From the NCBI GenBank assembly GCA_042408215.1, contig JAYFMW010000006.1, forward strand, positions 928,001 through 992,000: a stretch of DNA of 64,000 nt. The letters run 5' to 3'. Below the pieces are notes generated by a model. It saw nothing but the letters and a program-made list of their open reading frames with translations, was not told the DNA's origin and made no database searches. Positions 1-64,000 of this stretch are shown here, in pieces. Origin of the DNA: Microcoleus sp. (GTDB lineage Bacteria > Cyanobacteriota > Cyanobacteriia > Cyanobacteriales > Microcoleaceae). Position 1 is the stretch's first letter. The number at the start of each line of letters is the position of its first letter. The translations under genes were made by a program, and so were the position numbers.

Positions 1-35
1 TCAACCCCTTCAAACACGATCAGTCTCCCGTCCAT
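1..35 (-). CDS. tmk: Thymidylate kinase, 5' end only (runs off window)
   Basis: Reverse strand from ATG at 35 reads MDGRLIVFEGV(E), the typical dTMP kinase start just before the P-loop. Confidence 0.7.
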   Translation of the reverse strand, partial: MDGRLIVFEGV

Positions 36-140
36 TGCCTTGCCTTTCAATTTCAATAAAATAAATCGTTATTGTACCGTAGATCTCGTCTATGTTCGCT
101 ATGATGATAAGGTCTAAATGCCTCACGGCTGGAGTTTTCT

Positions 141-488
141 ATGGCTCGTTATACTGGTTTTTTTATCGTTGCTGTTCCCATCGACCATCTCCGTCAATCC
201 TTGATTGAGATTTTAGAGTCATGCAATCTTGATATTATCTACAATACAGGAGATTCTCTCATGGCTCGCGAACTTCGCAGTCAAGTTTCGCTTCCGAAGC
301 GAGTCACCGCAGAAGTCCTAATTAAGAAAAACACGAGCAGCGACTCAGAGGTTCGCATCAACTTCGTGATTAAAAACGAGGAACTGCCCTTCCAAACCAA
401 CAACCACTGCCGTCAAATGTTCGATCTAGTCAGTGATTCGATTATCAACAACCGCAACTGGCGGCTCTTAGAAAGCATGGCACTTTAG
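141..488 (+). CDS. Conserved hypothetical protein
   Basis: 115-aa ORF divergent from tmk; no motif recognised. Confidence 0.7.
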   Translation: MARYTGFFIVAVPIDHLRQSLIEILESCNLDIIYNTGDSLMARELRSQVSLPKRVTAEVLIKKNTSSDSEVRINFVIKNEELPFQTNNHCRQMFDLVSDSIINNRNWRLLESMAL

Positions 489-900
489 TCATTAGTCAGT
501 AGTCAGTAGTCATTAGTGATTAGTCATTAGTCAGTAGTCATTAGTGATTAGTCATTAGTGATTAGTCATTAGTGATTAGTCATTAGTCAGTAGTCATTAG
601 TCAGTAGTCAGTAGTCATTAGTGATTAGTCAGTAGTCATTAGTGATTAGTGATTAGTCATTAGTCATTAGTGATTAGTCATTAGTGATTAGTCATTAGTG
701 ATTAGTCATTAGTGATTAGTCATTAGTGATTAGTCATTAGTGATTAGTCATTAGTGATTAGTCATTAGTGATTAGTCATTAGTCAGTAGTCAGTAGTCAG
801 TAGTCAGTAGTCAGTAGTCAGTAGTCAGTAGTCAGTAGTCAGTAGTGATTAGTCAGTAGTCAGTAGTCATTGGTCATGAGTCATTAGTCATTAGTCAGTA
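486..900. repeat. Heptamer tandem repeat array (STRR-like; TAGTCAT/TAGTGAT/TAGTCAG)
   Basis: ~410 bp of near-continuous repeats; short inverted copies (CTAATGACTAATGACT) at ~970-985. Confidence 0.95.
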
Positions 901-1012
901 TTTTTATTGAATTCAGCCTTCAGCATAAATACTTTCTGCCTTCTGCCTTCGGGAGGCATGAGTTCTGGGCTAATGACTAATGACTGAGGACTTTTACCTA
1001 CAATCGATAAAT

Positions 1013-3673
1013 TTAAGGCCGAAATCCCCGACGCAGTAGCAAAGAATTGGTAACAACACTAACAGAACTAAACGCCATAAATGCACCCGCAGCCGCAGGG
1101 CTGAGTAAAATTCCAGTTGCGGGGAGTAAAAAGCCGGCGGCCACCGGAATTCCGAGAGTATTGTAACCAAAAGCCCAAAATAGATTTTGGCGAATCTTAT
1201 TAAAAGTAGCGCGACTAAGTTCGATCGCCTCAACAACATCCATTAGAGCATTTCGCATCAGCACAATTTGAGCAGTTTCAACAGCTACATCAGTCCCACC
1301 GTGCAGCCCGATACCCACATCTGCTTGAGCCAAAGCCGGGGCATCATTAATTCCATCTCCCACCATCGCCACTTTTCGGCCTTGGGCTTGCAAAGCTGCG
1401 ATCGCCCTAGTCTTCCCGGACGGTCGAACTTGGGCCAAAACATCCGTCGTCGGCAAATCTAACTGTCTGGCGATCGCATCCGCCGCTTCGGGCCTGTCCC
1501 CCGTCAGCATCATCACCCGCAATCCCATACCCCGCAAACGCTCCACCGTCGCCTTAGCATCCGGTCTGAGAGTATCTTTTAGCCCGATTACCCCCAGCAA
1601 AACGCCCTCACAAGCCACGTAAACCGCCGTTTTGCCTTTGCAAGACCCCAACAACTGCGTTGCAATAGCGACCCCCTGCTGCGTCATCCACTCAGCATTC
1701 CCCGCGAACACCCGCCGGCCTTCCACCAAAGCCGAAACCCCTAATCCCGGTTCCGTGTAGAAATCCTCAGCAGCTAGCAGCGGCAAAGCTTGTTTTTCGG
1801 CTTCCAGCAAAATCGCTGCGGCGATGGGATGACAAGAACCCATTTCCACCGCAGCCGCAATTTGCAGCAATTTTGAGTCAATTGTGGAACAGGCATCTTG
1901 CCTGTTTCCAGAAATGTCATCAACTGTGGAACAGGCATCTTGCCTGTTGTTGCTAACATCAATTGTAGAACAGGCATCTTGCCTGTTGCTAACATTAATC
2001 TCTGATGTCAGATGCAGATCGGAATTCTCAAAAATCGGCAAATAATCTGTGAGTGTAAGATGTCCCGTAGTCAAAGTACCAGTTTTGTCAAAAACCACCG
2101 TATCTAATTGATGCACCCGTTCTAAAACATCACCACCGCGAATTAAAAGTCCCCGCTCCGCGCCGATACCAGAACCCACTAAAATTGCAGTTGGGGTAGC
2201 CAGTCCCAAAGCACAAGGACAAGCAATGACTAAAACTGCGATCGCCAATTTCAAACTTAATAATAAAGCAGATTGGGAATGAGTAATTGGGAATGGGAAT
2301 GGGTAATTGGGAATTGGGAATTGGGAATTGGGAATTAATTGATCTCCCATGCCCCATGCCCCATGCCCCATGCCCATTGCCCCATGCCCCATGCCCATTG
2401 CCCCATGTCCCATGTTAATTGCCCCATGCCCCAAAAGCACGGATGGCCAAATATGAGTTCCGGCAAAATACCAAAATAGAAAAGTTAAAGCCGATATCGC
2501 CATTACCCCATACACAAAATATCCCGCGACAGTATCGGCTAAATTTTGAATCGGCGCTTTTCGAGTTTGGGCTGCTTCCACCAAAGCCACCATTTGAGCT
2601 ACAGTTGTTTCCTTGCCGGTGCGAGTTGCCTGGATCACAATCGCCCCGGATTGATTGATAGTTCCCGCCGCGACTGCATCTCCTTTTTGCTTCAAAACAG
2701 GCATGGATTCGCCAGTCAACATCGACTCGTCTATTGTTGTTTTACCTTGGCAAACTTCGCCGTCTACCGGAATTTTGTCCCCTGGCAAAACTTGCAGCCA
2801 TTCTCCGACTCGGACGCGATCGGCTGGAATTTCAATGTATTGTGAATTGTAGACTGAAGATGTCGAGTTCTGAGGCAATTCTTCCGAGCCCAAATCTAAA
2901 ATTTCCAACTTAAAATCAACTAAGCGGGCAGTAGCCGGTTGCAATGCGATTAAAGCTTGCAGGGCTGATGCGGCACGGCGTCTAGCTTGCTGTTCGAGAG
3001 TTTTTCCCAATAAAATAAAGCCGAGAAGCATCACCGGTTCGTCAAAAAAGCACTCCCATCCCATCTGGGGAAACAGCAGCGCCACGTTGCTAGCGGTGTA
3101 AGCTGTGACAGCGCCTAAAGCTACGAGAGTATTCATATTGGGTGCATTTCGCCACAAACTGCGGCACCCGTCAACGATAATTGGGCGTCCAGGTAGCAGC
3201 AAAGCTAGGGTAGCGAGTCCCCAGTGAAACCAAATATTGCTTAAAATTGGGGCTTCCCGGCCCAATACGTGACCTAAACCGGAGAGAATAATTAAGATTA
3301 GGGCGATCGTCAATTGTCTTATTTGCTGTCGAATTTCTTGCTGTCGCCTTTCAATTGCCGCCGCCTCTACTTCCCGCTGATTTCCACCACAGCGAGACTG
3401 ACTGGGAAATCCATTATCAGTCAATTTTTTTGCTAAAGCTTCAGCATCGACGGCCCCCGGTTGGCACTCAACCGTTGCTACTTCCACAGCTAAGTTAACG
3501 CAAGCTGAAATTACCCCTGAGTATTGCATTAGCTGGCGTTCAACTGCCTTGGCGCAGCCTGCACACTTCATGCCGCCGACATCGAAAGTCACAATTTCAG
3601 GCGGCGGGGATTCTTTCACTGGTATGATTATTTCTGATTGAATTTCGGGGATTGTTTTGGGAATAAATTGCAT
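1013..3673 (-). CDS. ctaA: Cu(+)-translocating P1B-type ATPase (CtaA/PAA1-like)
   Basis: GMKCAGC metal-binding domain, TGES, CPC, DKTGT, GDGIND, YN and MAFSS motifs. Confidence 0.9.
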   Translation of the reverse strand: MQFIPKTIPEIQSEIIIPVKESPPPEIVTFDVGGMKCAGCAKAVERQLMQYSGVISACVNLAVEVATVECQPGAVDAEALAKKLTDNGFPSQSRCGGNQREVEAAAIERRQQEIRQQIRQLTIALILIILSGLGHVLGREAPILSNIWFHWGLATLALLLPGRPIIVDGCRSLWRNAPNMNTLVALGAVTAYTASNVALLFPQMGWECFFDEPVMLLGFILLGKTLEQQARRRAASALQALIALQPATARLVDFKLEILDLGSEELPQNSTSSVYNSQYIEIPADRVRVGEWLQVLPGDKIPVDGEVCQGKTTIDESMLTGESMPVLKQKGDAVAAGTINQSGAIVIQATRTGKETTVAQMVALVEAAQTRKAPIQNLADTVAGYFVYGVMAISALTFLFWYFAGTHIWPSVLLGHGAINMGHGAMGMGHGAMGMGHGAWGMGDQLIPNSQFPIPNYPFPFPITHSQSALLLSLKLAIAVLVIACPCALGLATPTAILVGSGIGAERGLLIRGGDVLERVHQLDTVVFDKTGTLTTGHLTLTDYLPIFENSDLHLTSEINVSNRQDACSTIDVSNNRQDACSTVDDISGNRQDACSTIDSKLLQIAAAVEMGSCHPIAAAILLEAEKQALPLLAAEDFYTEPGLGVSALVEGRRVFAGNAEWMTQQGVAIATQLLGSCKGKTAVYVACEGVLLGVIGLKDTLRPDAKATVERLRGMGLRVMMLTGDRPEAADAIARQLDLPTTDVLAQVRPSGKTRAIAALQAQGRKVAMVGDGINDAPALAQADVGIGLHGGTDVAVETAQIVLMRNALMDVVEAIELSRATFNKIRQNLFWAFGYNTLGIPVAAGFLLPATGILLSPAAAGAFMAFSSVSVVTNSLLLRRGFRP

Positions 3674-3881
3674 GGGGATTTTTCTGGAATGATTACAATA
3701 TCTCGGAATTTGTCAAAGTTTTGTCACAGTGTTTAATGCACTCGACAAATGTCTCTATTTTGAGAATAAACAAAATTTTTGCCATCTCCCGAAAGTGTTA
3801 GCTTTTTTTAAGCCTTGGCACTTTTGAGTGGGGAAGTATAGATTACCTAAGATTTCAAAAAATATACCTTAATAGAAGCTT

Positions 3882-5186
3882 TCAAACTATTTTATTAATG
3901 GCCGGCTCTTGCACTGAATCGCAATTTTTTAATAGGGACAATCCGAAGAAAATTCGCAAACCCCAAATTTCAAACCAAGGCAAACCCCATCCCAATTTCA
4001 TCTTGAGGATAAAATACTTTTCAAATGCTGCTTTTGCCCAGTTTACCCAGCGTCCTTGCAAAGCATAAGAGTAACGCCGTTTACCTGTTTTTGGATCTGG
4101 TAAAACGGGGGCGGCAACATAGACAATGCCCGTATCGCCAAATTCAGCAAAACAAATCGCTTCCAAAGTTGGTGTTTTCCAACTATTTGCGATCGCACCT
4201 AATCTCACCCCAATATTGTTAGTCACGGCTAATCCCATTGCTTCCGTCATTTGTCCAGTTTTGGGTAATCCCAGCCCAGAGATTGCTTTGTTGTCGGGCA
4301 ATTCCACGCTGACACCAAGGGCATAAACTGAGGAAAATTGAGGATGTTCGTAGGTAGGTAATACGGGAATAAACCCTTTTTCATTTCCCAATCCAGGTAC
4401 TTTTTGGATAAAATCTACTCCTCGAAAAGCTGGCAGAATCATGGCATATTCAAAGGGAAGTTTTCGCCCATCAGCAAGCGCGATCGCTTCGGCATCAACT
4501 GAGGTAATTTGAGCGTTAGTTATTGCCTGAATTCCTCTTTTTTTCATCAGGTTTTCCGTGAATTCTTGAGAGTTACTTAATCCATCTAAACCTAAATGTC
4601 CCAGATAAGGTTCTGGTGTCACAAAAGTAATTGATACTTGCTCTCGCAAACCTCTGCGCCGCAACTCCCACTCTGCCATAAATAAAAACTCATAAGCTGG
4701 CCCAAAACAACTCACTCCTGCCATTGCTCCTACCACTAAATGACGGGGATTGTCTAAGAATTTTAGCCATGCTGTTCGCGCTTCTAAAGCATGATGGGGA
4801 GAGCAAACTGAGTGCGTATAACCCCCCTCTGGCCCAAGTCCGGGGACAGCATCAAATGCAAAAGAAGCACCTGTGGCGATCGCCACATAATCATAATCAA
4901 TAATCCGATTTTCTGCAACAGTGATGCGTTTAGTTTCAGGGTCAAAATCTGTGATTTTTCCTAGTATCCATTCAATCCCGTGTCGCTGAGTTAATTCAGG
5001 TACCTTTAATTGAATGTCTTCTAGGGGGTTAAGATTCAGCGCTACCCGGACCAACCCAGGAATAAAAGTAAATTCGGGGCGATCGGAAATTAACGTCACC
5101 TGATGTTCCTTCGGCAGCAGATGTCGCAGTTCGTAAGCAGTGGGAAGTCCCCCCAATCCCGCGCCAATTACAACCACTTTTGCCAT
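3882..5186 (-). CDS. sqr: Sulfide:quinone oxidoreductase, type I (SqrA-like)
   Basis: GAGLGGLPTAYELRH FAD motif; HSVC, SCFGPAYE, PKTGQMTE and ICFAEFGD motifs. Confidence 0.9.
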   Translation of the reverse strand: MAKVVVIGAGLGGLPTAYELRHLLPKEHQVTLISDRPEFTFIPGLVRVALNLNPLEDIQLKVPELTQRHGIEWILGKITDFDPETKRITVAENRIIDYDYVAIATGASFAFDAVPGLGPEGGYTHSVCSPHHALEARTAWLKFLDNPRHLVVGAMAGVSCFGPAYEFLFMAEWELRRRGLREQVSITFVTPEPYLGHLGLDGLSNSQEFTENLMKKRGIQAITNAQITSVDAEAIALADGRKLPFEYAMILPAFRGVDFIQKVPGLGNEKGFIPVLPTYEHPQFSSVYALGVSVELPDNKAISGLGLPKTGQMTEAMGLAVTNNIGVRLGAIANSWKTPTLEAICFAEFGDTGIVYVAAPVLPDPKTGKRRYSYALQGRWVNWAKAAFEKYFILKMKLGWGLPWFEIWGLRIFFGLSLLKNCDSVQEPAINKIV

Positions 5187-5390
5187 TTTTTTGATTTCCT
5201 TTTTCTGTGCGATGGCAAGCGTCGCAGCTTGCGGATTTTTGTAAAGGTAGTATTCCTTTTTTTGCTTTACTTCATATAATTATGACCTACAAAACGCACA
5301 TTAAACATAAATATGTTGTTGTGCTTTAGCGCTCTAAGGTATTGAGTATTTTTACTTAGTTCACCCCTAAAAATTAATTTTTTAACTTGC

Positions 5391-5419
5391 TTGACAATAT
5401 GACTATGTGGTTATATACT
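5391..5419 (+). promoter_or_regulatory. Sigma70-type promoter of the hdr operon
   Basis: TTGACA (5391-5396), 17-bp spacer, TATACT (5414-5419), ~55 bp upstream of the hdrC1 ATG. Confidence 0.7.
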
Positions 5420-5473
5420 GAGCAAATAGGCAACGGGCCTAACCTCAAGTAGCTCAAATAGGGGATATACATA

Positions 5474-6181
5474 ATGGGCAAGCTATTTAACGAGCTTAAA
5501 CAAGACATTTTGTACCAGCACGGCATGAATGCCTGCCTGAATTGCGGCATATGCACAGCAGTTTGTCCAGCGGCAGAGTTTTATGACTACTCTCCCAGAG
5601 AGGTGATGAACATTTGCCAATCTGAAGCTGACGATCTAATAGAAGAGTTACTTAAGTCAGACAAAATTTGGTATTGCGGGCAATGTTTTTCCTGTAAAAC
5701 CAGGTGTCCAAGAGGTAATAATACCGCCAATGTTATTCTGGCATTGCGCCGACTTTCCGTTCGTCACGGTTACTTTGCCGAGTCAGAAAAAGGCAGACAG
5801 CAATTGTTTGCCAAGCGAGTATTTGGGGAAAATATGCTGAAACGAGGTTATACCTTGCTGGCAGAAAATATCACCCCCGCCCACTTCCCAGAACTCGGAG
5901 AAAACTGGGAATACTATTACGAACACATGGCGGAAATGCGCGAATGGTGGGATGTGCCGATGGACTTGAAAAATAGTGCAGGTTCCCACCGAGTTATTCC
6001 TGAAAAAGACATGGAAGAATTGCGGGCAATTTATCAAGCAACCGGGGCGATCGAGTTAATGGATGCCGTAGAAAAAGGCATGGAAAAGAAACTCGGTAGC
6101 AAAGAAGAAGTCGAAAAATTCTGGGAAAACTGGGTAGAAACTGCTGATAGCAGAAACTACGAAATGGACGAAAATAAATAA
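5474..6181 (+). CDS. hdrC: Heterodisulfide reductase-like subunit C1 (2x[4Fe-4S])
   Basis: CLNCGICTAVCP and IWYCGQCFSCKTRCP motifs. Confidence 0.85.
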   Translation: MGKLFNELKQDILYQHGMNACLNCGICTAVCPAAEFYDYSPREVMNICQSEADDLIEELLKSDKIWYCGQCFSCKTRCPRGNNTANVILALRRLSVRHGYFAESEKGRQQLFAKRVFGENMLKRGYTLLAENITPAHFPELGENWEYYYEHMAEMREWWDVPMDLKNSAGSHRVIPEKDMEELRAIYQATGAIELMDAVEKGMEKKLGSKEEVEKFWENWVETADSRNYEMDENK

Positions 6182-6192
6182 GGAGAAAAATT

Positions 6193-7104
6193 ATGCAGAC
6201 CGTCAATAGCCTTAGCAATGTAAATAGCAGTCTTGATGCCACAGAAACGGCAGGACTCATCTATATGCGCGAAGAAGAAAAATTAGCGCATGATGTGTAT
6301 GTCACCCTGTACCAGCAGTGGGGATTGTCTACTTTTAACAACATCGCAAATAGCGAAAATCGTCACGAGAATAAGATTGAAACACTGCTCAATAGCTATC
6401 AGATTTCAGATTCAGTAGGTGATAATCCGGTTGGTGTTTTTGTCAATCCAGATTTACAACAATTGTACAACAATCTGGTAGCGCAAGGGAGTCAATCGCT
6501 GACTGAAGCCCTGAAGGTAGGAGTTTTAATTGAGGAGACTGACATTGCCGATTTGCAAACGCGAATTGCCCAAACAGATAACGCAGACATTCAACAAGTA
6601 TATCAACAGCTTTTAAGTGGATCGAATAATCACCTGAGTGCATTTACTTCAAACTTGACTGGCGAAACGGTTAATACCAACTCGTCTAGTTGTCCAACAA
6701 ATCAGACTCAGGGAACAACAACAGATGACACCCTAACTGGGGGGAGATGTAATCAAATGTTAGTTGGGAATCGTGGCGGCGATTTACTGACAGGAGAATT
6801 AGGAAATAATAACGTTGTTCGGGGTGGTGCTAACTCAAGATATAGCACAGATTTTTTGTTAAATTCGCCGAGTCAAATTAACAACTATCAAGTACAGGAA
6901 TTTGAGCAGAATTATCGAAATTTAGATCGGAATTTTGCGGCTCAAAACCTGCCCATTGGCTCATGCAATGCCGGGAGGAGCAGTAACTTATCTACGAACA
7001 ACTTGGGGACAGGCTTTTCTGCCAATCAAACCCAGATTGGTACTCTTAATATGAGGCCGACCAATGATTGTAATACCCAAGGTTTAATTTGCGTTAATTC
7101 CTGA
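6193..7104 (+). CDS. DUF2202 ferritin-like protein with degenerate RTX-like/low-complexity tail
   Basis: MREEEKLAHDVY, SENRH, IEETDI and GSNNHL helices; DDTLTGG and GDLLTG nonapeptide-like stretches. Confidence 0.7.
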   Translation: MQTVNSLSNVNSSLDATETAGLIYMREEEKLAHDVYVTLYQQWGLSTFNNIANSENRHENKIETLLNSYQISDSVGDNPVGVFVNPDLQQLYNNLVAQGSQSLTEALKVGVLIEETDIADLQTRIAQTDNADIQQVYQQLLSGSNNHLSAFTSNLTGETVNTNSSSCPTNQTQGTTTDDTLTGGRCNQMLVGNRGGDLLTGELGNNNVVRGGANSRYSTDFLLNSPSQINNYQVQEFEQNYRNLDRNFAAQNLPIGSCNAGRSSNLSTNNLGTGFSANQTQIGTLNMRPTNDCNTQGLICVNS

Positions 7105-7164
7105 ATTAACATCAACATCAACAGAAACTCCGAATCAAAAGACAATAAATAAGGACAAAACATA

Positions 7165-8211
7165 ATGAAAGTAACAAGACAAAATCTGGTTTGGGAAAAA
7201 CACCAAAAGCAGGTTCCAACAGTCGATGATGAAGGCGGCAAATTGTGGGGATGCTTCCGCAGTTGCTTTCTCCAAAGTGCCGCACCATACACCGAAGGGA
7301 TTGCCTATAAAATATTAAAAAACGATTTGGGCATGGACTTGCGGGAAGCACCCGGACATACTTCTTGTGGCGCAATTGGCTATCACGGAGATGTGTCAAA
7401 CCTCGAAACTCAAATGGTAGTTGCAGCGCGGAATTTTTCCGTAGCCCATCACGAATTAGGTGTTGATAATCTCTTCTCATTCTGTGTCACTTCTTTTGCG
7501 AATTACACAGAAATGATCAAACTCTGGGAAGAAGAACCAGAGTTGCGAGAATACACCGAAAAAACCTTAAAAGAAACCACCGGACGAGAATTTTGGGTTC
7601 CCCATGTTTCCGGGGGAAGACCATCTGTTGTTCATGCTTCCGATGTTTTCTATGCCAATCGGTATAAACTAGCCGCCAAAGCGAAATATAGCCTGAAGGG
7701 AATTAAAGCAGTCGATCACATCGGATGTCACTACGGAAAAATCTTTCCGGGTGAAGCAATGGGTGGGGTGGAATTTCCCCAAGTTTTAGTAGGATTACTG
7801 GCAGCTTTTGGTGCAGAAATTGTTGACTATCCAGAAAGAAGACATTGCTGTGGGATGGGTTTTCGCCAGTGTGCTTTTCCCGAAAACAGAGACTACACCG
7901 CAAGTAACGTCTACAAGAAAATGAAAGGTCTCAAAGAAGCGCACCCAGACTGCAATTTGATTCTCACTAACTGTCCCGGATGTACGGTATTTTTGGATGC
8001 TGAACAAGGAACGATTAAAGAAGTTTTGGAAGAAGAATTTAACGTCAGCGTTCTGGATTACGCACAATTGACTGGGTTAATGTTAGGCTATGACCCATTT
8101 AAGGATTGCGGACTGAATGCCAAGGCGGTTGAAATCGAGCCTTTGCTGGATAAAATCGGCATTCCTTACGATAAATCTAAGACTGCTGAACAACGCCGAA
8201 GACCATTTTAA
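7165..8211 (+). CDS. hdrB: Heterodisulfide reductase-like subunit B1 (CCG domains, first cluster motif variant)
   Basis: FRSC, HTSCGAIG, CVTSF, HIGCH, HCCGMG and NCPGC motifs. Confidence 0.85.
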   Translation: MKVTRQNLVWEKHQKQVPTVDDEGGKLWGCFRSCFLQSAAPYTEGIAYKILKNDLGMDLREAPGHTSCGAIGYHGDVSNLETQMVVAARNFSVAHHELGVDNLFSFCVTSFANYTEMIKLWEEEPELREYTEKTLKETTGREFWVPHVSGGRPSVVHASDVFYANRYKLAAKAKYSLKGIKAVDHIGCHYGKIFPGEAMGGVEFPQVLVGLLAAFGAEIVDYPERRHCCGMGFRQCAFPENRDYTASNVYKKMKGLKEAHPDCNLILTNCPGCTVFLDAEQGTIKEVLEEEFNVSVLDYAQLTGLMLGYDPFKDCGLNAKAVEIEPLLDKIGIPYDKSKTAEQRRRPF

Positions 8212-8217
8212 GAGGTG

Positions 8218-8310
8218 AGAAACCGGGTTTCTTCCTGGGCACAAAGTTTTCTGGTAAAACCTAACCATAAACCCGGTTTCTTTTCAACCAATCAAATAAA
8301 CCCGGTTTCT
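8218..8310. repeat. Cyanobacterial dispersed palindromic repeat (GAAACCGGGTTTC/AAACCCGGTTTC)
   Basis: Same core recurs at 26254-26320 and 28178-28242. Confidence 0.75.
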
Positions 8311-8335
8311 TTAATTAACTATAAAGGTAAAAAAC

Positions 8336-9406
8336 ATGAACAAACAAGTGGTCGTAATTGGTGGTGGTCCTGCTGGTCTAGCAGCGGCTGGAAAACTGCA
8401 AGACTTTGGCTATGATGTAGTTTTAATCGAGAAACAAGCCGAAGTTGGGGGACATTTAAACAAGTGGTATAAAGTGTTTCCTGATTTTACCGATGCTTCA
8501 GAAATTACCGCCAATCTCAAAGCTGGTTTAGGGAATACCAGAATTGTAAATAATGCTACGGTGACAGAGATTAAAGGTTCTGCTCCTAATTTTCAAGTGA
8601 CGGTATCAACGGGAGAAGAAATTGAGGCAGCGGCGATTTTAGTTTCGACAGGATATAAGCATTTTGATGCAACTTTAAAAGAAGAATACGGCTACGGAAT
8701 TTATGATAACTGCATCAATTCGGTAGAACTAGATGCCATGCTGAAGGCACAAAGCGTTAAAACCAGAAAGGGGAAAGTGCCGAAGAAAGTAGCGCTGATT
8801 CATTGCGTGGGTTCTCGTGATGAGAAGGTGGATAATAATTACTGTTCGCGAGTTTGCTGCACGAATGCCATTAAGGTAGGAATTGAGATTAAAGAACAGA
8901 ATCCCGATTGTGAAATTTACTGCCTTTATATGGATATTCGGGTGTTTGGTCGCGGTTATGAGGAACTGTACAGAACTTCTCAACAAGAGTTTGGAGTGCA
9001 GTTTCTTCGGGGTCGGCTTTCTGAAGCGGGTGAGAAAAATGATGGCAGTTTATTGTTGCGGCTAGAAGATACGTTAACGGCAAAACCGATGCGGTTGACG
9101 GTCGATCTTTTGGTTTTGATGGTGGGGATGGAGGGTAATACCGAGTTATCTGACGTGGCCGGTTTAACCTTGGGTTGCGATCGCTTCTATGCCACTGCCC
9201 ATCTGCAATATTCTAACAATCATTCTGCTCGATCGGGTATTTTTCTCGCCGGGGCAGCAACGGGGCCAAAAGCGATTATGGAATCCATTACCGATGGCCG
9301 ATCGGCGGCGGCAGAAATTGCCAGTTTTGTAGCGAGTAATCAAGCAAATTTGGCATCCAACCTGAATGGAAAAGCAGTAACAAAAATGGCAGCATCTCTG
9401 AAGTGA
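8336..9406 (+). CDS. hdrA: Heterodisulfide reductase-like subunit A, short form (FAD + one [4Fe-4S])
   Basis: GGGPAG, EYGYG, HCVGSRD...YCSRVCC, YMDIR..G, GIFLAGAATGPK; no ferredoxin insert. Confidence 0.9.
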   Translation: MNKQVVVIGGGPAGLAAAGKLQDFGYDVVLIEKQAEVGGHLNKWYKVFPDFTDASEITANLKAGLGNTRIVNNATVTEIKGSAPNFQVTVSTGEEIEAAAILVSTGYKHFDATLKEEYGYGIYDNCINSVELDAMLKAQSVKTRKGKVPKKVALIHCVGSRDEKVDNNYCSRVCCTNAIKVGIEIKEQNPDCEIYCLYMDIRVFGRGYEELYRTSQQEFGVQFLRGRLSEAGEKNDGSLLLRLEDTLTAKPMRLTVDLLVLMVGMEGNTELSDVAGLTLGCDRFYATAHLQYSNNHSARSGIFLAGAATGPKAIMESITDGRSAAAEIASFVASNQANLASNLNGKAVTKMAASLK

Positions 9407-9417
9407 GGTAAACAACA

Positions 9418-10008
9418 ATGGCAACTAAGAATAAGAAAAAATTTGTCTTTGGTCTGAAAGTTGATCGTCAACTCGATGGCGATCAAATGAACTCCGATTT
9501 TATTAAGAAAGTTCTGGCTGAAGGTGGCCAAGGTGCGGCGATCGCGGCTTGTATGCAATGTGGCACTTGTAGCGGTGGCTGTACCAATATTGACCTGATG
9601 GATATGTCCCCCCGAACCCTAATTTTAATGGTGCAAAGAGGGGAATGGGAAAAGGTACTTCAAAGCAATGCTTTGTGGATGTGTAGTTCCTGCTACATCT
9701 GTACCTCTCGATGTCCGCGTGGGGTGCGTCCTTCTGATGTGATTGAAGCGGTAAAAGCACTCGCAATTCGCCAAGGAATCGAGAACGATTCTACCCGATT
9801 CAATCAGATATTTGTCGAGTTAGTTCAGAAACGAGGCATTTTGTTTGAACCGGAATTAATGCACAAATATGGCGGTTTACCAGCCATGATCGAACAAGCA
9901 GAATTGGGAATTAAATTAGCTTTAAAAGGCAAAATGTCACCATTCCCAGAAAACGTAAAAGATCCCAAAAAATTTAGTGAAGCATTAGAAAAGGCAAAAA
10001 AACCATGA
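9418..10008 (+). CDS. hdrC: Heterodisulfide reductase-like subunit C2
   Basis: CMQCGTCSGGC and LWMCSSCYICTSRCPRG motifs. Confidence 0.88.
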   Translation: MATKNKKKFVFGLKVDRQLDGDQMNSDFIKKVLAEGGQGAAIAACMQCGTCSGGCTNIDLMDMSPRTLILMVQRGEWEKVLQSNALWMCSSCYICTSRCPRGVRPSDVIEAVKALAIRQGIENDSTRFNQIFVELVQKRGILFEPELMHKYGGLPAMIEQAELGIKLALKGKMSPFPENVKDPKKFSEALEKAKKP

Positions 10009-10883
10009 AATCAACCACGAAATATTCTTACTATCCCGGATGTAGTCTGCATACCACAGCTAAAGAGTTTGATATCTCAACTAGAGTGGTAATGCAGGAA
10101 TTAGGAATTGAACTAGAAGACCTCAAAGACTGGTCTTGTTGTGGCGGTTCCATCGCGGCGAGTGTTTCTCACGATGTTGGTATGGCAATGGCGGCGAGAA
10201 ATGTCGCTTTAGCCCAAAAACAAAATCTCGATTTATTAGCATCTTGTTCGGGGTGTTACAACAAGTCAGCAAGGGCGCTGAAGGCATTAAAAGAACCCAC
10301 CGAAAAAGATAGAATTATGGCTATTATGTCGGATATGGGGATCGATGTTTCTGACTATAACATCCGGGTCAGAAATGTGGTGGATGTGTTAGTAAATGAT
10401 GTGGATATTGCCTCGCGAGTAAAAAAGCCATTAACAGGTTTAAAAGTTGCCTGTTATTATGGATGTCTGTTAACTAGACCGGCAGATATCACGGGTTGGG
10501 ATTCGCCGATGTTCCCGACATCAATGGATAGATTATCTGAAATTTGTGGGGCGGAAGTAGTAGATTTTCGATCGAAAACTAAGTGCTGCGGTGGCCCGAT
10601 TCTGGTATCCAAAGAAGAGGTCGCGTTTGACCTTACGAAGAAACTCTTGGATGAGGCCCAATCTCTGGGTGCAGATTGTATTGTTTTGGCTTGTCCGTTG
10701 TGCGACACTAACCTAGAACTGCGCCAGTCGGATATCGAGAAAAAATACAACGTTTCTTACAATTTGCCAATTCTCTATATCACCGAAATCATCGGATTGG
10801 CTTTAGGAATGAAACCGAGTAAATTGGGGATGAACAAGCACATTGTTTCAGCACAACCCGTCCTCAAAAAATTGGGTTTATAA
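10005..10883 (+). CDS. hdrB: Heterodisulfide reductase-like subunit B2 (canonical CCG motifs)
   Basis: YYPGCS, WSCCGG, CSGC, YYGC, KCCGG, CPLC; ATGA overlap with hdrC2. Confidence 0.9.
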   Translation: MKSTTKYSYYPGCSLHTTAKEFDISTRVVMQELGIELEDLKDWSCCGGSIAASVSHDVGMAMAARNVALAQKQNLDLLASCSGCYNKSARALKALKEPTEKDRIMAIMSDMGIDVSDYNIRVRNVVDVLVNDVDIASRVKKPLTGLKVACYYGCLLTRPADITGWDSPMFPTSMDRLSEICGAEVVDFRSKTKCCGGPILVSKEEVAFDLTKKLLDEAQSLGADCIVLACPLCDTNLELRQSDIEKKYNVSYNLPILYITEIIGLALGMKPSKLGMNKHIVSAQPVLKKLGL

Positions 10884-10892
10884 ACCATAAAA

Positions 10893-11188
10893 ATGAAACG
10901 TAAACAGCCAATAAATTTAACGATTTATCTTCGAGCAATTGTGACTTTAGGACTTTTAAGTGCTTGGAGTTTAGTCACATTCACCGGATTTCTGCTGTGG
11001 TTGATTCCCCGGGTCAAAAGGTAGGTCATGGCTTTCTATTTTGGGGATTAACCAGACATGGATGGGGTGATATTCATTTCATCATTAGCTTAGTTGCCTT
11101 CGGTTTGACCGTGATTCATATTATCCTGTATTGGCGAGCTTTAAGCAAATTAGTTCGATATTTAATCACGGTTCATACTTCTCTCTAA
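10893..11188 (+). pseudogene. DUF4405-like membrane protein, frameshifted near 11010
   Basis: ATG 10893 frame gives a TM helix (LVTFTGFLLWLIP) then TAG at 11022; a second frame continues FWGLTRHGWGDIHF...IHIILYW. Confidence 0.65.
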
Positions 11189-11204
11189 CTTCGAGCTTGA
11201 CATT

Positions 11205-11759
11205 ATGAACAACTACAAACTCCAGAGAAACAATCATAGTACAGTTGTGAAGTGGGTTATAGCAGGAATTATAATCATCAGTAATGGCATCGTTTTTTCC
11301 TGCTTTTCCCCTTTAAAAGCACTGTCTCAAACTTCCTTAGACACTAAGACGCAACAGGCAATGATTGACGCGATTAATGATGAGTATCGCTCCAGAGCAT
11401 TGTATGATGCTGTCCTGCAAAAATTTGGGTCTCTCCGCCCTTTTAGCAACATTGTCCAAGCGGAAAATAACCATGTTAATCTTTGGATTTCCTTGTTTGC
11501 TAAGTATGGAATGGCTGTACCGACGGATTCTTTTGCCGGCAAAATGTCGGTTCCTAATACCTTACAAGCGGCCTGTCAAGCTGGGGTTGAAAATGAAATT
11601 GCTAACGTGCAAATGTACGATCGCTTTTTAGGTTTTGTCACCCAGCCAGATTTGCAGGCAGCTTTTACCCAACTGCGCCAAGTCTCTCAGGAAAAGCATT
11701 TAGCCGCCTTCCAGCGCTGTCATAATCGACCTGGTGTCGGTCAAGGTCGCAATTTTTAG
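11205..11759 (+). CDS. Ferritin-like (DUF2202-related) protein with N-terminal signal/TM segment
   Basis: DEYRSRALY, PFSNIVQAENNH, ACQAGVENEIANVQMY and HLAAFQRC. Confidence 0.7.
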   Translation: MNNYKLQRNNHSTVVKWVIAGIIIISNGIVFSCFSPLKALSQTSLDTKTQQAMIDAINDEYRSRALYDAVLQKFGSLRPFSNIVQAENNHVNLWISLFAKYGMAVPTDSFAGKMSVPNTLQAACQAGVENEIANVQMYDRFLGFVTQPDLQAAFTQLRQVSQEKHLAAFQRCHNRPGVGQGRNF

Positions 11760-11850
11760 TGATGACATGATTGTTCAAAACCGACTCAAATTTTAGCTTT
11801 TGATCGAATCGATCGGAAAAAATCTCTGTTCATTTAAACCAGTAATTATC

Positions 11851-12057
11851 ATGTTTAGCAATGTGGGAAGCCCAGATCGAATCGTTCGCTTTTTATTAGC
11901 AGCAATTCTGCTTTACAGGGGTTTGAGTATTTACCAAGGTACTGCCTTGGGAATTGGATTAGATATTGCCTCAGCTTTGCTGGCTTTCAGCGCTTTGTTT
12001 GGCTTTTGTGGCATCTATCGCGTGCTGGGGATTAGCACTTGCAAATCTCCCAACTGA
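11851..12057 (+). CDS. DUF2892 (YgaP-like) small membrane protein
   Basis: NVGSPDRIVR...FGFCGIYRVLGISTC; start taken at ATG 11851. Confidence 0.8.
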   Translation: MFSNVGSPDRIVRFLLAAILLYRGLSIYQGTALGIGLDIASALLAFSALFGFCGIYRVLGISTCKSPN

Positions 12058-12111
12058 CTTGTGTAATTTTCCGTTAAATTCCGACAACTATCAACACTCT
12101 AAAAAACAATA

Positions 12112-12645
12112 ATGGATAATAGTTTTCCTCTCGAAAGTCCTTCCATGTCTCGCCGACAGTTGCTCAATTTTCTAACTGGTACTGTCGTTGCATCTACTGC
12201 CGGTGCCGCACTTTATCCAGTCGTGAAATATTTTATCCCCCCATCAGAAAGCAGCGAAGGGGGAGCGATTATCGCCAAAGATATCTTAGGAAATCCCATT
12301 CCCGCCAGCCAAATTTTAGCCGAACCTGTGGGAACTCGCGCTTTAGTGGCGGGGTTAGCTGGCGAACCTACTTACTTAATTGTTCAAAAAGATAGTATGA
12401 TCGATCCGGTGGGAATTGTTGATAACTGCACCCATTTAGGCTGTACTTTTCCTTGGAATGGAACTGACCAAGAATTTCAATGTCCCTGTCATGGTTCTCG
12501 CTACAGTGCTGACGGTTCTGTATTACGGGGCCCGGCTCCTCTGCCTCTAAAATTAGTTAATGTTGCCGTCAAAGAAAATGCCATTTTGATTTCTCCTTGG
12601 ACAGAAATTGACCCCCGCACCGGCGAAACTCCTTGGTGGGTTTAA
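12112..12645 (+). CDS. petC: Cytochrome b6f Rieske Fe-S subunit, PetC2-type paralogue
   Basis: Tat signal SRRQLL, CTHLGC, CPCHGS, GPAPLPL, DPRTGETPWWV; not next to petA. Confidence 0.9.
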   Translation: MDNSFPLESPSMSRRQLLNFLTGTVVASTAGAALYPVVKYFIPPSESSEGGAIIAKDILGNPIPASQILAEPVGTRALVAGLAGEPTYLIVQKDSMIDPVGIVDNCTHLGCTFPWNGTDQEFQCPCHGSRYSADGSVLRGPAPLPLKLVNVAVKENAILISPWTEIDPRTGETPWWV

Positions 12646-12694
12646 ATCCAGGAATTGAACAACAAATAAAATCATCAACAACCGGAAAAAATAG

Positions 12695-13138
12695 ATGTTT
12701 CAAAGCGTCACTGAATCCCTAGCTATTGGTAATGTTACCTCATCGGAAGAACTGAGCGAAATTTACCAAAAAGGCTACCGGACAATCATCGATTTATGTA
12801 CCGCGGCAGAAGGAAACCAACTCAATGCAGAGGAAGTTAAACAACTAGGGTTTGATTATATCAGCTTACCCGTTGATAGACAAAACCTCAAACCGGAAAT
12901 TCTGCAAGGATTTATGCAGGCTGTTGATTCCCAGAACCAGCCCATTTATACCCGCTGTGCATCAGGTTTGCGAGCGGGAGTAATGACTCTATTAACTTTA
13001 GCAAATCAAGAAAATTGGACGGAACAGCAGTATTTAGAACATCGGCAAGCTTTGGGAATAGAACACAAGCCGAATTGTCCTTTAGAAGCCTTTGCTCATG
13101 AGTATTTTATCAACTCACAAAATCAAGTTAAATCTTAG
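12695..13138 (+). CDS. DUF442/Blh-like sulfurtransferase (phosphatase fold)
   Basis: GYRTIIDL and CASGLRA (CxxGxR) active loop. Confidence 0.7.
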   Translation: MFQSVTESLAIGNVTSSEELSEIYQKGYRTIIDLCTAAEGNQLNAEEVKQLGFDYISLPVDRQNLKPEILQGFMQAVDSQNQPIYTRCASGLRAGVMTLLTLANQENWTEQQYLEHRQALGIEHKPNCPLEAFAHEYFINSQNQVKS

Positions 13139-13149
13139 GAGGATTTGCC

Positions 13150-13656
13150 ATGAAAATCGCTGTAGCTAGTCAAAATAAAACAGCTATCACGGAACACGCC
13201 GGACATTGCCGTAAGTTTTGGATTTACGAAACCAACGCAACAGAAATTCTGGGAAAGCAACTTTTGGAATTATCTCCAGAACAATCTTTTCATAACAGTT
13301 CTGGCGACGAACCCCATCCTTTAGATGATGTGCAGGTTTTGATTTCTGGAGGTATGGGACGCGGTTTGGTGCGACGAATGGAACGAAAAGGAATTGAAGC
13401 CGTTATCACCAAAGAAACCGATTTAGAGAAAGCGGTAAGTGCCTATCTTGATGGTTCTTTAGTTAGGGGAGAACCGGAATGTCACGAACATGAAGGTGAA
13501 CAAAAGCATGAAGGTGAACACAAGCATGAACACAAGCATGAACACAAGCATGAAGGTGAACAAAAGCATGAAGGTGAACACAAGCAGGAAGGTGAACATA
13601 AGCATCAACATCGCCATCAACACGGTCATCAAGGCGAATCTAAGAGTGCCGTGTAA
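13150..13656 (+). CDS. NifB/NifX-family protein with His/Glu/Lys-rich C-terminal tail
   Basis: MKIAVAS...EHAGHCRKF, ISGGMGRG; repetitive HEGEQK/HEHK tail. Confidence 0.8.
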   Translation: MKIAVASQNKTAITEHAGHCRKFWIYETNATEILGKQLLELSPEQSFHNSSGDEPHPLDDVQVLISGGMGRGLVRRMERKGIEAVITKETDLEKAVSAYLDGSLVRGEPECHEHEGEQKHEGEHKHEHKHEHKHEGEQKHEGEHKQEGEHKHQHRHQHGHQGESKSAV

Positions 13657-13735
13657 TTCCCGTTATTACTGCTAGTTGGGTAGGGTGCGTGGCAGCCACG
13701 CACCCTACTATTGATGTTCATCTACTAATACAATT

Positions 13736-14191
13736 ATGTGGGCAAGTTCGATTACAGCTTATTTCCATTACTTAGGCTTCATGGTAGCTTTTGCGGCTCT
13801 CACAGTCGAGATTTTTAACTTCAAAAAAGAAATGACCCTTGATGAAGCTAAAAGAGTTGCTTTTGCCGATGCTGCTTATGGGATAGCTGCTACGGCAATT
13901 CTAATCACAGGGGTGTTGAGAGTTCTCTATTTTGGCAAGGGAACGGATTACTATTTAAATAATCCATTTTTCTATGCTAAAATGGGTGTGTTTATCCTCG
14001 TCAGTTTATTTTCCCTGTATCCAACATTTACCTTTATATCGTGGTTTAAAGACTTACAAAGTGGTCAAACTCCCCGATTAGAAATTGACCAAGTAAACCG
14101 ACTATCTTGGCTGATTAAAGGGGAATTATTCTGTTTTACTTTATTGCCACTGCTCGCAGCAGTTATGGCGAGAATTACCGGGTGGAGTTAA
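13736..14191 (+). CDS. DUF2214 family membrane protein
   Basis: DAAYG...TGVLRV..FGKGTDYYLNNPFFYAK...SLYPT. Confidence 0.8.
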   Translation: MWASSITAYFHYLGFMVAFAALTVEIFNFKKEMTLDEAKRVAFADAAYGIAATAILITGVLRVLYFGKGTDYYLNNPFFYAKMGVFILVSLFSLYPTFTFISWFKDLQSGQTPRLEIDQVNRLSWLIKGELFCFTLLPLLAAVMARITGWS

Positions 14192-14203
14192 GGGAGAAAA
14201 ATT

Positions 14204-15208
14204 ATGCAGCTTTCCAAAAACAATCTACAAGAAAGACAAAACCAAATCTACGATGTCATTGTCATTGGTGGGGGTGCGGGAGGACTTTCGGCTGGTATTT
14301 ACTTGCAACGATATCGCCTTTCTAGCTTAATTATTGATAAAGGCAAAGCGCGGTCTTTTTGGATGCAAGAATTGCACAATTATTTAGGTTTGCCTCCCGA
14401 CACTCCGGGGCGAGTTTTGTTACAACGAGGAAAAGAACATTATGACAGTTTAAATGGTGATTTTCTCAATGGTTTTGTTGAAGAAGTTGTAGACGAGGGA
14501 GAAACCTTTGCTGTCAAGGTTAAAGTCGGTCGTCAAAATAGTAGTGAGGCTGTTTTTCGGTCAAAATACTTAATAGCTGCAAGCGGAATTATCGACCATT
14601 TACCGCCTTTAGATGATCTGCGGAATGTTTTCGAATATGCCGGTTATAACTTGCACGTTTGTATGGTATGCGACGGGTATGAAATGACTGACAAAAAATG
14701 CGGTTTCTTTGCAGGTAGTGAAGCAGCTATTGAGGAAATGGTGTTTAATTTAAGTTGGTTTACGCCCTATATTACTGTCTTTACTCATGGAGTGTTTACT
14801 GTCAGCGAACCCCTGAAAGCTAAACTGCGAGAACATGGTTATCCCCTTGTAGAAACACCGATTAAACAATTTCTAGGTCAAAATCACCAAATGACAGGGG
14901 TTGAGTTAGCAGATGGAGCAATAATAGAGTTAGAAACTGGCTTAATTTCAATGGGTTCTCGCTATCACAATACCTATCTCAAGGGAATTAACTTAGAAGT
15001 CAAAGGTAACAATTTACTTACTGATAAAATGTGCCAAACTTCTCACCCCAGAATTTTTGCGATCGGGGATTTAAAAGTAGGGTTAAATCAAGTTATAATA
15101 GCAGCAGGAGATGGCGCTTTAGCGGCTACGGCAATTTGGCGAGAAATCCGTCGTGCAGCAGGAGCTAAACCTTGGGTTGAAAATCTCCCTGCTGTGACAA
15201 ATGGATAA
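14204..15208 (+). CDS. Thioredoxin-reductase-like FAD oxidoreductase
   Basis: GGGAGG, CMVCDG, TSHPRIFAIGD, QVIIAAGDGALAA. Confidence 0.8.
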   Translation: MQLSKNNLQERQNQIYDVIVIGGGAGGLSAGIYLQRYRLSSLIIDKGKARSFWMQELHNYLGLPPDTPGRVLLQRGKEHYDSLNGDFLNGFVEEVVDEGETFAVKVKVGRQNSSEAVFRSKYLIAASGIIDHLPPLDDLRNVFEYAGYNLHVCMVCDGYEMTDKKCGFFAGSEAAIEEMVFNLSWFTPYITVFTHGVFTVSEPLKAKLREHGYPLVETPIKQFLGQNHQMTGVELADGAIIELETGLISMGSRYHNTYLKGINLEVKGNNLLTDKMCQTSHPRIFAIGDLKVGLNQVIIAAGDGALAATAIWREIRRAAGAKPWVENLPAVTNG

Positions 15209-17537
15209 TATTATGGCTGAAGATATTCGCGATCGCAAAATCACTGAAATCCCCCTTGCGGAAGCTACCAAGCAACTACAAAGAGAAATTAAACAACGGG
15301 AAAAAGCCGAAGCACAACTGAAACAACAAGAGCAAAAGTTATCACTGTTGTTCAATCAAACTGCTTTAGCCGCCATTGAATGGAATGCCAATTTAGAAGT
15401 TATCGCTTGGAATTCCGCCGCCGAAAAGGTGTTCGGTTGGAGTGTCACCGAAATGCTAAGTCTTCAGGCCTCCGATTTAATCTTACCCCAAAAAGTCAAA
15501 CCGCGAGAAATTCCAATTATTAAAGAGCCACTGACATCAATTGGCGGGACGCACAATATTAATGAAAATGTCACAAAAGATGGCAAATTAATTATTTGTG
15601 AGTGGCACAATACGCCGTTAGTCGATGAAGAAGGAAATATTATCGGTATTTTTTCCTTGGTGAATGACATTACGGAACGCTGGAAAATAAGAGAAGCGTT
15701 GCGGGAAAAAGAGGAGTTTTTACGCAGTATCTACGAAGGGGTAGATTATCCTATTTTCGTGATAGATGTAGATGCTCACGGAACTTACCGTTGCGCCGAT
15801 CTGAATCCAGTTGCTAAAAATATTTTTGGCATAAATTTAGATGAAATTCCAGCGGTGTTAAGTCCAGAATTATTTCTAAGAGAACTAGCAAAAGGTGGTC
15901 TGCATTCCTCGGATAAATGCGTTCATCACGGACAGACAATTCAATATGAAAAAGTCTTGAATATAGAGGAAAAAAAGACTTGGTGGTTAACAGTAATAAC
16001 ACCCCTAAAGGATATTGATGGACGCATTTATAGGTTAGTCGGAACTTGTACTAATATTACGCAACGCAAACAATTCGAGTCAGCTTTACAACAGTCGGAA
16101 ACCAGATATAGACAACTGGCACAGCGAGAATCTATGCTCAATTGTATGGCCAGTCAAATTCGCGCTTCCCTTGATTTTAATACTGTTGTAGAAACGGCGG
16201 TACAAGAACTTTATCAAGTGTTGCAGTTGGAAAGATGTGCCTTCAGATTATATTTACCAGAAGCTATTCCCCCAGTAGCTGAAGTGATCGCGGAAGCGAA
16301 AAAAACAGACTTACCTTCCTTAAAAGGGAATCGAGTTCCCACTGCCGAAATTGCCCCGTTAATTGCTAAGATTACACGCAAAGAAGTTACCAGAATCGAA
16401 GATACTCTAACTCTAGAAGATCCCGTAGAAAGACAATTTTTTCTTGAGACTTTAGACTATCGTGCTGTCGTGTTTATACCTGTTCACACTCAGTCAGGTA
16501 AAATGGGTGCAATTAGTTGCAGTCATAGTAGTAAAACCCGATGTTGGAGTGATAGTGAAGTACAACTATTAGAAAGGGTTGCGGATCAACTCGCGATCGC
16601 TTTAACTCAAGCAGAATTATACGAACAAAGTCGAGCGATCGCGGATTCTGAAGCCAATAAAGCCTTAGAATTGCAAGAGGCTTTGCTGAAATTGCAACAC
16701 ACCCAAACTCAACTGATCCAACAGGAAAAAATGTCCAGTTTGGGACAACTGGTAGCGGGAGTCGCCCATGAAATTAATAACCCAGTTAGCTTTATTTACG
16801 GCAATATTACCCCCGCGAAAACTTATATAGAAGATTTGCTTAATCTCGTGGAGCTTTATCAGGAATCCTATCCCAATCCCACCCCTGAGATTCAAACAGA
16901 ATTGGCAGAAATTGATTGGGAGTTTATGCAGAAAGACTTTCCTAGTCTGCTCGATTCTATGAAAACTGGTGCAGAGCGGATTCGACAAATTGTCCAATCC
17001 TTGCGTAACTTTTCCCGACTAGACGAAGCCGAGATCAAACCTGTTGATTTGCATGAAAGTATTGACAGCGTTCTATTAATTCTGGAAAATCGGTTAAAAG
17101 CTAATTTAGAACGTCCGGCTATCCAGGTAGTTAAAGAATATGGCAACCTGCCTTTAGTTGAGTGCTATGCAGTCGAAATCAACCAAGTTTTTATGAATCT
17201 ACTTCTGAATGCCATTGATGCTTTAGAAGAAGTTCCGTTGAAGCAGCCAAGGATTCGGATTGTTACGGAAGTATGGGAAACCGAAGAATTAGCGATTCGC
17301 CTTATTGATAATGGAGTGGGGATTCCAGCAGAGATAAAAAAGCGAATTTTTGACCCATTTTTTACCACAAAAATTGTAGGAAAAGGAACGGGTTTAGGAT
17401 TGTCGGTTGTGTACAAAATTATCGAAAAACATGGAGGAACTATAGAATGTATTTCCGCCGATGAAAAAGTAACGGAGTTTGCGATCAAAATTCCCCAATT
17501 TCTCAAAAAAATCACCCTGAATACACCCATTGACTAA
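15201..17537 (+). CDS. PAS-PAS-GAF sensor histidine kinase
   Basis: Two PAS/PAC domains, GAF, H-box AHEINNP, N/G boxes DNGVG, DPFFTTK, GTGLGL. Confidence 0.92.
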   Translation: MDNIMAEDIRDRKITEIPLAEATKQLQREIKQREKAEAQLKQQEQKLSLLFNQTALAAIEWNANLEVIAWNSAAEKVFGWSVTEMLSLQASDLILPQKVKPREIPIIKEPLTSIGGTHNINENVTKDGKLIICEWHNTPLVDEEGNIIGIFSLVNDITERWKIREALREKEEFLRSIYEGVDYPIFVIDVDAHGTYRCADLNPVAKNIFGINLDEIPAVLSPELFLRELAKGGLHSSDKCVHHGQTIQYEKVLNIEEKKTWWLTVITPLKDIDGRIYRLVGTCTNITQRKQFESALQQSETRYRQLAQRESMLNCMASQIRASLDFNTVVETAVQELYQVLQLERCAFRLYLPEAIPPVAEVIAEAKKTDLPSLKGNRVPTAEIAPLIAKITRKEVTRIEDTLTLEDPVERQFFLETLDYRAVVFIPVHTQSGKMGAISCSHSSKTRCWSDSEVQLLERVADQLAIALTQAELYEQSRAIADSEANKALELQEALLKLQHTQTQLIQQEKMSSLGQLVAGVAHEINNPVSFIYGNITPAKTYIEDLLNLVELYQESYPNPTPEIQTELAEIDWEFMQKDFPSLLDSMKTGAERIRQIVQSLRNFSRLDEAEIKPVDLHESIDSVLLILENRLKANLERPAIQVVKEYGNLPLVECYAVEINQVFMNLLLNAIDALEEVPLKQPRIRIVTEVWETEELAIRLIDNGVGIPAEIKKRIFDPFFTTKIVGKGTGLGLSVVYKIIEKHGGTIECISADEKVTEFAIKIPQFLKKITLNTPID

Positions 17538-17541
17538 TGCT

Positions 17542-18369
17542 ATGAAAACCTCGTTTATCCTCACTGTTTTAGTGGAAAATACCTCTTCCGGTAGAGGATT
17601 ATTGGGAGAACATGGACTATCTTATCTAATAGAAGCCGGTGAGTACCGAATTTTATTCGATACAGGACAAGGATTGGCATTACAACATAATGCTAAAGAG
17701 TTGGGAATTTCTTTACATAATTTAGATGCTGTTGTCCTCAGTCATGGTCATTACGATCGTGCAGGTGGTTTAATCACAGTATTAGATGAATGTCATCTCA
17801 CCAAATTATTCCTGCATCCATCGGCACTGCCACCCAAATTTAGCAATCGAGGTGATATTGGTTCTCCTATCCAAGATAAAGATACTCTGGAAAAGAAATT
17901 TCGCCAGTTAATTTGGACAGATAAACCAACAGAAATTATCCCTGGAGTTTATGTAACTGGTACTATTCCTCGACTTCATCCTTTGGAGGATACGGGGGGT
18001 GATTTTTGGCAAGATTCCCAGCATGATCGAGTTGATTTACTCTTAGATGATCAAGCGTTATTTATTGATTCACCAGAGGGTTTAGTGGTGGTTTTAGGGT
18101 GCGCTCATGCGGGAGTAATTAACACTCTAAATTACATTGCACAAATTACTGGAAAAGACAAGTTTTATGCTATAATTGGGGGAATGCACCTTTTGAATGC
18201 TAGTCGCGATCGCCTGCAAGCAACGGCAGAAACCTTGACCAAATATGACGTGCAAATAATAGGTGCTAACCACTGCACAGGAATGACCGCCATAGCTTTT
18301 TTGTGGCATCAGTTGGCGGGAAAGTGTATCAGTTGCTCCGTTGGTACTCGCTTAAAATTTGGCATTTAA
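17542..18369 (+). CDS. MBL-fold metallohydrolase (COG1237-like)
   Basis: EHGLS, FDTG, SHGHYD(R), DDQAL, GCAHAG, GGMHL and HCTG motifs. Confidence 0.8.
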   Translation: MKTSFILTVLVENTSSGRGLLGEHGLSYLIEAGEYRILFDTGQGLALQHNAKELGISLHNLDAVVLSHGHYDRAGGLITVLDECHLTKLFLHPSALPPKFSNRGDIGSPIQDKDTLEKKFRQLIWTDKPTEIIPGVYVTGTIPRLHPLEDTGGDFWQDSQHDRVDLLLDDQALFIDSPEGLVVVLGCAHAGVINTLNYIAQITGKDKFYAIIGGMHLLNASRDRLQATAETLTKYDVQIIGANHCTGMTAIAFLWHQLAGKCISCSVGTRLKFGI

Positions 18370-18412
18370 AAGCGGTAATTTGACGAGTTTATTTAGTTTT
18401 TAGGACAAAGAT

Positions 18413-18874
18413 ATGCGAAGAATTTTTCTAAAATTATTGCTGGGGATGTTATTATCTATTGGGATTTTGTCGATCGCGCCCATGCCAGTCATAGCCGCAG
18501 GTTCGATGCCCCAAGCGCTATCAGACGCGATCGATAATTTTTTGACTTCTCTTCCAAGCGATTATTACACTGTGATGAAGATCGAGAACCTTAAAGAGAA
18601 GATCAAAACTGATAATCCTCTATTAATTGATGTCAGACAGCCTGCTGAATACGCCTCTGGACACATTCCCAATGCCATTAATATCTCCTTGCAAACCTTA
18701 GCCGAAAATCTCGATAAAATTCCCAAAGATCGCCCTGTAGTTCTCTATTGCACAAGCGGCTATCGAACGGGAATGGGAGTTATGACTTTGGAAATGTTAG
18801 GATATACTAACGTGCAGGCTTTTCCTCCTAGCATTCAAGGTTGGAAAGCGGCGGGTGAACCTTTGGAAAAGTAG
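18413..18874 (+). CDS. Exported rhodanese-domain sulfurtransferase
   Basis: Signal peptide; IDVRQPAEYASGHIPNA, YCTSGYR, GWKAAG. Confidence 0.88.
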   Translation: MRRIFLKLLLGMLLSIGILSIAPMPVIAAGSMPQALSDAIDNFLTSLPSDYYTVMKIENLKEKIKTDNPLLIDVRQPAEYASGHIPNAINISLQTLAENLDKIPKDRPVVLYCTSGYRTGMGVMTLEMLGYTNVQAFPPSIQGWKAAGEPLEK

Positions 18875-18968
18875 GATGTACTCACATCTTGCCAATAGAT
18901 CAACCTAAAAGCCTAGATTTTTCCTTAAGAAACCCGGTCGATCAGGTTAATGAAAAAGAGGAATACTT

Positions 18969-19511
18969 ATGCTCAGATGTCGTGTCAGAAAAATATTTTC
19001 CCGATTCCTATTGCTGGGAGCCTTAGTGTTGAGTGTATTCCTGGGGTTAGGAATAGTAACTACTCCCCATGCAGCCGCCGCAATTCGACAACTAGAAGAA
19101 GCACCAGGGCAAGTGGTTTATCAATCCCGACAAACCCTCCAAGATCAACAAGGAAATACCTGGCAGGCGATCGCGTTCAAACGCATTCGTCCTCATGGTA
19201 AAACGAGTTTGGAACTACGTTTAGTTGGTTTCCCCGGTGTGGCAGAAATCGCTCGCGCTCAACCCCTATTGTTGACTAATTCACTGGGTAAAACGCTGAC
19301 GGCTGCCGATGTTTCCAGCGATATTTTCACTGATGGAACCGCTCCCCAACCTAATGTAGGACAGTATGATATTCAGCCGTTGTTACCGCAGTTGCAGGCA
19401 GAAATTCCCCTAAAGTTGACGCTACCAACGCGAGGCGGTGAAGCGATTAATCTATCAGTTCCACCATCTTTTGTACAAGAGTGGCAAACTCTTTTTTATT
19501 CAAGAGAGTAA
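18969..19511 (+). CDS. DUF3122 family exported protein
   Basis: EEAPGQVVYQSRQTLQD...WQAIAFKR...LRLVGFPG. Confidence 0.75.
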   Translation: MLRCRVRKIFSRFLLLGALVLSVFLGLGIVTTPHAAAAIRQLEEAPGQVVYQSRQTLQDQQGNTWQAIAFKRIRPHGKTSLELRLVGFPGVAEIARAQPLLLTNSLGKTLTAADVSSDIFTDGTAPQPNVGQYDIQPLLPQLQAEIPLKLTLPTRGGEAINLSVPPSFVQEWQTLFYSRE

Positions 19512-20688
19512 CCGCTTTACAAATGCTGGGATACGGCAACCTGCGAGGTTTTTTCCCAGCATTTAAAGTTGGAAAGCTGCGGCGAGAACCTACAGTCTGA
19601 ACTAACTCTGCCATCAACTCGGCAACGGGGATGATGCGATCGGCCCTTCCGGCGTTGCTGCCTGAAAAAACCAGCCCATTTTCCACATCACCCCGCGCTG
19701 CTTTGTCCAAGGCCCGAACAATGCAGTAAGATTCTCCGGACTCTCGAAAACGGCAAACATGTAGGCAGTTTAACACGCACCCTTTTTCTAAAGGGGCAGA
19801 ACCCGACATCGCCTTTTCCACAAAGGGGTTTCGCAGAGCCCGTCCCGGCAGTCCCACTGGGCTTTTAATCACCACTACATCTTCGGGTTGAGCGTGCAGG
19901 TGAAATTCTTTGTAACGAAGGTCGGCATCACATTCGTCTGTGGTGATAAAGCGAGTGCCGATTTGCACCCCACTTGCCCCTAACTCTAGCATCCTCACGA
20001 TATCTGCGCGATCCCAGACACCGCCTGCGGCAATCACCGGAATCGGTTGACCGAGTTCGTGATGTAAATAATTTACCAGTTCAGGAATCACCTGTTCTGG
20101 CTCTAATGCTGGATCATCTAGTTCCTCATACTTAGCACCTAAATGTCCACCTGCGGTATTGGGATTTTCCACCACAAAGGCATCTGGTAGCCGTTTGTAC
20201 TGGCGTTCCCATTTGCGACAGATAATTTTAGCCGCACGAGTAGTGGAAACGATCGGCACTAGGGCCACTTCTGGATACTCTGCGGTGTATTCCGGCAACT
20301 GAAGAGGCAAACCTGCACCGGAGATAATTAAGTTTACGCCCTGTTCAGCGGCAGTGCGAACCAGAGTTTCATAATCTTTTGCCGCCACCATCACATTCAC
20401 GCCGATGATCCCATCAGGACTGAGTTCACGGGCTTTGTTGATTTCGTCAATGAGTGCTAGTCGATTGGCTGCAAAAAACTCTTCTCGTCTGAGCCTCGCG
20501 TTGGGCTGGGTGATGTCGAAGTAGGGCGAGTTGATCCCTAATCCAACGGCGGAGATCACCCCAATCCCTCCAGCATTGGCAACGGCGGAGGCGAGATTAG
20601 CTCCAGAAATGCGGATACCCATACCTCCCTGGATGATGGGGTAACGGGCGATGTGTTGACCAATTTGTAGTGAAGGTAATGTTTGCAT
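19447..20688 (-). CDS. Nitronate monooxygenase/FabK-like flavoprotein
   Basis: PIIQGGMG, SGAGLP, AGGHLG, PVIAAGG, GVQIGTRF, GLPGRAL. Confidence 0.85.
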   Translation of the reverse strand: MQTLPSLQIGQHIARYPIIQGGMGIRISGANLASAVANAGGIGVISAVGLGINSPYFDITQPNARLRREEFFAANRLALIDEINKARELSPDGIIGVNVMVAAKDYETLVRTAAEQGVNLIISGAGLPLQLPEYTAEYPEVALVPIVSTTRAAKIICRKWERQYKRLPDAFVVENPNTAGGHLGAKYEELDDPALEPEQVIPELVNYLHHELGQPIPVIAAGGVWDRADIVRMLELGASGVQIGTRFITTDECDADLRYKEFHLHAQPEDVVVIKSPVGLPGRALRNPFVEKAMSGSAPLEKGCVLNCLHVCRFRESGESYCIVRALDKAARGDVENGLVFSGSNAGRADRIIPVAELMAELVQTVGSRRSFPTLNAGKKPRRLPYPSICKAVTLLNKKEFATLVQKMVELID

Positions 20689-21693
20689 AGGTTTCTGGTG
20701 TTGGGAAAATCTTGCTGATTCGGGCAGTAAATATGTCTGATGGCTGATGAAGCCGTCACTTTCGCCGCTCTAGCTTGAGTATAAATACTTTTTGTTAATT
20801 GTACAACTAATTAAGAATATTATATATATAATGATTTAGTAGAATAAAGTGGTAATCCATCCTGCGGAGGTTAGCCATTATTCACTACCACTAGCAACTT
20901 GGGTGTTTTCATAACCTCTGTGCGATCGCCTTCAAAACCCAAGAGTTGTGTTGAATTGACCGGATGGGAGGAGTTACGAAAGGCTGAAGGCTTGATGGGA
21001 TTACCCCGCTTTAAACCGCATTGAACAGCGGTTAATTCAGCTTCAACAAGGAATTCGGGAACCGATCTTTGGCTCAATTCAGGGTCATCAAAATCCGATC
21101 GCCGCCGCAGTAGTGCCAACCTCAGCCGCGATCGGTTTGCATTTCTATCCAATTTGGGAAGCCAGTTCGATCGGACAAGGTAGCTTTTCTGAAGGAATGC
21201 TCTTGGGAATTTCTGGTACCTTCTATTTCATGCTTTCCCTACGGGCACAGCATATTTAGTTGTTAGTTGTTGGTTTTTATCCTAAATTTTGTTGTATAGT
21301 CTTTTAGAATGAACCGCAAAGGCGCAAAGGCGCTGAGGGAAGAGTCAGAAAATAACAGGGGTAATCGTGGGTGATTTAGTCTTAGTTGTTAGATCGAGTC
21401 CGGTTAATTAGACATAATACTAAATCTAGGTTGATGATCTTCTCACTCTTCTTCCTCTTCTTTATAGCGGTTTTCAACCCCATGAGGTACAAGCCGATCG
21501 ATGCCCTATGCCCTATGCCCAATCCCCAAGTGTACCTCATTGAACTGAGAAGGGCTATATTCATGTCTTTGTGTCTTTGTGTTTCCCTAAAAAAGGGGGA
21601 ATGGTAGGGGATTTGATCTGCCCGTAGGGGCTGGTTCGCCAATATCTGCACGTAAGCGCGATCGCTCCAGAAAACCCGCCCCGGAGCAATACT

Positions 21694-23038
21694 TTGACAC
21701 TCCCCAGCCTAAAGGCGTGGGGATTCTTTGTTCATAGAGCTAACGTGCTGCGGACAGGATTTCTCCAACCAGAGTAGAGGTCAATTCTCCCAAAGCGTTG
21801 CTTGCGTTAAGCGCAAAGGTTCCGGTATGCCCTACCGTACCCAATCCTCGACTCAGGATATTTCTAGCTGCGTTAAAATCTCTATCCATTACACAGCCAC
21901 ACTTGCAAACGTGCGTCCTAGTGGATAGCGTTTTCTTCACAATTGCACCGCAGCTAGAGCATTCTTGGCTAGTGTATTGCGGATTTACCGCAACCGTAAC
22001 TCTTTCAAATACTTGACCGAAATATTCAATCCAGACACGGAACTGATACCAAGAAGCATCGTTAATAGACTTAGCTAGACAATGATTTTTCACCATATTT
22101 TTAATTCTCAAATCTTCGTAAGCTATCAAGTCGTTTGACTGAACTACGCACCGCGCTAATTTCACAGCATGGTCTTTGCGTTGCCTACTTATTTTGAGAT
22201 GGCGTTTTCCTAAAATCTGTCTAGCTTTGCCTCTATTTTTTGAACCTTTTACTTTCCTAGATACACGACGATGAGAACGTCTGAGAACTTTTTCACCTTT
22301 TCGTAAGAATTTAGGATTTTCAACCATCACTCCGTTGGAATCGGTGTAATATTCCTTCAATCCTACGTCTAATCCGATGGTATTTCCAGAAGGCTCTGTG
22401 TTTTCCTTTCGATCAACATCGACACAGAATTGGACATACACGCCGTCTGCACGTTTTACCAATCTTACCCGTTTTATTTGGGCGATTTGATAGAAATGCA
22501 AGTCGCGTGTGCCTTTCAACTTGAGTTTGCCAATTCCTTTTTTGTCGGTAAACTTTATTGATTTTCTGTCATCCGCAAGTTTCCAACCAGTTGATTTATA
22601 CTCAACAGAGCGACAGTCTTTCTGGAATTGTGGATATCCTTTTTTACCAGGAATTGACTTTTTGCAGTTCTCGTAAAATCGGGAGATAGCAGACCAGGCT
22701 CGTTCAGCACTGGATTGTCTAGCTTGAGAGTTAAGTTCGTCGGCAAACGGGAAATCACGAGCCAATACAGCACAATATTTATTCAAATCGTACTTATCTA
22801 TTTTTTTGTTGTCCATCCAATAGCGCAAACAGCTATTGCGGACAAATTGTGCTGTACGAATCGCTTCATTTACTGCTGCAATCTGACTTGATTTTCCGTA
22901 AGCTTTGAACTCAAAAACTAGCATCGCCTTACCTCCTGCCTTATACTAGATCTTTTAGCACAAGATTTGCTGGTATCGTAACAAAGGTTTACAATTAAAG
23001 CCGTCCTAAAAGGACGGGGTTTTAAACCCAATTTCCTG
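21694..23038 (-). mobile_element. IS200/IS605 family element, tnpB only (IS1341-like)
   Basis: On - strand: left-end hairpin (CCCCGTCCTTTTAGGACGG) after TTAT; right end GAATCCCCACGCCTTTAGGCTGGGGAGTGTCAA; no tnpA. Confidence 0.85.
21740..22924 (-). CDS. tnpB: RNA-guided endonuclease TnpB
   Basis: GLDVG, YEDL, CSSC/CKC zinc finger, DRDFNAARN. Confidence 0.93.
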   Translation of the reverse strand: MLVFEFKAYGKSSQIAAVNEAIRTAQFVRNSCLRYWMDNKKIDKYDLNKYCAVLARDFPFADELNSQARQSSAERAWSAISRFYENCKKSIPGKKGYPQFQKDCRSVEYKSTGWKLADDRKSIKFTDKKGIGKLKLKGTRDLHFYQIAQIKRVRLVKRADGVYVQFCVDVDRKENTEPSGNTIGLDVGLKEYYTDSNGVMVENPKFLRKGEKVLRRSHRRVSRKVKGSKNRGKARQILGKRHLKISRQRKDHAVKLARCVVQSNDLIAYEDLRIKNMVKNHCLAKSINDASWYQFRVWIEYFGQVFERVTVAVNPQYTSQECSSCGAIVKKTLSTRTHVCKCGCVMDRDFNAARNILSRGLGTVGHTGTFALNASNALGELTSTLVGEILSAAR

Positions 23039-23171
23039 ATAATTAATTAACCCGACTCGATCTTAGTTCTTGGTGATTGGTAGTTGGTTGTTAGTAGGAA
23101 GACATAATTAAACGGAGAGTTGTATAATTGAAGCAGGATTGATATTTTCAAATTCCCATTGGCTCAAAACT

Positions 23172-23981
23172 ATGTCATTGACTACAACATCTAAATTTTC
23201 CTCAGTTTACGGCCCAGTCAAGTCTTGGCGCTACGGGCGATCGCTGGGTATTGACCCCATCGGGCCAGTTTCTACCTGTTCCTTTAACTGCGTTTATTGT
23301 CAACTGGGAGAGATAGAAGTTAAAACACGCGATCGTGCCATTTTTATCCCTACCAACCAAATCTTACAAGACTTGCAATCCTTCGCGCCTTGGGATGTAG
23401 ACATCATCACCCTCAGCGGTAGTGGCGAACCCACTCAAGCATTGAATTTAGGCGAAATTATCACCTCTGTCAAAGAATGTACCAAAAGAGCGATCGCAGT
23501 ATTAACTAATGCTACATTACTCAATGACCCACAAGTGCGTTTAGAATTAGCTTTCGCCGACAAAGTATCAGTAAAATTAGATGCAGTTAGTAGCGATCTC
23601 CTCCAGCGCGTCAACCGTCCCGTCGCCGGCATAGACTTACAAAGCATTCAGACAGGTTTGCAGCAATTTAGACAAGAATATAGCGGGGAATTTGGCATTC
23701 AAACAATGATTTTATCACCTTGGGATGCCGCCACTAAAACAGAATATATCCGCTGGATTAAAATATTATCACCAGCCGAAATTCAACTCAATACCCCCAC
23801 CAGGCCCAAACCTTTAACTCGCCAGTTAGACGGGCGGGGAAATCACACCCCTGAAGATCGCCCTTATCCCATAAAAATGCTCAAATGCTTGAGTTATAGT
23901 GAATTAGGAGCGATCGCCACCCAGATTCAGCAGGAAACTAACATTCCCGTGCGTTTTGCGCCCACAGATGGCCAGACCTAG
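23172..23981 (+). CDS. Radical SAM protein (COG0731-like)
   Basis: YGPVKSWRYGRSLGID, CSFNCVYC, SGSGEPT. Confidence 0.85.
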   Translation: MSLTTTSKFSSVYGPVKSWRYGRSLGIDPIGPVSTCSFNCVYCQLGEIEVKTRDRAIFIPTNQILQDLQSFAPWDVDIITLSGSGEPTQALNLGEIITSVKECTKRAIAVLTNATLLNDPQVRLELAFADKVSVKLDAVSSDLLQRVNRPVAGIDLQSIQTGLQQFRQEYSGEFGIQTMILSPWDAATKTEYIRWIKILSPAEIQLNTPTRPKPLTRQLDGRGNHTPEDRPYPIKMLKCLSYSELGAIATQIQQETNIPVRFAPTDGQT

Positions 23982-24087
23982 TACCTTTTAAAGATATAAT
24001 CATTAAGAAGAATTAGGCAGAAGAGAACCCCCAACTCTGTTAAAAAGAGGGCTATTGAGATTAGGGTCTAGGAAGGAACAAACACAG

Positions 24088-24665
24088 ATGAGCGTACAAT
24101 TAATTAAAGGTGGCAGATTCAATCTTTCTCAAGAAGTGCCGAACTTAAAAAGACTAGCGATCGCCTTGGGTTGGCAAGTCAATTCAATAGGCAAAAACTG
24201 TGAAATTGATGCTTCAGCATTTATGTTAGGCACTGATGGCAGAATCCCCCACGAAGACTACTTAGTATTTTATAATAATACTAAATCCCTTGACGGTTCT
24301 GTGAAACAATCCGGCACTGATAAATCTTCGCCCAGAAAAGGATACATTAACACGCTCTACAGCGTTGATTTATCTCTGATGGATGCCACCATTGAACAGA
24401 TTGTGCTGATTGTAACTATCCACGATGCTGAATCAGTAGGATTAAATTTTAGCCAAATTCAGAACGCTTTTATCAGCTCTATACGATCGCGATCGCAAAA
24501 CCGAACTGACTCGGTACGAATTAAAAGAGAATTTTACATTAGAGACAGCTTTGGAATTTGGACGTTTGTATAAAAAGAGCGGAGACTGGAGGTTTCAGGC
24601 CGTAGGACAAGGATATAAATCAGGATTGCGACAGTTTTGTTGAAAAATATTATGTAGAAAAGTAA
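24088..24665 (+). pseudogene. terD: TerD family stress protein, frameshifted
   Basis: LGW, IDASAF, LVFYNN; C-terminus (TALEFGRLYKKSGDWRFQAVGQG) is in another frame after ~24477; second shift near 24631. Confidence 0.75.
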
Positions 24666-24845
24666 ACAGGAGAATTGGTAATTGCGATCGGGATGTACAG
24701 CATTAAAGCCTGAACAGGAGTAACGCCGCCTTCTATGCGGTGCCATAACCGCCCGAAGGCGGCGTTACAAACTGTTTTGCCTAAGTCCTAAATAGCCGTC
24801 GCACTCGATTTAAGAAATCCTCAACATCTAAAAAAACTGGTCAAT

Positions 24846-26159
24846 TTATTTTTTCCACTGGATCAACTTGATGTAATCTCCTTCAAACTGCTCTCCTTTC
24901 AGCATCCGATTCCAATAAATCCAAGGCAAAGCAGTAGTTTTCATCTTCCACATAATCCAGCTTTCTTGCACAGGGTTGAGGGGAAAACTAGAAAGCACAG
25001 TACCACTATAACCATCAAATTCGGCCATGATTGTCTTGCCATAACCAGTGATTAAAGGACAGCAAGTATAGCCGTCATACTTATGTAATAATGGTTTGGA
25101 GTCTATTAAAGCTAGTAAATTTTCTGCTACGATCGGTGCTTGTTTGCGAGCTGCTGCTGCTGTCTTAGAAGTTGGCAGCGAAGAAGCATCCCCCAAGCTA
25201 AATACGTTGGGATATCGATTGTGCTGGAGCGTGTATTTATCTACATCTACCCAGCCATAGGAACTACCGGGAACGGCCAAAGGGCTTTGTTTAATAAAGT
25301 CAGGAGCGCTTTGCGGCGGTGTGACGTGAATCATTTCGTACTTGTGGGTGACCTCATCGACAACAGCACCGTTATCATCGAAAACATCAAAAACTGCTTC
25401 TTTGGTTTCAGGTTTAATTTCCTTCAAATTGTGCCGGAACTTAACATCAATTTCCCGTTGTTGGACGACTTTATCTAATAGTGATGAATACTCCGGTACG
25501 GAAAACATTTTGGTTGCTGGTGTGAGAAACATCACGTTAGTGCGCTGACGGACTCCCAATTTACTGCGGAAGGTATCATCTGCCATGTACATGACTTTTT
25601 GCGGCGCACCACCACATTTTACCGGAGTGTTGGGAAAGGTAAATAGAGCATTTCCACCTTGGAAATTTTTGATTAGTTCCCAGGTATAAGGTGCGTAATT
25701 AGGAGCATAATTGCTAGTAACACCATCTTTTCCGAGCGCTTCTCTCAGTCCTTTAATTAAATGCCAGTCCAACTGAATGCCGGGACTGACAATTAAGTAA
25801 TCATACTCAACCAGGATGCCTTCTTTGGTGAGGACGGCATTGTTTTCTGGGTCTAATTTAACCACTCGGTCTGCGATCCAAGTCGCTTGTCGAGGAATGA
25901 AATCTTTTTTATCCCTCACTGTATCCTCAATTTGGAATACTCCTCCGCCTGTCAGCGTCCAACCGGGTTGGTAATACTGCTTCTTCGATGGCTCGATGAT
26001 GGCAATATCTAGGGATTTGTTTTTTTTCAATAACATAGAGGCGGTGGGAAGTCCGGCAGACCCGCCCCCGATGAAAACGATTTGGTGGTGCAGTGTCTTG
26101 GTAATGGCGGGGGTTGCGGACGCTGGAGTCTGGGACTGTTGGGAATTTGAGGTGATCAT
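24846..26159 (-). CDS. sqr: Sulfide:quinone oxidoreductase, type II (SqrB/eukaryote-like)
   Basis: YYQPGWTL, KCGGAPQK, PTSKTAAA, YDGYTCCPLITG, LPWIYWN. Confidence 0.88.
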   Translation of the reverse strand: MITSNSQQSQTPASATPAITKTLHHQIVFIGGGSAGLPTASMLLKKNKSLDIAIIEPSKKQYYQPGWTLTGGGVFQIEDTVRDKKDFIPRQATWIADRVVKLDPENNAVLTKEGILVEYDYLIVSPGIQLDWHLIKGLREALGKDGVTSNYAPNYAPYTWELIKNFQGGNALFTFPNTPVKCGGAPQKVMYMADDTFRSKLGVRQRTNVMFLTPATKMFSVPEYSSLLDKVVQQREIDVKFRHNLKEIKPETKEAVFDVFDDNGAVVDEVTHKYEMIHVTPPQSAPDFIKQSPLAVPGSSYGWVDVDKYTLQHNRYPNVFSLGDASSLPTSKTAAAARKQAPIVAENLLALIDSKPLLHKYDGYTCCPLITGYGKTIMAEFDGYSGTVLSSFPLNPVQESWIMWKMKTTALPWIYWNRMLKGEQFEGDYIKLIQWKK

Positions 26160-26229
26160 AAGTAGTTTTTTTCTTTGAGAATAGGTTGACCGATCGCTTC
26201 CTTAGTCAATAAGGTTCTAGCAGGTTGAG

Positions 26230-26332
26230 CAGGACTTACGCACGCGGGGCCAAAAACCCGGTTTCTGCGTCAATATCTCTCGAAAAAAGCGATGATTTTT
26301 CAAAGAAACCGGGTTTTTTTGCGTAAGTCCTG
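26230..26332. mobile_element. MITE with CAGGACTTACGCA terminal inverted repeats
   Basis: Perfect 13-bp TIRs flanked by a TTGAG direct repeat (26225-26229, 26333-26337). Confidence 0.8.
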
Positions 26333-26568
26333 TTGAGTAAATCTACTTACCCCCGCTGCTAACTTTTTTGTTGCTATTGTCAAATTGTACAACTTAGCTT
26401 ACTATATGGCAATATAGGCAATTAATAAATATGCACTACTCCCGTGGCATATTTGAAAGCTAAGGAGGCTCTGCCTTCTTTCCGAGTTCCCTGGCTCAGC
26501 CAGGGAACTAGATCGCGATCGCCAGACATTCCATTAAGCAGGTAAAAACTTTACAAGGAGCCAGAAAT

Positions 26569-27273
26569 ATGCTATTTCGCCAAATGTATGACAACGAAAC
26601 CAGCACTTATACTTATTTAATTGCTGACGAAAACACCAAAGAAGCTGCTTTAGTCGATCCGGTGATCGAGCAAGTCGATCGTGACTTAAAGCTAATTCAA
26701 GAATTAGGACTAACTTTGCGCTATTGTTTGGAAACGCACATTCACGCCGATCACATTACGGGAACGGGTAAGTTGCGAGAAATCACAAATTGTGATGGCA
26801 TAGTGCCAGAAAATGCCCAAGTTGCTTGTGCTAACCGCTTGATTAAAGATGGGGAAATATTACAGCTAGGCGAGATTGAAATTAAAACGATCGCCACTTT
26901 AGGACATACCGACAGTCATAACTGTTACCTAGTCAATCAAAACCTATTGCTGACTGGAGATTCTTTGTTGATTCGCGGTTGCGGACGGACTGATTTCCAA
27001 AGCGGTAATCCGGGTTTGATGTACGACAACGTTACGCAAAAATTATTTACCTTACCCGATGAAACTTTAGTTTATCCCGGTCACGATTATAAAGGACATC
27101 TGGTTTCTACAATTGGCGAGGAAAAGCAATATAATCCCCGGTTTGTTGGCCAAGATCGGGCGAGTTTTATCGAACAAATGAATAACCTGAATCTGCCCAA
27201 TCCGAAGAAAATTGCGGAAGCAGTACCGGCGAATCAACAATGTGGGAAAATACCTGTGATCGCAGAAGTTTGA
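26569..27273 (+). CDS. pdo: Persulfide dioxygenase (ETHE1-like MBL fold)
   Basis: TYTYL, ETHIHADHITG, GCGRTDFQ, YPGHDY, STIGEEK..NPR. Confidence 0.9.
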   Translation: MLFRQMYDNETSTYTYLIADENTKEAALVDPVIEQVDRDLKLIQELGLTLRYCLETHIHADHITGTGKLREITNCDGIVPENAQVACANRLIKDGEILQLGEIEIKTIATLGHTDSHNCYLVNQNLLLTGDSLLIRGCGRTDFQSGNPGLMYDNVTQKLFTLPDETLVYPGHDYKGHLVSTIGEEKQYNPRFVGQDRASFIEQMNNLNLPNPKKIAEAVPANQQCGKIPVIAEV

Positions 27274-27284
27274 GGATTTAGATC

Positions 27285-27713
27285 GTGGCAAATGTGAACT
27301 GGGTAACAGCTTTAATTGGTGGCATCTTAATTGGGTTAAGTGCCACCGTCTTACTGGCATTTAATGGTCGAATTGCTGGTATTAGTGGAATTGTCAATGG
27401 TGCGATCGCCTTTTCCAAACGAGAAGTCTGGCGGTGGATCTTCATCCTGGGTATGTTGCTGGGTGGCATATTATACGAATATGGACTAGCATCTCAATTA
27501 ACTCCCACCGCGACATTGACTCCTTGGGCAATGATTATCGGCGGTTTTCTGGTTGGTTTTGGCACTAGAATGGGTAGCGGTTGCACTAGCGGTCATGGAG
27601 TTTGTGGGTTAGGCCGATTATCTATGCGATCGCTAGTGGCAGTTATCACCTTTATGATTACCGCCATCCTCACAGTTTTTGTTGTCCGTCACCTATTGCA
27701 GTTGAGTATATGA
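27285..27713 (+). CDS. YeeE/YedE sulfur-compound transporter (PmpA-like)
   Basis: GRIAGISG and GSGCTSGHGVCG; GTG start. Confidence 0.9.
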   Translation: MANVNWVTALIGGILIGLSATVLLAFNGRIAGISGIVNGAIAFSKREVWRWIFILGMLLGGILYEYGLASQLTPTATLTPWAMIIGGFLVGFGTRMGSGCTSGHGVCGLGRLSMRSLVAVITFMITAILTVFVVRHLLQLSI

Positions 27714-28123
27714 AAGAGAAGCTAATAGCGTTATTGTCAGGAGTGTTATTTGGTCTGGGACTGGGGTTTTCGCAGATGATCGATCGCCAGCGGGTACTAG
27801 GCTTTTTGGATGTCGCCGGTGCTTGGGACTCAACATTATTATTTGTGTTGGGTGGCGCGGTCACGGTGACAGTAATTGCCTTCCGATTTGTGCTGCGTCG
27901 CCCTCACCCAATCTTTGCTGACAAATTTAATTTACCAACTAAGAAAGACATCGACAAACCTTTAGTAATTGGGGCAGCTATTTTCGGTATCGGTTGGGGA
28001 ATTTGTGGATACTGTCCAGGGCCGGGGATCACTGCTTTAGTATTGGGTAATTGGAATCCGATTTTGTTTGTGGTGGCGTTCATTGCTGGTTCGCTGACCT
28101 ATAAAAACTTATCTGAAAAGTAA
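27710..28123 (+). CDS. YeeE/YedE sulfur-compound transporter (PmpB-like)
   Basis: VLGFLD..G.WD and FGIGWGICGYCPGP; ATGA overlap at 27710. Confidence 0.88.
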   Translation: MKEKLIALLSGVLFGLGLGFSQMIDRQRVLGFLDVAGAWDSTLLFVLGGAVTVTVIAFRFVLRRPHPIFADKFNLPTKKDIDKPLVIGAAIFGIGWGICGYCPGPGITALVLGNWNPILFVVAFIAGSLTYKNLSEK

Positions 28124-28167
28124 TTTTTATATGAGTAGGGGTAGGGACACGGCAATGCCGTGTCCCT

Positions 28168-28264
28168 TTACGCAAAAAAAACCGGTTTCTTTGAAAAATC
28201 GTGGGTCTAGCCGAGAAATCTTGACGCAGAAACCGGGTTTTTGGCCCCGCTTGCGTAAGTCCTG
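28168..28264. mobile_element. Second, left-truncated copy of the CAGGACTTACGCA MITE, inverted
   Basis: Reverse-complement similarity to 26230-26332; left TIR cut by a GTAGGGACACGGCA palindrome. Confidence 0.7.
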
Positions 28265-28326
28265 AAATACAGATGTGGAGATAGTTTCATGCCCGGTACA
28301 GAAATATTAACTAATTCATAGTTTGA

Positions 28327-30108
28327 TTGACTGAAATGTTTGATAAAAAGACAATGGTTGAGCGATCGCAAAAGCAAAAATGGTTGGATCAATGGAGTAG
28401 TTTTCTTCCGATTTTGGATTGGGGTTTACACTATCGACGGGACTATTTGGTAGGAGATATCACTGCCGGAATTGTTGTTGGCACTGTGCTGATTCCCCAA
28501 GCAATGGCCTATGCTTTGTTAGCAGGTTTACCTCCCCAAATCGGGCTATATGCTAGTATTTTGCCCCTAGTGGTTTATGCCTTTCTTGGCAGCAGTCGTC
28601 TGATTTCGGTTGCCCCGGTAGCATTGGATTCGCTGATGGTTGCGGCGGCAATTGCTCCTCTAGCGACTGAAAATACACCGGAATATTTAGGATTGGCATT
28701 GTTGCTGGCACTAATGATTGGGGTGATTGACATTTTAATGGGTGTCTTTCGGTTAGGGTTTTTGGTGAATTTTCTTAGCCAAGCGGTGATTTCTGGCTTT
28801 ATCAGTGCGGCTGCAATTGTAATTGGTTTTAGTCAGGTTAAACATTTGTTAGGCTTGAAGATTCCACAAACAGAATCTTTTATTCAGTTACTAACTTATC
28901 TAGGAAAAGGAATTAGTGCAATTAATTGGCTTACTCTATCCTTGGGTTTATTCAGCATTCTCCTATTAGTCTATTTCCCAAACTGGTTGGGAAAACAACT
29001 CAATAAACGCGGATTTCAAGAGTTAACAATTATGCCACTTACTAAAAGTGCGCCTCTCCTCATCGTAGTTAGTAGTTCGTTGCTAGTCTGGTGCTTTCAC
29101 CTGGATCGAGTTGCGGGAGTGAAAGTCGTTGGTGATATCCCCAAAGGCTTACCTTCTCTCTCTTTTCCTGCCCTTGATGGCAATACGATTACTACATTAT
29201 TACCGGCGGCTTTGGCGATTAGTTTTGTAGGTTTCATGGAAGCCTATTCAGTTGGTAAGTTTTTGGCTAGTAAGCGACGCCAAAAAGTTGATGCCAACCA
29301 GGAATTTATTGCTTTGGGAGCCGCAAATATTAGTGCAGCTTTGACTGGAGGGTATCCGGTTACAGGAGGCGTAAGTCGATCGGGTGTGAACTTTTCTGCT
29401 AATGCTAATACTCCTTTAGCCTCGATAATTACGGCATTAATTGTGGCGCTTACCGTCATGTTTTTAACGCCGTTGTTTTACTTTTTACCACAAGCTTGTT
29501 TGGCGGCAATTATCGTGATGGCTGTTAGCAGTCTTTTAGATTTTGCAACACTGAAACGTTTATGGATATATAATCGTTCGGATGCGATCGCCTGGATCTC
29601 TGCATTTCTTGCCGTCTTAATCACCAGTGTGGAAAAAGGTATTTTGTTCGGTGCTGCTGTATCAATTCTATTACATTTATGGCGTACTAGCAAGCCGCAT
29701 ATCGCGGTGGTCGGTAGAGTTGGAAACAGCGAACATTTTCGCAATTTTTTGCGACACGAAGTTAAAACTTGTCCTCACGTTTTGGCAGTTCGGGTTGATG
29801 CTAGTCTTTACTTTGTGAATACTAAATATTTGGAGGATTACCTGCTCAAAGCGGTGAGCGATCGCCCAGATGTCAAATATTTATTACTGGTATGTAGTGC
29901 TGTGAATTCCATTGATGGTAGTGCTTTGGAAACGCTCAAAAGTTTGATTCTTGACTTAAATAATCGGGGAATTGAATTCTATATGTCTGAAGTCAAGGGC
30001 CCAGTGATGGATGGATTACTCAAAATTGGGTTTGTCGAGGAGTTAGGAAAAGACCATATTTTCCTAACTACTGACCAAGCAATGCGTTTTTTGGAGTGCG
30101 GGAATTAA
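28327..30108 (+). CDS. sulP: SulP family anion transporter with STAS domain
   Basis: GDITAG...IPQAMAYALLAGLPPQIGLY, GGVSRS, C-terminal STAS. Confidence 0.92.
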   Translation: MTEMFDKKTMVERSQKQKWLDQWSSFLPILDWGLHYRRDYLVGDITAGIVVGTVLIPQAMAYALLAGLPPQIGLYASILPLVVYAFLGSSRLISVAPVALDSLMVAAAIAPLATENTPEYLGLALLLALMIGVIDILMGVFRLGFLVNFLSQAVISGFISAAAIVIGFSQVKHLLGLKIPQTESFIQLLTYLGKGISAINWLTLSLGLFSILLLVYFPNWLGKQLNKRGFQELTIMPLTKSAPLLIVVSSSLLVWCFHLDRVAGVKVVGDIPKGLPSLSFPALDGNTITTLLPAALAISFVGFMEAYSVGKFLASKRRQKVDANQEFIALGAANISAALTGGYPVTGGVSRSGVNFSANANTPLASIITALIVALTVMFLTPLFYFLPQACLAAIIVMAVSSLLDFATLKRLWIYNRSDAIAWISAFLAVLITSVEKGILFGAAVSILLHLWRTSKPHIAVVGRVGNSEHFRNFLRHEVKTCPHVLAVRVDASLYFVNTKYLEDYLLKAVSDRPDVKYLLLVCSAVNSIDGSALETLKSLILDLNNRGIEFYMSEVKGPVMDGLLKIGFVEELGKDHIFLTTDQAMRFLECGN

Positions 30109-31462
30109 TTGACACTCCTCGGCTATCAGGCACGAGGATTCTTGGTTCAGTCAGTCGGCTTGCCCGTTGATGTCACCACCAACGAGTAGAGGTCGGTCTG
30201 TCCCCAAGCGTTAATTTCGGTGTGCCCCACCGTATTTAAACAGATTTTTGTTGGTTTTAATCCTTTTGCCAGAATATTCAGAGCTGCATTGTGATCGCGA
30301 TCTAATACCGTGCCACAACTGCAAACATGAGTTCTAGTTGATAGCGTTTTCTTAACACTATTGCCACAGCTTGAACAATCTTGAGAAGTGTACTGAGGAG
30401 CAACAGCAATTACCGTTTTACCGTACACTTTTCCAAAGTATTGCAACCATTGAGCAAACTGCGACCAAGCTGCATCACTAATTGATTTAGCAAGCTTATG
30501 GTTTTTCACCATATTTTTCACCTGAAGGTCTTCGTAGGCTATGAAATCGCTAGATTTCACTACGCACAACGCCGTCTTGATGGCGAAGTCTTTGCGCTGC
30601 CTACTGACTTTTAGGTGTTTCCTTCCTAACTTATTGATGGCTTTTTTGCGATTACTGGAACCTTTCTTTTTCCGAGAAACTCGTTTCTGTAACCGCTTTA
30701 AAGCTTTTTCACTTTTACGGAGGTGTCGAGGATTAGAAACTGTTTCTCCGGTACTATCGGTGTAGAAATGGTTTAAACCTACATCTATTCCAATAGCTTT
30801 ACCCGTAGAAATAGATTCCTCTATCCGTTCTACGTTGATACACAACTGAGCGTAGTAACCATCGGCACGACGAATTACTCTGACTCGTTTAATTTCATCA
30901 GGTGCATAGAAGTGCAAATCTCTACTACCCAGCAACCTAAAATTTCCAGCAGCAAAACCATCCGTGAAAGTGAGACATCTTTTATCAGAAGAAAGCTTCC
31001 AACCTGAAGTCTTATATTCTACGGAACGAGTCTGCTTTTTGAATTGTGGGTATCCTTTTTTTCCTGGTTTCTTAGCTTTGCAATTAGCAAAAAAACGCTG
31101 GATAGCGAAAATGGCACGTTCCGCCGAAGCTTGACGTGCCGTTGAGTTAAGTTTACCTGCCCATTCAAACTCTTTGGCCATGATGGCGCATTGTTTGTAT
31201 AGATCGACCAACTTAACTCCTTGATTATCAATCCAATGTCTAAGAGTTTTATTTCGGACAAATTGAGCTGTGCGGATCATTTCGTCTATGACCCGATATT
31301 GCTGCGCTTTGCCTTTTAACTTGAACTCTAGTACAATCATGCCATTATTGTATCGTTTTTGCAGAACATTGTATTCACAAAGTGCATATATTTAAGAATT
31401 GTTTACACTTTGTAGAAATTAAAGCCGTCCTAGAAGGACGGGGCTTTAGACCCATGTTTTTG
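30109..31462 (-). mobile_element. IS200/IS605 family element, tnpB only
   Basis: Left-end hairpin CCCCGTCCTTCTAGGACGG after TTAC; right end ...GAGGAGTGTCAA abuts the sulP stop codon. Confidence 0.85.
30147..31340 (-). CDS. tnpB: RNA-guided endonuclease TnpB
   Basis: GIDVG, YEDL, CSSC/CSC, DRDHNAALN. Confidence 0.93.
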   Translation of the reverse strand: MIVLEFKLKGKAQQYRVIDEMIRTAQFVRNKTLRHWIDNQGVKLVDLYKQCAIMAKEFEWAGKLNSTARQASAERAIFAIQRFFANCKAKKPGKKGYPQFKKQTRSVEYKTSGWKLSSDKRCLTFTDGFAAGNFRLLGSRDLHFYAPDEIKRVRVIRRADGYYAQLCINVERIEESISTGKAIGIDVGLNHFYTDSTGETVSNPRHLRKSEKALKRLQKRVSRKKKGSSNRKKAINKLGRKHLKVSRQRKDFAIKTALCVVKSSDFIAYEDLQVKNMVKNHKLAKSISDAAWSQFAQWLQYFGKVYGKTVIAVAPQYTSQDCSSCGNSVKKTLSTRTHVCSCGTVLDRDHNAALNILAKGLKPTKICLNTVGHTEINAWGQTDLYSLVVTSTGKPTD

Positions 31463-31627
31463 GTAATATCAATTCCGGTAACACCGGAATGGTTGACTGT
31501 TGATTGTGATACCGTTTAGGGTTTTTTCGGAATGATTTAACTCTTCTAGGGCACAGAGTCCGCAGAGTTCGAGAAGAGAGAGATGAATAATTCTGATGCC
31601 AAGGAATTTGATCTAATATCGTTTCCG

Positions 31628-31744
31628 GTTGCATCGGAATGATACCGAGTGACAAGACAGTCGTGTCCCTACCCCATTAATTGTAGTTGCATCGGAATGA
31701 TACCGAGTGACAAGACAGTCGTGTCCCTACCCCATTAATTGTAG
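31628..31744. repeat. 58-bp tandem duplication in a MITE/REP cluster
   Basis: GTTGCATCGGAATGATACCGAGTGACAAGACAGTCGTGTCCCTACCCCATTAATTGTA occurs twice. Confidence 0.9.
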
Positions 31745-31794
31745 GGACACGGCACTGCCGTGTCCTAATTAGATAATTTTTGTGTCGCTGACCG

Positions 31795-33129
31795 CTACTT
31801 AGGTTTGGGCTGTGCAGCGTTCGCTTTAGGTGGCGCAGCATTCGGTTTCGACTCAGCCTTCTGATTCCCTGTTTTACCAGTAACTTTGTTTGTCAAAACC
31901 TCCAAAGCTTTCGCGTACTGCGGATCTGCTGTCGTGCCAATTTTAGCTCGATCGCGCCTCAATTCCTCTTTTTGAGCATCAGTGAGTTCAACCTTAAAAT
32001 CCGGTTCAATACCCAAGTGATTGATATCCCGTCCGCTAGGAGTAAAATATTTAGCGATCGTCACAGCTAAACCGGCACCGTTACCAACACCGCGTACCGA
32101 CTGTACTAAACCTTTCCCAAAGGTCTTTGTTCCCACCAAAACCGCACGCTTGTTGTCTTGTAAAGCACCGGAAAGAATCTCGCTAGCACTTGCAGAACCG
32201 CCGTCTACCAGTATCACTAACGGTTTGTCAGTGAGCGCTTTTTGATTGGCTGTTTGTCGATCGGTCTCACCAGCTCGATCGACCGTGGAGACGATCGTAC
32301 CTTGTTTGAGCCACATCCGAGCAATTTCAATACTCCCGTACAGCAAGCCGCCCGGATTGGAACGCAGGTCTAAAATATAACCTGTCACCTTTTTCTTTTC
32401 CAAATCCTGCACAGACGATCGCATTTCCGATGCAGCATTTGCACTAAACTGATTCAGGCGAATATAGCCGATTTCCCCGATCGGACTTTTCTGCACCGAA
32501 TGTCGCACGGGATGAATTTCAATCTTAGCCCGCTTCAGCTTAAATTCTAATTCCTTATTGTTGCGGACAATAGTCAGCGTCACCCCAGTATTAACCGGGC
32601 CGCGAATCAAATTTACAGCTTGATTCGTATCCATCCCCTCGGTACTCTTGCCGTCTATTTTAGTAATAATATCTTTTGATTGAATGCCAGCCTTAAAAGC
32701 AGGAGTATCTTCGATCGGCGAAATCACCACCAACTTCTTAGTTTTCTCATCTTGAGTCAACTGAAGCCCCACTCCTGTCAATTCCCCAGAAGTGTCAACC
32801 TGCATATTTTTGAACTCTTCCGGGTTCATAAACCGCGTATAAGGATCATCCAGCTTCTTCAGCATTTCCCGAACAGCCTTATAAGCTTGCTCATCGCTAG
32901 TATAAGTCCGGTTCAAATAATCATTCCGCACCGCTTTCCAGTCAACCTGGTTAAAAGTGCCATCTACATAACTTTTGTCAATAATCTGCCAAACTTCATC
33001 AACCAACTCTTTAGGACTTCCCCTAAAAGAAGCCAGAGATTTAGAACTGCATCCAGTGTTAGCAAGAGTTACAGCAGTAAGTACCACCGCTGCTGTACTT
33101 AAAAGGAGCCCTCGTTTTGTTATAACCAT
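31795..33129 (-). CDS. ctpC: Carboxyl-terminal processing protease (S41, CtpC-like)
   Basis: DPYTRF, PDZ, LDLRSNPGG, SASASEI, TFGKGLVQ; MVITKRGL start; paralogue name less certain. Confidence 0.8.
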   Translation of the reverse strand: MVITKRGLLLSTAAVVLTAVTLANTGCSSKSLASFRGSPKELVDEVWQIIDKSYVDGTFNQVDWKAVRNDYLNRTYTSDEQAYKAVREMLKKLDDPYTRFMNPEEFKNMQVDTSGELTGVGLQLTQDEKTKKLVVISPIEDTPAFKAGIQSKDIITKIDGKSTEGMDTNQAVNLIRGPVNTGVTLTIVRNNKELEFKLKRAKIEIHPVRHSVQKSPIGEIGYIRLNQFSANAASEMRSSVQDLEKKKVTGYILDLRSNPGGLLYGSIEIARMWLKQGTIVSTVDRAGETDRQTANQKALTDKPLVILVDGGSASASEILSGALQDNKRAVLVGTKTFGKGLVQSVRGVGNGAGLAVTIAKYFTPSGRDINHLGIEPDFKVELTDAQKEELRRDRAKIGTTADPQYAKALEVLTNKVTGKTGNQKAESKPNAAPPKANAAQPKPK

Positions 33130-33454
33130 TTGTCTGACGCGCCGGAGCAAAGAGTTGAAAATAATTACGCCCAATCTAACACAAGCAAGGCCCGGTCGCA
33201 GTTGGCGTAGATATATTATTTAACTTTGTTGGGTTCTGCGGTATCAACTTAAGAGTGAAACCCTCTGTCTTTCTCGTTTGTATCGAAGCCTAGATCCCCC
33301 TAAATCCCCCTTAAGAAGGGGGACTTTAACCCCACCTGTCCCCCCTTAACAAAGACTTAGATCGCTCTTGTCCCACCCCCTACTCCCCGAACTCGCGGGG
33401 GGTTAGGGGGGATCTCCGGGTTTAAAAACACGCATTAGGGGCGATCGAGAGCAA

Positions 33455-34675
33455 TTAAGGCTCAACCCAGCGATCGTCAGATTTAATCAAATCAATCAAT
33501 GCTGCCACCCCTTGGTCTTCCGGCACCTTCTTAATTTCATCCCGGCCCCGGTACAGCGAGATATAACCCGGTTGCTTCCCGACGTAACCGTAATCAGCAT
33601 CAGCCATTTCTCCCGGCCCATTGACAATACAGCCCATTACTGCTATGTCCAAACCCGTGAGATGCTTCGTCGCCTCTCTCACTTTGTGTAACACTTCCTC
33701 TAAATTAAACAAAGTGCGACCGCAGGAAGGACAAGCGACATACTCAACCATCGTTTTCCGCAGTCCCAAGGCTTGCAGAATGCTGTAGCAGACAGGAATC
33801 TCCTTTTCTGGGGCCTCTGTCAGTGAGACGCGGATGGTGTCGCCGATGCCCTCAACTAACAAAGGTGCAAGGCCAGCGGTGGATTTGATGCGGCCGTATT
33901 CGCCGTCTCCTGCTTCCGTCACACCCAAATGCAGCGGGTAATCCATGCCCAAATCATCCATCCGCTTGACCATCAAGCGGTAGGCGGCAACCATCACCGG
34001 GGCGCGGGAGGCTTTCAGGGAAAGTACGATATTGCGGAAGTCGAGGGATTCGCAAATTTTGATGAATTCCAAGGCCGACTCTACCATGCCTTGCGGGGTG
34101 TCACCGTAGGTAAACAGCATCCGTTCGGCGAGGGAACCGTGATTAACCCCGATTCGCAAAGCTTTACCTTGGTCGCGCAGGGAAATCACCAGAGGTTCTA
34201 GGGTTTCGCGGATTTTGTCGCCAATTTCCCCGAATTCGGCTGGTGTGTATTCGGTTCTGTCAGTTGTGGGTTTCTCGAACACGTACAAACCCGGATTGAT
34301 TCTCACTTTGTCTACGTGTTTTGCCACTTCGAGGGCAATTTTCATGCCGTTGTGGTGGACATCGGCCACGAGGGGCACTGGTTGGTAGGTGGCGTGCAGT
34401 TTTTGCTTGATTTCGGCTAATGCTTTGGCGTGGGCCATGCTGGGCACGGTGACGCGGACGATTTCGCAGCCAATTTCGTGTAAGCGCCGAATTCCGGCGA
34501 CTGAACCGTCGATGTCGAGGGTGTCTTCGTTGATCATCGACTGAACTACGACGGGGTAGCCACCGCCGATGGTAACACTCCCGACTTTGACGGGCCGGGT
34601 TTTACGGCGTTTGATGCTGGTGTCGAATGCGGGTTCGGCGGAGGGGGTTTTAGTGGGATTGGGCAGAGTTTGCAT
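33455..34675 (-). CDS. ispG: (E)-4-hydroxy-3-methylbut-2-enyl-diphosphate synthase
   Basis: [38 protein letters not shown]. Confidence 0.97.
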
Positions 34676-35069
34676 AACTGGTTGGTAGATTTCTGTTACG
34701 AAAAGTTTATAAAATTGTGTCGCCTGTGTTTTAGGTTTGCACAAAAAGGGTCATCCAATTTTAGATTTTAGATTTTCGATTTTAGATTGAGCCCACGGAT
34801 TCGTCCGGGGGCTTGTTTAACAGTCGATCAATTTTAGGTACAATTTAAGATTCTTGTGGGCGATCGCATCTAGCAAAATTGTCTAGATGGTTTGGAGTCT
34901 TAAGCATTTACAGCGGAAACCGCTGTTATGAGGTACACCCACTTATCGTTCAATCCTCCTAGGGACACTCCAAGAGCCGTGTCCCTACCGTGTTTCATAA
35001 CAGCGGGAACTGCTGTATGCCTGGTCGTCGGATATTCTGAAGCGCGATCGCACTTTTTAACTCATCAAT

Positions 35070-36056
35070 TCATGCAAGTGCAGACTCCAACCAAGCTATT
35101 ACATCCTCTTGAGTCGTAAAATCTAACAAAGCTGCTCCTAAATCATCTAACTCTTCACCAGATAACTGCTGGATATTAGCTTCAATTTCCGGTGCAACCT
35201 CGCCCACACGTCGCACAATCTGACGCAGAATTAATGCTATTTGTCCTGCAAGTTTCCCCCTTTCTATCCCCTGTTCAATGCCTTGTTCAATGCCTTGTTC
35301 AATGCCTTGTTGTATCCCCTGTTCGATTCCCTGTTGCAGTCCGATTTCTATCCCTTTCATCACCGAGCCGAGCTGATCTTGGATAAACATTTCTCGCTTG
35401 TCCAAATCTTCCGCTTCTTTGAGTGTTAAATTTTCTCGATCGGCAATTATCAGCGCGCTATTAATCTCTGGTACTGAGCTCAGTGTAGCTGGTACTGCAT
35501 CCAAAATAGGACTGTTTTTCATGAAGTAAATCCACTTTTCGGCTAGAGTTTCGAGTTCGTTCAATTCTTTTTTGAACTTCGGCAACTCAACAAACACTAA
35601 CTTTAACTCACAATTTGGATAGGCGAATTTTTCTTCTGTTTCTGTGAAAACAAAGTTAGAAATAAGTTTTTCTGTATTTTCAAATAAGATAAAATCGGTG
35701 ATGGTTAAAGCAATCACTGGATTTAATTTTAAGTAGCCTTCTCCAGCTTTTAGTTGAGTTGAATAGGTTTTAGCTGCATTGTAAACTACTCTTTTTTCAA
35801 AAGTGGCTACATTGAGTACCTGCATTTCTACAATCACTGTTTTGTTGCCGGTGATTTGAGCTTTCACATCCAGGTAAGTGTCTTTCAATCCTGTAACGCT
35901 GGCTGCTGAATAAGGGTCAATGATTTCTAGGTCTTGAATTGTGGGTTCTCCGTCATAGAGCATTGCATTCAGGAAGCTAATCAAAATTTCGGGATGTTCG
36001 GAAGATCCGAATATCCTTTGGAAGGCAAAATCTGTTTTGGGACTGATAAAACGCAT
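35070..36056 (-). CDS. Rpn family PD-(D/E)XK nuclease with G-x-E/Q-Q repeats and DUF4351-like tail
   Basis: FISPKTDFAF..IFG, LDVKA, IVEMQ, FVELPKF, (GIEQ)n, LDDLGAALLDF..WL. Confidence 0.88.
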   Translation of the reverse strand: MRFISPKTDFAFQRIFGSSEHPEILISFLNAMLYDGEPTIQDLEIIDPYSAASVTGLKDTYLDVKAQITGNKTVIVEMQVLNVATFEKRVVYNAAKTYSTQLKAGEGYLKLNPVIALTITDFILFENTEKLISNFVFTETEEKFAYPNCELKLVFVELPKFKKELNELETLAEKWIYFMKNSPILDAVPATLSSVPEINSALIIADRENLTLKEAEDLDKREMFIQDQLGSVMKGIEIGLQQGIEQGIQQGIEQGIEQGIEQGIERGKLAGQIALILRQIVRRVGEVAPEIEANIQQLSGEELDDLGAALLDFTTQEDVIAWLESALA

Positions 36057-36283
36057 ATATAGAAGGAAGAAGGAAGTTCGGCAACGGATTCTATAACGGA
36101 TGTAACGGATGTAACGGATGTAACGGATGTAATGGATGTCAGTCAGAAAGAAGAAGTCGATGTGAAAATGCCATACTTGAGCGATTTTTAGGTTTGTAGT
36201 TGCGCTGAGCGCGAGTCAACGCGCAACTACAAAGCTTTTTTCAATGTGACACTTGGCCTTACTCCTGTATGTAAATGGAGCTA

Positions 36284-36478
36284 TCAGCCTGTAGCTCGAT
36301 CGGCATTTGCAGCAGACATCACTAGCTTTCCAGCTATGTCCATCGTCGCCAGCTTCAGCACTTCATTAAAAGCTAAACCCCGAATTTTTAGCTCCCATCG
36401 AATGCCTTTTGCTTTCATCCGCTTGGCTTTCCGCATATCGACATCAGCAGCTTTTTGATTCAAGAGCAAATATTTCAT
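36284..36478 (-). pseudogene. 3' half of the 121-aa hypothetical gene (duplicated fragment)
   Basis: Matches the last 64 aa of 44929..45294 except one residue. Confidence 0.8.
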
Positions 36479-38097
36479 TTAGACAAATACGACTGACGCA
36501 AATGCCAGACTATCTCACGCCGCATTTCGCTGAGAATCCGCTGTCCCCGTTCACAATGTTCCAACTTGATGTCATCGACATAGAACCGCACCAGCGTGTC
36601 TCGCGTGTAATCTCCATTCAGGTCATTGATCCAGATTTTGGGATCTTGCCATTCATTGCGTGAACTCTTGAAGTTTTCTCGCAACCATTCGCGAAAGCTT
36701 TCTACCAGAGCGTCTAATCGCGTTTCTAACCCTTTGGGATTACTGATTGCCCAAAACAGCTTGTTGACTTTTATCTTCAACAAATCAATCTTCTGTTCCC
36801 ACTCTTGCTTCAACGCTTGCTGGTCTTCTTGAAATAGGTCAGGGTCTTTCAACCAGTACTGATACCAACGGCGCATCAGCCCAATCAAACTACTCTCGGA
36901 TACTGTTCCGGTAGCTTCAATAAGCCAGCGTCTGCGACGGTCATGTCGATCGGACTTTTTTGATTCCAGTCCAATCTTTTGACAAAGTTCCAGATAGTGT
37001 GCTTGCACTGTTCGCCGCTCCTCTATATCTAATCCGCCCCTTTCTAATTGGGAGATGATATCGGCTAGGTGCGCCAAACCCATTTCAATCTCAGCTAGTA
37101 CAGTATTCACCTTAGACTCAGCTAACAAGCGTTGCCGTCCCGCCTCTCGCTTCTGTTGCGATTTTACCCCAGGTAAAGAGTAGCCATAAAACTGGTCAAC
37201 TAATTCTAACTTCTTGTTAATTTCGCCCATAGTATCGGGGTGCGCCAGCACGACTTTTTCCATCATGGAGACGGCTAGAGCCGGGGCAACATCTGCTTTG
37301 ATGGGGATGGAGATCGTGTAGTAGTAATGATTGGTCGGACGGCTGAGGTTAATAATGTCCTGCCCTTCAAACGCGGCATTGGGGATGTAAATTTGTGAGT
37401 GCGTGTCAATGAGATACAGTTCGGTTAATCGCAGCCCAATGTGTTTGATCACACCTCTTTTACCGTTGGCTAGCTCAATCACATCCCCAAAGCGAAACGG
37501 TGTATCGATGAGCAAAACTAACCCACTGAAGAAGTTTGCCAGAATATCTTTTAGCGCAAACCCTAAGATAAAACTCAATCCTCCGATGGCAACTAACACA
37601 CCTTGGATGTCAACACCGAATGCCTGGAGAAACAGCAGTCCACCCATTAAGTAAACAATTAAAGGGAGAACATTTTGTAGGATGGGAGTCAGAACATCAT
37701 CCCACATTGCCTCGGAGCGTGCGGCATACTGCCTAAAAGCATAGCTCACAACCTCAGTAAGCAATTGAACCACCCAAAAGGTGGCGACAATGACAAGAAA
37801 AGCGGTCAAGCCTCGGTGGAACCAAGTAATGTAACTTGTAGGAGTGACAGATAGCTTCAGTAATGCCAGCTTCAAACCGCTCGCGAACACAATGAGTGTC
37901 AGCGGCGTTTCTGAGACGTTGAGTGCAACTAAGGCAAGGTCGGAGGTAAATACACGGAACACCCTCCGCAAAATACCAAACAGTAGGTAGAGAGCAATAA
38001 CGACAACACCAATAATGCCGAAGTTAAGCAAAAATGCACCCCATCCTGGAGCAGAAAAAATGGCTAACAGAAACGTAGAACTGCTGATCGTCGTCAT
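36475..38097 (-). CDS. mscS: Mechanosensitive ion channel, MscS family (long cyanobacterial type)
   Basis: GFALKDILANFFSG...DTPFRFGD, IGLRLT, IYIPN. Confidence 0.88.
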   Translation of the reverse strand: MTTISSSTFLLAIFSAPGWGAFLLNFGIIGVVVIALYLLFGILRRVFRVFTSDLALVALNVSETPLTLIVFASGLKLALLKLSVTPTSYITWFHRGLTAFLVIVATFWVVQLLTEVVSYAFRQYAARSEAMWDDVLTPILQNVLPLIVYLMGGLLFLQAFGVDIQGVLVAIGGLSFILGFALKDILANFFSGLVLLIDTPFRFGDVIELANGKRGVIKHIGLRLTELYLIDTHSQIYIPNAAFEGQDIINLSRPTNHYYYTISIPIKADVAPALAVSMMEKVVLAHPDTMGEINKKLELVDQFYGYSLPGVKSQQKREAGRQRLLAESKVNTVLAEIEMGLAHLADIISQLERGGLDIEERRTVQAHYLELCQKIGLESKKSDRHDRRRRWLIEATGTVSESSLIGLMRRWYQYWLKDPDLFQEDQQALKQEWEQKIDLLKIKVNKLFWAISNPKGLETRLDALVESFREWLRENFKSSRNEWQDPKIWINDLNGDYTRDTLVRFYVDDIKLEHCERGQRILSEMRREIVWHLRQSYLSK

Positions 38098-38353
38098 TTG
38101 GTAACCGACTCCATAGATCCGTAAAGTATGTAAAAATGGTGCTTGACATAGTTTTAGATAAGTGTTAATTAATGAAAGGGATGCTCTTTCAAAAATAGAA
38201 ATATAAAAAAACTAAAACAAGCATTTAGCTGCTGGATTTGCTAGAGAAAACTTCTAGATCGCCACGAAGCACAGTTGCTTCACAGCCACCACGAAGCAGA
38301 GTTGCTTCACAGCCTATCATAAATTTTTCTGTTTTATATTTGTTTCACCCCTG

Positions 38354-39298
38354 ATGAATGAATCCAATAAAACGACGATGGCGATCGCCTCATTATTTGT
38401 CGGTGTAGTCGCCATATCTTTTGGCTCTATCTTTATTAGATGGAGTGAAGCTGAACTCAGCCCCAATGCTACAATATTTAATCGCTTTTGGCTAGGTAGT
38501 GTCGTCTTCGCGCTGTGGCAAGGATACAAGGCGATACGTCAGAGACTTTCTGGTGACAAACCCGTTCAACAGCACTCATACACCAGTCAGGAGCTTTTGC
38601 TATTGCTGGGTGCTGGGACTTTTTTTGCTGCCACCTTATCCTTTGTAGCTTGGTCGCTGACTCAAACCAGCATCGCTATCTCGACAATCCTACATAATCT
38701 AGCCCCGATATTTACCAGCTTAGGAGCGTGGTTGTTATTCGGTCAAGGCTTTAACCGCCAATTTCTGATTGGGATGGTCGTCGCCATTGGGGGAGCGATC
38801 GCCATTGAAATCCAGCAGATCCAAATCGCCACTGGTGAAGTCACAGGAGGCATAGCAGCCATCCTCTCTGCGGTTTTCTTGGGTGCATACCTGCTGGTGA
38901 TAGAACAACTGAGAACCAAATTTGACCCCATCACAATTCAGTTGTGGGTTTGTGCGATCGCTACTTTATCCATCTTGCCCATACTTGTGTTCACTGGCGA
39001 TCGGCTTTTTCCTTCTTCAGTCAATGGGTGGCTGTTCGTCATTTTTCTCGCCCTCGTCTGCCAAGTTTTAGGTCAGGGACTTTTAACATATAGCGTTGCT
39101 CGGTTGTCCTCAGTGGTTGTCTCCTTAGTACATTTGTTAGAGCCAGTATTTAGCAGCATTTTGGCTTGGGCCCTATTTTGGGAAAAGTTAAGTTTCTCGA
39201 ATTGGGTAGGTTTTGCCCTAGTTCTCATCGGTCTATACCTAGCTGTATCTAGCCAAGCGGCTGTCGATATCCGGCAAAATCAGCTAGAGAGCGGGTAG
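38354..39298 (+). CDS. DMT/EamA family transporter
   Basis: 10-TM pattern; SLTQTSIA, APIFT, LLEPVF. Confidence 0.88.
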   Translation: MNESNKTTMAIASLFVGVVAISFGSIFIRWSEAELSPNATIFNRFWLGSVVFALWQGYKAIRQRLSGDKPVQQHSYTSQELLLLLGAGTFFAATLSFVAWSLTQTSIAISTILHNLAPIFTSLGAWLLFGQGFNRQFLIGMVVAIGGAIAIEIQQIQIATGEVTGGIAAILSAVFLGAYLLVIEQLRTKFDPITIQLWVCAIATLSILPILVFTGDRLFPSSVNGWLFVIFLALVCQVLGQGLLTYSVARLSSVVVSLVHLLEPVFSSILAWALFWEKLSFSNWVGFALVLIGLYLAVSSQAAVDIRQNQLESG

Positions 39299-39439
39299 TC
39301 ACCATTAGACATCTCCCATAATTATTGTGGAACAGGCAGGATGCCTGTTCTTGACAAGCTTTTTGGGAGATGTCTATTACTATTTGTTTCAACGGCAAGC
39401 AACGGAACAAGACTTGGCTCAAAAAATCAGCACAACTAG

Positions 39440-40429
39440 ATGTCAACACATTTGTTAAAAAGTATGACAGCCAAACTGGAATTAGCACAGCAACCGTTGC
39501 CCAGAACACCAACTTGGATCGCAACTGCTTCATTATTTGCCAGCCTAATCCCCCTATCTTTAGCACCAATCCTGGTCAAATTGTGCGAACGAGAAATAGG
39601 TTCAAATGCCGTAGCATTCCATCGTGGCTGGATCGCTACCATCATCTTTGGGTTGTTGAGCGGACTTGAGGCTTTGGAGCGCCAAAAATCTGATAACCAA
39701 CCCGTAGAACAGAAGCCTTTTACGAGACGAGAATTCGGGCTATTGGTAGCATTGGGAACTTTCGGAGCGACCTACTTTCTCCTATGGTCTTTGTCGCTGA
39801 CTCAAACCAACGTTGCCAACGTTACGTTATTTTGTGGTTTGAACCCACTGTTTGTCGGCTTGGGGGGGTGGTTGTTATTAGGTCGGCACTATAATAGCAG
39901 ATTCATTATTGGCATGATCGTGGCACTGGGGGGAGCGATCGCTATGGGATTGGATGACGTGCAGTTCGCCACTAACCAAGTACAAGGTAATGCCCTCGCC
40001 TTGCTATCGGGGATTTGTTTTGCTGCGTATCTGATACTGCTAGAACTGCTACGAGAACGATTTACCACGGCAACCTTATTGCTGTGGCGCTGCGCCTTCA
40101 CGACTATGTTTGCGTTTCCCGTCCTCGCACTCGCCGAAGAAACATTGTTTCCCCATTCCTGGATGGGGTGGTTTTTCGTAATTTTGCAAGCCATCTTGTG
40201 CCAAGTGTTGGGTCAAGGACTTTTGGCTTACAGCCTCAGCCAACTGTCGTCAGGGTTCGTCGCCGTCACGCTGCTTTTCGAGCCAGTCCTTGCCTCAATC
40301 TTCGCTTGGGTAATTTTCTCTGAACGCTTGGGTTTCCTTGACTTGGTGGCGTTTGTCGTGATTTTATGCGGTATCTATGTAGCTCAATCGAGTCAATCTG
40401 CCGTTAAAGAAACCAGCGAGGTAGCGTAA
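39440..40429 (+). CDS. DMT/EamA family transporter (paralogue)
   Basis: SLTQTNVA, NPLFV, CQVLGQGLL, LFEPV. Confidence 0.88.
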   Translation: MSTHLLKSMTAKLELAQQPLPRTPTWIATASLFASLIPLSLAPILVKLCEREIGSNAVAFHRGWIATIIFGLLSGLEALERQKSDNQPVEQKPFTRREFGLLVALGTFGATYFLLWSLSLTQTNVANVTLFCGLNPLFVGLGGWLLLGRHYNSRFIIGMIVALGGAIAMGLDDVQFATNQVQGNALALLSGICFAAYLILLELLRERFTTATLLLWRCAFTTMFAFPVLALAEETLFPHSWMGWFFVILQAILCQVLGQGLLAYSLSQLSSGFVAVTLLFEPVLASIFAWVIFSERLGFLDLVAFVVILCGIYVAQSSQSAVKETSEVA

Positions 40430-40657
40430 TTAATGCGCGATCGCTATGATTGTCACTTCGGGGACAGTATCAAACTAGGCAACAACTAAATCTGTAACTA
40501 ATCGAGGATCAAAAGGAGTACATTAATCATCGATCGAAGATGTCGCTCTACCAGTGTTCAACTGTTGCTGGCGATCGCACTTCCACCATACAAGTCCGGT
40601 GCTACCGGACTTGATATCTGTAGTTTACTACATAATTGAAGTGCGGAATGTGGGAAT

Positions 40658-41380
40658 TCAAATATTAGTAGAACAAGAACAGATAAAATCAGATATTTGG
40701 AAATTACCAAATCCACACAGGATACAAGGCTGCCACGCCAAAAATCGATCAAAGTTAAGCGTAGGAAAAATTAGTAATGCAGCTATAAACCACATAATGC
40801 AGCCAATAATAATGTCAAGAATTCGCCACGCAGATGGACGTTGGAAAAATGGCGTTAGCCAAACAGCGCCATATGCAAGTGCGAAAAACCAGATAAAGGA
40901 AGAAAGAATTGCGCCAAGTGCGAAAAAAATGCGTTGACTCACCTTGTATTGATCAGCCAAACCACCAACCAGTACCACAGTGTCGAGATAGACCTGTGGG
41001 TTTAGGAGGCTGAGTGCCAGCGTCGTCAGAACATTGCTCCAAAGACTTGTTGGTTGAATATCCAGTTTATCTATATCTATCGCTGCTGGTGCAAAAGCAG
41101 ATTTAAATGAATACAAGCCATAAAATAAAAGAAACACCACGCCAGCCCATAGAGCTATATTAGTTAGTTCTGGAATATTCGAGCTTAGTGTACCGAACCC
41201 TATAGTACCGATAATAATTAGAGTGGCGTCACATAGGAAGCAGATGCTTGCAGTTGCGAAAACATATTCGCGTTTGAGACCTTGACGCAAAACGTAGGCG
41301 TTTTGAGTACCAATGGCGACTATTAGTCCAGCAAACAAGGTAAACCCGTTAAGGAATACAATCGGTAAAAACTCAGGCAT
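40658..41380 (-). CDS. LysE/ArgO amino acid exporter
   Basis: LIVAIGTQNAYVLRQG, LLNPQVYLDT, WFFALAYG. Confidence 0.88.
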   Translation of the reverse strand: MPEFLPIVFLNGFTLFAGLIVAIGTQNAYVLRQGLKREYVFATASICFLCDATLIIIGTIGFGTLSSNIPELTNIALWAGVVFLLFYGLYSFKSAFAPAAIDIDKLDIQPTSLWSNVLTTLALSLLNPQVYLDTVVLVGGLADQYKVSQRIFFALGAILSSFIWFFALAYGAVWLTPFFQRPSAWRILDIIIGCIMWFIAALLIFPTLNFDRFLAWQPCILCGFGNFQISDFICSCSTNI

Positions 41381-41689
41381 TTTACCGAAAAACGAACCAA
41401 AGCCCCTGGCTTTAGACATGGGGATGTAGGTGATTAGCCGCTTTAGCCGCCTTGAGTTTGATATAATCAAGAAGTGATTAAGAACAATTGTCTACGTGTT
41501 GAAGTATTCTAGTCTCGGTGAGATTCCGGCACAGTAAGTCACTACTGCCAATGGCAGCAAGCCTATACAACTGACAAGCAATATCAGAATACGGAGCGTA
41601 CCTATCTGGCTAAGTGATGAACTCTGAAAGCAAAAAACTCAAAAAGTAAGCCCAATTGCAGCACCGCCAAGTAGTTGTTTTGAGGGTCT

Positions 41690-41766
41690 AGAGGGATACT
41701 TGAATGTCCCACTGTCGCCTTTTGGTTGGCAGGAATCCCCTAGCTTCTAGCTATGGGGAGGTTCAA
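41690..41766 (+). mobile_element. Orphan IS200/IS605 (tnpB-type) right-end remnant
   Basis: GAATCCCCTAGCTTCTAGCTATGGGGAGGTTCAA parallels the right ends of the two tnpB elements; left boundary uncertain. Confidence 0.6.
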
Positions 41767-42723
41767 ACAAACTCCTTTAGCATTTGGACTTTGGACAAAA
41801 AAGATGACGTTCGTCGCGTAAATTATGATTCTGTTGGCGAATTGCGATATACCTCTGGCGTCTGCTCTTCGGGCGATCGCATCTAGCAAAATTGTCTAGA
41901 TGGTTTGGAGTCTTAAGCATTTACAGCGGAAACCGCTGTTATGAGGTACACCCACTTATCGTTCAATCCTCCTAGGGACACTCCAAGAGCCGTGTCCCTA
42001 CCGTGTTTCATAACAGCGGGAACTGCTGTATGCCTGGTCAAAGGATATTCTGAAGCGCGATCGCACTTTTTAACTCATCAATTCATGCAAGTGCAGACTC
42101 CAACCAAGCTATTACATCCTCTTGAGTCGTAAAATCTAACAAAGCTGCTCCTAAATCATCTAACTCTTCACCAGATAACTGCTGGATATTAGCTTCAATT
42201 TCCGGTGCAACCTCGCCCACACGTCGCACAATCTGACGCAGAATTAATGCTATTTGTCCTGCAAGTTTCCCCCTTTCTATCCCCTGTTCAATGCCTTGTT
42301 CAATGCCTTGTTCAATGCCTTGTTGTATCCCCTGTTCGATTCCCTGTTGCAGTCCGATTTCTATCCCTTTCATCACCGAGCCGAGCTGATCTTGGATAAA
42401 CATTTCTCGCTTGTCCAAATCTTCCGCTTCTTTGAGTGTTAAATTTTCTCGATCGGCAATTATCAGCGCGCTATTAATCTCTGGTACTGAGCTCAGTGTA
42501 GCTGGTACTGCATCCAAAATAGGACTGTTTTTCATGAAGTAAATCCACTTTTCGGCTAGAGTTTCGAGTTCGTTCAATTCTTTTTTGAACTTCGGCAACT
42601 CAACAAACACTAACTTTAACTCACAATTTGGATAGGCGAATTTTTCTTCTGTTTCTGTGAAAACAAAGTTAGAAATAAGTTTTTCTGTATTTTCAAATAA
42701 GATAAAATCGGTGATGGTTAAAG

Positions 42724-44349
42724 TTGGAGTTTAGACTAAGCACAAATTGACTCAGCATGAGCTGAGTGGAAAGAATGGTTAATCAGCGAGAGGTTCTCAA
42801 GGTTAACTTACGAATTTTGTTGATTTTTGGAACCGACCTTTGGCCTTTTTTACCACAGGATAGCGACATCTTTGAGTACGAGGTTTTCCGGTTTGCCATC
42901 CGTCTGAATTTCCTCGCCGTTTGGGAGCAACAGCCGGAGTCCCAATCGTGATTAAAAGTGGAAGCATTGATTGTACAACCCTTCCAGGCGTCAACGAGGG
43001 CAGAGACTTTTGCCAGGGGAGACGAATTTCTCTGACTAGATCTTTAGCTAACCATAATTGCCAAGTTAGTAAAGGCATCAAATCGCTCCATCGTTCGCAC
43101 TGTTCTGGTGTGCTGAGCTTCGGCACAGTCCAATGTAAAGTTTGTTTAGCTAACCGATACCAATGTTCGATGGCAAAGCGACGTAGGTACAGTTGCCAAA
43201 TTTCAGCCAGAGATGGCATTTGGATACCAATCCAAACTAACCACAAAGGTTGACTATTTAATCGACCCGTTACAGTTTCCAAACGTTCGACTAAAATCAA
43301 GGTCATTGGATGTTTGGGACTGCCTCGAAAATGCAAGTCATCCCATTTTCTTAACCGAATTTTCCCGAATCTGGGTTCAACAGATTCCAGAGTTTGTTCT
43401 GGTGTCCACCAGCTTTGAGAGTCGTTGAGCTTAAACTGTTGACCGTGAATTTTGGGTCTGCCTTTACCACTATAGGCTGGGGGTGTTGACCACAAGCAAC
43501 GATTAGAACGGACACGCATCAATTTATCGGCGGCAATGGCTGCGGTGGCTTTGACCAAAGGGGCACACCCATACTCACTATCAAATAAAGCGATCGGTCT
43601 ATTCTGAAGATATTGACATACTTGTACCAATTGTTGAGCGCCAAAACCGATCGGGTTGTCCCAACTCGTAATACGTTCGTGTCTCAAGGGAAGCGCCCAA
43701 CTGCCACTACTTTCAGGTATCCAGGCAATCGTACTATATCCCTGACCAATGCCGACAGGTATGCCGTGAGGTAAGGCCGTGGGCTGGTGTTCATAGGTGC
43801 GTTCTTTGAGGGTACGTGCATGGGGTCTTAACCACGCTGTATGATCGATCGCTAATACTGGACGTTCTACTTGTGACATCTGTTGGATGTACAGTTGCAT
43901 CAATTTTTCTCGATCGGGTCTACAATCTTGTAGTGCTTCATAGGCGCTCGACCACTGACGCCGAAATAAGGGATTGAGAGCTAAATCTCCTAAACATGAG
44001 ACGTGGCGCGTCGTCATTACCGCGTCTGCTAGTTCAAAGGTGGCGTCTTTGGCATTGCCGAGACATTCATAAGCTAGTTGACGAAATTCCCGTAATTGTT
44101 CTAACTTCATGGCAGGTAGATTTGAGATTTTTAGCTGAATTCTCAATCTTCTACCCTTACGCTGTCTGTTGAAACTATCGCAGACAGTTTTTTTAGGTTG
44201 TTGCAAGTCTCCGAGAACGTCAACGGTCGCTGGCATTTATATTATGGTTGAGTCTGATAGCTTGTCGCCAGCGACCATTGCCGTTCTTGAGAACTGTGAG
44301 CTAGTCTCACAGCGATCGCACTTTTTGACCTGCTTAGTCTAAACTCCAG
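42724..44349 (-). mobile_element. IS701-like insertion sequence
   Basis: 18-bp perfect IR TGGAGTTTAGACTAAGCA; TTAAAG target duplication (42718-42723, 44350-44355). Confidence 0.9.
42803..44110 (-). CDS. DDE transposase (IS701-like)
   Basis: LAIDHT, ALFDSEYG, YLRRFAIEHWYRLAKQTL. Confidence 0.9.
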   Translation of the reverse strand: MKLEQLREFRQLAYECLGNAKDATFELADAVMTTRHVSCLGDLALNPLFRRQWSSAYEALQDCRPDREKLMQLYIQQMSQVERPVLAIDHTAWLRPHARTLKERTYEHQPTALPHGIPVGIGQGYSTIAWIPESSGSWALPLRHERITSWDNPIGFGAQQLVQVCQYLQNRPIALFDSEYGCAPLVKATAAIAADKLMRVRSNRCLWSTPPAYSGKGRPKIHGQQFKLNDSQSWWTPEQTLESVEPRFGKIRLRKWDDLHFRGSPKHPMTLILVERLETVTGRLNSQPLWLVWIGIQMPSLAEIWQLYLRRFAIEHWYRLAKQTLHWTVPKLSTPEQCERWSDLMPLLTWQLWLAKDLVREIRLPWQKSLPSLTPGRVVQSMLPLLITIGTPAVAPKRRGNSDGWQTGKPRTQRCRYPVVKKAKGRFQKSTKFVS

Positions 44350-44928
44350 TTAAAGCAATCACTGGATTTAATTTTAAGTAGCCTTCTCCAGCTTTTAGTT
44401 GAGTTGAATAGGTTTTAGCTGCATTGTAAACTACTCTTTTTTCAAAAGTGGCTACATTGAGTACCTGCATTTCTACAATCACTGTTTTGTTGCCGGTGAT
44501 TTGAGCTTTCACATCCAGGTAAGTGTCTTTCAATCCTGTAACGCTGGCTGCTGAATAAGGGTCAATGATTTCTAGGTCTTGAATTGTGGGTTCTCCGTCA
44601 TAGAGCATTGCATTCAGGAAGCTAATCAAAATTTCGGGATGTTCGGAAGATCCGAATATCCTTTTGAATGCAAAATCTGTTTTGGGACTGATAAAACGGA
44701 TATATAGAAGGAAGAAGGAAGTTCGGCAACGGATTCTATAACGGATGTAACGGATGTAACGGATGTAACGGATGTAATGGATGTCAGTCAGAAAGAAGAA
44801 GTCGATGTGAAAATGCCATACTTGAGCGATTTTTAGGTTTGTAGTTGCGCTGAGCGCGAGTCAACGCGCAACTACAAAGCTTTTTTCAATGTGACACTTG
44901 GCCTTACTCCTGTATGTAAATGGAGCTA

Positions 44929-45294
44929 TCAGCCTGTAGCTCGATCGGCATTTGCAGCAGACATCACTAGCTTTCCAGCTATGTCCATCGTCGCCAGCTT
45001 CAGCACTTCATTAAAAGCTAAACCCCGAATTTTTAGCTCCCATCGAATGCCTTTTGCTTTCATCCGCTTGGCTTTCCGCATATCGACATCAGCAGCTTTT
45101 TGATGCAAGAGCAAATATTTCATTGCTGCTGTGGCTTCATCTTTTTTGGGATATCCAATATACGCAATAAATCCGCCGTTCCAGTGATTGGCGTTGCGGA
45201 TGCTGCTGATAGTAGCAACTCTCGGACTAAAGCGGTTCCAGTAAAAGTCGCTGTATCCGATCCACTGAGTTTTAACTTGGAGTTGGTTTGCCAT
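44929..45294 (-). CDS. Hypothetical protein
   Basis: 121-aa ORF with GGAG RBS; no family recognised. Confidence 0.6.
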
Positions 45295-45377
45295 TTGACT
45301 TAACTCCTATATTTTTTTGTGCGGGGTTAACAGTAGCGCTTTGGTGCTGCTATTTAAATTATAGCAAATTGTTCGAG

Positions 45378-45561
45378 AATTGGGAATGGGGAATGGGGAA
45401 TTGGGAATGGGGAATTGGGAATGGGGAATTGGGAATTGGGAATTGGTTATTGGGGAATTGGGAATTGGGAATTGGTTATTGGGAATTGGTTATTGGGAAT
45501 TGGTTATTGGGAATTCGTAATTCGTAATTGGGAATGGGGAATGGGGAATTGGGAATGGGAG
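45378..45561. repeat. Heptamer STRR-like array (TGGGAAT/GGGGAAT/TGGTTAT)
   Basis: Visible tandem repeats. Confidence 0.9.
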
Positions 45562-45619
45562 GTAGGGCCTCCGGGTATGTATTCCCAGGCTCTGACTGGG
45601 AACAAGGAATGACTAATGA

Positions 45620-48600
45620 CTAAAATCTCAATTCGTATTCGACTGTTCCGCGATTTTCTCCTTGGAAGTCGGTGGAACCACGCAACAAGATTTTGTCGCT
45701 CAAACGATACCTTACATTAAATTCAGTCGGCTGATTTGCTGACAAAATCCGAATTATTGATGCCGAAATATTGCGCGTAATGTCAACTCCAACTTCTAAA
45801 CCTAAACCGAGAGAACCCGCACCAGATGCAGAACCAGAACTAGCAGTTACCGCTTCGTTGCTTCTGATTCGAGTGGGAAATAGGCGAAATTTACTCAATC
45901 CTGTGGCATTAATAATCGCAGATTGAAGGTTGTTAAATAAACCGGCACCGGCTAAATTTGCGATCGCCAGCGTACTGTCTCCTTGTCCCAAAGTCTGCAC
46001 GAAACTGCCACCCAATAAAGCTACAATCTCTGTTTCCGATCGACTCGGAGAACTCCTCAACTCCAGACTCTGGGCTAACTGAGAAGCCTTTCCCCGAACC
46101 GAGGCTTGAATCCGTACACTCCGCACATTCCCAAAAGTTGTCGGTTCGTCTGCTATTTCGGATGCTACAGATGTTCCGGGTGTGCGAAACCGCGTTACTT
46201 CCTGTACCGAAGTTGCTAATCTCACATCCAGCGTCGGATCGAGTCTTTGTGCTGGTACAAAGGTAGCAGTTTGCGGGTACCCTCGATCGAGTCTAAACTG
46301 TGTCGTAAACAAATTCACCGAACCCGAAGTCAGGCGAATCGTACCAGCAGGGCGAATATCGTCTAGGGTGCCGTTTACTGTCAAACCCCCAGTCGCCTGA
46401 AAATCCAATATCGGTGCACTGGTGACTCGAATTCCTTTTCCCAAATTCAGCCGCAAATCATTCAAACCAATTTCAAACTGGGAAGGGATAGAAACAGGGG
46501 AAGAGGAAGGGGGAGGAGTGGAAGCAGAATCGGGAGAAGCAGGGGAAGAATCGGGAGAAGAAGCTAACTGCGTTGTTCCGCCGGCGCTGGGTAAAAATAC
46601 TTCGCCGTTATACAATTCAATATTGCCACCCAACTGCGGGCGCAAAGCTGTACCCGTTGCTTGCACGCTTCCGACTACGCCACCACGGTATAATCCTCTG
46701 AGATTGATGGCTAACTTGTCAAGATTTACGGCCAAGGGAGTAGCCGCATCGACATCGCCCTCAGCAAAAGGCACTGACAGCGGAATCACACCAGCGGCCA
46801 CAACTTGTCCTTCACTCAATTGTCCCTGAATTCCTTCTACCCGAATCCGATCGCCCTCAAAGCGCACCGCCCCAGTCAGCCCTGTCAGCGGTTCTGGGAA
46901 GGCCCTCGCCCGGACGGTTGCATTTTCAAAATTGGCAATTCCTTCAGCTAAAGGCCGTTCCAGTGTCCCTCCGACGCGAATTTGCACCTGTCCCTTGCCA
47001 CTAATCCAAGCAATTTGTGGAGTCAGCACATTAATAATTGCTAATCCTTCATTTTGCAAATTTGCCCTCAAATCAATTTGATTGTTGTCGGCTTTTACCG
47101 TGGCAAAAGGCAACTCAAAAGGCAAACTTCCGGTGACATCAATCGGTTCAGTTTGAGTTACCAAAGCGCTGCCGCCAAAATTCAGGCGGGCGTTGCTGTA
47201 ACTGAAACTGCCATCGGCTTTTTTAATCGGTTTTCTGTTTAGCGTACCGTCAAGCAAACTCAATTCCCCGGCTAGTTGCGGATTGGCTAAAGTGCCGGCC
47301 AAGTTCGCCCGCAAATTCAAATTGCCGGTGACATCCACCAAGGGCAATTCCACCAGTTTTGCTAACTCTTCGACAGGGACATTTTCTACTCGCAACTGAC
47401 CGGATTGAGCTTTTTGGTTGAGTTGTCCAGAAAAGCCGATCGCACTTTTTCCCGATCGAATTTCCAGAGGCAAAACAGTTAAAATCCCGTCCTGAAAACC
47501 GCCTTCAATGCTGAACTTTTCGGCGACATATTTGCCCCACTGCCAGTTATCGCCCTTAACGTTAAATTGAGCTTGCACTCCCGTTTGCAAAGAAGCAGCT
47601 ACGGCAATTTCCCCGCCAAAAGTGCCTTGCAATTGATTCAAGGGAGGCAAGGGTTCCGATTCTTTAATAGCCTGTTGTTGTTTTAAAATTTCTTCAATTT
47701 CTGCCAAGCGCTGCAACTGTTCGATTAACGGGGCTTCCGGCACGCCCACAGCCACTGTTTGCACGTCTGCCGCCGTACCATAAACGGGTGATTTTAAGCC
47801 TCTGGCCAAGTCGCCTAAATTGAAATATTGCAAGGCTGCTAAAACTTGTTGCAGATTTCCCTGCTGGATGTTAACTTTTCCTGCAAATTCTGGGTTAGCG
47901 CCTGCTTTAAGATTGCCAGAAATTAAGTATTGACCGATGCCTTGGCGGAATATGCCGTTGGTGAGAGTAGCGGCGCTGTTACCGTAGCTAAATTCGGCTT
48001 GGAAACTGTCACCTTTAATATAGCCGATCGCCGGTTGGGCGATCGCAATTTGTCCAGTTGCTTGCAAAGTTGCTGGATTCAAAGGCATTTTCCAACCGGG
48101 TACGTTAACTTGTCCCGAAACAGTACCAGTTATCTGCCCCAAACCGGCATCTTTACCCGGCGATAGATTCAAAGCAGCGAGGGGAAAATCGCTGACATTG
48201 ACTCGCAGAGTTTCCCCCTCAGTTTGGCCGCTAGCCACAGATTCCCCACGTTTGACTAAGAAAGATGTCGGGAGGAAAGATTGATTTAAAGCGATTTCGA
48301 TTTTGTCGCTGGCGCCGGCTAGACGCAAATCTACGCTTTTACCAGAACTTGCATTCACAGTACCCGCCAGTACGGGGTCAAAAGCTACCTGATTTACGGC
48401 TAAATCTTGCACTTCCACATCGCCAACTAAGTTAATAGTGGTCAGATTTCCCGTGAGGCGGCCGACAAAATCGACATTCCCGCGCAGGGGAAGATTATTC
48501 TCTGAAGACTTTTTGACACCAATTGGTGTCAAAAATCTGAGTTGTTCTGCCGGCAAGGCTTCCAGGTTAAAGTTGGAGAGTTTGACATTCAAATCTAGAT

Positions 48601-51600
48601 TAGAAATCGAAGGTAATCCTTTACCTGCGAGTTCGACATTTACAAAGCCATTTGCTGTCAAACCAGGAGTTGTAGCGTTCTCAACTTCCACCCGTTTGCC
48701 ATCCCAATTAAATATTGCCTCCAAAGGTTGTTTGAGAAATGGCAATTCCGAGATGCGAAAACTGCCACCGGCGCGAACATCCTGTAGGGGCGGTGCCCCC
48801 GTGCCCGCCCGTGCCCCCAGGCCCGCCCGTGCCCCCGTGCCCGCCCGTGCCCCCGTGCCCGCCCGTGCCCCCAGGCCCGCCCGTGCCCCCAGGCCCGCCC
48901 GTGCCCCCAGGCCCGCCCGTGCCCCCAGGCCCGCCCGTGCCCCCAGGCCCGTGGCGATCGGGCCAGACAAATTTAGATTACCGTTAAATAGTCCTCGGAG
49001 TAGGGGTAAATTTTGGGCCCCTGAGACTAAACCTTGGGCTTGCAAGCTTTGGCGTTGGGCTTCAAAGGCTTTCTGGAAGCGATTTATAGCAATTTGATCG
49101 CCGGCAATTGATGCCTGCCAATTCCCCGATTCGGCTTGGGCTTTGGCATTCACAGTACCTGCGCCGTTAGCAAGTCTAATTTGTCCTTCGCCGTTGGCGG
49201 TGATGCCGTTGGCGGTGAGATTTTCTACTGTTCCTAAAAGGCGGATTTTGCCGTCGAGATTGCCGTCAATTTCTGGTGGTAAATCTGCTGTCAGTAAACC
49301 GGTTTGTTTCAGGGTTTGTTCCAGATTCGCTAGGGGAATGCCGTTGGTTTCGAGGAATGTTTGCCAGTTGCCGTTTTCTAATTTGGCTGTAGTGTCGATC
49401 GCCCCAAGTCCATTGGCCAAAATCCGCCCTTCCCCACTAGCACTAATTCCCTGCGCTGTCAAGTTATCCAAACTGCCTGCCGCTTGGAATTGACCGTTAA
49501 TTCTGCCGTCAAATCCTTTCGGCAAAGTCGCGGTGATGGTAAACAGTTTGGTATCGCGAATAGTTTGTTCTAAGCGACTGAGAATAGGGCGATCGACATC
49601 AGCGAAAACTTGCCAACGTCCAGTTGCTAATTTTCCCTTAAAATCAACCGTACCGTCAGCAATATTTAATTTGCCACTGCTGTTAACGGCGATATCGGCG
49701 ATGGTTGATTTGTCAAGACTTCCCGCCGCTTGAATTTGATTGGATATTTGTCCGTCTAACGATTTGAGATTTGGGATTTTCGATTTGAGATTGTTGAGGT
49801 TGGCGACTGTTTGGGGGCTGTCAGCAGCCCAGGCCAAACCGACATCTAACAGCGGCAATCCTAAATCTACTAGACTACTGAGGTTAGTGCGATCGGTTTC
49901 GGCGATTCCTTGCCAATTTCCGGTGGCTAATTCTCCTTTAAAATTCACATTTCCTGCGCCCAGATTGAGTTGACCGCTGCCCGTCGCATTGATGCTGTTA
50001 GCGGTCAAATTGTCAAGAGTTCCCGCAGCTTTAAATTGACTTGATAGTTGTCCGTCAATGGATTTGAGATTTTGGATTTTGGATTTGAGATTGTTGAGGT
50101 TGGCAGTTGGCTGATTGTCAGTATTGAATGCTGAAGCAACATCTAACAGCGGCAATCCTAAATCTACTAGACTACTGAGGTTAGTGCGATCGGTTTCTAC
50201 GATTCCTTGCCAATTTCCGGCGGCCAATTCTCCTTTAAAATTGACCAGGCTGTCGGCAATATTGAGTTGACCATTGCCGCTAACATTGATGCCAGTCGCG
50301 GTCAAATTGTCAAGATTTCCCGCCGATTTAAATTGACTTGATAGTTGTCCGTCAATGGATTTGAGATTTTGGATTTTGGATTGGAGATTATCGAGATTAG
50401 CGACTGTTTGGGGGCTGTCAGTATTGAATGCTGAAGCAACATCTAAAAGCGGTATTCCTAAATCTACCAAGCGGCGGAGGTCAGTGCGATCGGTTTCGGC
50501 GATTCCTTGCCAATTTCCGGCGACCAATTCTCCTTTAACATTCACATTTCCTGCGCCCAGATTGAGTTGGCCGCTGCCGCTAACATTGATGCCAGTCGCG
50601 GTCAAATTGTCAAGAGTTCCAGCCGCTTTAAATTGACTTGATAGTTGTCCGTCAATGGATTTGAGATTTGGGATTTTCGCTTTGAGATTGTTGAGGTTGG
50701 CGGTTTGCTGATTGTCAGTATTGAATGCTGAAGCAACATCTAAAATCGGCAATCCCAAATCTACCAAGCGGCTGAGGTTAGTGCGATCGGTTTCTACGAT
50801 TCCTTGCCAATTTCCGGCGGCCAATTCTCCTTTAAAATTGACCAGGCTGTCGGCAATATTAAGTTGACCATTGCCGCTAACATTGATGCCACTCGCGGTC
50901 AAATTGTCAACATTTCCCGCCGCTTGAAATTGACCGGCTAGCTGTCCATCTAACGATTTGAGATTTTGGGTTTTGGATTTTAGATTGTTAAGATTGGCAG
51001 CAGTGGAATTGTGGGAATTACCAATTGCTAGAAAGGGCAATCCAAGATCGATTAAGCGATTCAGAGCAACTTTGTCAGTCTTGCCAAAAGCTTGCCAGCG
51101 TCCCGATTCTAGTTCGCCATTAACATTAACAATGCTGTCAGCAATATTCAACTTTCCTTGGCCACTAGCAGCGATCGCATTTAAACTCAAATCGTCCAGA
51201 GTTCCTGCCGCTTCGGCACTTCCGCTGAACAAACCTGCTAATTCAGGTGGTAAAGAAAGTCCTGGCACAACTTGCTGTAAACTATTGATAGCAATTCGAT
51301 CGCCCTTAATGAAAGCTTCCCACTGACGGTTATTTAACGCAGCATTCACATTCACAGAACCGTCGCCAACTTTCACAATCGTATTTGGCAAATCCGCTGA
51401 ATTGCGATCGGCACGAACTTCGCCACTAGCAGGAAAAGTCCCTTGTGGTGCTTGCCATTGAGCTCTAGCTTGAATGTTTTCTAAAGGGCCGAAAACTTGA
51501 GCCTTAGCTGAGACACTGCCAATTTTAACAGTAGCAGGAATTGGCAGAGCATAAACTTGGGCGATCGCATCTGCGGGCAAGTTTTCAGCTTGGAAGTCAA

Positions 51601-53026
51601 ACACCAAACCCGATCGCGAATTCTCACTTCCCAAAGCCAGATCAACTTGACCTTTGCCACTAATTTTACCACCGGCAGCCGGCACTACCACAATATCGCT
51701 TAAAGTCAAAGCTAAAGATGAAAATTGTGGCATCGAGGATGGAGAATTGGGAGTTGGCGATTGAGCCATTATCCTCCGTTCTAGTTTAAAGTTAGTGCTA
51801 ATATTATTTAATTGCAGGCGATCGACTATTGTCGGTTTTGTCGAGCCGATCGCACCTGCAAGTATCGGCTGTGCAACAGTCCCCGTCAGTTGTGCATCTA
51901 CCTTCACTTCCCCCGCCACAGGAATTGGCAATACCACTTTTTGACCTAATTCTTGTTCCACGGCACTGAGAACATTTGCCACAGCCACCGGTTGCACATT
52001 TGTGACCAGATTCAACCTAGCTTGCTCCAGATTAAAATTAGATCCAGTGGCAACTGTTCCTGCTATTAACAGGGGAATTTGACCATAATTGGCAGCGAGG
52101 CGATCGACAATTAAATTAGTTCCCTGAAATCGCAACTCACCGCTGCTATTTTGTACTAACTGTTTCAGCGGATTAATCCTTGCCTGCACTCCCTGAAAAC
52201 TAGCTGTTCCCGTAATTCCCGATATTTGATTGTCTCGCAATTGCACAGTCAAATTGCCATTTGCTAAACCACTTTGCCAAGCGATGCCGGGAACTTTCAA
52301 CAAGCGAGCGAGGTCGGACAAAGGCAGGTTTTGACCTTGCACAAGCAGGTTAGTTTGAGCCGTAGGCAGCAGAGAATCAGCCTTGACTGCAAAATTGTCA
52401 TTTTGAGTAAACTGACCGTTAAGCTCGTAAAGAACCCGCTGATTTTGCTCCAAAAATTTAGCGCTGCCATTTTTGATATTTACAGAAATCGGAGCCGAAG
52501 TTTTCTGTCCGACTGCTGGATTCGGAACCAAAACAGCGGCGACATTTTCAACTCGTATAGCATCGATTTCTGTTTTAAATAAACCCGGAGGTTTCGGTGG
52601 AGCTGTTTGAAGGTTAATCCAGCGGCCTTGAGTATCCTGTTCGATATAAGCGTTGGCTTTAACTAAAGTAATATCTAATTTGAGAGTGCGATTAAACAAT
52701 AGTTGCCAGACCGAAAACTGCACTTCCACAGCTTCTGTGGAAGCATAGTCGGGATCGATCGCAGTTGCAGGTAAGTTCGATCGGCCAAATCGCAAACTCG
52801 TGGGAGAAAACCTTTCCAAACGTCCGACTTGCACAGGCCGCTTCAACAACTGACTAACTTCAGTTTCCACCAAAGGAGCTAATTTTTCGCGCACCCACGC
52901 CTGAGCCGCCACAAGCCCCATGAAAGCCAAGATTCCCAAGCCCGTACCGCTAAGCAGCAGCAGACGCCACCAGCGACGTCCGGGAGAGGGTGTGGGTTGA
53001 TTTTTGCGATCGTCCGAGTTAGTCAT
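45620..53026 (-). CDS. tamB: Translocation/assembly module TamB
   Basis: N-terminal anchor, long beta-rich body, DUF490-like C-terminus (LRSSPSRSETEIVALLGG...VEYELRF). Confidence 0.9.
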   Translation of the reverse strand: MTNSDDRKNQPTPSPGRRWWRLLLLSGTGLGILAFMGLVAAQAWVREKLAPLVETEVSQLLKRPVQVGRLERFSPTSLRFGRSNLPATAIDPDYASTEAVEVQFSVWQLLFNRTLKLDITLVKANAYIEQDTQGRWINLQTAPPKPPGLFKTEIDAIRVENVAAVLVPNPAVGQKTSAPISVNIKNGSAKFLEQNQRVLYELNGQFTQNDNFAVKADSLLPTAQTNLLVQGQNLPLSDLARLLKVPGIAWQSGLANGNLTVQLRDNQISGITGTASFQGVQARINPLKQLVQNSSGELRFQGTNLIVDRLAANYGQIPLLIAGTVATGSNFNLEQARLNLVTNVQPVAVANVLSAVEQELGQKVVLPIPVAGEVKVDAQLTGTVAQPILAGAIGSTKPTIVDRLQLNNISTNFKLERRIMAQSPTPNSPSSMPQFSSLALTLSDIVVVPAAGGKISGKGQVDLALGSENSRSGLVFDFQAENLPADAIAQVYALPIPATVKIGSVSAKAQVFGPLENIQARAQWQAPQGTFPASGEVRADRNSADLPNTIVKVGDGSVNVNAALNNRQWEAFIKGDRIAINSLQQVVPGLSLPPELAGLFSGSAEAAGTLDDLSLNAIAASGQGKLNIADSIVNVNGELESGRWQAFGKTDKVALNRLIDLGLPFLAIGNSHNSTAANLNNLKSKTQNLKSLDGQLAGQFQAAGNVDNLTASGINVSGNGQLNIADSLVNFKGELAAGNWQGIVETDRTNLSRLVDLGLPILDVASAFNTDNQQTANLNNLKAKIPNLKSIDGQLSSQFKAAGTLDNLTATGINVSGSGQLNLGAGNVNVKGELVAGNWQGIAETDRTDLRRLVDLGIPLLDVASAFNTDSPQTVANLDNLQSKIQNLKSIDGQLSSQFKSAGNLDNLTATGINVSGNGQLNIADSLVNFKGELAAGNWQGIVETDRTNLSSLVDLGLPLLDVASAFNTDNQPTANLNNLKSKIQNLKSIDGQLSSQFKAAGTLDNLTANSINATGSGQLNLGAGNVNFKGELATGNWQGIAETDRTNLSSLVDLGLPLLDVGLAWAADSPQTVANLNNLKSKIPNLKSLDGQISNQIQAAGSLDKSTIADIAVNSSGKLNIADGTVDFKGKLATGRWQVFADVDRPILSRLEQTIRDTKLFTITATLPKGFDGRINGQFQAAGSLDNLTAQGISASGEGRILANGLGAIDTTAKLENGNWQTFLETNGIPLANLEQTLKQTGLLTADLPPEIDGNLDGKIRLLGTVENLTANGITANGEGQIRLANGAGTVNAKAQAESGNWQASIAGDQIAINRFQKAFEAQRQSLQAQGLVSGAQNLPLLRGLFNGNLNLSGPIATGLGARAGLGARAGLGARAGLGARAGLGARAGTGARAGTGARAGLGARAGTGAPPLQDVRAGGSFRISELPFLKQPLEAIFNWDGKRVEVENATTPGLTANGFVNVELAGKGLPSISNLDLNVKLSNFNLEALPAEQLRFLTPIGVKKSSENNLPLRGNVDFVGRLTGNLTTINLVGDVEVQDLAVNQVAFDPVLAGTVNASSGKSVDLRLAGASDKIEIALNQSFLPTSFLVKRGESVASGQTEGETLRVNVSDFPLAALNLSPGKDAGLGQITGTVSGQVNVPGWKMPLNPATLQATGQIAIAQPAIGYIKGDSFQAEFSYGNSAATLTNGIFRQGIGQYLISGNLKAGANPEFAGKVNIQQGNLQQVLAALQYFNLGDLARGLKSPVYGTAADVQTVAVGVPEAPLIEQLQRLAEIEEILKQQQAIKESEPLPPLNQLQGTFGGEIAVAASLQTGVQAQFNVKGDNWQWGKYVAEKFSIEGGFQDGILTVLPLEIRSGKSAIGFSGQLNQKAQSGQLRVENVPVEELAKLVELPLVDVTGNLNLRANLAGTLANPQLAGELSLLDGTLNRKPIKKADGSFSYSNARLNFGGSALVTQTEPIDVTGSLPFELPFATVKADNNQIDLRANLQNEGLAIINVLTPQIAWISGKGQVQIRVGGTLERPLAEGIANFENATVRARAFPEPLTGLTGAVRFEGDRIRVEGIQGQLSEGQVVAAGVIPLSVPFAEGDVDAATPLAVNLDKLAINLRGLYRGGVVGSVQATGTALRPQLGGNIELYNGEVFLPSAGGTTQLASSPDSSPASPDSASTPPPSSSPVSIPSQFEIGLNDLRLNLGKGIRVTSAPILDFQATGGLTVNGTLDDIRPAGTIRLTSGSVNLFTTQFRLDRGYPQTATFVPAQRLDPTLDVRLATSVQEVTRFRTPGTSVASEIADEPTTFGNVRSVRIQASVRGKASQLAQSLELRSSPSRSETEIVALLGGSFVQTLGQGDSTLAIANLAGAGLFNNLQSAIINATGLSKFRLFPTRIRSNEAVTASSGSASGAGSLGLGLEVGVDITRNISASIIRILSANQPTEFNVRYRLSDKILLRGSTDFQGENRGTVEYELRF

Positions 53027-53323
53027 GCTTGTCGCTTTCAGAGCTCAGAGAAGTTAGGGATTGAGGAAACCAGCTCATGTTAAATTCGCACCTCTTAAGG
53101 TAACATCCGCTTTGACTCTGCCGAATGCCTTCTACCTTCCTGTGACTGATGACTGAGTAGCCAAGTGCCTTGGCTTTGTATAATCTCAAGACTGACACCC
53201 CTCACAGTCAGGCAGAGTCCAGAAACGTTAAGCAAACTTAATCAAAACATACACCAACGCCTACAACCAATTAAACTAGAGGCGGAACTTAAACAGGACT
53301 TGTGTAGATCAACCCCCAAGCCC

Positions 53324-53696
53324 GTCAGGAACCCCGCTCTTAAGAGACGGGGCTTGCAAGAACCACACTTCGACACAACAACTGCGTTTACCCCATCGCT
53401 TGGCGGCGCACGCTCAGCTTGGCGGCGCACGCTCGCTTAGTCGAAGTGTCGAAGTGTCGAAGGGCGAGCGTGCGTCGCATTACCCCTCTCATGGAGGCTA
53501 CCTTGGTAGCAAACCACTATGGGTACAGGGTTGTAAAATTTGAGGCGGTAACTGTCCCGCTGAAAGTGCATTACAACACTTCGGCTACGCGACCGTGACC
53601 GACCGAATTAAGCAGCCCCAAGGCGGTAGTGAAACTGTAAAGCCGTCCTAAAAGTATGGGGTTTCAACCCTCCGCTACGCTCCGCCCATTTTTTTG
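53324..53696 (+). mobile_element. Degenerate non-autonomous IS200/IS605 element (HEARO/IscB-like end)
   Basis: Starts GTCAGGAACCCCGCTCTTAAGAGACGGGGCTTG; ends AAAGCCGTCCTAAAAGTATGGGGTTTC, like the end hairpin of the tnpB elements. Confidence 0.55.
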
Positions 53697-53839
53697 TTCA
53701 AAAAGGGGACTCATGTAGATTAGGCCCCGCTCGATTTTTAATTTTTCGTGCCCTGGGTATCTCCCCCAAGTCTCCTGTGAATGATGGGTCGATCGATTCT
53801 AAGATAAAAAAACGGTCGTTAAAAAGGTCTTTAAAAGTT

Positions 53840-54208
53840 ATGCGAGTGTTCGTCTTACTCTTCAATGCCCGCACCGAGAATGAGGGAATTCATACCATTC
53901 AGCTCGGCGATCGCAACAAGGTTCTGATGTTTGAGTCAGAAGACGACGCCATCCGCTTTGGCTTGATGTTGGAAGCTCAGGATTTCCCCGAACCCACTGT
54001 CGAGGCGATCGACGATGAGGAAATTAAGGAGTTCTGCGATAGTGTCGATTATGATTGGGAACTGGTACCGGCGGGCGCGCTGGAGATTCCGCCAGAAAAG
54101 AATGTAACACAGAGAGAGTGGCAGCCGGAGGCGCAGGCAAAGCCGGATGCTGATGTCTCCCAAACCGAACTGGATTCTATTCGCCGTCGGCTCGAAGGAC
54201 TTTTGTAA
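53840..54208 (+). CDS. DUF3110 family protein
   Basis: MRVFVLLFNARTENEGIHT...FESEDDA.RF..MLEAQDF...IRRRLEGLL. Confidence 0.85.
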   Translation: MRVFVLLFNARTENEGIHTIQLGDRNKVLMFESEDDAIRFGLMLEAQDFPEPTVEAIDDEEIKEFCDSVDYDWELVPAGALEIPPEKNVTQREWQPEAQAKPDADVSQTELDSIRRRLEGLL

Positions 54209-54441
54209 GAGTCAGCAGTCATTAGTCAGCAGTCATTAGTCATTAGTTTGCAGTCAGGATTTTAGTGTTTGCAGTCAGGACGAAGAGTCCTTATTGACTA
54301 AAAGCCAAACAGAGAGGAATCTTCGTCCTCACTACAAACTAATGCCTTGATATAGAGGAATCTTCGTCCTCACTACAAACTAAGGACTGCTGACTAAGGA
54401 CTGCTGACTAATGACTACTGACTAATGACTAATAAAAAAAC

Positions 54442-55356
54442 ATGAAGAATTTGGAAGAACGGGGGCATCTGCTGACAGAACAGGTAAATGCCAATAGCGA
54501 GAATTTAGACCAACTCAATTCACTGGAATTGGTGGATTTGTTCAATCGGGAAGACGCTCAAACATTAAGCGCGATCGCCCGTGCCCGCGAGCATTTAGCC
54601 CAAACTATTGACATCGCCTCTGAATCTCTGCGTCAAGGAGGCCGCCTGTTTTACGTCGGTGCGGGTACTTCCGGGCGTTTGGGGGTGCTCGATGCGGCCG
54701 AATGTCCGCCCACCTTCTGCACGCCGCCAGAGCTCGTACAGGGCATAATTGCTGGGGGTGCGGGGGCCTTGGTGCGGAGTTCGGAGGATTTGGAGGATCG
54801 GGCCGAGGACGGGGAAAGTGCGATCGCCCACCGTCATATTACCAATCTAGATGTAGTTATCGGCATTACTGCTGGGGGTACGACGCCGTTTGTGGCGGGT
54901 GCTTTACTCTCCGCGCGCCAGCGGGGGGCGAAGACTATTTTTATGGCTTGTGTACCTGTCGAACAAGTGAGTTGTGAGGCGGATGTTGACATTCGCTTGT
55001 TAGTTGGCCCGGAGGTAGTGGCGGGTTCGACGCGCTTAAAAGCGGGTACGGTGACAAAAATGGCTTTGAATATTATTTCGACTGGGGTGATGGTGAAGCT
55101 GGGGAAGGTTTACGGAAATCGCATGGTTGATGTGGCGGTGACAAATAAGAAATTGCGCGATCGAGCCGTGAGGATGCTGCAAGATTTGACTGATTTGAAC
55201 CGGGATGAGGCGGGTTTTTTGCTCGAAAAAAGTGGCAAGTCTGTGAAGTTGGCTTTGATGATGCACTGGACTGGTTTGGACAAGGAAGAGTGCGATCGAA
55301 TTTTGGGCAAATTTCAGGGGAATTTGCGATCGGCTGTAGCATCAATTGGTCATTAG
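54442..55356 (+). CDS. murQ: N-acetylmuramic acid 6-phosphate etherase
   Basis: GAGTSGRLGVLDAAECPPTF, GPEVVAGSTRLKAGT, N.KLRDRA. Confidence 0.97.
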   Translation: MKNLEERGHLLTEQVNANSENLDQLNSLELVDLFNREDAQTLSAIARAREHLAQTIDIASESLRQGGRLFYVGAGTSGRLGVLDAAECPPTFCTPPELVQGIIAGGAGALVRSSEDLEDRAEDGESAIAHRHITNLDVVIGITAGGTTPFVAGALLSARQRGAKTIFMACVPVEQVSCEADVDIRLLVGPEVVAGSTRLKAGTVTKMALNIISTGVMVKLGKVYGNRMVDVAVTNKKLRDRAVRMLQDLTDLNRDEAGFLLEKSGKSVKLALMMHWTGLDKEECDRILGKFQGNLRSAVASIGH

Positions 55357-55406
55357 TCAGTTGATTGTTGTCAGTTGTTAGTTGTTAGTTGTTAGTTGTT
55401 AGTTGT

Positions 55407-55511
55407 TATATCGTTTACGGTTGCATCGGAATGATTTAACCACAGAGAACGCAGAGAACACAGAGGGAGAGCAGAGAGATGAATAATTCCGATGAAGAGA
55501 GGATTTGATAT
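55407..55511. mobile_element. MITE-like element (ATATCGTTT.CGGTTGCATCGGAAT family)
   Basis: Imperfect TIRs; related sequence at ~31527-31640. Confidence 0.6.
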
Positions 55512-55573
55512 TAGTAGTCAACTATCAACTATCAACTATCAACTATCAACTATCAACTATCAACTGTCAACTA

Positions 55574-56900
55574 TCAACTATCAACAAAAACAGAGGATGT
55601 AAGCTGACTTTGATTTACACCTTGGACAATTCCCAAATAATTGCCGCCCGATTTAATCGCGGTAGAAACAACGCTTGCAGTTCCATCCAATCCGAAACTC
55701 AGAGCTTCAAAAGTCAAATTAGCAAATCCGATGCCATCAGTCAAACCAATGCTATCCCCAGCCACGAAATCGGTAATCACGTCTGCATTTGTTAAAGTAG
55801 CTGAAGCAGACAAACCTCCTGCTAGAATAAACGTATCATTTCCACTACCGCCGGTCAGAATATCTTGACCGCGATCGCCCGCCAACAAATCGTCGCCGTT
55901 ACCGCCAATCAAGATATCATCTTCTTTGCCGCCACGGATAGTATCGTTACCGTCAGATCCAATCAGGCGATCGTTATCATTGTTGCCGCTGATAAAATCA
56001 TTACCAACACCGCCATCTATGGAATCGGATTCTTTACCGCCCGATAAACTGTCATTACCAGCAGCACCGTTAATTGTATCAGCACCTTGCATTCCATTAA
56101 TAATGTCAACACCATCTCCACCGGTGAGATTATCCTTGCCAGAAAGGGCAAAAATTGGCAATCCAGCAGCATTAATCGGTATCTGAGTATCCCCACTGTC
56201 AGATAGGAAATAATTGCCGCCGCTGCTTGTATTTTTAGGGGCTTGTGTTGGGCTGCCATCACCTGTAGCATTGGCGATCGGTGAAGTAATAGATGCAGAT
56301 ATGTTTGGAGTAGGTGTGGGTGTAGGAGTAGGTGTGGGTGTAGGAGTAGGCGTGGGTGTAGGAGTAGGAGTAGGTGCGGGATTGACACTACCGTCAAGAG
56401 AAGTAGCAAAAACTTGCGTCCAATAGTAATTCCAATTTACACTACCAGTATCATTGGCTAAGAAATAGTAACCAATCCCAATTTCTTTCAGATTAGGATT
56501 GAGGATATTAGCACGGTGGCCGGCACTGTTCATCCATGAGTTTACAACTGCTTCCGGTGTAGAAGAACCCGCAGCAATGTTTTCCGCCGCCGCCGAGAAT
56601 TGATAGCCAGTTGCAGTAATCCGAGTGCCGATAGAAGAACCATCTTTGCCGGTATGATCGAAGAAGTCTTGCAGTGCCATGTTTTGGCTGTGAGTTTCCG
56701 CCGCATTGGCCAACTGAGTATTTAAGGTTAATGGCTGACAAACCTAATTTGCTGCGTTCTAAATTCGTAAGTTCTAGAACTTTATCAACAAAAGCCGGAT
56801 TCGTTGCAGTTGCGGAAATTTGAGAGATAAAACGCTCTCCACTCTTCGATAACATACTGATATCGAAAGGTTGAGAATCGGAATTGATTTGTTCAAACAT
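55574..56900 (-). pseudogene. CAP(SCP)-domain protein with PT linker and RTX repeats, +1 frameshift near 56735
   Basis: VLELTNLERSKLGLS is in one frame and PLTLNTQLANAAETHS...AENIAAG..WMNSAGHRANIL in the next; GGxGND repeats follow. Confidence 0.75.
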
Positions 56901-57563
56901 GGGAGTTATAAAATTTATGAAGATGTAGGTTTCATCGTAGAATGCCGATCGCCCTAAGCACCTGTCACCCTGATTGATAGCTGGGTATTATGTTTTTTGA
57001 TGTGGGCTGACTTAACATCTACCACTGCTGTACTTATTTTAATTATAGCTGACAGCCCAACTTGGATGTCAATGGATTTTAGATTTGAGATTGAAGCATC
57101 GCATTCCACATCTTCAATTCATCTAAGTCAATCTACGGACTAGACGTGTAAATCCGATAACGATCGTAGAATATTCAACATAAAAATTAATAAATTCGCT
57201 GATTCAATTCCGTAAATATACTTAAACAACCTAAAAATTTGTTGTGGAACAGGCTTTTCGGCCTGTTCTTAAAAATGGAATCAGGAAGTTCGGCAACGGA
57301 TTCTGTAACGGATTTAACGGATTTAACGGATGTAACGGATAGATGGAATCAGCAAGTTCGGCAACGGATTCTGTAACGGATAGAAGGAAGAAGGAAGAAG
57401 GAAGAAGGAAGAAGGAAGAAGTTATTTGTTATTTGTTATTTGTTATTTGTTATTTGTTATTTGTGATGGGCTACCAATAACAAATGACCAGTTAGCAACC
57501 AGTTACCAATAATAAATAACCAATAACTAATAACCAATAACCCCATGCCCTATGCCCTATGCC

Positions 57564-58217
57564 CTATGCCCCTTTTGCTTCTAGAGCAACTTGCTCTACC
57601 TCGTCTTTGGCGAGAATTTCTAGAGTAGTCTCTGCTTCTGCACCGCCCAACCGTCTTAGAGCTTGGGCGACTCTGTAACGGATCTGCCAATCTGCGTTTC
57701 CGGCGTAGGGGATGAGCAGTGCGATCGCCCGTTTGTCTCCCAATTCCCCTAATGCACCAATGGCCATAGTTTGGATCAATTCGTTTTCAGAAGTCAGGGC
57801 ATTTTCCAAAATCGGAAATGCTTTCGGATCTCCCATTTCTCCTAAAGCTGCGACGATGCTGAGTTGAACCAGCCACTCAGATGTATTGCTGTAAACTTGT
57901 TGTAAATCTTCGAGAGCATCGGTTAATTTCAATGCGCCCAAAGCATCGGCTGCTGCTGCTTGCACGTCGGGTTCAGGGTCGTTTTTTAGGCTGTGGAGCA
58001 GTACCTCTAAAGCGTTCGATAGATTCTGTGTGCCGAGGGTTGACATTTGGCTGACTGCGGCATAACGCACGCGGACGTTTTTGTCGCCGATCGCACTTTG
58101 AATCAAATTATAGGCGATCGCCGGTTCTAGTTGGCGTAGTTGGTTGACAGCTCGCAGGCGATCGCCAAAATCCTCGGAATTCAGCAATTGTTCTACAGAT
58201 TCAGGGGTAATGCTCAT
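57564..58217 (-). CDS. nblB: HEAT-repeat phycobilisome degradation protein
   Basis: MSITPESV..LL.SEDFGDRLRAVNQLRQL; lyase-type HEAT repeats. Confidence 0.85.
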   Translation of the reverse strand: MSITPESVEQLLNSEDFGDRLRAVNQLRQLEPAIAYNLIQSAIGDKNVRVRYAAVSQMSTLGTQNLSNALEVLLHSLKNDPEPDVQAAAADALGALKLTDALEDLQQVYSNTSEWLVQLSIVAALGEMGDPKAFPILENALTSENELIQTMAIGALGELGDKRAIALLIPYAGNADWQIRYRVAQALRRLGGAEAETTLEILAKDEVEQVALEAKGA

Positions 58218-58399
58218 GGGATTTGATAATTGGTAATTGGTATAGCCGATGTTGAAGGAAGAAGGTCCTTCGACCCAACGACTGCGTTTATCCTGAGCGT
58301 AGCCGAAGGGTTCAGGGTATAAAGAAGGAACAAGGAAGAAGAAAAAGGAAGAATTGATCGGCTGACTTTCCGATTAATTTATGTTAATATAGCAGCCAA

Positions 58400-58861
58400 T
58401 TAAAACTCGGCTACCATTGCTCGGACAATATCTCCCCTAGTGAGGATACCAATTACTTTGCCAGTAGTATCAAGCACCGGCAATCGGTGGATATGGCGAT
58501 CGTGCAGAAGTTTTGCAGCTTCTTGGACTGATTTTTCTGGCGCGATGCTAACTGGATCTCGGCTCATGACTTCTCCTACTGTTTGTCCTAAAGCCTTGTG
58601 GAGTTCTTGCTCGTAACGAGATGGATTTTCCAAGTAAATCACGCTGTCGAGTACCATGATGTAAGCAGGGGGAGTCACGCCTGTTTCCCGCCACATCAAG
58701 TCGGTTTCGGAGATGATGCCGATCAACAAATCATGCTCATCTACAACGGGCAGACCGCTAATCCGCCGATCGGCTAAAATTTTAATCACTTCCTTCAGGG
58801 ACATTTCTGGTCGCGCCGTCAGGGGTTCGCGAGTCATTAAATCGGCTACTGTTTTCGGCAT
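58400..58861 (-). CDS. CBS-domain protein
   Basis: ISGLPVVD, GIISETDL, RLPVLD, GILTRGDI. Confidence 0.9.
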   Translation of the reverse strand: MPKTVADLMTREPLTARPEMSLKEVIKILADRRISGLPVVDEHDLLIGIISETDLMWRETGVTPPAYIMVLDSVIYLENPSRYEQELHKALGQTVGEVMSRDPVSIAPEKSVQEAAKLLHDRHIHRLPVLDTTGKVIGILTRGDIVRAMVAEF

Positions 58862-59001
58862 GATTGGCGTTTGATTCAATTGTCTGTCTCCATCGATCAT
58901 ATAGCCAATCTCCAATCTCCCATCTAAAATCTCAAATCTCAAATCGGTCGATCGCGCTCAAAATTGTTAAGATCTGTTAAAAACCGAACCAATCCCGATC
59001 G

Positions 59002-59328
59002 ATGCCAGAATCCGAAGCTAAAAAACAAGACTCCCAGCCAGAAGTGTGCTGTGTATTAGTTTGTCAACACCAATCTTGTCTGAAAAATGGTTCCGCAGCA
59101 GTGCTGGCTGCTTTTGAAGCCCAGCAAGTTTCAGGAGTTAATGTGGAGGGTAGCGGCTGTCAGGGACAGTGCAACATGGGGCCGACGGTGCGAGTGACGC
59201 CAGCAGAAATCTGGTATTGTCGAGTTAAACCGATCGATGTGTCTGCGATCGTGGAACAGCACCTCCAGGGGGGAAAGCCTGTAGAGGCGATGCTCAATCC
59301 CAGAATTCATATGCGTTTTTATGATTAG
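59002..59328 (+). CDS. Thioredoxin-like [2Fe-2S] ferredoxin
   Basis: VCQHQSC...GCQGQCNMGP...WY. Confidence 0.88.
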   Translation: MPESEAKKQDSQPEVCCVLVCQHQSCLKNGSAAVLAAFEAQQVSGVNVEGSGCQGQCNMGPTVRVTPAEIWYCRVKPIDVSAIVEQHLQGGKPVEAMLNPRIHMRFYD

Positions 59329-59400
59329 TCCCTGGCTGCGATCGACATTTTCTGGTAATGGGTAATGGGTAATTGGGCCTAGGGCATGGGGCCTAGGGCA

Positions 59401-59536
59401 TAGGGCGTGTTTTCAAACTTTGCACAAACCCGGAGATCCCCCTAAATCCCCCTTAAAAAGGGGGACTAAGAGGGGGTTGTTCCCCCCTTATTAAGGGGGG
59501 CTAGGGGGTATCTCCGGGGAGAGAAAACACGCCCTA
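59401..59536. mobile_element. MITE (TAGGGCGTGTTTTC TIRs) enclosing CCCCCTTAA..AGGGGG palindromes
   Basis: TIRs at 59401 and ~59523; similar cores at ~33295 and ~62265. Confidence 0.7.
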
Positions 59537-59579
59537 GGGCCTAGGGCATGATGTTTCTTTCTTCTTCCTTCTTCTATAT

Positions 59580-61064
59580 ATGTACAAGTTAAAAATCAAA
59601 GGAATTGCGGTTAGTTGGTTGGTGCTAATTCTGGGCCCGGTGCCACAGGTTGTCGCGCAAATGCCAGCGGTTTCAGGAGATATTTGTCCGGGGGAATTGG
59701 GGGCGAAGGTGGATGCGATCGCCAATCGTCCTGAATTTAGTCGATCGCGCTGGGGCATTTTGATTCAACCCCTATCTTCTACTACTACTCTCTACAGTCG
59801 TGATTCCCAAAAATACTTTATTCCGGCATCAAATGTCAAGCTGCTAACAACCGCCGCTGCTTTACAGAAACTCGGTGCTAATTTTCGGATTAGAACATCG
59901 GTTTACAGCGGTGAAAATGGTAATTTATACATTGCTGGCAGGGGCGATCCGAGTATTGCTGAGACTCAGTTAAAATCCTTGGCCTCGCAGTTGAAGCAGC
60001 GGGGAATTAATCGAGTTAACGATTTGATTGGCGATGACAGCTATTTTCAAGGCAATGCAGTTAATCCGAATTGGGAATGGGAAGATGCTCAAGCTGGCTA
60101 CGGCGCGCCCATCAATAGTTTAATTTTCAATCAAAATGCGATCGAACTAATCTTATCACCGCAGTCGATCGGGCAACCTCTCAAAGTTACTTTTGCCCAA
60201 CCAAAGCTTACAAATCAGTGGCAAATTCAGAATAATTCGGTGACAGTCGGACAAAATGAATCCGAGTTTGTGCAGGTTGGTAGGGACTTCGATCGACCCG
60301 CAATTCGAGTTAGCGGACAGTTGAAATCGGGTGCTGAGTCTGAATCAGCTTATGTAGCAGTTATCAATCCAGCTAATAATTTTTTGCAGCATTTTCAGCA
60401 AGCCCTGGCGGCGGAGGGAATTGCTGTTAAACAGGCTTTAGTTGCATCGAGTTCTCGCAATTTTACTCAGGAATTAGCAACTGTTGAATCGCCACCACTG
60501 GCGGAATTGGTGAAAGAAACTAATCGGGAAAGCAACAATGTTTATGCAGAGGTTTTATTAAGATTGTTGGGGAAAGTTACAGGCATCTTGCCTGTTTCAC
60601 AACTACAAACAGGCAAGATGCCTGTTCCACAAGAGGATACAATTGAAGTTGGTTTAAAGGAGTTAAAAACAGCTTTAACTCAATTAGGGGTAAATCCAAA
60701 TAGCTACATATTAGTTGATGGTTCTGGATTGTCTCGCCACAATTTAATTAGTCCAGAAGCCTTGGTGCAAACTTTGAGATTAATGGCGAATTCACCGACT
60801 GCATCTTTTTACCGCGCGTCTTTGGCTGTGGCTGGGGAGAGCGGTACTTTGAAAAATCGTTTTCTTACACCAAATCGAGTCATTTTGCAAGCAAAAACTG
60901 GAACTTTGAGCGGGGTTTCGGCGCTGTCGGGATATGTGGAAGTTCCGAATTATGAGCCGCTGGTGTTTAGCATTATTGTCAATCAATCGGATCTGTCTGC
61001 TCCAAAAGTGCGATCGGCGATCGACGAAATTGTGCTATTATTGAATCGGCTGCGCCGCTGTTGA
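59580..61064 (+). CDS. dacB: D-Ala-D-Ala carboxypeptidase/endopeptidase PBP4
   Basis: PASNVK, SNN, DGSGLSR and AKTG motifs. Confidence 0.93.
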   Translation: MYKLKIKGIAVSWLVLILGPVPQVVAQMPAVSGDICPGELGAKVDAIANRPEFSRSRWGILIQPLSSTTTLYSRDSQKYFIPASNVKLLTTAAALQKLGANFRIRTSVYSGENGNLYIAGRGDPSIAETQLKSLASQLKQRGINRVNDLIGDDSYFQGNAVNPNWEWEDAQAGYGAPINSLIFNQNAIELILSPQSIGQPLKVTFAQPKLTNQWQIQNNSVTVGQNESEFVQVGRDFDRPAIRVSGQLKSGAESESAYVAVINPANNFLQHFQQALAAEGIAVKQALVASSSRNFTQELATVESPPLAELVKETNRESNNVYAEVLLRLLGKVTGILPVSQLQTGKMPVPQEDTIEVGLKELKTALTQLGVNPNSYILVDGSGLSRHNLISPEALVQTLRLMANSPTASFYRASLAVAGESGTLKNRFLTPNRVILQAKTGTLSGVSALSGYVEVPNYEPLVFSIIVNQSDLSAPKVRSAIDEIVLLLNRLRRC

Positions 61065-61217
61065 AACAACTGATTTGAGCTGAGAGATTTTAGATATTAG
61101 CATCGTCGATCGGCTACAATAAAAGAAGAGAAGAGAAATTAAAACCATTGGGCAGCTTCAGTCTGCTGCCGATTTGTGGTTTCTGTATGACTAGAAGGTA
61201 AGTCTAACTTTCCAAAT

Positions 61218-62114
61218 ATGAAATTTTTAGATTCCGAACAGCAACATATCTTTGTCGAAACCAACAATATCCGCTTGCATTGCGTTGCTCAAGGCGAGGG
61301 CGAGCTCGTTTTGCTCCTGCACGGGTTTCCAGAGTTTTGGTACTCTTGGCGGCACCAAATTCCTGCCTTGGCGCGTCATTTTAAGGTTGTGGTGCCGGAT
61401 TTGCGGGGCTATAACGATTCGGATAAGCCGGAAAGTGGCTATGATTTAGATACGCTGAGTGCGGATATTCGCGGTTTGATCGATCGGCTCGGCTATACAA
61501 AAGCACACATAGTCGGCCATGATTGGGGAGGCGTTATCGCGTGGCATTTAGCTCAAAAATTCCCTGAAAAACTCAACAGCTTGGCAATTTTAAACGCTCC
61601 ACACCCGCAGCGATTTGTGCAGGAAATGGTGAGCAATTTAGATCAAATCCGCCGCAGTTGGTACGTTTTGGCTTTTCAGGTTCCCGGTATTCCCGAATGG
61701 TTGATTCAGCAAAACTTGAAAAATTTTGTGCACAATGTTTTCCAAGGACAAGCTATTCGCAAAGGAGCTTTTAGCGCTGAGGAAACTAAGATTTATCAGA
61801 CGGCTTTGGAAAAGCCGGGAGTATTGGCGGCGGCGGTGAATTATTACCGGCAGATGTTTCACCCGCAGAGGCTGTGGAATTTGGGGCAGAAATGGGAACC
61901 CGTGAAAGTACCTACTTTGGTGCTTTGGGGAGAAGAAGATGGGTTTTTGAGCCCCAAACTTGTAGAAGGTTTAGACCGGTTAATTACTGCTCCGTTTAAG
62001 TTAAAATTAGTCCCGAATTGCGGGCACTGGATTCAGCAAGAAGTGCCGCAAACGGTGAATCGAGAATTGCTGAGTTTTCTCAGAAGTTCTTCTGGTTCTT
62101 TGGTTTTGGGATAA
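61218..62114 (+). CDS. Alpha/beta hydrolase (epoxide hydrolase-like)
   Basis: HGFPEFWYSWR, GHDWG, GHW motifs. Confidence 0.9.
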   Translation: MKFLDSEQQHIFVETNNIRLHCVAQGEGELVLLLHGFPEFWYSWRHQIPALARHFKVVVPDLRGYNDSDKPESGYDLDTLSADIRGLIDRLGYTKAHIVGHDWGGVIAWHLAQKFPEKLNSLAILNAPHPQRFVQEMVSNLDQIRRSWYVLAFQVPGIPEWLIQQNLKNFVHNVFQGQAIRKGAFSAEETKIYQTALEKPGVLAAAVNYYRQMFHPQRLWNLGQKWEPVKVPTLVLWGEEDGFLSPKLVEGLDRLITAPFKLKLVPNCGHWIQQEVPQTVNRELLSFLRSSSGSLVLG

Positions 62115-62472
62115 ATATTACCCGAAATCAGGAGACGGCAGTGCCGTTTCCCTACAATATTATTTTGAGGTAGGGACACGGCAATGCCGTGTCCTCAGTA
62201 TCATCTCGATCGTGCAACCGGAATTGCTATAATACCAATTTTTTATGAGGCTGCATAGAATCTGATCCCCCCTAACCCCCCTTAATAAGGGGGGGACAAG
62301 AGGGTGGTCAAAGTCACCCCCTACTCCCCTTATTAAGGGGGATTTAGGGGGATCGAAATATATGCAACGACCTATTAAATTGGTATAACAGGTCATTTGT
62401 TATTAGTTGTTTGTTCTAATAACTAATAACCAATAACCCATGCCCCATGCCCAAGCCCCATTCCCAAAATCA

Positions 62473-62697
62473 TTAATCCCAGAGCAAATTTTCTTTAATC
62501 AACAGTGCAATCATCGCGGTTCTGGAACAAACACTGAGTTTGATAAAAATTCGGCGCACGTAAGTAGCAACCGTCCAGTGGCTGATATTTAAATGTTTGG
62601 CAATACATTTATTTGGCAGACCTTGGGCTACTAATTGGGCGATCGCTCTTTCCCGTGGACTTAGGCTAATTACCGGTTTGTAACTTGTGCTTTGCAT
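62473..62697 (-). CDS. LuxR-type HTH protein (DNA-binding domain only)
   Basis: LSPRE...VAQGLPNK.IA..L.IS..TV..Y...IF.KL. Confidence 0.85.
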   Translation of the reverse strand: MQSTSYKPVISLSPRERAIAQLVAQGLPNKCIAKHLNISHWTVATYVRRIFIKLSVCSRTAMIALLIKENLLWD

Positions 62698-63200
62698 AAT
62701 TTTGCTATCAGAAAATCAGTTAAAATCTCATCAATTAATGGCATAATTCCGAGTTTTTTTCGCACTTCAGATCGGGGAGTTTCCCCATCGGATTCAACGT
62801 CCAACTCAGTTAGGCGATCAACTATTTTTCCCTGTCTTAAACCTTTGATCGTCAGCCAGAACGTGCAATTGCCACTTAGCAGTCCAACTAACACTAAAAT
62901 CGCACAGTCAGGGCGAAATACTTGAGCACGAGTAAACGCTTGAAGTACGAATTCATCTTCGACTGAAGGTGAAAGACCAGTCAAAACCTGCCAAACCTCG
63001 TGGTTTCGCTGAATCCAGTCTCCCGATCCGATCGGCTCAAAGCCTTGCTCATCCAGAAATCGCGCCACTGAGCACCCTAATGTTCTTGCCGGCAGTTGGC
63101 GCAATTTTTCCAAGTCAATTTCTAATTTTAGACCGCTCTCAATTTGAGGATTAATTTTTTGAGCCATCTTTAATATAACTTCTAATTCAGAATCTGCCAT
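62670..63200 (-). CDS. Coq4-like protein with degenerate metal motif
   Basis: IDLEKLRQLP..TLG; HEVWQVLTG in place of HDxxHVLTG; E..LQAF..AQ. Confidence 0.55.
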   Translation of the reverse strand: MADSELEVILKMAQKINPQIESGLKLEIDLEKLRQLPARTLGCSVARFLDEQGFEPIGSGDWIQRNHEVWQVLTGLSPSVEDEFVLQAFTRAQVFRPDCAILVLVGLLSGNCTFWLTIKGLRQGKIVDRLTELDVESDGETPRSEVRKKLGIMPLIDEILTDFLIAKLCKAQVTNR

Positions 63201-63796
63201 GATTTATTCTCCCTGGAGCAAGGATTTAATTTGCCTCAGAATTTAATTGGCGTTTGTCAAGTTCATTTGTGTTGGAGAGCAACTTGATTTTTTGAGTGTG
63301 TTACCTCAGAAATACGAATTTCTGTTGAACCAATCCAGTTTCAGGAACCTTTGCATTTCTTTACAAACAGCCTGAGATGTGAAATCTGCCAACTGTAAAA
63401 ATCGTCCTAGTGTTGCTAAGACCAACTTCACCCGACGGGGACTACTCCGTAAAATCCACAGTATTGAGCGGTGATTACAACTCCTTACTTACGTAGATAA
63501 ATTTATTTTGATGCGAATTATTTGCACCTGCAATGAGTCAGAAGTGACAGCGTGTAGGCTCATTCCTAGGGGTGATTCCAAGTGAAGAGAGTTGAAGTAA
63601 GCCGAAGTAGGGTGAAGTTTTGCAGAATTGAGGCGGGCGGGCAGGATTCCCATCCCACAAAAGCTCAAATTAGTGACAATCTTTTGAGCGCTGGCTCCCG
63701 CCCTATCGCTCAAATGAGTGTCACTAGATCGAGCGACTGGCCAAGTAGTTTCACCAATAGCTATAAATAAAGTATAGATTCATCCAAAGTGTGGCC

Positions 63797-64000
63797 ATGA
63801 AAAAACATTATATCTGGTTATCCGCAGCAGTTTTGTCTTTATTTTGGTGCGGCGCTGCTAGCGCTACTACTTATATTAATGCCGACACTGGCAAAACTTC
63901 GTTCAACCTCTCCGAAAAAGGGAATAATCCCGGAGGTTTTTATTATACCAAAGTAGGCGATCGCGAATTTTTAGGCCATCTTAAAATTCGAGGTTCTGAA
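63797..64000 (+). CDS. Secreted protein, 5' part (runs off window)
   Basis: MKKHYIWLSAAVLSLFWCGAASA signal peptide; frame open to the window end. Confidence 0.65.
   Translation, partial: MKKHYIWLSAAVLSLFWCGAASATTYINADTGKTSFNLSEKGNNPGGFYYTKVGDREFLGHLKIRGSE

Follow-up and report, generated by a model that had tools for sequence, protein, structure and literature searches.

A genomic island in Microcoleus sp. links two types of sulfide:quinone oxidoreductase (SQR), a persulfide dioxygenase (PDO), and an Hdr-like gene set, and we predict that one persulfide-responsive regulon covers both of its divergent units because a palindromic operator (ATATAAC-N6-GTTATAT) is common to the hdr, SQR-II/PDO, and off-island arsR promoters. 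In this reading, to which we give a probability of roughly 0.55, the division between oxic and anoxic sulfur use would lie in enzyme chemistry and not in SQR-specific branches, because one switch governs both units in the proposed scheme.

We analysed a window of 64,000 nucleotides (JAYFMW010000006.1:928001-992000) and assigned gene identities from ORF calls, Pfam and NCBIfam profiles, and matches to solved PDB structures; all genes named in the first-pass annotation were found at the positions it gave. That annotation had spoken of an island, and the word is borne out literally: copA (1013-3673) and an S41 peptidase gene (31795-33174) are separated by 28.1 kb here, compared with 684-924 bp in four of four congeners examined. 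The interval from 3.7 to 31.8 kb (~28 kb) is thus an insertion, and we call it a genomic island. Its GC content of 0.40-0.44 lies below the genome mean (0.451), and hdr, SQR-I, and SQR-II were each found in none of 19 congeners. Genes for NMO, TnpB, radical SAM, and TerD proteins, with no evident link to sulfur, occupy 19.4-24.8 kb.

3674..31794, no strand: inserted island between the copA and S41 peptidase gene flanks (flank spacing in congeners, GC)
21740..22924, minus strand: TnpB element dividing the hdr and SQR-II/PDO modules (Pfam, NCBIfam)
30147..31340, minus strand: TnpB element at the right edge of the island (Pfam, NCBIfam)
3882..5186, minus strand: type I SQR (SQR-A), 434 aa (3sz0 match, three Cys)
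24846..26159, minus strand: type II SQR (SQR-B), 437 aa (human SQOR match, two Cys)

The best solved relatives of SQR-A are the enzymes of A. ferrooxidans (3sz0, 2.8e-88) and A. aeolicus (3hyv, 7.8e-82), and its C128, C160, and C345 align with the catalytic Cys of 3sz0 (A. ferrooxidans C128, C160, C356); these closest characterised relatives and the three conserved Cys identify it as a predicted type I SQR. For SQR-B the best solved relative is human SQOR (2.9e-113), and its VKCGGAPQK and YTCCPL motifs line up with their human counterparts (Cys equivalents of human C201 and C379). Both Cys, along with similarity to mitochondrial SQOR, identify SQR-B as a predicted type II SQR; the two proteins are 24% identical over 315 residues. 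Each SQR gene diverges from an operon of its own, as had been claimed: SQR-A is head-to-head with hdrC1-DUF2202-hdrB1-hdrA-hdrC2-hdrB2 (hdrC1 start 5474, gap 287 bp), and SQR-B with PDO, two YeeE/YedE halves, and SulP (PDO start 26569, gap 409 bp). Both SQR types together are reported for 7 of 44 cyanobacterial genomes (available text of PMC5061849) and occur in 11 of 400 sampled genomes of the phylum, and both are transcribed in a low-O2 mat Phormidium (available text of PMC8651085). This genome resembles such two-SQR cyanobacteria in having both types, but differs in that both lie in one 28-kb insertion with an hdr cluster, a PDO, and a PetC paralog.

Facing SQR-A is the Hdr-like cluster:

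5474..6181, plus strand: HdrC1-like protein with 2x[4Fe-4S] ferredoxin motifs (Pfam, NCBIfam, motifs)
6193..7104, plus strand: DUF2202 (ferritin-like) insert between hdrC1 and hdrB1 (Pfam)
7165..8211, plus strand: HdrB1-like protein with one complete CCG motif (Pfam, motifs)
8336..9406, plus strand: short HdrA-like flavoprotein, 356 aa (6tjr match)
9418..10008, plus strand: HdrC2-like ferredoxin (Pfam, NCBIfam, motifs)
10005..10883, plus strand: HdrB2-like protein with two complete CCG motifs (Pfam, motifs)

The operon is Fe-S-rich, as first described, with two CX2CX2CX3C motifs in each of HdrC1 and HdrC2 and CCG motifs in HdrB1 and HdrB2. All 16 clusters have the order C1-B1-A-C2-B2, the one in G212 being truncated in its hdrA/hdrC2 part, and the DUF2202 insert is confined among them to this genome and G246. 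This order is that of type I sHdr-LbpA, the sulfur-oxidising system of Hyphomicrobium denitrificans and Aquifex aeolicus (available text of PMC11094781). The cluster also resembles that system in its short HdrA (~350 aa, matched along its entire length by H. denitrificans sHdrA 6tjr, 3.7e-62), its ferredoxin-like C and CCG-domain B subunits, and its association with DUF442 and rhodanese sulfurtransferases and an ArsR-type repressor. It departs from it in several respects. The HdrA, a protein with eight Cys, has a core that scores higher with methanogen HdrA (1.1e-67) than with sHdrA; HdrB1 keeps a single CCG motif out of two; the cluster belongs to an oxygenic phototroph, and it is partnered by SQR, not Sox. 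The syntenic arrangement shdrC1-B1-A-H-C2-B2 is not present, as hdrA and hdrC2 are 11 bp apart and sHdrH is absent. No LbpA accompanies the cluster (a single GcvH-family (GCV_H) gene in the genome is ~415 kb away), no DsrE was found in the genome, and the one TusA gene is on another contig; DUF442 and rhodanese sulfurtransferases accompany the cluster in place of DsrE3/TusA. Likewise, sHdrH, LbpA, and DsrE families are absent among 130 neighbouring ORFs of 14 relatives. We infer a sulfur function for the Hdr-like complex from its associations only.

Beyond the genes noted earlier, the hdr side carries a PetC paralog, sulfurtransferases, and a PAS-GAF histidine kinase:

10893..11188, plus strand: DUF4405 membrane protein gene, split in two frames (intact in G246)
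11205..12057, plus strand: orf184 (weak DUF2202 match, N-terminal hydrophobic stretch) and a YgaP-like TM protein (Pfam)
12112..12645, plus strand: cytochrome b6f Rieske (PetC) paralog (NCBIfam NF045928, 296.8 bits, cut-off 250)
12695..13138, plus strand: DUF442/BLH-type sulfurtransferase-like protein (Pfam, NCBIfam)
13150..15208, plus strand: NifX/FeMo-co-like protein (His-rich tail), DUF2214, and thioredoxin-reductase-like flavoprotein (CxxC) (Pfam, NCBIfam, motifs)
15201..17537, plus strand: PAS-GAF histidine kinase, overlapping both adjoining genes (Pfam, NCBIfam)
17530..19511, plus strand: MBL-fold protein, rhodanese, DUF3122 (Pfam, motifs)

The PetC paralog is 52% identical to the other genomic copy. 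Neighbourhoods recur in part: orf184 and the YgaP-like protein are also beside hdr in G246 and G192, and the NifX/DUF2214/thioredoxin-reductase-like block is found in G246 and G266. G266 and one RNA-library contig (joint 15200>17529) have the flanking genes without the histidine kinase between them. By eye, the N-terminal hydrophobic stretch of the rhodanese looks signal-peptide-like.

Facing SQR-B is the PDO module:

26569..27273, plus strand: persulfide dioxygenase, ETHE1 type (4ysb, 4chl matches)
27285-27713 and 27602-28123, plus strand: two YeeE/YedE-type half transporters (Sulf_transp, DUF6691) (Pfam; Cys motifs)
28327..30108, plus strand: SulP-STAS anion transporter (Pfam, NCBIfam)

The PDO, encoded by a single gene in the genome, has an HxHxDH motif and matches M. 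xanthus PDO 4ysb best (1.4e-81), followed by human ETHE1 4chl (2e-63) and glyoxalase II 1qh3 (2.2e-21); its predicted MBL fold is nearer to solved PDOs than to glyoxalase II. The gene is followed by the YeeE/YedE halves and then SulP-STAS. An SQR with an ETHE1-type PDO and then membrane transporters recalls the SQR-PDO route by which heterotrophic bacteria, mitochondria, and Synechococcus PCC 7002 detoxify sulfide (available text of PMC7042703), but here the pair sits in an island and under an operator family that it has in common with another SQR and with an Hdr-like cluster. The same text gives type I for the SQR of PCC 7002, whereas the SQR facing PDO here is of type II. The divergent SQR-II/PDO pair also occurs in G212, G268, G017, and G288.

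The operator sites of the island overlap promoter-like hexamers:

5391..5419, plus strand: hdr promoter-like site TTGACA-17-TATACT with the operator (5395-5418) inside (PWM, hexamers)
26377..26417, no single strand: two overlapping face-to-face promoter-like sites (plus 26377-26405; minus 26412-26384) and the operator (26394-26417) (PWM, hexamers)

We built the operator PWM from hdr-upstream sites of other genomes only; 13 of the 15 relatives carry the operator upstream of hdrC1. A scan of the whole 7.36-Mb genome ranked the hdr operator first (21.0 bits), and placed the arsR promoter site seventh (12.7 bits) and the SQR-II/PDO site tenth (12.2 bits), both weak and with one degenerate half-site; the G212 site orthologous to the latter scores 14.5 bits. 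In the SQR, PDO, and arsR intergenic regions of other genomes (22.7 kb), 15 sites of at least 14 bits fell in 12 of 14 regions, compared with a mean of 0.045 sites in resampled sequence. Nine further sites of at least 14 bits were found in 524 kb around hdr in relatives; eight are upstream of island-type genes (SQR-I, SQR-II, PDO (two), PetC operons (two), a DUF442 operon, and an NMO/HdrB1-like pair), and the ninth (G246, position 219) could not be placed. These scans show a predicted palindromic operator conserved at hdr, SQR, PDO, and arsR promoters. The first-pass annotation had named identical regulation of the two operons as evidence against its reading, and finding the same operator family on both promoters leans that way.

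The candidate repressor is an ArsR protein encoded off-island, on contig C12, adjoining a TnpB. Among solved structures it matches R. capsulatus SqrR (1.8e-10) and BigR (1.1e-8) best, and orthologs of at least 60% identity occur in 13 of 15 hdr genomes; the other two, G131 and G192, lack both the ortholog and the operator. That hdr is next to SQR-I in each of these two without the operator counts against the shared regulon. The protein resembles SqrR/BigR repressors (SqrR 6o8l, Xylella BigR 3pqj) in its ArsR fold and aligned first sensing Cys, in a palindromic operator predicted over target promoters and over its own, and in a gene that in many genomes lies beside PDO or SQR (beside PDO in G062, G035, G278, G280, G328, and G029; arsR genes beside cyanobacterial sqr are noted in the available text of PMC5061849). 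It differs in that the gene here is on another contig, next to a TnpB, and that only the first sensing Cys aligns; Cys92 and Cys96 are in the last helix, and the alignment stops before the second SqrR Cys. A description of hdr within an SqrR/BigR-type regulon was not found in the literature searched.

PDO chemistry requires O2, and Hdr-type Fe-S/flavin chemistry does not, so the reading first suggested, in which a single sulfane-sulfur pool has one oxic outlet and one anoxic outlet, remains reasonable, with the split probably set by enzyme chemistry and not by wiring. In the scheme we propose, either SQR would pass sulfide electrons to plastoquinone and form sulfane sulfur, which would inactivate the SqrR/BigR-like ArsR and derepress both divergent units at once. 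With O2, PDO would convert persulfide to sulfite, which could combine with sulfane sulfur to give thiosulfate and leave via the YeeE/YedE halves or SulP. Without O2, the Hdr-like complex would take the same pool, supplied by the DUF442 and rhodanese sulfurtransferases, and the island Rieske paralog would serve sulfide-driven electron flow via cytochrome b6f. An oxygen-free route has long been missing, and the Hdr-like complex would likely fill that place.

The first-pass annotation instead described two parallel branches, taken here as dedicated and separately regulated, with SQR-I feeding Hdr in anoxic anoxygenic photosynthesis and SQR-II feeding PDO in oxic detoxification. Both SQR types, PDO, and the Hdr-like set are indeed linked, and the physical arrangement here (and, per module, in G212) suits that description, as do the PetC paralog and PAS-GAF kinase on the hdr side only and the roles that the literature commonly gives SQRs of type I and of type II (available texts of PMC5061849 and PMC8651085). 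The kinase could give the hdr side alone O2- or redox-specific control, which counts against a single switch. Fixed pairings and separate wiring fared less well. We sampled 400 other genomes of the phylum, including the 19 congeners, and found hdrA in 15 (none of them congeners), plus one distant form. Within the 14-40 kb of DNA around hdr that could be scored per genome, 5 of the 15 have a type I SQR linked to hdr, 4 a type II SQR, 3 PDO, and 5 a PetC paralog; linkage is thus mix-and-match, and no hdr genome but this one has both SQR types near hdr (0/15). Four genomes have PDO and a type I SQR within 5 kb of each other, and seven have PDO that close to a type II SQR. Type I SQR with PDO detoxifies sulfide in PCC 7002 (available text of PMC7042703), and a Sodalinema strain with type II SQR only was shown to perform sulfide-dependent anoxygenic photosynthesis (available text of PMC12694226). 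Rare linkage of the modules in related genomes had been named beforehand as evidence against the two branches, and the result leans that way: SQR-I/Hdr and SQR-II/PDO occur together in 0 of 15 other hdr genomes, and G212, which is the nearest relative for each of them, carries them on separate contigs. With the operator family common to both promoters, we consider two dedicated branches quite improbable.

The shared regulon must also be weighed against readings in which Hdr does not oxidise sulfur. The complex might reduce per- or polysulfides or sulfide-stress disulfides, with electrons from ferredoxin or the thioredoxin-reductase-like flavoprotein, and so buffer reactive sulfur species. HdrB2 has both CCG motifs of the methanogenic disulfide-reducing subunit (match 3.5e-50), sHdrB2 itself is thought to be a disulfide reductase (available text of PMC11094781), the operon encodes a CxxC flavoprotein, and the lipoate carrier characteristic of oxidising sHdr is absent. 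We nevertheless regard this as unlikely, since return to sulfide would oppose the co-regulated SQRs, the C1-B1-A-C2-B2 order is that of oxidising type I sHdr (same source), and sulfite/anion exporters co-occur (TauE beside hdr in G116, G278, and G280; SulP here). Mobile elements might alternatively have heaped independent accessory genes in one hotspot, with hdr serving a non-sulfur redox task. TnpB elements between and after the modules, the intervening radical SAM, TerD, and NMO genes, and differing nearest relatives (G246 and G212 for hdr; G266 and G212 for the TrxR-like/MBL block and SQR-II) fit such an origin. It is nonetheless highly improbable that the genes are functionally unconnected: the common operator is far above chance, and each of the 15 hdr genomes carries an SQR (11 have type I, 10 have type II, and 6 have the two types) as well as PDO, compared with 54 and 103, respectively, of 385 hdr-less genomes. 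An SQR is beside hdr in 9 of the 15; the other 6 clusters have none within reach, which counts against the shared regulon. Of note, both modules are covered at 97-99% identity by RNA-library contigs from three studies (X1-X3); such contigs speak to presence only and may include DNA, and as support for the regulon they are weak.

The window lies on contig C6 in a cyanobacterial genome of 7.36 Mb (G000), and we drew up its gene map from an ORF listing combined with Pfam and NCBIfam scans. The features are listed below, together with a regulator gene that lies elsewhere in the genome.

1013-3673, minus strand: copA-type P-type ATPase gene
3882-5186, minus strand: first SQR gene (type I)
5474-19511, plus strand: hdr-side block, starting with hdrC1, a DUF2202 gene, hdrB1, hdrA, hdrC2, and hdrB2; then a frameshifted DUF4405 gene, orf184, and genes for a YgaP-like TM protein and a PetC (cytochrome b6f Rieske) paralog; then DUF442 sulfurtransferase-like, NifX-like, DUF2214, and thioredoxin-reductase-like flavoprotein genes; finally genes for a PAS-GAF histidine kinase, an MBL-fold protein, a rhodanese, and DUF3122
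19447-24573: inter-module genes, NMO (minus), TnpB (minus), radical SAM (plus), TerD (plus)
24846-26159, minus strand: second SQR gene (type II)
26569-30108, plus strand: genes for persulfide dioxygenase (PDO), two YeeE/YedE halves, and SulP-STAS
30147-31340, minus strand: TnpB gene
Downstream of this TnpB gene: S41 peptidase gene and gcpE
Contig C12, 30330-30671: off-island ArsR gene

The sulfide gene stretch is a true island: copA and the S41 peptidase gene are 28.1 kb apart here, compared with 684-924 bp in 4 of 4 congeners examined. None of the 19 sampled congeners carries hdrA, a type I SQR, or a type II SQR, and two of them carry PDO. Assigning SQR and Hdr types by best solved relatives and cysteine patterns, we found that the enzymes of A. 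ferrooxidans (2.8e-88) and A. aeolicus (7.8e-82) match the first SQR best and that it keeps all three catalytic cysteines; the second matches human SQOR best (2.9e-113) and keeps both cysteines. The two share 24% identity, and the genome contains no other clear SQR. The single PDO of the genome most resembles persulfide dioxygenases of solved structure (4ysb, 1.4e-81; ETHE1, 2e-63). The gene map, best relatives, and cysteines thus confirm the observation of the first-pass annotation that two SQR types are present, each divergent from its adjoining operon. Two SQR types in one cyanobacterium were already known (PMC5061849; PMC8651085), as was detoxification by SQR and PDO, with PCC 7002 using a type I SQR (PMC7042703). 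The new elements are the variant Hdr, the regulon predicted for it, and the Rieske paralog; the SQR pair is not among them.

The same annotation interpreted the arrangement as two parallel branches, SQR-I with Hdr and SQR-II with PDO, forming an anoxic and an oxic route. We compared the island with 400 other genomes of the phylum, in which hdrA of the island kind occurs in 15 (from 9 families; one more has a distant form), type I SQR in 36, type II SQR in 44, and PDO in 118. An SQR is present in all 15 hdr carriers (11 have type I and 10 have type II, with six having both), compared with 54 of the 385 hdr-less genomes, and all 15 have PDO, compared with 103 of 385; these counts are descriptive because kin are not independent. 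Every island protein was then searched against the DNA around hdrA in the 15 genomes, with up to 20 kb per side and contig ends restricting the total to 14-36 kb in six. The order hdrC1-B1-A-C2-B2 is kept in all 15 (the A/C2 part is truncated in G212), and the DUF2202 insert is shared with G246 alone. Type I SQR adjoins hdr in five of these relatives (G212, G116, G280, G131, and G192) and type II SQR in four (G246, G266, G029, and G328); a PetC paralog is near hdr in five, and PDO in three (divergent from hdrC1 in G116 and G278, 4 kb off in G246). Within the available hdr-flanking DNA, no relative of the 15 has both SQR types near hdr, and in G212, which at 87-94% identity comes nearest to the island in both modules, SQR-I/hdr and SQR-II/PDO are on separate contigs. 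The two modules are found together in none of these 15 genomes. Seven genomes have PDO at most 5 kb from a type II SQR, and four have it that near to a type I SQR. Because PDO and hdr are each linked with either SQR type, the modules are interchangeable parts rather than two fixed branches. Thus, the two-branch interpretation holds only in part: both modules are present, but their fixed pairing is not maintained in relatives. This corrects a tidy but unsupported idea, in that the downstream route is not dictated by the SQR type. We read the island as one mosaic, horizontally acquired sulfide regulon with a predicted repressor, in which O2-dependent and predicted O2-independent outlets would have the SQRs and that repressor in common.

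The hdr neighborhoods of several relatives contain additional genes. Beside the cluster of G246, the closest hdr relative, stretch L022 (10322-11392 and 14064-16766) holds an extra HdrB1-like paralog and a 900-aa protein with cNMP-binding, sigma-54-activator, and Fer4_5 domains. The hdr-divergent operon of G116, G278, and G280 (stretches L036, L042, and L046) consists of PDO, rhodanese-YgaP_TM, and a TauE sulfite exporter, and in G280 the neighbors of SQR-I and PetC include genes for cytochrome bd subunit I and a Tll0287-like protein.

The gene order of the island Hdr set is that of type I sHdr, and the alignment of the 356-aa HdrA with sHdrA of H. denitrificans spans the whole protein (3.7e-62), although the HdrA core scores better with methanogen HdrA. 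The island hdr cluster contains no gene for the sHdrH of type I sHdr, the genome has no DsrE and no LbpA (its only GcvH-family gene is distant), and none of these three families is found among 130 neighboring ORFs in 14 relatives. HdrB1 has one of two CCG motifs and HdrB2 has both. Because several defining features are missing, the island Hdr is not a member of the sHdr-LbpA system as defined in PMC11094781; it is an LbpA-less cousin of sHdr that is widespread in mat-forming cyanobacteria. The source names of HdrA homologs include Microcoleus, Phormidium (among them Phormidium sp. OSCR), Planktothrix, Coleofasciculus chthonoplastes, Sodalinema, Geminocystis, and Gloeothece. One homolog (P0044, 83% identity) is labeled as an Actinomycetota MAG, probably a binning error because the other close matches with organism names are all cyanobacterial. 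The tie of hdr to SQR, PDO, sulfurtransferases, and a persulfide-type operator argues that the Hdr set acts on sulfane sulfur, in a direction that we infer. In the literature searched, cyanobacterial hdr genes receive no more than passing mentions, with no function assigned, for Phormidium pseudopriestleyi (PMC8002359) and for Cyanobacterium sp. DS4 (PMC12060301). Neither the text of an sHdr census nor one of its supplements mentions cyanobacteria, although its other supplements may list some (PMC11094781).

A palindrome with the consensus ATATAAC-N6-GTTATAT is common to the hdrC1 upstream regions of 13 of the 15 relatives. From these 13 sites alone, we built a weight matrix and scanned the whole G000 genome. 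The top-ranked site in 7.36 Mb (21.0 bits) is at 5395-5418, inside the promoter-like element of hdr (TTGACA-17-TATACT); rank 10 (12.2 bits, 26394-26417) overlaps two face-to-face promoter-like elements toward SQR-II and PDO, and rank 7 (12.7 bits) precedes the ArsR-family gene on C12 by 28 nt. A search for a regulator inside the island, over 33 large and 10 small ORFs, revealed no HTH protein; the C12 gene was traced via an ArsR gene adjoining hdr in G238. Its product has the persulfide sensors SqrR and BigR as best solved relatives, with the first sensing cysteine aligned. Orthologs (at least 60% identity) are present in 13 of the 15 hdr genomes, the two without being exactly the two without the operator, and the gene adjoins PDO in six genomes. 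arsR genes next to sqr have been noted before (PMC5061849). In an independent test set of 14 SQR/PDO/arsR intergenic regions from other genomes (22.7 kb in total), we found 15 sites of at least 14 bits, distributed over 12 of the regions; 200 first-order Markov resamples of the set averaged 0.045 sites and never had more than one, and the whole G000 genome has three. The hdr surroundings of the relatives, 524 kb in total, contain a further nine such sites, eight of them upstream of an island-type gene (SQR-I, SQR-II, PDO twice, PetC operons twice, a DUF442 operon, and an NMO/HdrB1-like pair); the ninth, at position 219 in G246, could not be placed. From this pattern of operator and ArsR, we predict a single sulfane-sulfur-responsive regulon, to which the hdr-side histidine kinase could be a separate extra input. 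Other high-scoring sites in G000 (C28:42255, C28:1963, C6:100041, C3:261134, and C28:383468) were discarded as chance; the genes that they fall in or next to have no apparent connection with sulfur (GTPase, aminotransferase, TPR-protease, and AAA proteins).

Sulfide-driven photosynthesis by cyanobacteria is relevant to mat ecology and to models of Proterozoic oxygen, and thiosulfate or sulfite has been described as a product in physiological work from 1987 on. To our knowledge, SQR alone is known at the gene level. We tentatively propose, at a probability of roughly three in ten, that the LbpA-less HdrC1B1AC2B2 complex is the long-hypothesized "second enzyme" of cyanobacterial anoxygenic photosynthesis. 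Controlled by a persulfide-sensing ArsR and needing neither O2 nor lipoate, it would oxidize the sulfane sulfur that SQR makes as far as sulfite or thiosulfate, and each sulfur would yield four more electrons for a photosynthetic chain that has a Rieske subunit of its own. If true, this would account for thiosulfate in some mat cyanobacteria versus elemental sulfur in others. A second sulfide-oxidizing enzyme still "remains hypothetical" as of 2018 (PMC5776472), and thiosulfate is made by a strain now assigned to Sodalinema (PMC12694226, PMC5776472). The island and its relatives offer three testable elements: the Hdr-like complex as a candidate enzyme, a regulator and an operator that are both predicted, and a dedicated Rieske paralog.

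In RNA libraries from three studies (X1-X3), Logan contigs at 97-99% identity cover SQR-I, hdr, PetC/DUF442/NifX-like, MBL-rhodanese-DUF3122-NMO, SQR-II, and PDO-YeeE, with SulP also covered in X1 and similar word depths across the covered stretches. Such libraries may contain DNA and their contigs show neither level nor regulation, and depths were not used for gene ranking; the contigs weakly support transcription of both modules in the same samples. X4, also RNA-library data, contains a relative ~91-95% identical, with hdr contigs at word depths of 692-3157 and an SQR-II contig at 208, a hint only. Uncovered stretches (SulP in X2-X4; SQR-I and PDO in X4) were not counted as evidence.

The histidine kinase gene (15201-17537) overlaps the genes on both sides and looks like an insertion; the TrxR-like and MBL genes are adjacent in G266 with no kinase gene between them, and one X1 contig joins 15200 straight to 17529, skipping the gene. 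The DUF4405 membrane-protein gene between hdrB2 and orf184 (10893-11188) is split over two frames (43 aa and 74 aa), and its G246 ortholog is a single intact 105-aa ORF. Two inverted copies of a 97-nt palindromic repeat, 89% complementary (26230-26326 and 28168-28264), flank the PDO-YeeE cassette; many RNA-contig joints fall at this repeat, which resembles a MITE-type element given its at least 14 near-full copies genome-wide. One TnpB gene (21740-22924) separates the modules, another (30147-31340) marks the right island edge, and a third (2018-3265 of fetched stretch L057) adjoins the off-island ArsR gene; their RNA-library depth exceeds that of the neighboring genes by a factor of tens to hundreds, as expected for multicopy elements. 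The NifX/FeMo-co-like protein (13150-13656) ends in a His/Glu/Lys-rich repeat tail of ~55 residues (HEGEHKHE...), which suggests metal binding.

What the first reader, a model, noticed from the sequence alone, without database searches (positions are those of the whole stretch)
5474..10883. Complete heterodisulfide-reductase-like (hdrC1B1A-C2B2) gene set in an oxygenic cyanobacterium, divergent from sqr
Seen: five Hdr subunit genes in the order C1-B1-A-C2-B2, with a short HdrA (FAD plus CVGSRD/CSRVCC cluster, no ferredoxin insert). Known: this order and the short HdrA typify the sHdr sulfane-sulfur oxidation system of chemolithotrophs (Hyphomicrobium, Aquifex, Acidithiobacillus), and related sets occur in anaerobes such as Bacteroidota. 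To my knowledge, cyanobacterial sulfur metabolism is described via SQR and PDO, not Hdr. Also seen: HIP1 sites in hdrA (9177) and hdrC2 (9538) and a host repeat between hdrB1 and hdrA, arguing these are resident genes. Inference: a new cyanobacterial persulfide/polysulfide oxidoreductase, either oxidising SQR-made sulfur without O2 or reducing it in dark anoxia.
Basis: partly seen in the sequence, partly recalled or inferred. Interest (0 to 1): 0.95.

Follow-up and report, generated by a model that had tools for sequence, protein, structure and literature searches.

The report
Sulfide-regulated Hdr-like operon in cyanobacteria
Many cyanobacteria carry five genes related to an enzyme of methane-makers and sulfur-eaters, apparently under the same DNA switch as their sulfide-oxidising gene, so they may process sulfur further than thought, even without oxygen; the genes were listed in print before, but their job is untested.

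Summary
The locus is not unique: hdrB1 is in 50 of 401 genomes of this order, 50 of 50 complete clusters keep the order C1-B1-A-C2-B2, one paper already lists a five-gene hdr cluster in a cyanobacterium without a function (PMC12060301), and this scan reported the system on another genome (e1-2300337). It is not sHdr: no sHdrH, LbpA or DsrE; HdrA groups with Bacteroidales, HdrB1 with Altiarchaeales. It is a cousin, sharing the short HdrA and two Cys-to-Ser changes in HdrB1. New here: a 20-bp palindrome overlaps the hdrC1 promoter; a matrix trained only on hdrC1 upstream regions also finds it before sqr in 13 of 20 hdr-negative genomes and before a two-cysteine ArsR in 20 of 30. So hdr probably belongs to the sqr regulon. 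Best reading: an LbpA-free complex acting on SQR-made sulfane sulfur (0.75), most likely oxidising it without O2 (0.45); reduction in dark anoxia remains open (0.25).

The parts
3882..5186 (-). sqr, type I sulfide:quinone oxidoreductase (C128, C160, C345)
   Evidence: best PDB hits are sulfide-quinone reductases, E 3e-88, three cysteines aligned
5391..5419 (+). sigma-70-like promoter of hdrC1 (TTGACA-17-TATACT)
   Evidence: 11 of 12 consensus matches, best of 24 sites in 3600-12200; consensus match only
5397..5416 (.). palindromic operator between and over the -35/-10 boxes; inferred ArsR site
   Evidence: 23.4 bits, best site in the genome; window left out of training
5474..6181 (+). hdrC1, two CxxCxxCxxxC motifs
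   Evidence: 70-71% identical to proteins named Ca. Altiarchaeales
6193..7104 (+).
   Evidence: E 3e-46; in 2 of 50 related clusters
7165..8211 (+). hdrB1; one full non-cubane site, one with two Cys-to-Ser changes (S67, S110)
8218..8312 (.). three copies of a host dispersed repeat
8336..9406 (+). short hdrA (FAD, one [4Fe-4S]); K409 equivalent kept, E356 equivalent is Asp
9177..9184 (.). HIP1 site in hdrA
9418..10008 (+). hdrC2, two CxxCxxCxxxC motifs
9538..9545 (.). HIP1 site in hdrC2
10005..10883 (+). hdrB2; all ten non-cubane cysteines, His154 equivalent is Leu
   Evidence: HdrB model 204 bits, SdhE-type anchor model 198 bits
10893..11188 (+). frameshifted DUF4405-like membrane gene
   Evidence: intact relatives in L018 and L020
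11205..11759 (+). second DUF2202-like ferritin-fold protein with a hydrophobic N-terminus
   Evidence: (feature score 0.92, lead only)
11800..13138 (+). YgaP-like membrane protein, petC paralogue, Blh-type sulfurtransferase-like protein
13150..15208 (+). NifX-like protein, DUF2214, thioredoxin-reductase-like flavoprotein
17530..18874 (+). metallo-beta-lactamase-fold protein and rhodanese
24846..26159 (-). second SQR-family gene (type II-like; type label inferred)
26569..30108 (+). persulfide-dioxygenase-like gene, two YeeE/YedE-like genes, sulP
   Evidence: the pdo and YeeE/YedE labels are inferred from sub-cut-off hits and context

Best explanation
A persulfide-induced, cytoplasmic, LbpA-free Hdr-like complex that takes up the sulfane sulfur made by SQR and oxidises it to sulfite (then thiosulfate) without O2. 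Steps: (1) SQR turns H2S into polysulfide or persulfide and reduces plastoquinone (family knowledge). (2) Persulfide inactivates a two-cysteine ArsR repressor bound over the hdrC1 promoter (site shown; binding and inducer inferred). (3) The subunits assemble as A2-C1B1-C2B2, as predicted for type I sHdr (inferred). (4) Rhodanese, Blh- or YgaP-type carriers, or glutathione persulfide, replace TusA/DsrE/LbpA and present sulfur to HdrB1, whose altered site matches sHdrB1 (residues shown; chemistry inferred). (5) Electrons pass C1, A, C2, B2 and leave either to plastoquinone and the petC paralogue or to a thiol-disulfide pool (inferred, the weakest step). The broad claim, that this is a sulfide-regulon enzyme acting on sulfane sulfur, stands at about 0.75; the confidence given is for the oxidative direction.
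For: Operator at 14 bits or more before hdrC1 in 43 of 51 upstream regions (training set), and in held-out sets before type I sqr in 13 of 20 hdr-negative genomes and before the ArsR in 20 of 30, with 0% of shuffles reaching that score; it also precedes sqr2, pdo, tauE and ygaP-petC in related loci. Type I sqr in 30 of 50 hdr-positive against 57 of 351 hdr-negative genomes (kin are not independent). An sqr lies in the fetched flanks of 31 of 50 complete clusters, within 2.5 kb in 24 of 50; 40 of 50 have some sulfur-handling neighbour. Both Cys-to-Ser changes of HdrB1 are in 57 of 57 cyanobacterial and 76 of 76 sHdrB1 sequences. Short HdrAs of sHdr, Bacteroidales and cyanobacteria form one group at 96% SH-aLRT. 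dN/dS 0.03-0.13 in 20 of 20 gene pairs. Some cyanobacteria are reported to oxidise sulfide to thiosulfate or sulfite by an unknown enzyme (PMC5776472, PMC12694226; passages). RNA run X15 holds contigs over the operon of a 92-96% relative at 690-3157x (a hint only).
Against: LbpA is essential for sHdr (PMC6067878, start of abstract) and is absent: one GcvH only, above the housekeeping cut-off; no DsrE; no sHdrH. A cyanobacteria-plus-sHdr clade is rejected for HdrA (p-AU 0.004). The sHdrB1 Cys231-to-Asp change (76 of 76) and the sHdrA Lys409-to-Asn change (55 of 56) are absent. The same Ser/Thr changes occur in 62 of 62 Bacteroidales HdrB1, so they do not mark sulfur oxidation. The nearest non-cyanobacterial relatives are anaerobes not known (my recall) to oxidise sulfur. 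19 of 50 clusters have no sqr in the fetched flanks and 10 of 50 no sulfur neighbour. In this genome the sqr2-pdo spacer has only a 6.9-bit site, the genome already has an O2-using PDO-like gene, and the operator also precedes acsF in 3 loci, which fits a wider low-O2 regulon. The ArsR scores 46 bits against a BigR cut-off of 155. No membrane or quinone-binding subunit is in the operon.
Confidence: 0.45

Rival explanations
1. Same regulon, opposite direction: a ferredoxin- or NAD(P)H-fed persulfide/polysulfide reductase that removes excess sulfane sulfur and serves as an electron sink (S0 to H2S) during dark anoxic fermentation.
For: HdrB2 keeps all ten cysteines of the disulfide-reducing enzyme; HdrA keeps Lys409 in 52 of 52; closest relatives are anaerobes; the genome has PFOR beside a NiFe hydrogenase; no LbpA needed.
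Against: Neighbours are mostly oxidation and export genes (sqr, pdo, tauE, petC); in 5 named or handled loci hdrB2 runs into sqr within about 100 bp on the same strand or head-to-tail (L014, L015, L029, L128, L159), and co-expression would set up a futile H2S/S0 cycle; no MvhD or ETF donor module.
Confidence: 0.25
2. A low-oxygen redox module acting on a non-sulfide disulfide or simply moving electrons between ferredoxin, thiols and quinone; it sits in sulfide islands because sulfide and anoxia come together.
For: Operator before acsF in 3 loci and bchE-like, hcp, NifX-like and radical-SAM neighbours; Bacteroidales use the same C1-B1-A core with a membrane CCG protein and mostly no sulfur neighbours; 10 of 50 cyanobacterial clusters have no sulfur neighbour; PMC8002359 suggests bifurcation.
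Against: The operator is shared with sqr even in genomes without hdr; E356 is Asp in 52 of 52 and the ferredoxin domains and MvhD are missing, which argues against classical bifurcation (criterion from PMC12054007, passages).
Confidence: 0.2
3. A true sHdr pathway that borrows the housekeeping GcvH as its lipoate carrier.
For: Gene order minus H, short HdrA, HdrB1 serines; a cyanobacteria-plus-sHdr clade is not rejected for HdrB1 (p-AU 0.29); one GcvH and two BPL/LplA/LipB-family genes exist.
Against: No GcvH-like gene in any cyanobacterial hdr locus scanned; the single GcvH lies far away on the contig; HdrA clade rejected; diagnostic residues differ.
Confidence: 0.07
4. Assembly artefact or decaying foreign DNA.
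For: 0 of 24 congeners have hdrB1; one family member has a truncated cluster (L127); a frameshifted gene follows hdrB2.
Against: Bridging contigs from two studies, host repeat and HIP1, purifying selection, 50 of 401 genomes.
Confidence: 0.02

Closest known systems
Type I sHdr-LbpA system (Hyphomicrobium, Aquifex, Acidithiobacillus; PMC11094781)
   Same: C1-B1-A...C2-B2 order, short HdrA, two Cys-to-Ser changes in B1, ten cysteines and loss of His154 in B2, nearby rhodanese, probably a two-cysteine ArsR repressor.
   Different: No sHdrH, LbpA or DsrE, no linked TusA; mostly 26-37% identity to reference subunits; B1 keeps Cys231, A keeps Lys409 and has Asp at 356; HdrA not in the sHdr clade.
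Uncharacterised hdrC1-B1-A module of Bacteroidales, and HdrC1/HdrB1 of Ca. Altiarchaeales WOR_SM1
   Same: Nearest relatives: about 40-50% (Bacteroidales C1, B1, A) and 70-71% (Altiarchaeales B1 and C1); same altered B1 site and Lys409.
   Different: Bacteroidales end with a short ferredoxin and a roughly 600-aa membrane CCG protein instead of C2-B2, and are rarely next to sulfur genes; the Altiarchaeales gene context could not be seen.
Methanogen HdrABC-MvhAGD (PDB 5ODC)
   Same: Folds, cluster motifs, complete non-cubane ligands in HdrB2, Lys409.
   Different: No ferredoxin domains in HdrA, no MvhD, two different B/C pairs, altered B1 site; CoM/CoB are not expected in this host (recalled).
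hdr genes already listed in cyanobacteria (Cyanobacterium sp. DS4, PMC12060301; Phormidium pseudopriestleyi, PMC8002359)
   Same: DS4 has five genes B-C-A-B-C, which is this order read backwards.
   Different: Those passages give no sulfur function, regulon or survey; DS4 sqr has a distant locus tag; I did not fetch either sequence, so orthology is inferred.
Cyanobacterial SQR-PDO-rhodanese-transporter islands with arsR
   Same: All these genes are in the window or genome; arsR near 27 cyanobacterial sqr genes was noted in PMC5061849.
   Different: The known route past S0 needs O2 (PDO, recalled); the Hdr block would add an O2-independent step.

Membership tests
Type I sHdr | Syntenic shdrC1B1AHC2B2 including sHdrH | tested here: not met
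   Order met in 50 of 50, but the hdrA-hdrC2 gap is 15-400 bp; reference sHdrH proteins give no genome hit better than E 0.067
Type I sHdr | Lipoate-binding protein LbpA | tested here: not met
   One PF01597 gene, a housekeeping GcvH; 12 reference LbpAs hit only it and no cyanobacterial hdr locus
Type I sHdr | TusA and DsrE-type sulfur transferases | tested here: not met
   No PF02635 or PF13686 match, one TusA on another contig, genome 99.98% complete; rhodaneses are present
Type I sHdr | Short HdrA without ferredoxin insert | tested here: met
   356 aa, colinear with 6TJR
Type I sHdr | HdrB1 with Cys41 and Cys81 replaced by Ser (pattern read from my reference set) | tested here: met
   57 of 57 cyanobacterial, 76 of 76 sHdrB1; Ser/Thr also in 62 of 62 Bacteroidales
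Type I sHdr | HdrB1 Cys231-to-Asp and HdrA Lys409-to-Asn (patterns read from my reference set) | tested here: not met
   Cys in 57 of 57, Lys in 52 of 52
Type I sHdr | Subunits branch with sHdr | tested here: inconclusive
   HdrA rejected, p-AU 0.004; HdrB1 not rejected, p-AU 0.29, long branches; HdrB2 unresolved; quick trees; references reached from one Acidithiobacillus plasmid protein, no Aquificota or archaeal sHdr confirmed among them
Type I sHdr | Oxidises sulfane sulfur to sulfite | not testable with these tools
   Needs a mutant or purified enzyme
Type II sHdr | Fused sHdrB3 with etfAB-emo | tested here: not met
   C2 and B2 are separate ORFs; no ETF in the genome
Bifurcating HdrABC-Mvh | HdrA ferredoxin domains and MvhD | tested here: not met
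   Flx subunits were not searched
Bifurcating HdrABC-Mvh | K409 and E356 pair | tested here: inconclusive
   Lys kept, Glu replaced by Asp in 52 of 52; criterion from PMC12054007
Bacteroidales-type hdrC1B1A module | Downstream membrane CCG protein | tested here: not met
   No genome hit to the L033 protein at E 1e-6; no PF02665
BigR/SqrR-type persulfide sensor (the ArsR at G000:C12:30312-30656) | Two conserved cysteines forming a sulfur bridge | tested here: inconclusive
   First Cys of the L026 homologue aligns with a BigR Cys; a C-terminal Cys pair is present but its alignment to BigR was not shown; below the BigR model cut-off

The most novel reading that the evidence does not exclude
About one in eight genomes of this cyanobacterial order carry a third, lipoate-independent branch of Hdr-type sulfur oxidation. 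It lets them oxidise SQR-made S0 on to sulfite or thiosulfate without O2 and pass up to four more electrons per sulfur through HdrC2B2 to plastoquinone and photosystem I. It would be the missing enzyme behind thiosulfate-forming anoxygenic photosynthesis, taken over from anaerobes and placed under the sqr repressor.
Probability: 0.3. Interest if true: 0.88.

Novelty: new variant of a known kind. Interest (0 to 1): 0.63.

Why it matters
Cyanobacterial sulfide use is usually drawn as SQR to S0, with PDO needing O2. Reports of thiosulfate or sulfite as products, and a modelled second sulfide-oxidising enzyme, have no gene (PMC5776472). An Hdr-like block under the sqr operator gives a concrete candidate in cultured strains (named records: Picosynechococcus sp. 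PCC 7003 plasmid; Coleofasciculus chthonoplastes PCC 7420 and Nostoc sp. PCC 7524). Either direction would change electron and sulfur budgets of mats and of low-oxygen early-Earth analogues. It also warns that hdrB in mat metagenomes may be cyanobacterial: in Lake Fryxell it tracked psbA and rbcL yet was assigned to sulfate reducers (PMC7153904). For Hdr biochemistry it would show whether the B1-type site works without lipoate.

Tried and rejected
Literature: ten searches found no paper tying cyanobacterial hdr genes to sulfur or describing the operator; the library lacks most subscription papers, so Wagner 2017, Ernst 2021, Appel 2021 and Kumpel 2024 were not seen, and no supplement was read (Table S1 of PMC11094781 lists sHdr genomes and could bear on this). 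No occurrence of 'hdr' in the main text of PMC4975002, PMC8651085, PMC7784965, PMC5776472, PMC5061849 or PMC12694226; PMC12590107 and PMC13500833 gave nothing on cyanobacterial hdr. The nearest non-cyanobacterial HdrB2 was not reached: all 120 rows were 70% identical or more and every named one was cyanobacterial, and plasmids gave one cyanobacterial hit. The 92-row HdrA tree did not finish its careful search; all trees are quick trees, and HdrC trees were not built. No complex or structure prediction was obtained. L030 is titled Ca. Sulfopaludibacter, but nests among cyanobacteria in both trees and carries a bchE-like gene; I treat it as a probably mis-binned cyanobacterial contig, not as an acidobacterial relative. 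One search used wrong positions for three HdrB2 cysteines; one search corrects them. A hydrophobicity scan found no clear membrane helix in the five subunits. No terminator stood out from shuffles.

Full report
Observation. The window lies on a 1.08-Mb contig of a 7.36-Mb genome, 99.98% complete with 2.55% contamination. The five hdr ORFs, the short HdrA, the divergent type I sqr, both HIP1 sites and the host repeat are all as described. Contigs from two independent DNA studies bridge the junctions with 0-14 differences over 1.9-2.7 kb, and dN/dS against four relatives is 0.03-0.13 for every gene. The genes are resident and selected.

The island is larger than the finding. Downstream lie a ferritin-like gene, ygaP-like, a petC paralogue, a Blh-type sulfurtransferase-like gene, NifX-like, DUF2214, a thioredoxin-reductase-like gene, a histidine kinase, an MBL-fold gene and a rhodanese. 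At 24.8-30.1 kb come a second SQR-family gene, a pdo-like gene, two YeeE/YedE-like genes and sulP.

Distribution. hdrB1 was found in 8 of 401 genomes drawn across the class and 50 of 401 across the order, in 29 of 146 genera and 0 of 24 congeners; both counts include this genome. Of these 64 loci I dropped 6 as duplicates; 50 of the remaining 58 hold all five genes, always in the same order; 8 are cut by contig ends, truncated or solo hdrB1. Cluster GC runs from 36% to 63% and follows the surrounding DNA. One copy is on a mobilisable plasmid of Picosynechococcus sp. PCC 7003, with sqr directly behind hdrB2. Patchiness plus the plasmid suggests spread among cyanobacteria; I did not compare gene and species trees.

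Link to sulfide. Type I sqr is in 30 of 50 hdr-positive and 57 of 351 hdr-negative genomes; kin inflate any test. An sqr of either kind lies in the fetched flanks of 31 of 50 clusters, within 2.5 kb in 24, in varied orientation; 10 of 50 have no sulfur neighbour at all. The strongest evidence is regulatory. Upstream regions of hdrC1 share a 20-bp palindrome. A matrix trained on relatives only, without the window, scores 14 bits or more in 43 of 51 regions against 0.3% of shuffles (circular for the training rows). Its best site in this whole genome is window 5397-5416, lying over an 11-of-12 sigma-70 match; the second best is just upstream of an ArsR gene whose homologues stand divergent to hdrC1 or beside sqr in several relatives. 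Two held-out sets confirm it: 13 of 20 upstream regions of sqr from hdr-negative genomes (20 picked from the 57 by score and flank length) and 20 of 30 upstream regions of the ArsR (the 30 best of 281 genomes with a match, including this genome and close kin), against 0% of shuffles. The ArsR has a cysteine aligned with one of BigR and a C-terminal cysteine pair, but falls below the BigR cut-off. Related two-cysteine repressors sense sulfane sulfur (PMC12423496, passages), and arsR beside cyanobacterial sqr is known (PMC5061849, passages). Against: the sqr2-pdo spacer here scores only 6.9 bits, and the site also precedes acsF in 3 loci. That the ArsR binds this site, and that persulfide releases it, is inference.

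Is it sHdr? By the published definition, type I needs shdrC1B1AHC2B2 and comes with lbpA and TusA/DsrE/rhodanese; the main text of that survey does not mention cyanobacteria (PMC11094781; abstract, introduction, start of results and passages). I obtained reference loci with C1-B1-A-H-C2-B2-lbpA from metagenomes. The window's subunits are mostly 26-37% identical to them. The genome has no sHdrH, LbpA, DsrE, ETF or MvhD match. HdrA groups with Bacteroidales (95%), and a clade with sHdrA is rejected (p-AU 0.004). HdrB1 groups with proteins of Ca. Altiarchaeales (95%; 70% identity), but a clade with sHdrB1 is not rejected (p-AU 0.29). Residues are mixed: the two serines of HdrB1 are shared with sHdrB1 and, as Ser/Thr, with Bacteroidales; Asp231 of sHdrB1 and Asn409 of sHdrA are not; Glu356 is Asp only in cyanobacteria. 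So it is not a member, but shares the C1-B1-A lineage and may work like one. PMC12423496 says that the cyanobacterium 'Sodalimona willei' has no shdr genes, while Phormidium willei BDU 130791 carries this cluster (L023); I infer these are the same species, which would mean current sHdr screens do not count it.

Mechanism. In the nearest architectures the C1-B1-A core is joined to a membrane module: a roughly 600-aa membrane CCG protein in Bacteroidales, a membrane Fe-S protein in an acidobacterial locus, EtfAB-EMO in type II sHdr (PMC11094781). In cyanobacteria HdrC2-B2 takes that place. HdrB2 keeps all ten cysteines and scores nearly alike on HdrB and on the SdhE-type quinone-linked anchor model (204 and 198 bits). 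I therefore favour oxidation of sulfane sulfur at B1 with electrons leaving through B2 to plastoquinone or a disulfide pool (0.45). The reverse reaction (0.25) and a general low-oxygen redox role (0.2) remain. Physiology offers a target: thiosulfate and sulfite are reported products in some cyanobacteria, and a second sulfide-oxidising enzyme is hypothetical (PMC5776472 and PMC12694226, passages). An RNA library holds contigs over the whole operon of a close relative at 690-3157x, with 28x or less on the other listed pieces; this shows presence and hints at expression, no more.

Novelty. The genes were listed in Cyanobacterium sp. DS4 as a five-gene cluster of unknown substrate (PMC12060301, passages) and in Phormidium pseudopriestleyi (PMC8002359, passages). 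A recent mat study found only SQR in its cyanobacterial genomes and calls Hdr annotation uncertain (PMC13384644, passages). The scan reached a similar view on another genome (e1-2300337); that is not independent support. Verdict: real, a new variant of a known kind, function untested, interest 0.63.

Noticed in passing
window 10893-11188: DUF4405-like gene is frameshifted here; contigs of runs X14 and X7 differ by one base in this gene.
   Followed up: partly
L154, L155, L157, L125, L018: A solo hdrB1 paralogue (83-86% identical) sits divergent to a nitronate-monooxygenase-like gene, in four of five cases with its own operator site; suggests B1 has interchangeable forms or works alone.
   Followed up: partly
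L127: A genome of the same family has sqr divergent to hdrC1 as here, but hdrA is cut short and hdrC2 is missing.
   Followed up: no
L030: Contig titled Ca. Sulfopaludibacter carries the cyanobacterial-type cluster with PDO-rhodanese fusion, tauE and a bchE-like gene; probably a mis-binned picocyanobacterial contig.
   Followed up: partly
window 23139-23981, 17530-18369, 13150-13656; L054, L058, L078, L095: Radical-SAM, MBL-fold and NifX-like genes of the island resemble genes beside hdrC1-B1 in some Bacteroidales loci that lack the short hdrA (the radical-SAM likeness is by eye).
   Followed up: no
P0008, P0405-P0408, P0471, P0472: Ca. Altiarchaeales WOR_SM1 proteins are 70% identical to HdrB1 and HdrC1, with two hdrB1 copies on one 28.7-kb contig; direction of transfer unknown.
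   Followed up: partly
HdrB1 positions 30, 236, 263, 315: Four extra cysteines are nearly invariant in cyanobacteria, three also in Altiarchaeales, and absent from Bacteroidales and almost all sHdrB1; candidates for a persulfide-carrying residue.
   Followed up: no
L081: Acidobacterial locus with membrane Fe-S protein, hdrC1-B1-A, an NrfD-type protein and a molybdopterin oxidoreductase: another uncharacterised wiring of the same core.
   Followed up: no
G000:C14:8686-9570: A separate HdrB-like gene (35% to hdrB2), probably the succinate dehydrogenase anchor (label recalled); it can confuse hdrB counts in cyanobacteria.
   Followed up: partly
window 21740-22924, 30147-31340, 42803-44236; 35070-36056 and 42083-42610: Two IS605/TnpB-like ORFs and a transposase-like ORF in or near the island; a duplicated Rpn-like gene (only the first was family-scanned).
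   Followed up: no
L135, L137, L138 (acsF): The operator also precedes acsF, linking the regulon to low-oxygen chlorophyll synthesis.
   Followed up: no

Follow-up and report, generated by a model that had tools for sequence, protein, structure and literature searches.

Known Hdr systems

The closest described counterparts of the genes analyzed here include the Type I sHdr-LbpA systems (shdrC1B1AHC2B2) of Hyphomicrobium denitrificans, Aquifex and Acidithiobacillus (6TJR). LbpA was essential in the sole sHdr system tested (PMC6067878). Related proteins occur in the methanogen MvhAGD-HdrABC and bacterial FlxABCD-HdrABC complexes (5ODC), and in an hdrC1-B1-A-C2-hdrD-like cluster of Bacteroidales, on which no experimental work was found in the literature searched. 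A cyanobacterial hdr gene cluster has already been noted in print, with no function assigned; the supplementary table of Tanabe et al. contains no cyanobacteria. Reviews describe the cyanobacterial enzyme that forms sulfite and thiosulfate as unidentified (PMC5972617).

Organization of the locus

The window, i.e. the whole stretch of DNA analyzed, comprises 64,000 nt of Microcoleus sp. (GCA_042408215.1, contig JAYFMW010000006.1, positions 928,001-992,000, forward strand). A first-pass annotation had described 18 co-oriented ORFs, some of them overlapping, with hdrA only 11 bp from hdrC2 and with none of the usual Hdr partners encoded. Our inspection confirmed this layout: all 18 ORFs (5474-19511) lie on the + strand, gaps reach 124 bp at most, there are three overlaps (-4, -8 and -8 bp), and the 11-bp gap between hdrA and hdrC2 leaves no sHdrH gene at this position of the locus. 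Pfam and NCBIfam scans of the 18 ORFs gave no GCV_H, TusA, DsrE, FlpD/MvhD or lipoate-ligase match. The features identified are as follows:

3882-5186, - strand: type I sulfide:quinone oxidoreductase (SQR) gene, divergent from hdrC1; best PDB matches 3SZ0 (E 3e-88) and 3HYV (E 8e-82)
5391-5419, + strand: sigma-70-type promoter TTGACA-17-TATACT upstream of hdrC1; best site (11/12) in 3600-21000
5397-5416, no strand assigned: palindromic operator ATATGAC-N6-GTTATAT filling the promoter spacer; candidate ArsR-family repressor site
5474-6181, + strand: HdrC1, two CxxCxxCxxxCP motifs
6193-7104, + strand: DUF2202 ferritin-like protein (PF09968, E 3e-46); variable insertion, found in 2 of 31 related loci
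7165-8211, + strand: HdrB1, sHdrB1-type; Ser at two distal-cluster Cys positions, proximal cluster intact
8336-9406, + strand: short HdrA (class A0) with FAD site and Cys 157, 170, 174 and 175, without ferredoxin domains
9418-10008, + strand: HdrC2, two 4Fe-4S motifs
10005-10883, + strand: HdrB2, both CCG domains, all ten cluster Cys
10893-11188, + strand: DUF4405 membrane protein gene, frameshift near 11010
11205-11759, + strand: second DUF2202-like protein, hydrophobic segment at N-terminus
11800-13138, + strand: low-oxygen cassette of DUF2892/YgaP, petC2-type Rieske (12112-12645) and DUF442 rhodanese-like (12695-13138, CASGLR) genes
13150-14191, + strand: NifX/FeMo-co-domain protein with His-rich tail, then DUF2214 membrane protein
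14204-15208, + strand: Slr0600/Gll2934-family flavoprotein (TrxB fold); 5JRI E 3e-129, 5N0J E 6e-122
15201-19511, + strand: PAS-PAS-GAF histidine kinase, MBL-fold hydrolase, rhodanese with predicted signal peptide, DUF3122
24846-30108: second SQR (- strand); persulfide dioxygenase (PDO)-like MBL protein, YeeE/YedE pair and SulP (+ strand)

The type I label of the divergent SQR is based on 3SZ0 and 3HYV, which we take to be type I SQR entries. This gene and those at 24846-30108 lie outside the region covered by the first-pass annotation; the latter appear to belong to the same sulfur island as its oxygen-dependent branch, the PDO and type II SQR labels being assigned from family matches and context. 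Within the run, a DUF2202 gene is interposed between hdrC1 and hdrB1, the frameshifted DUF4405 gene has an intact reading in a related locus (L002), and the Rieske gene is a second one for the cytochrome b6f complex, the run also including the PAS/GAF histidine kinase gene.

Conservation and transcription of the hdr core

Comparison of related loci revealed that the conserved unit is a five-gene core, hdrC1B1A-C2B2, which is preceded by a promoter of its own and by a palindromic operator that is likewise conserved, and often adjoins an SQR gene. The core genes are present in 28-31 of the 31 related loci. Of 42 hdrC1 upstream regions, 26 contain the operator with no more than 2 mismatches (mean after shuffling, 0.27), and its second-best genomic site is located 65 bp before an ArsR gene on another contig (C12). 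The core is likely to be a transcription unit of its own, with an ArsR-type protein as the candidate repressor. The promoter and terminator totals were within about two standard deviations of those of shuffled sequences. A hairpin at 13679-13709 has 27 similar copies, which mark it as part of a repeat family, and was rejected as a specific terminator.

RNA-library contigs of relatives tile the region from hdrC1 to hdrB2 and end near the end of hdrB2, which weakly suggests a transcript of this extent; such contigs can neither rank genes nor prove a single transcript, and uncovered stretches prove nothing. In one run (X4) coverage was deep over the hdr core but not over the sqr gene of this locus, which counts against an oxidative role of the core. 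Runs X4-X7 may derive from one campaign, and X1-X3 may reflect DNA.

The hdr core occurs in about 4% of the sampled cyanobacterial genomes, and hdrB1 was not found in 19 genomes of the same genus. Cultured carriers include a plasmid of PCC 7003 (core) and Coleofasciculus PCC 7420 (HdrB1 and HdrB2 found). PCC 7420 is not the thiosulfate former studied by de Wit, which is SAG 31.92, a further point against such a role. Foreign origin of the island was considered on the basis of composition and rejected as a conclusion: its G+C content is 42-43% versus 45%, and the density of HIP1 is the same as in the genome, so composition is uninformative in this respect.

Downstream accessory genes

The first-pass annotation had interpreted the run as one 18-gene operon, in which the DUF442, rhodanese, DUF2892 and TrxB-like proteins serve as dedicated carriers of the Hdr complex. 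Such an arrangement would agree with the tight gene spacing, with a single low-depth RNA contig joining hdrB2 to the following genes, with the CASGLR motif of the DUF442 protein, and with the presence of a Rhd442 protein alongside sHdr in three Hyphomicrobiaceae clusters. Each of the four genes, however, is restricted to a minority of the 31 loci (DUF442 7, rhodanese 7, DUF2892 10, TrxB-like 3), several loci (L013, L014, L030 and L038) contain the core and none of them, and gene order is reshuffled in relatives. A role as dedicated carriers is thus not supported, and we regard this interpretation as very improbable, although DUF442 might still assist in sulfur transfer in an auxiliary capacity.

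It is also opposed by the published low-oxygen role of the cassette elsewhere, namely as the DUF2892-petC-rhodanese-like microoxic cassette known from Acaryochloris and Synechocystis (PMC5295598). In Acaryochloris (AM1_0449-0451) and Synechocystis (slr1184-1185) DUF2892, an extra petC and a rhodanese-like gene are adjacent, as they are here; the cassette of the known system is placed after psbA1, whereas that of Microcoleus sp. follows hdrB2. The housekeeping petC-petA pair is located apart from it, on contig C17, and the cassette petC is present in 31 genomes that lack hdrB1. The TrxB-like gene shows full-length similarity to the Slr0600/Gll2934 family and retains the CxxC motif; 4 of 16 hdr genomes gave no match to it. 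A hydrophobic stretch at the N-terminus of the rhodanese is predicted to be a signal peptide, and a close orthologue of the histidine kinase is present in only 1 of 31 loci. The downstream genes probably make up an island of varying content, related to low oxygen and sulfide, rather than encoding dedicated Hdr subunits.

Absence of lipoate-carrier and electron-input partners from the genome

The completeness of the genome (99.98%) permitted genome-wide checks. No LbpA, DsrE or mvhD/flx set was found elsewhere in it, and searches for DsrE, DrsE_2, DsrC, FlpD and the FlxA-type domain each gave zero matches. The single TusA gene is unlinked, beside dnaJ on a contig other than that of hdr, and the lipoate genes (LipB, an LplA-like protein and two LipA) are all outside the hdr cluster. 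MvhD was absent from all 16 other hdr-bearing cyanobacterial genomes, each of which has one strong GcvH copy and no second one; of the 17 hdr genomes, two carry DsrE, in neither case on the contig that holds hdr. The different Hdr architecture proposed earlier was therefore borne out: LbpA, DsrE, MvhD and Flx are absent from the whole genome, and the 16 other hdr genomes likewise lack MvhD and a second GcvH.

It had also been proposed that host GcvH or glutathione is used. The latter is plausible. A canonical sHdr that borrows host lipoyl proteins (GcvH or an E2 lipoyl domain) and lipoamide dehydrogenase, passing electrons to NAD+, is quite unlikely in our estimation, even though GcvH and the above lipoate genes are available and HdrB2 is of the intact disulfide-reductase type. 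The sole GcvH gene lies within gcvT-H-P and encodes a Cys-free protein, in contrast to LbpA with its two conserved Cys; moreover, GcvH was never found near hdr among the loci examined. In B. subtilis LbpA failed to replace GcvH, the reverse test not being reported there (PMC6067878).

Relationship to known Hdr proteins

The core shares with Type I sHdr the gene order C1-B1-A-C2-B2, a short HdrA of class A0, an HdrB1 with altered cluster ligands, an HdrB2 with both non-cubane sites, and the solubility of all subunits. It differs in that sHdrH is missing from the A-C2 junction, the cluster contains no lipoate ligase, the genome encodes neither LbpA nor DsrE, and TusA is unlinked. Its HdrA has Lys where sHdrA of H. 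denitrificans (6TJR) has Asn. A search for true sHdr loci matched none of 251 genomes, and plasmids yielded only an isolated Acidithiobacillus hdrB.

The cyanobacterial HdrB1 is only 29-36% identical to that of Type I sHdr. In a FastTree phylogeny (supports 1.0, 0.985 and 0.982) it forms a sister clade of sulfur-oxidizer sHdrB1, not nested inside it, the references being proxies that we presume to be sHdrB1. Its closest relatives are proteins of Altiarchaeales (69-73% identity) and Bacteroidales. The Bacteroidales cluster has the same C1-B1-short A module (42-45% median identity), keeps Lys409 and lacks LbpA, a GcvH-like gene being nearby in 1 of 80 loci. It ends with a 110-aa HdrC2 and a protein of roughly 610 aa (likely membrane N-terminus, dicluster and CCG domains) in place of the soluble cyanobacterial C2B2, and adjoins cysteate synthase, whereas the cyanobacterial core adjoins SQR. 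Among the best 120 matches of HdrB2, all those with organism names are cyanobacterial.

With the Mvh- and Flx-linked HdrABC complexes the core shares the folds, the FAD-proximal Lys409 and the HdrB2 cluster ligands; it differs in lacking MvhD or Flx and the N-terminal and ferredoxin domains of HdrA, and in having two different HdrB/C pairs. HdrA matches 6TJR in one full-length stretch and methanogen HdrA in split segments. Lys180 is the equivalent of Lys409, and Glu356 is replaced by Asp133. Lys409 is retained in 32 of 34 cyanobacterial sequences and in all 69 from Bacteroidales loci.

Predicted function

The chances seem about even that the five genes represent a cyanobacterial sister lineage of sulfur-oxidizing Hdr, which would oxidize SQR-made persulfide to sulfite without oxygen, using a small-molecule disulfide or persulfide as acceptor. 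Judging from sequence, (i) SQR would convert sulfide to polysulfide or glutathione persulfide, (ii) HdrB1, the predicted sulfane-oxidizing site, would convert the sulfane sulfur of these compounds to sulfite, (iii) electrons would pass from HdrC1 through the FAD and 4Fe-4S pair of HdrA to HdrC2 and HdrB2, (iv) HdrB2, a predicted disulfide or persulfide reductase, would reduce the small-molecule acceptor, replacing lipoamide, and (v) sulfite and sulfane sulfur would yield thiosulfate.

We infer the oxidative direction from several features. HdrB1 lacks two cluster Cys, a trait common to sHdrB1-type proteins; an SQR gene is present in 17 of 31 related loci (10 of the 15 longest); and cysteate synthase, a sulfite consumer, lies beside the Bacteroidales cluster in 12 of 80 loci. 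In L021, L022, L027 and the PCC 7003 plasmid, sqr lies no more than 20 bp downstream of hdrB2, and no other sulfur gene is annotated near this pair on the plasmid. Type I SQR was detected in 12 of 17 hdr genomes versus 26 of 384 others, and PDO in 17 of 17 versus 83 of 384, the related genomes not being independent. Co-occurrence of the low-oxygen petC with hdr is equally strong (15 of 17), and part of the SQR link may therefore reflect a shared habitat. Oxidation is opposed by the 5 hdr genomes without type I SQR and the 26 SQR genomes without hdrB1, by the essential role of LbpA in the one sHdr system tested, and by the retention of Lys409, a marker of bifurcating HdrA. Altiarchaeales and Bacteroidales, the nearest kin, are not known sulfur oxidizers, which also counts against it.

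The retained Lys409 and the anaerobic nature of the nearest relatives would suit the reverse direction, in which polysulfide or persulfide is reduced to sulfide under dark anoxic conditions with fermentation electrons (ferredoxin, NAD(P)H, Hox), the sulfide being recovered by SQR in the light. Cyanobacteria perform dark sulfur reduction, the genome carries nifJ, pflBA and hoxYH plus hoxF, and a NiFe hydrogenase is present in 15 of 17 hdr genomes (counted in hdr genomes only). Nevertheless, this direction is rather doubtful: the MvhD/Flx adaptor and the ferredoxin domain of HdrA are missing, Glu356 is Asp, the HdrB1 cluster site is of the sHdrB1 type, and Hox comes with a diaphorase of its own, is encoded on a different contig and went undetected in 2 of 17 hdr genomes. 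An orphan HoxYH serving as MvhAG was rejected, hoxF being present nearby.

We tentatively consider, as a possibility of similarly low probability, that the complex is a sulfane-sulfur disproportionase, and would thus need no outside partner. HdrB1 would convert one persulfide to sulfite and HdrB2 two persulfides to sulfide through an internal C1-A-A'-C2 wire, SQR re-oxidation pulling the reaction. If so, all electrons from sulfide to thiosulfate would enter plastoquinone via SQR, and the complex would be the sulfite-forming enzyme so far missing from cyanobacterial anoxygenic photosynthesis.

If the core does oxidize SQR-made persulfide, a known gap in sulfide-driven photosynthesis would be filled. 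The five-gene unit is a testable candidate for the enzyme that makes sulfite and thiosulfate in this process in cyanobacteria. The core challenges the rule that sHdr-like complexes always require LbpA and TusA/DsrE. It also suggests a broader lineage lacking LbpA, shared with Altiarchaeales and Bacteroidales, that is missed by H-dependent definitions of sHdr.

Organization of the hdr locus

The locus is situated in a cyanobacterial genome of 7.36 Mb (99.98% complete). Between positions 5474 and 19511, the forward strand carries 18 ORFs, with overlaps at three genes and a largest gap of 124 bp; hdrA and hdrC2 are 11 bp apart. The first-pass annotation (18 co-oriented genes, gaps of at most ~125 bp, some overlaps, the same hdrA-hdrC2 spacing) is thus confirmed in all these points. 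Family scans gave the following order:

3882-5186, divergent from the 18-ORF run: sulfide:quinone oxidoreductase (SQR)
5474-19511 (+), first half: hdrC1, DUF2202, hdrB1, hdrA, hdrC2, hdrB2, DUF4405, second DUF2202-like, DUF2892
5474-19511 (+), second half: petC, DUF442, NifX-domain, DUF2214, TrxB-fold flavoprotein, PAS/GAF kinase, MBL hydrolase, rhodanese, DUF3122
24846-30108: second SQR, persulfide dioxygenase (PDO)-like gene, YeeE/YedE, SulP

The DUF4405 gene (10893-11188) contains a one-base frameshift, and is either a pseudogene or an assembly error. The NifX-domain protein (13150-13656) has a repetitive His/Glu/Lys tail, whose length differs between relatives. Within or near the island lie two TnpB genes and an ORF resembling a transposase (21740-22924, 30147-31340, 42803-44236).

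Conservation in cyanobacteria

A scan with HdrA yielded 33 loci, of which 31 (67-93% identity) were counted and two deltaproteobacterial ones (~30%) excluded. With presence set at ≥40% identity, hdrA and hdrB1 occur in all 31 loci, hdrC2 and hdrB2 in 30, and hdrC1 in 28, since three contigs begin within the cluster. The neighbours are rarer: petC (16), PDO and SulP (11 each), second-type SQR and DUF2892 (10 each), DUF2214 (9), type I SQR (8), DUF442, rhodanese and NifX (7 each), MBL (5), TrxB-like and DUF3122 (3 each) and the kinase (2). In the 15 loci of at least 19 kb, the core genes were found 14-15 times, SQR 10, DUF442 five and TrxB-like three times. On a plasmid of PCC 7003 the unit is hdrC1B1AC2B2-sqr alone.

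The hdrB1 gene is present in 17 of 401 genomes of the phylum, spanning nine families, and was not found in the 19 genomes of the same genus. Type I SQR occurs in 12/17 hdrB1 genomes versus 26/384 others (11/16 versus 26/168 within the 30 families listed), a petC2-type gene in 15/17 versus 31/384, and PDO in 17/17 versus 83/384, counts that are descriptive only because related genomes are not independent.

Nine genomes without hdrB1 (e.g. G271, G044, G059) carry a petC2-type gene ≤9 kb from type I sqr, which suggests that its product is a dedicated Rieske protein linked to SQR. Some genomes contain a lone second hdrB1 copy (86%) ~10 kb from the core (L002:19239-20279, L123:6325-7365, G395:C33). 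Other clusters are apparently decaying (L124:11072-12250, L019:8911-11071), with either a truncated hdrA and no hdrC2, or a split hdrB1 and no C2B2 within 10 kb.

Carrier and electron-input partners

Genome-wide searches, in which control genomes gave matches every time, detected no DsrE, DrsE_2, DsrC, FlpD/MvhD or FlxA-type domain. The single GCV_H match is cysteine-free and sits between gcvT and gcvP; a Cys-bearing GcvH-like query from Acidithiobacillus matched only this protein. The single TusA match (contig C3) directly follows dnaJ. On account of these absences and the single cysteine-free GcvH, no full lbpA/lipoate or mvhD/flx set was detected elsewhere in the genome, and the earlier claim that LbpA, DsrE and MvhD are missing stands. 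The 16 other hdrB1-bearing genomes have one strong GcvH match each (two with a marginal 22-bit extra match) and no MvhD; DsrE was found in two of all 17, this genome included.

LbpA, the lipoate carrier, is essential for the sulfur-oxidizing Hdr (sHdr) system of Hyphomicrobium (PMC6067878). The lipoate genes here are LipB, one LplA-like gene and two LipA. Borrowing of host lipoyl proteins as Hdr partners seems unlikely, the gcvT/gcvP-flanked GcvH being the only one detected.

Accessory genes

DUF442, rhodanese, DUF2892 and the TrxB-like protein had been proposed as replacement carriers. They occur in only 7, 7, 10 and 3 of the 31 loci. DUF2892 is part of a published microoxia-associated cluster of Acaryochloris that also holds an additional petC and a rhodanese-like gene, and Synechocystis has a comparable set (PMC5295598). 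The DUF442 protein carries a CASGLR motif and a Rhd442 protein is a known, rare companion of sHdr (PMC11094781); an auxiliary role alongside Hdr is therefore possible by analogy. Dedicated accessory carriers are very improbable. Of the different architecture first envisaged, the absence of LbpA, DsrE and MvhD holds genome-wide, but a role of the accessory genes as dedicated replacements is not supported; most plausibly they form a low-oxygen and sulfide island whose genes have been reshuffled.

The housekeeping petC-petA pair is on contig C17. The TrxB-like protein is a member of the Slr0600/Gll2934 family, and 4 of 16 hdr genomes gave no match to it. N-terminal hydrophobic segments are present in the rhodanese, DUF3122 and second DUF2202 proteins and in none of the five Hdr subunits.

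Active sites and phylogeny

In 32/32 cyanobacterial HdrB1 sequences, Ser occupies two of the Cys positions of the distal cluster, as in the references taken as sHdrB1, and HdrB2 retains all ten Cys. HdrA aligns to sHdrA (PDB 6TJR) as one stretch, with no ferredoxin domains. Its Lys180 corresponds to Lys409 (Asn in 6TJR), a residue linked to bifurcating flavins (PMC12054007, section 6; PMC13514486; PMC10734219), and Glu356 is replaced by Asp.

The closest non-cyanobacterial HdrB1 proteins are those of Altiarchaeales (69-73%), followed by Bacteroidales (41-46%). In a FastTree phylogeny of 65 sequences rooted with HdrB2 (sampling one cyanobacterial sequence in three and one Bacteroidales sequence in eight), cyanobacteria group with Altiarchaeales (1.0), joined by Bacteroidales (1.0). 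The sister group of all three (0.982) contains an Acidithiobacillus plasmid protein and P0179, both of which we take to be sHdrB1. Sequence similarity suggests transfer of HdrB1 between domains (Altiarchaeales/cyanobacteria).

The 80 Bacteroidales-type loci have the order C1 (75), B1 (80), short A (71), short C2 (63) and HdrD-like protein (61), with GcvH in 1/80, cysteate synthase in 12/80 and a MarR gene in 17/80. Altiarchaeales contigs bear several HdrB1 copies (P0008, P0009, P0289-P0292). An Acidithiobacillus ferrooxidans plasmid (L039:9287-12990) has, amid hemerythrin and hcp genes, an isolated gene of the sHdrB1 type and one for a GcvH-like protein with Cys.

Proposed function

The core is sHdr-like in build and likely works like sHdr. 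It falls outside type I sHdr in four respects: H, LbpA, the linkage of DsrE/TusA and its place in the tree. Type I is defined to include H, and the supplement to that definition lists no cyanobacterium (PMC11094781).

We give an even chance to the following scheme: (i) HdrB1 would oxidize SQR-derived persulfide to sulfite, independently of oxygen, and (ii) HdrB2 would reduce a small-molecule disulfide or persulfide. PDO would take over the task of the core once oxygen is available. We infer this chemistry and its direction; parts, motifs, absences, synteny and lineage were observed. If HdrB2 reduces persulfide itself, the complex might be a self-contained disproportionase pulled by SQR, a tentative variant contained within this scheme. 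Under standard conditions disproportionation is endergonic, and it could proceed only as long as SQR holds sulfide low. Dark sulfur reduction by the complex is a rather doubtful alternative; oxygen-independent sulfite formation is favoured on three grounds: HdrB1 belongs to the sHdrB1 type, no neighbour is more telling than SQR, and a sulfite-consuming enzyme is encoded next to the sister cluster. The genome also has a fermentation cluster (G000:C5:433000-450200) with nifJ, hoxYH, hypE, pflBA and then hoxF.

The five-gene cluster has been reported in Cyanobacterium DS4, with substrates given as unknown (PMC12060301), and hdrA2B2C2 in Phormidium pseudopriestleyi, with bifurcation suggested (PMC8002359). 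The sulfite-forming or second sulfide-oxidizing enzyme is stated to be unidentified in PMC5972617 and PMC5776472, and the sections consulted of PMC5061849, PMC13384644, PMC13209566 and PMC7784965 give no function to cyanobacterial Hdr. A literature search found no functional study of it; Appel 2021 and Kümpel 2024 may discuss the lineage.

Putative promoter region and transcription

The top promoter-like site in 17 kb (5391-5419) has its spacer filled by a palindrome, which recurs with ≤2 mismatches in 26/42 hdrC1 upstream regions (shuffled mean 0.27). Three of the upstream regions are duplicates and eight served to read the consensus, leaving a held-out figure of 16/31. The second-best copy in the genome precedes an ArsR-family gene (G000:C12:30312-30656, reverse strand), with homologs in three hdr loci (L004, L006, L014). 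Its product, with Cys in the second and in the last helical region, is a candidate sulfane-sensing repressor that may bind the palindrome.

In two sediment RNA libraries containing relatives (X5, X6), contigs start 34-35 bases upstream of the hdrC1 start and overlap without break to about 10700-10850; the accessory genes are on separate contigs, reordered. Coverage in a third library (X4) is similar, with one low-depth contig extending past hdrB2. This pattern weakly hints that the core is its own transcription unit.
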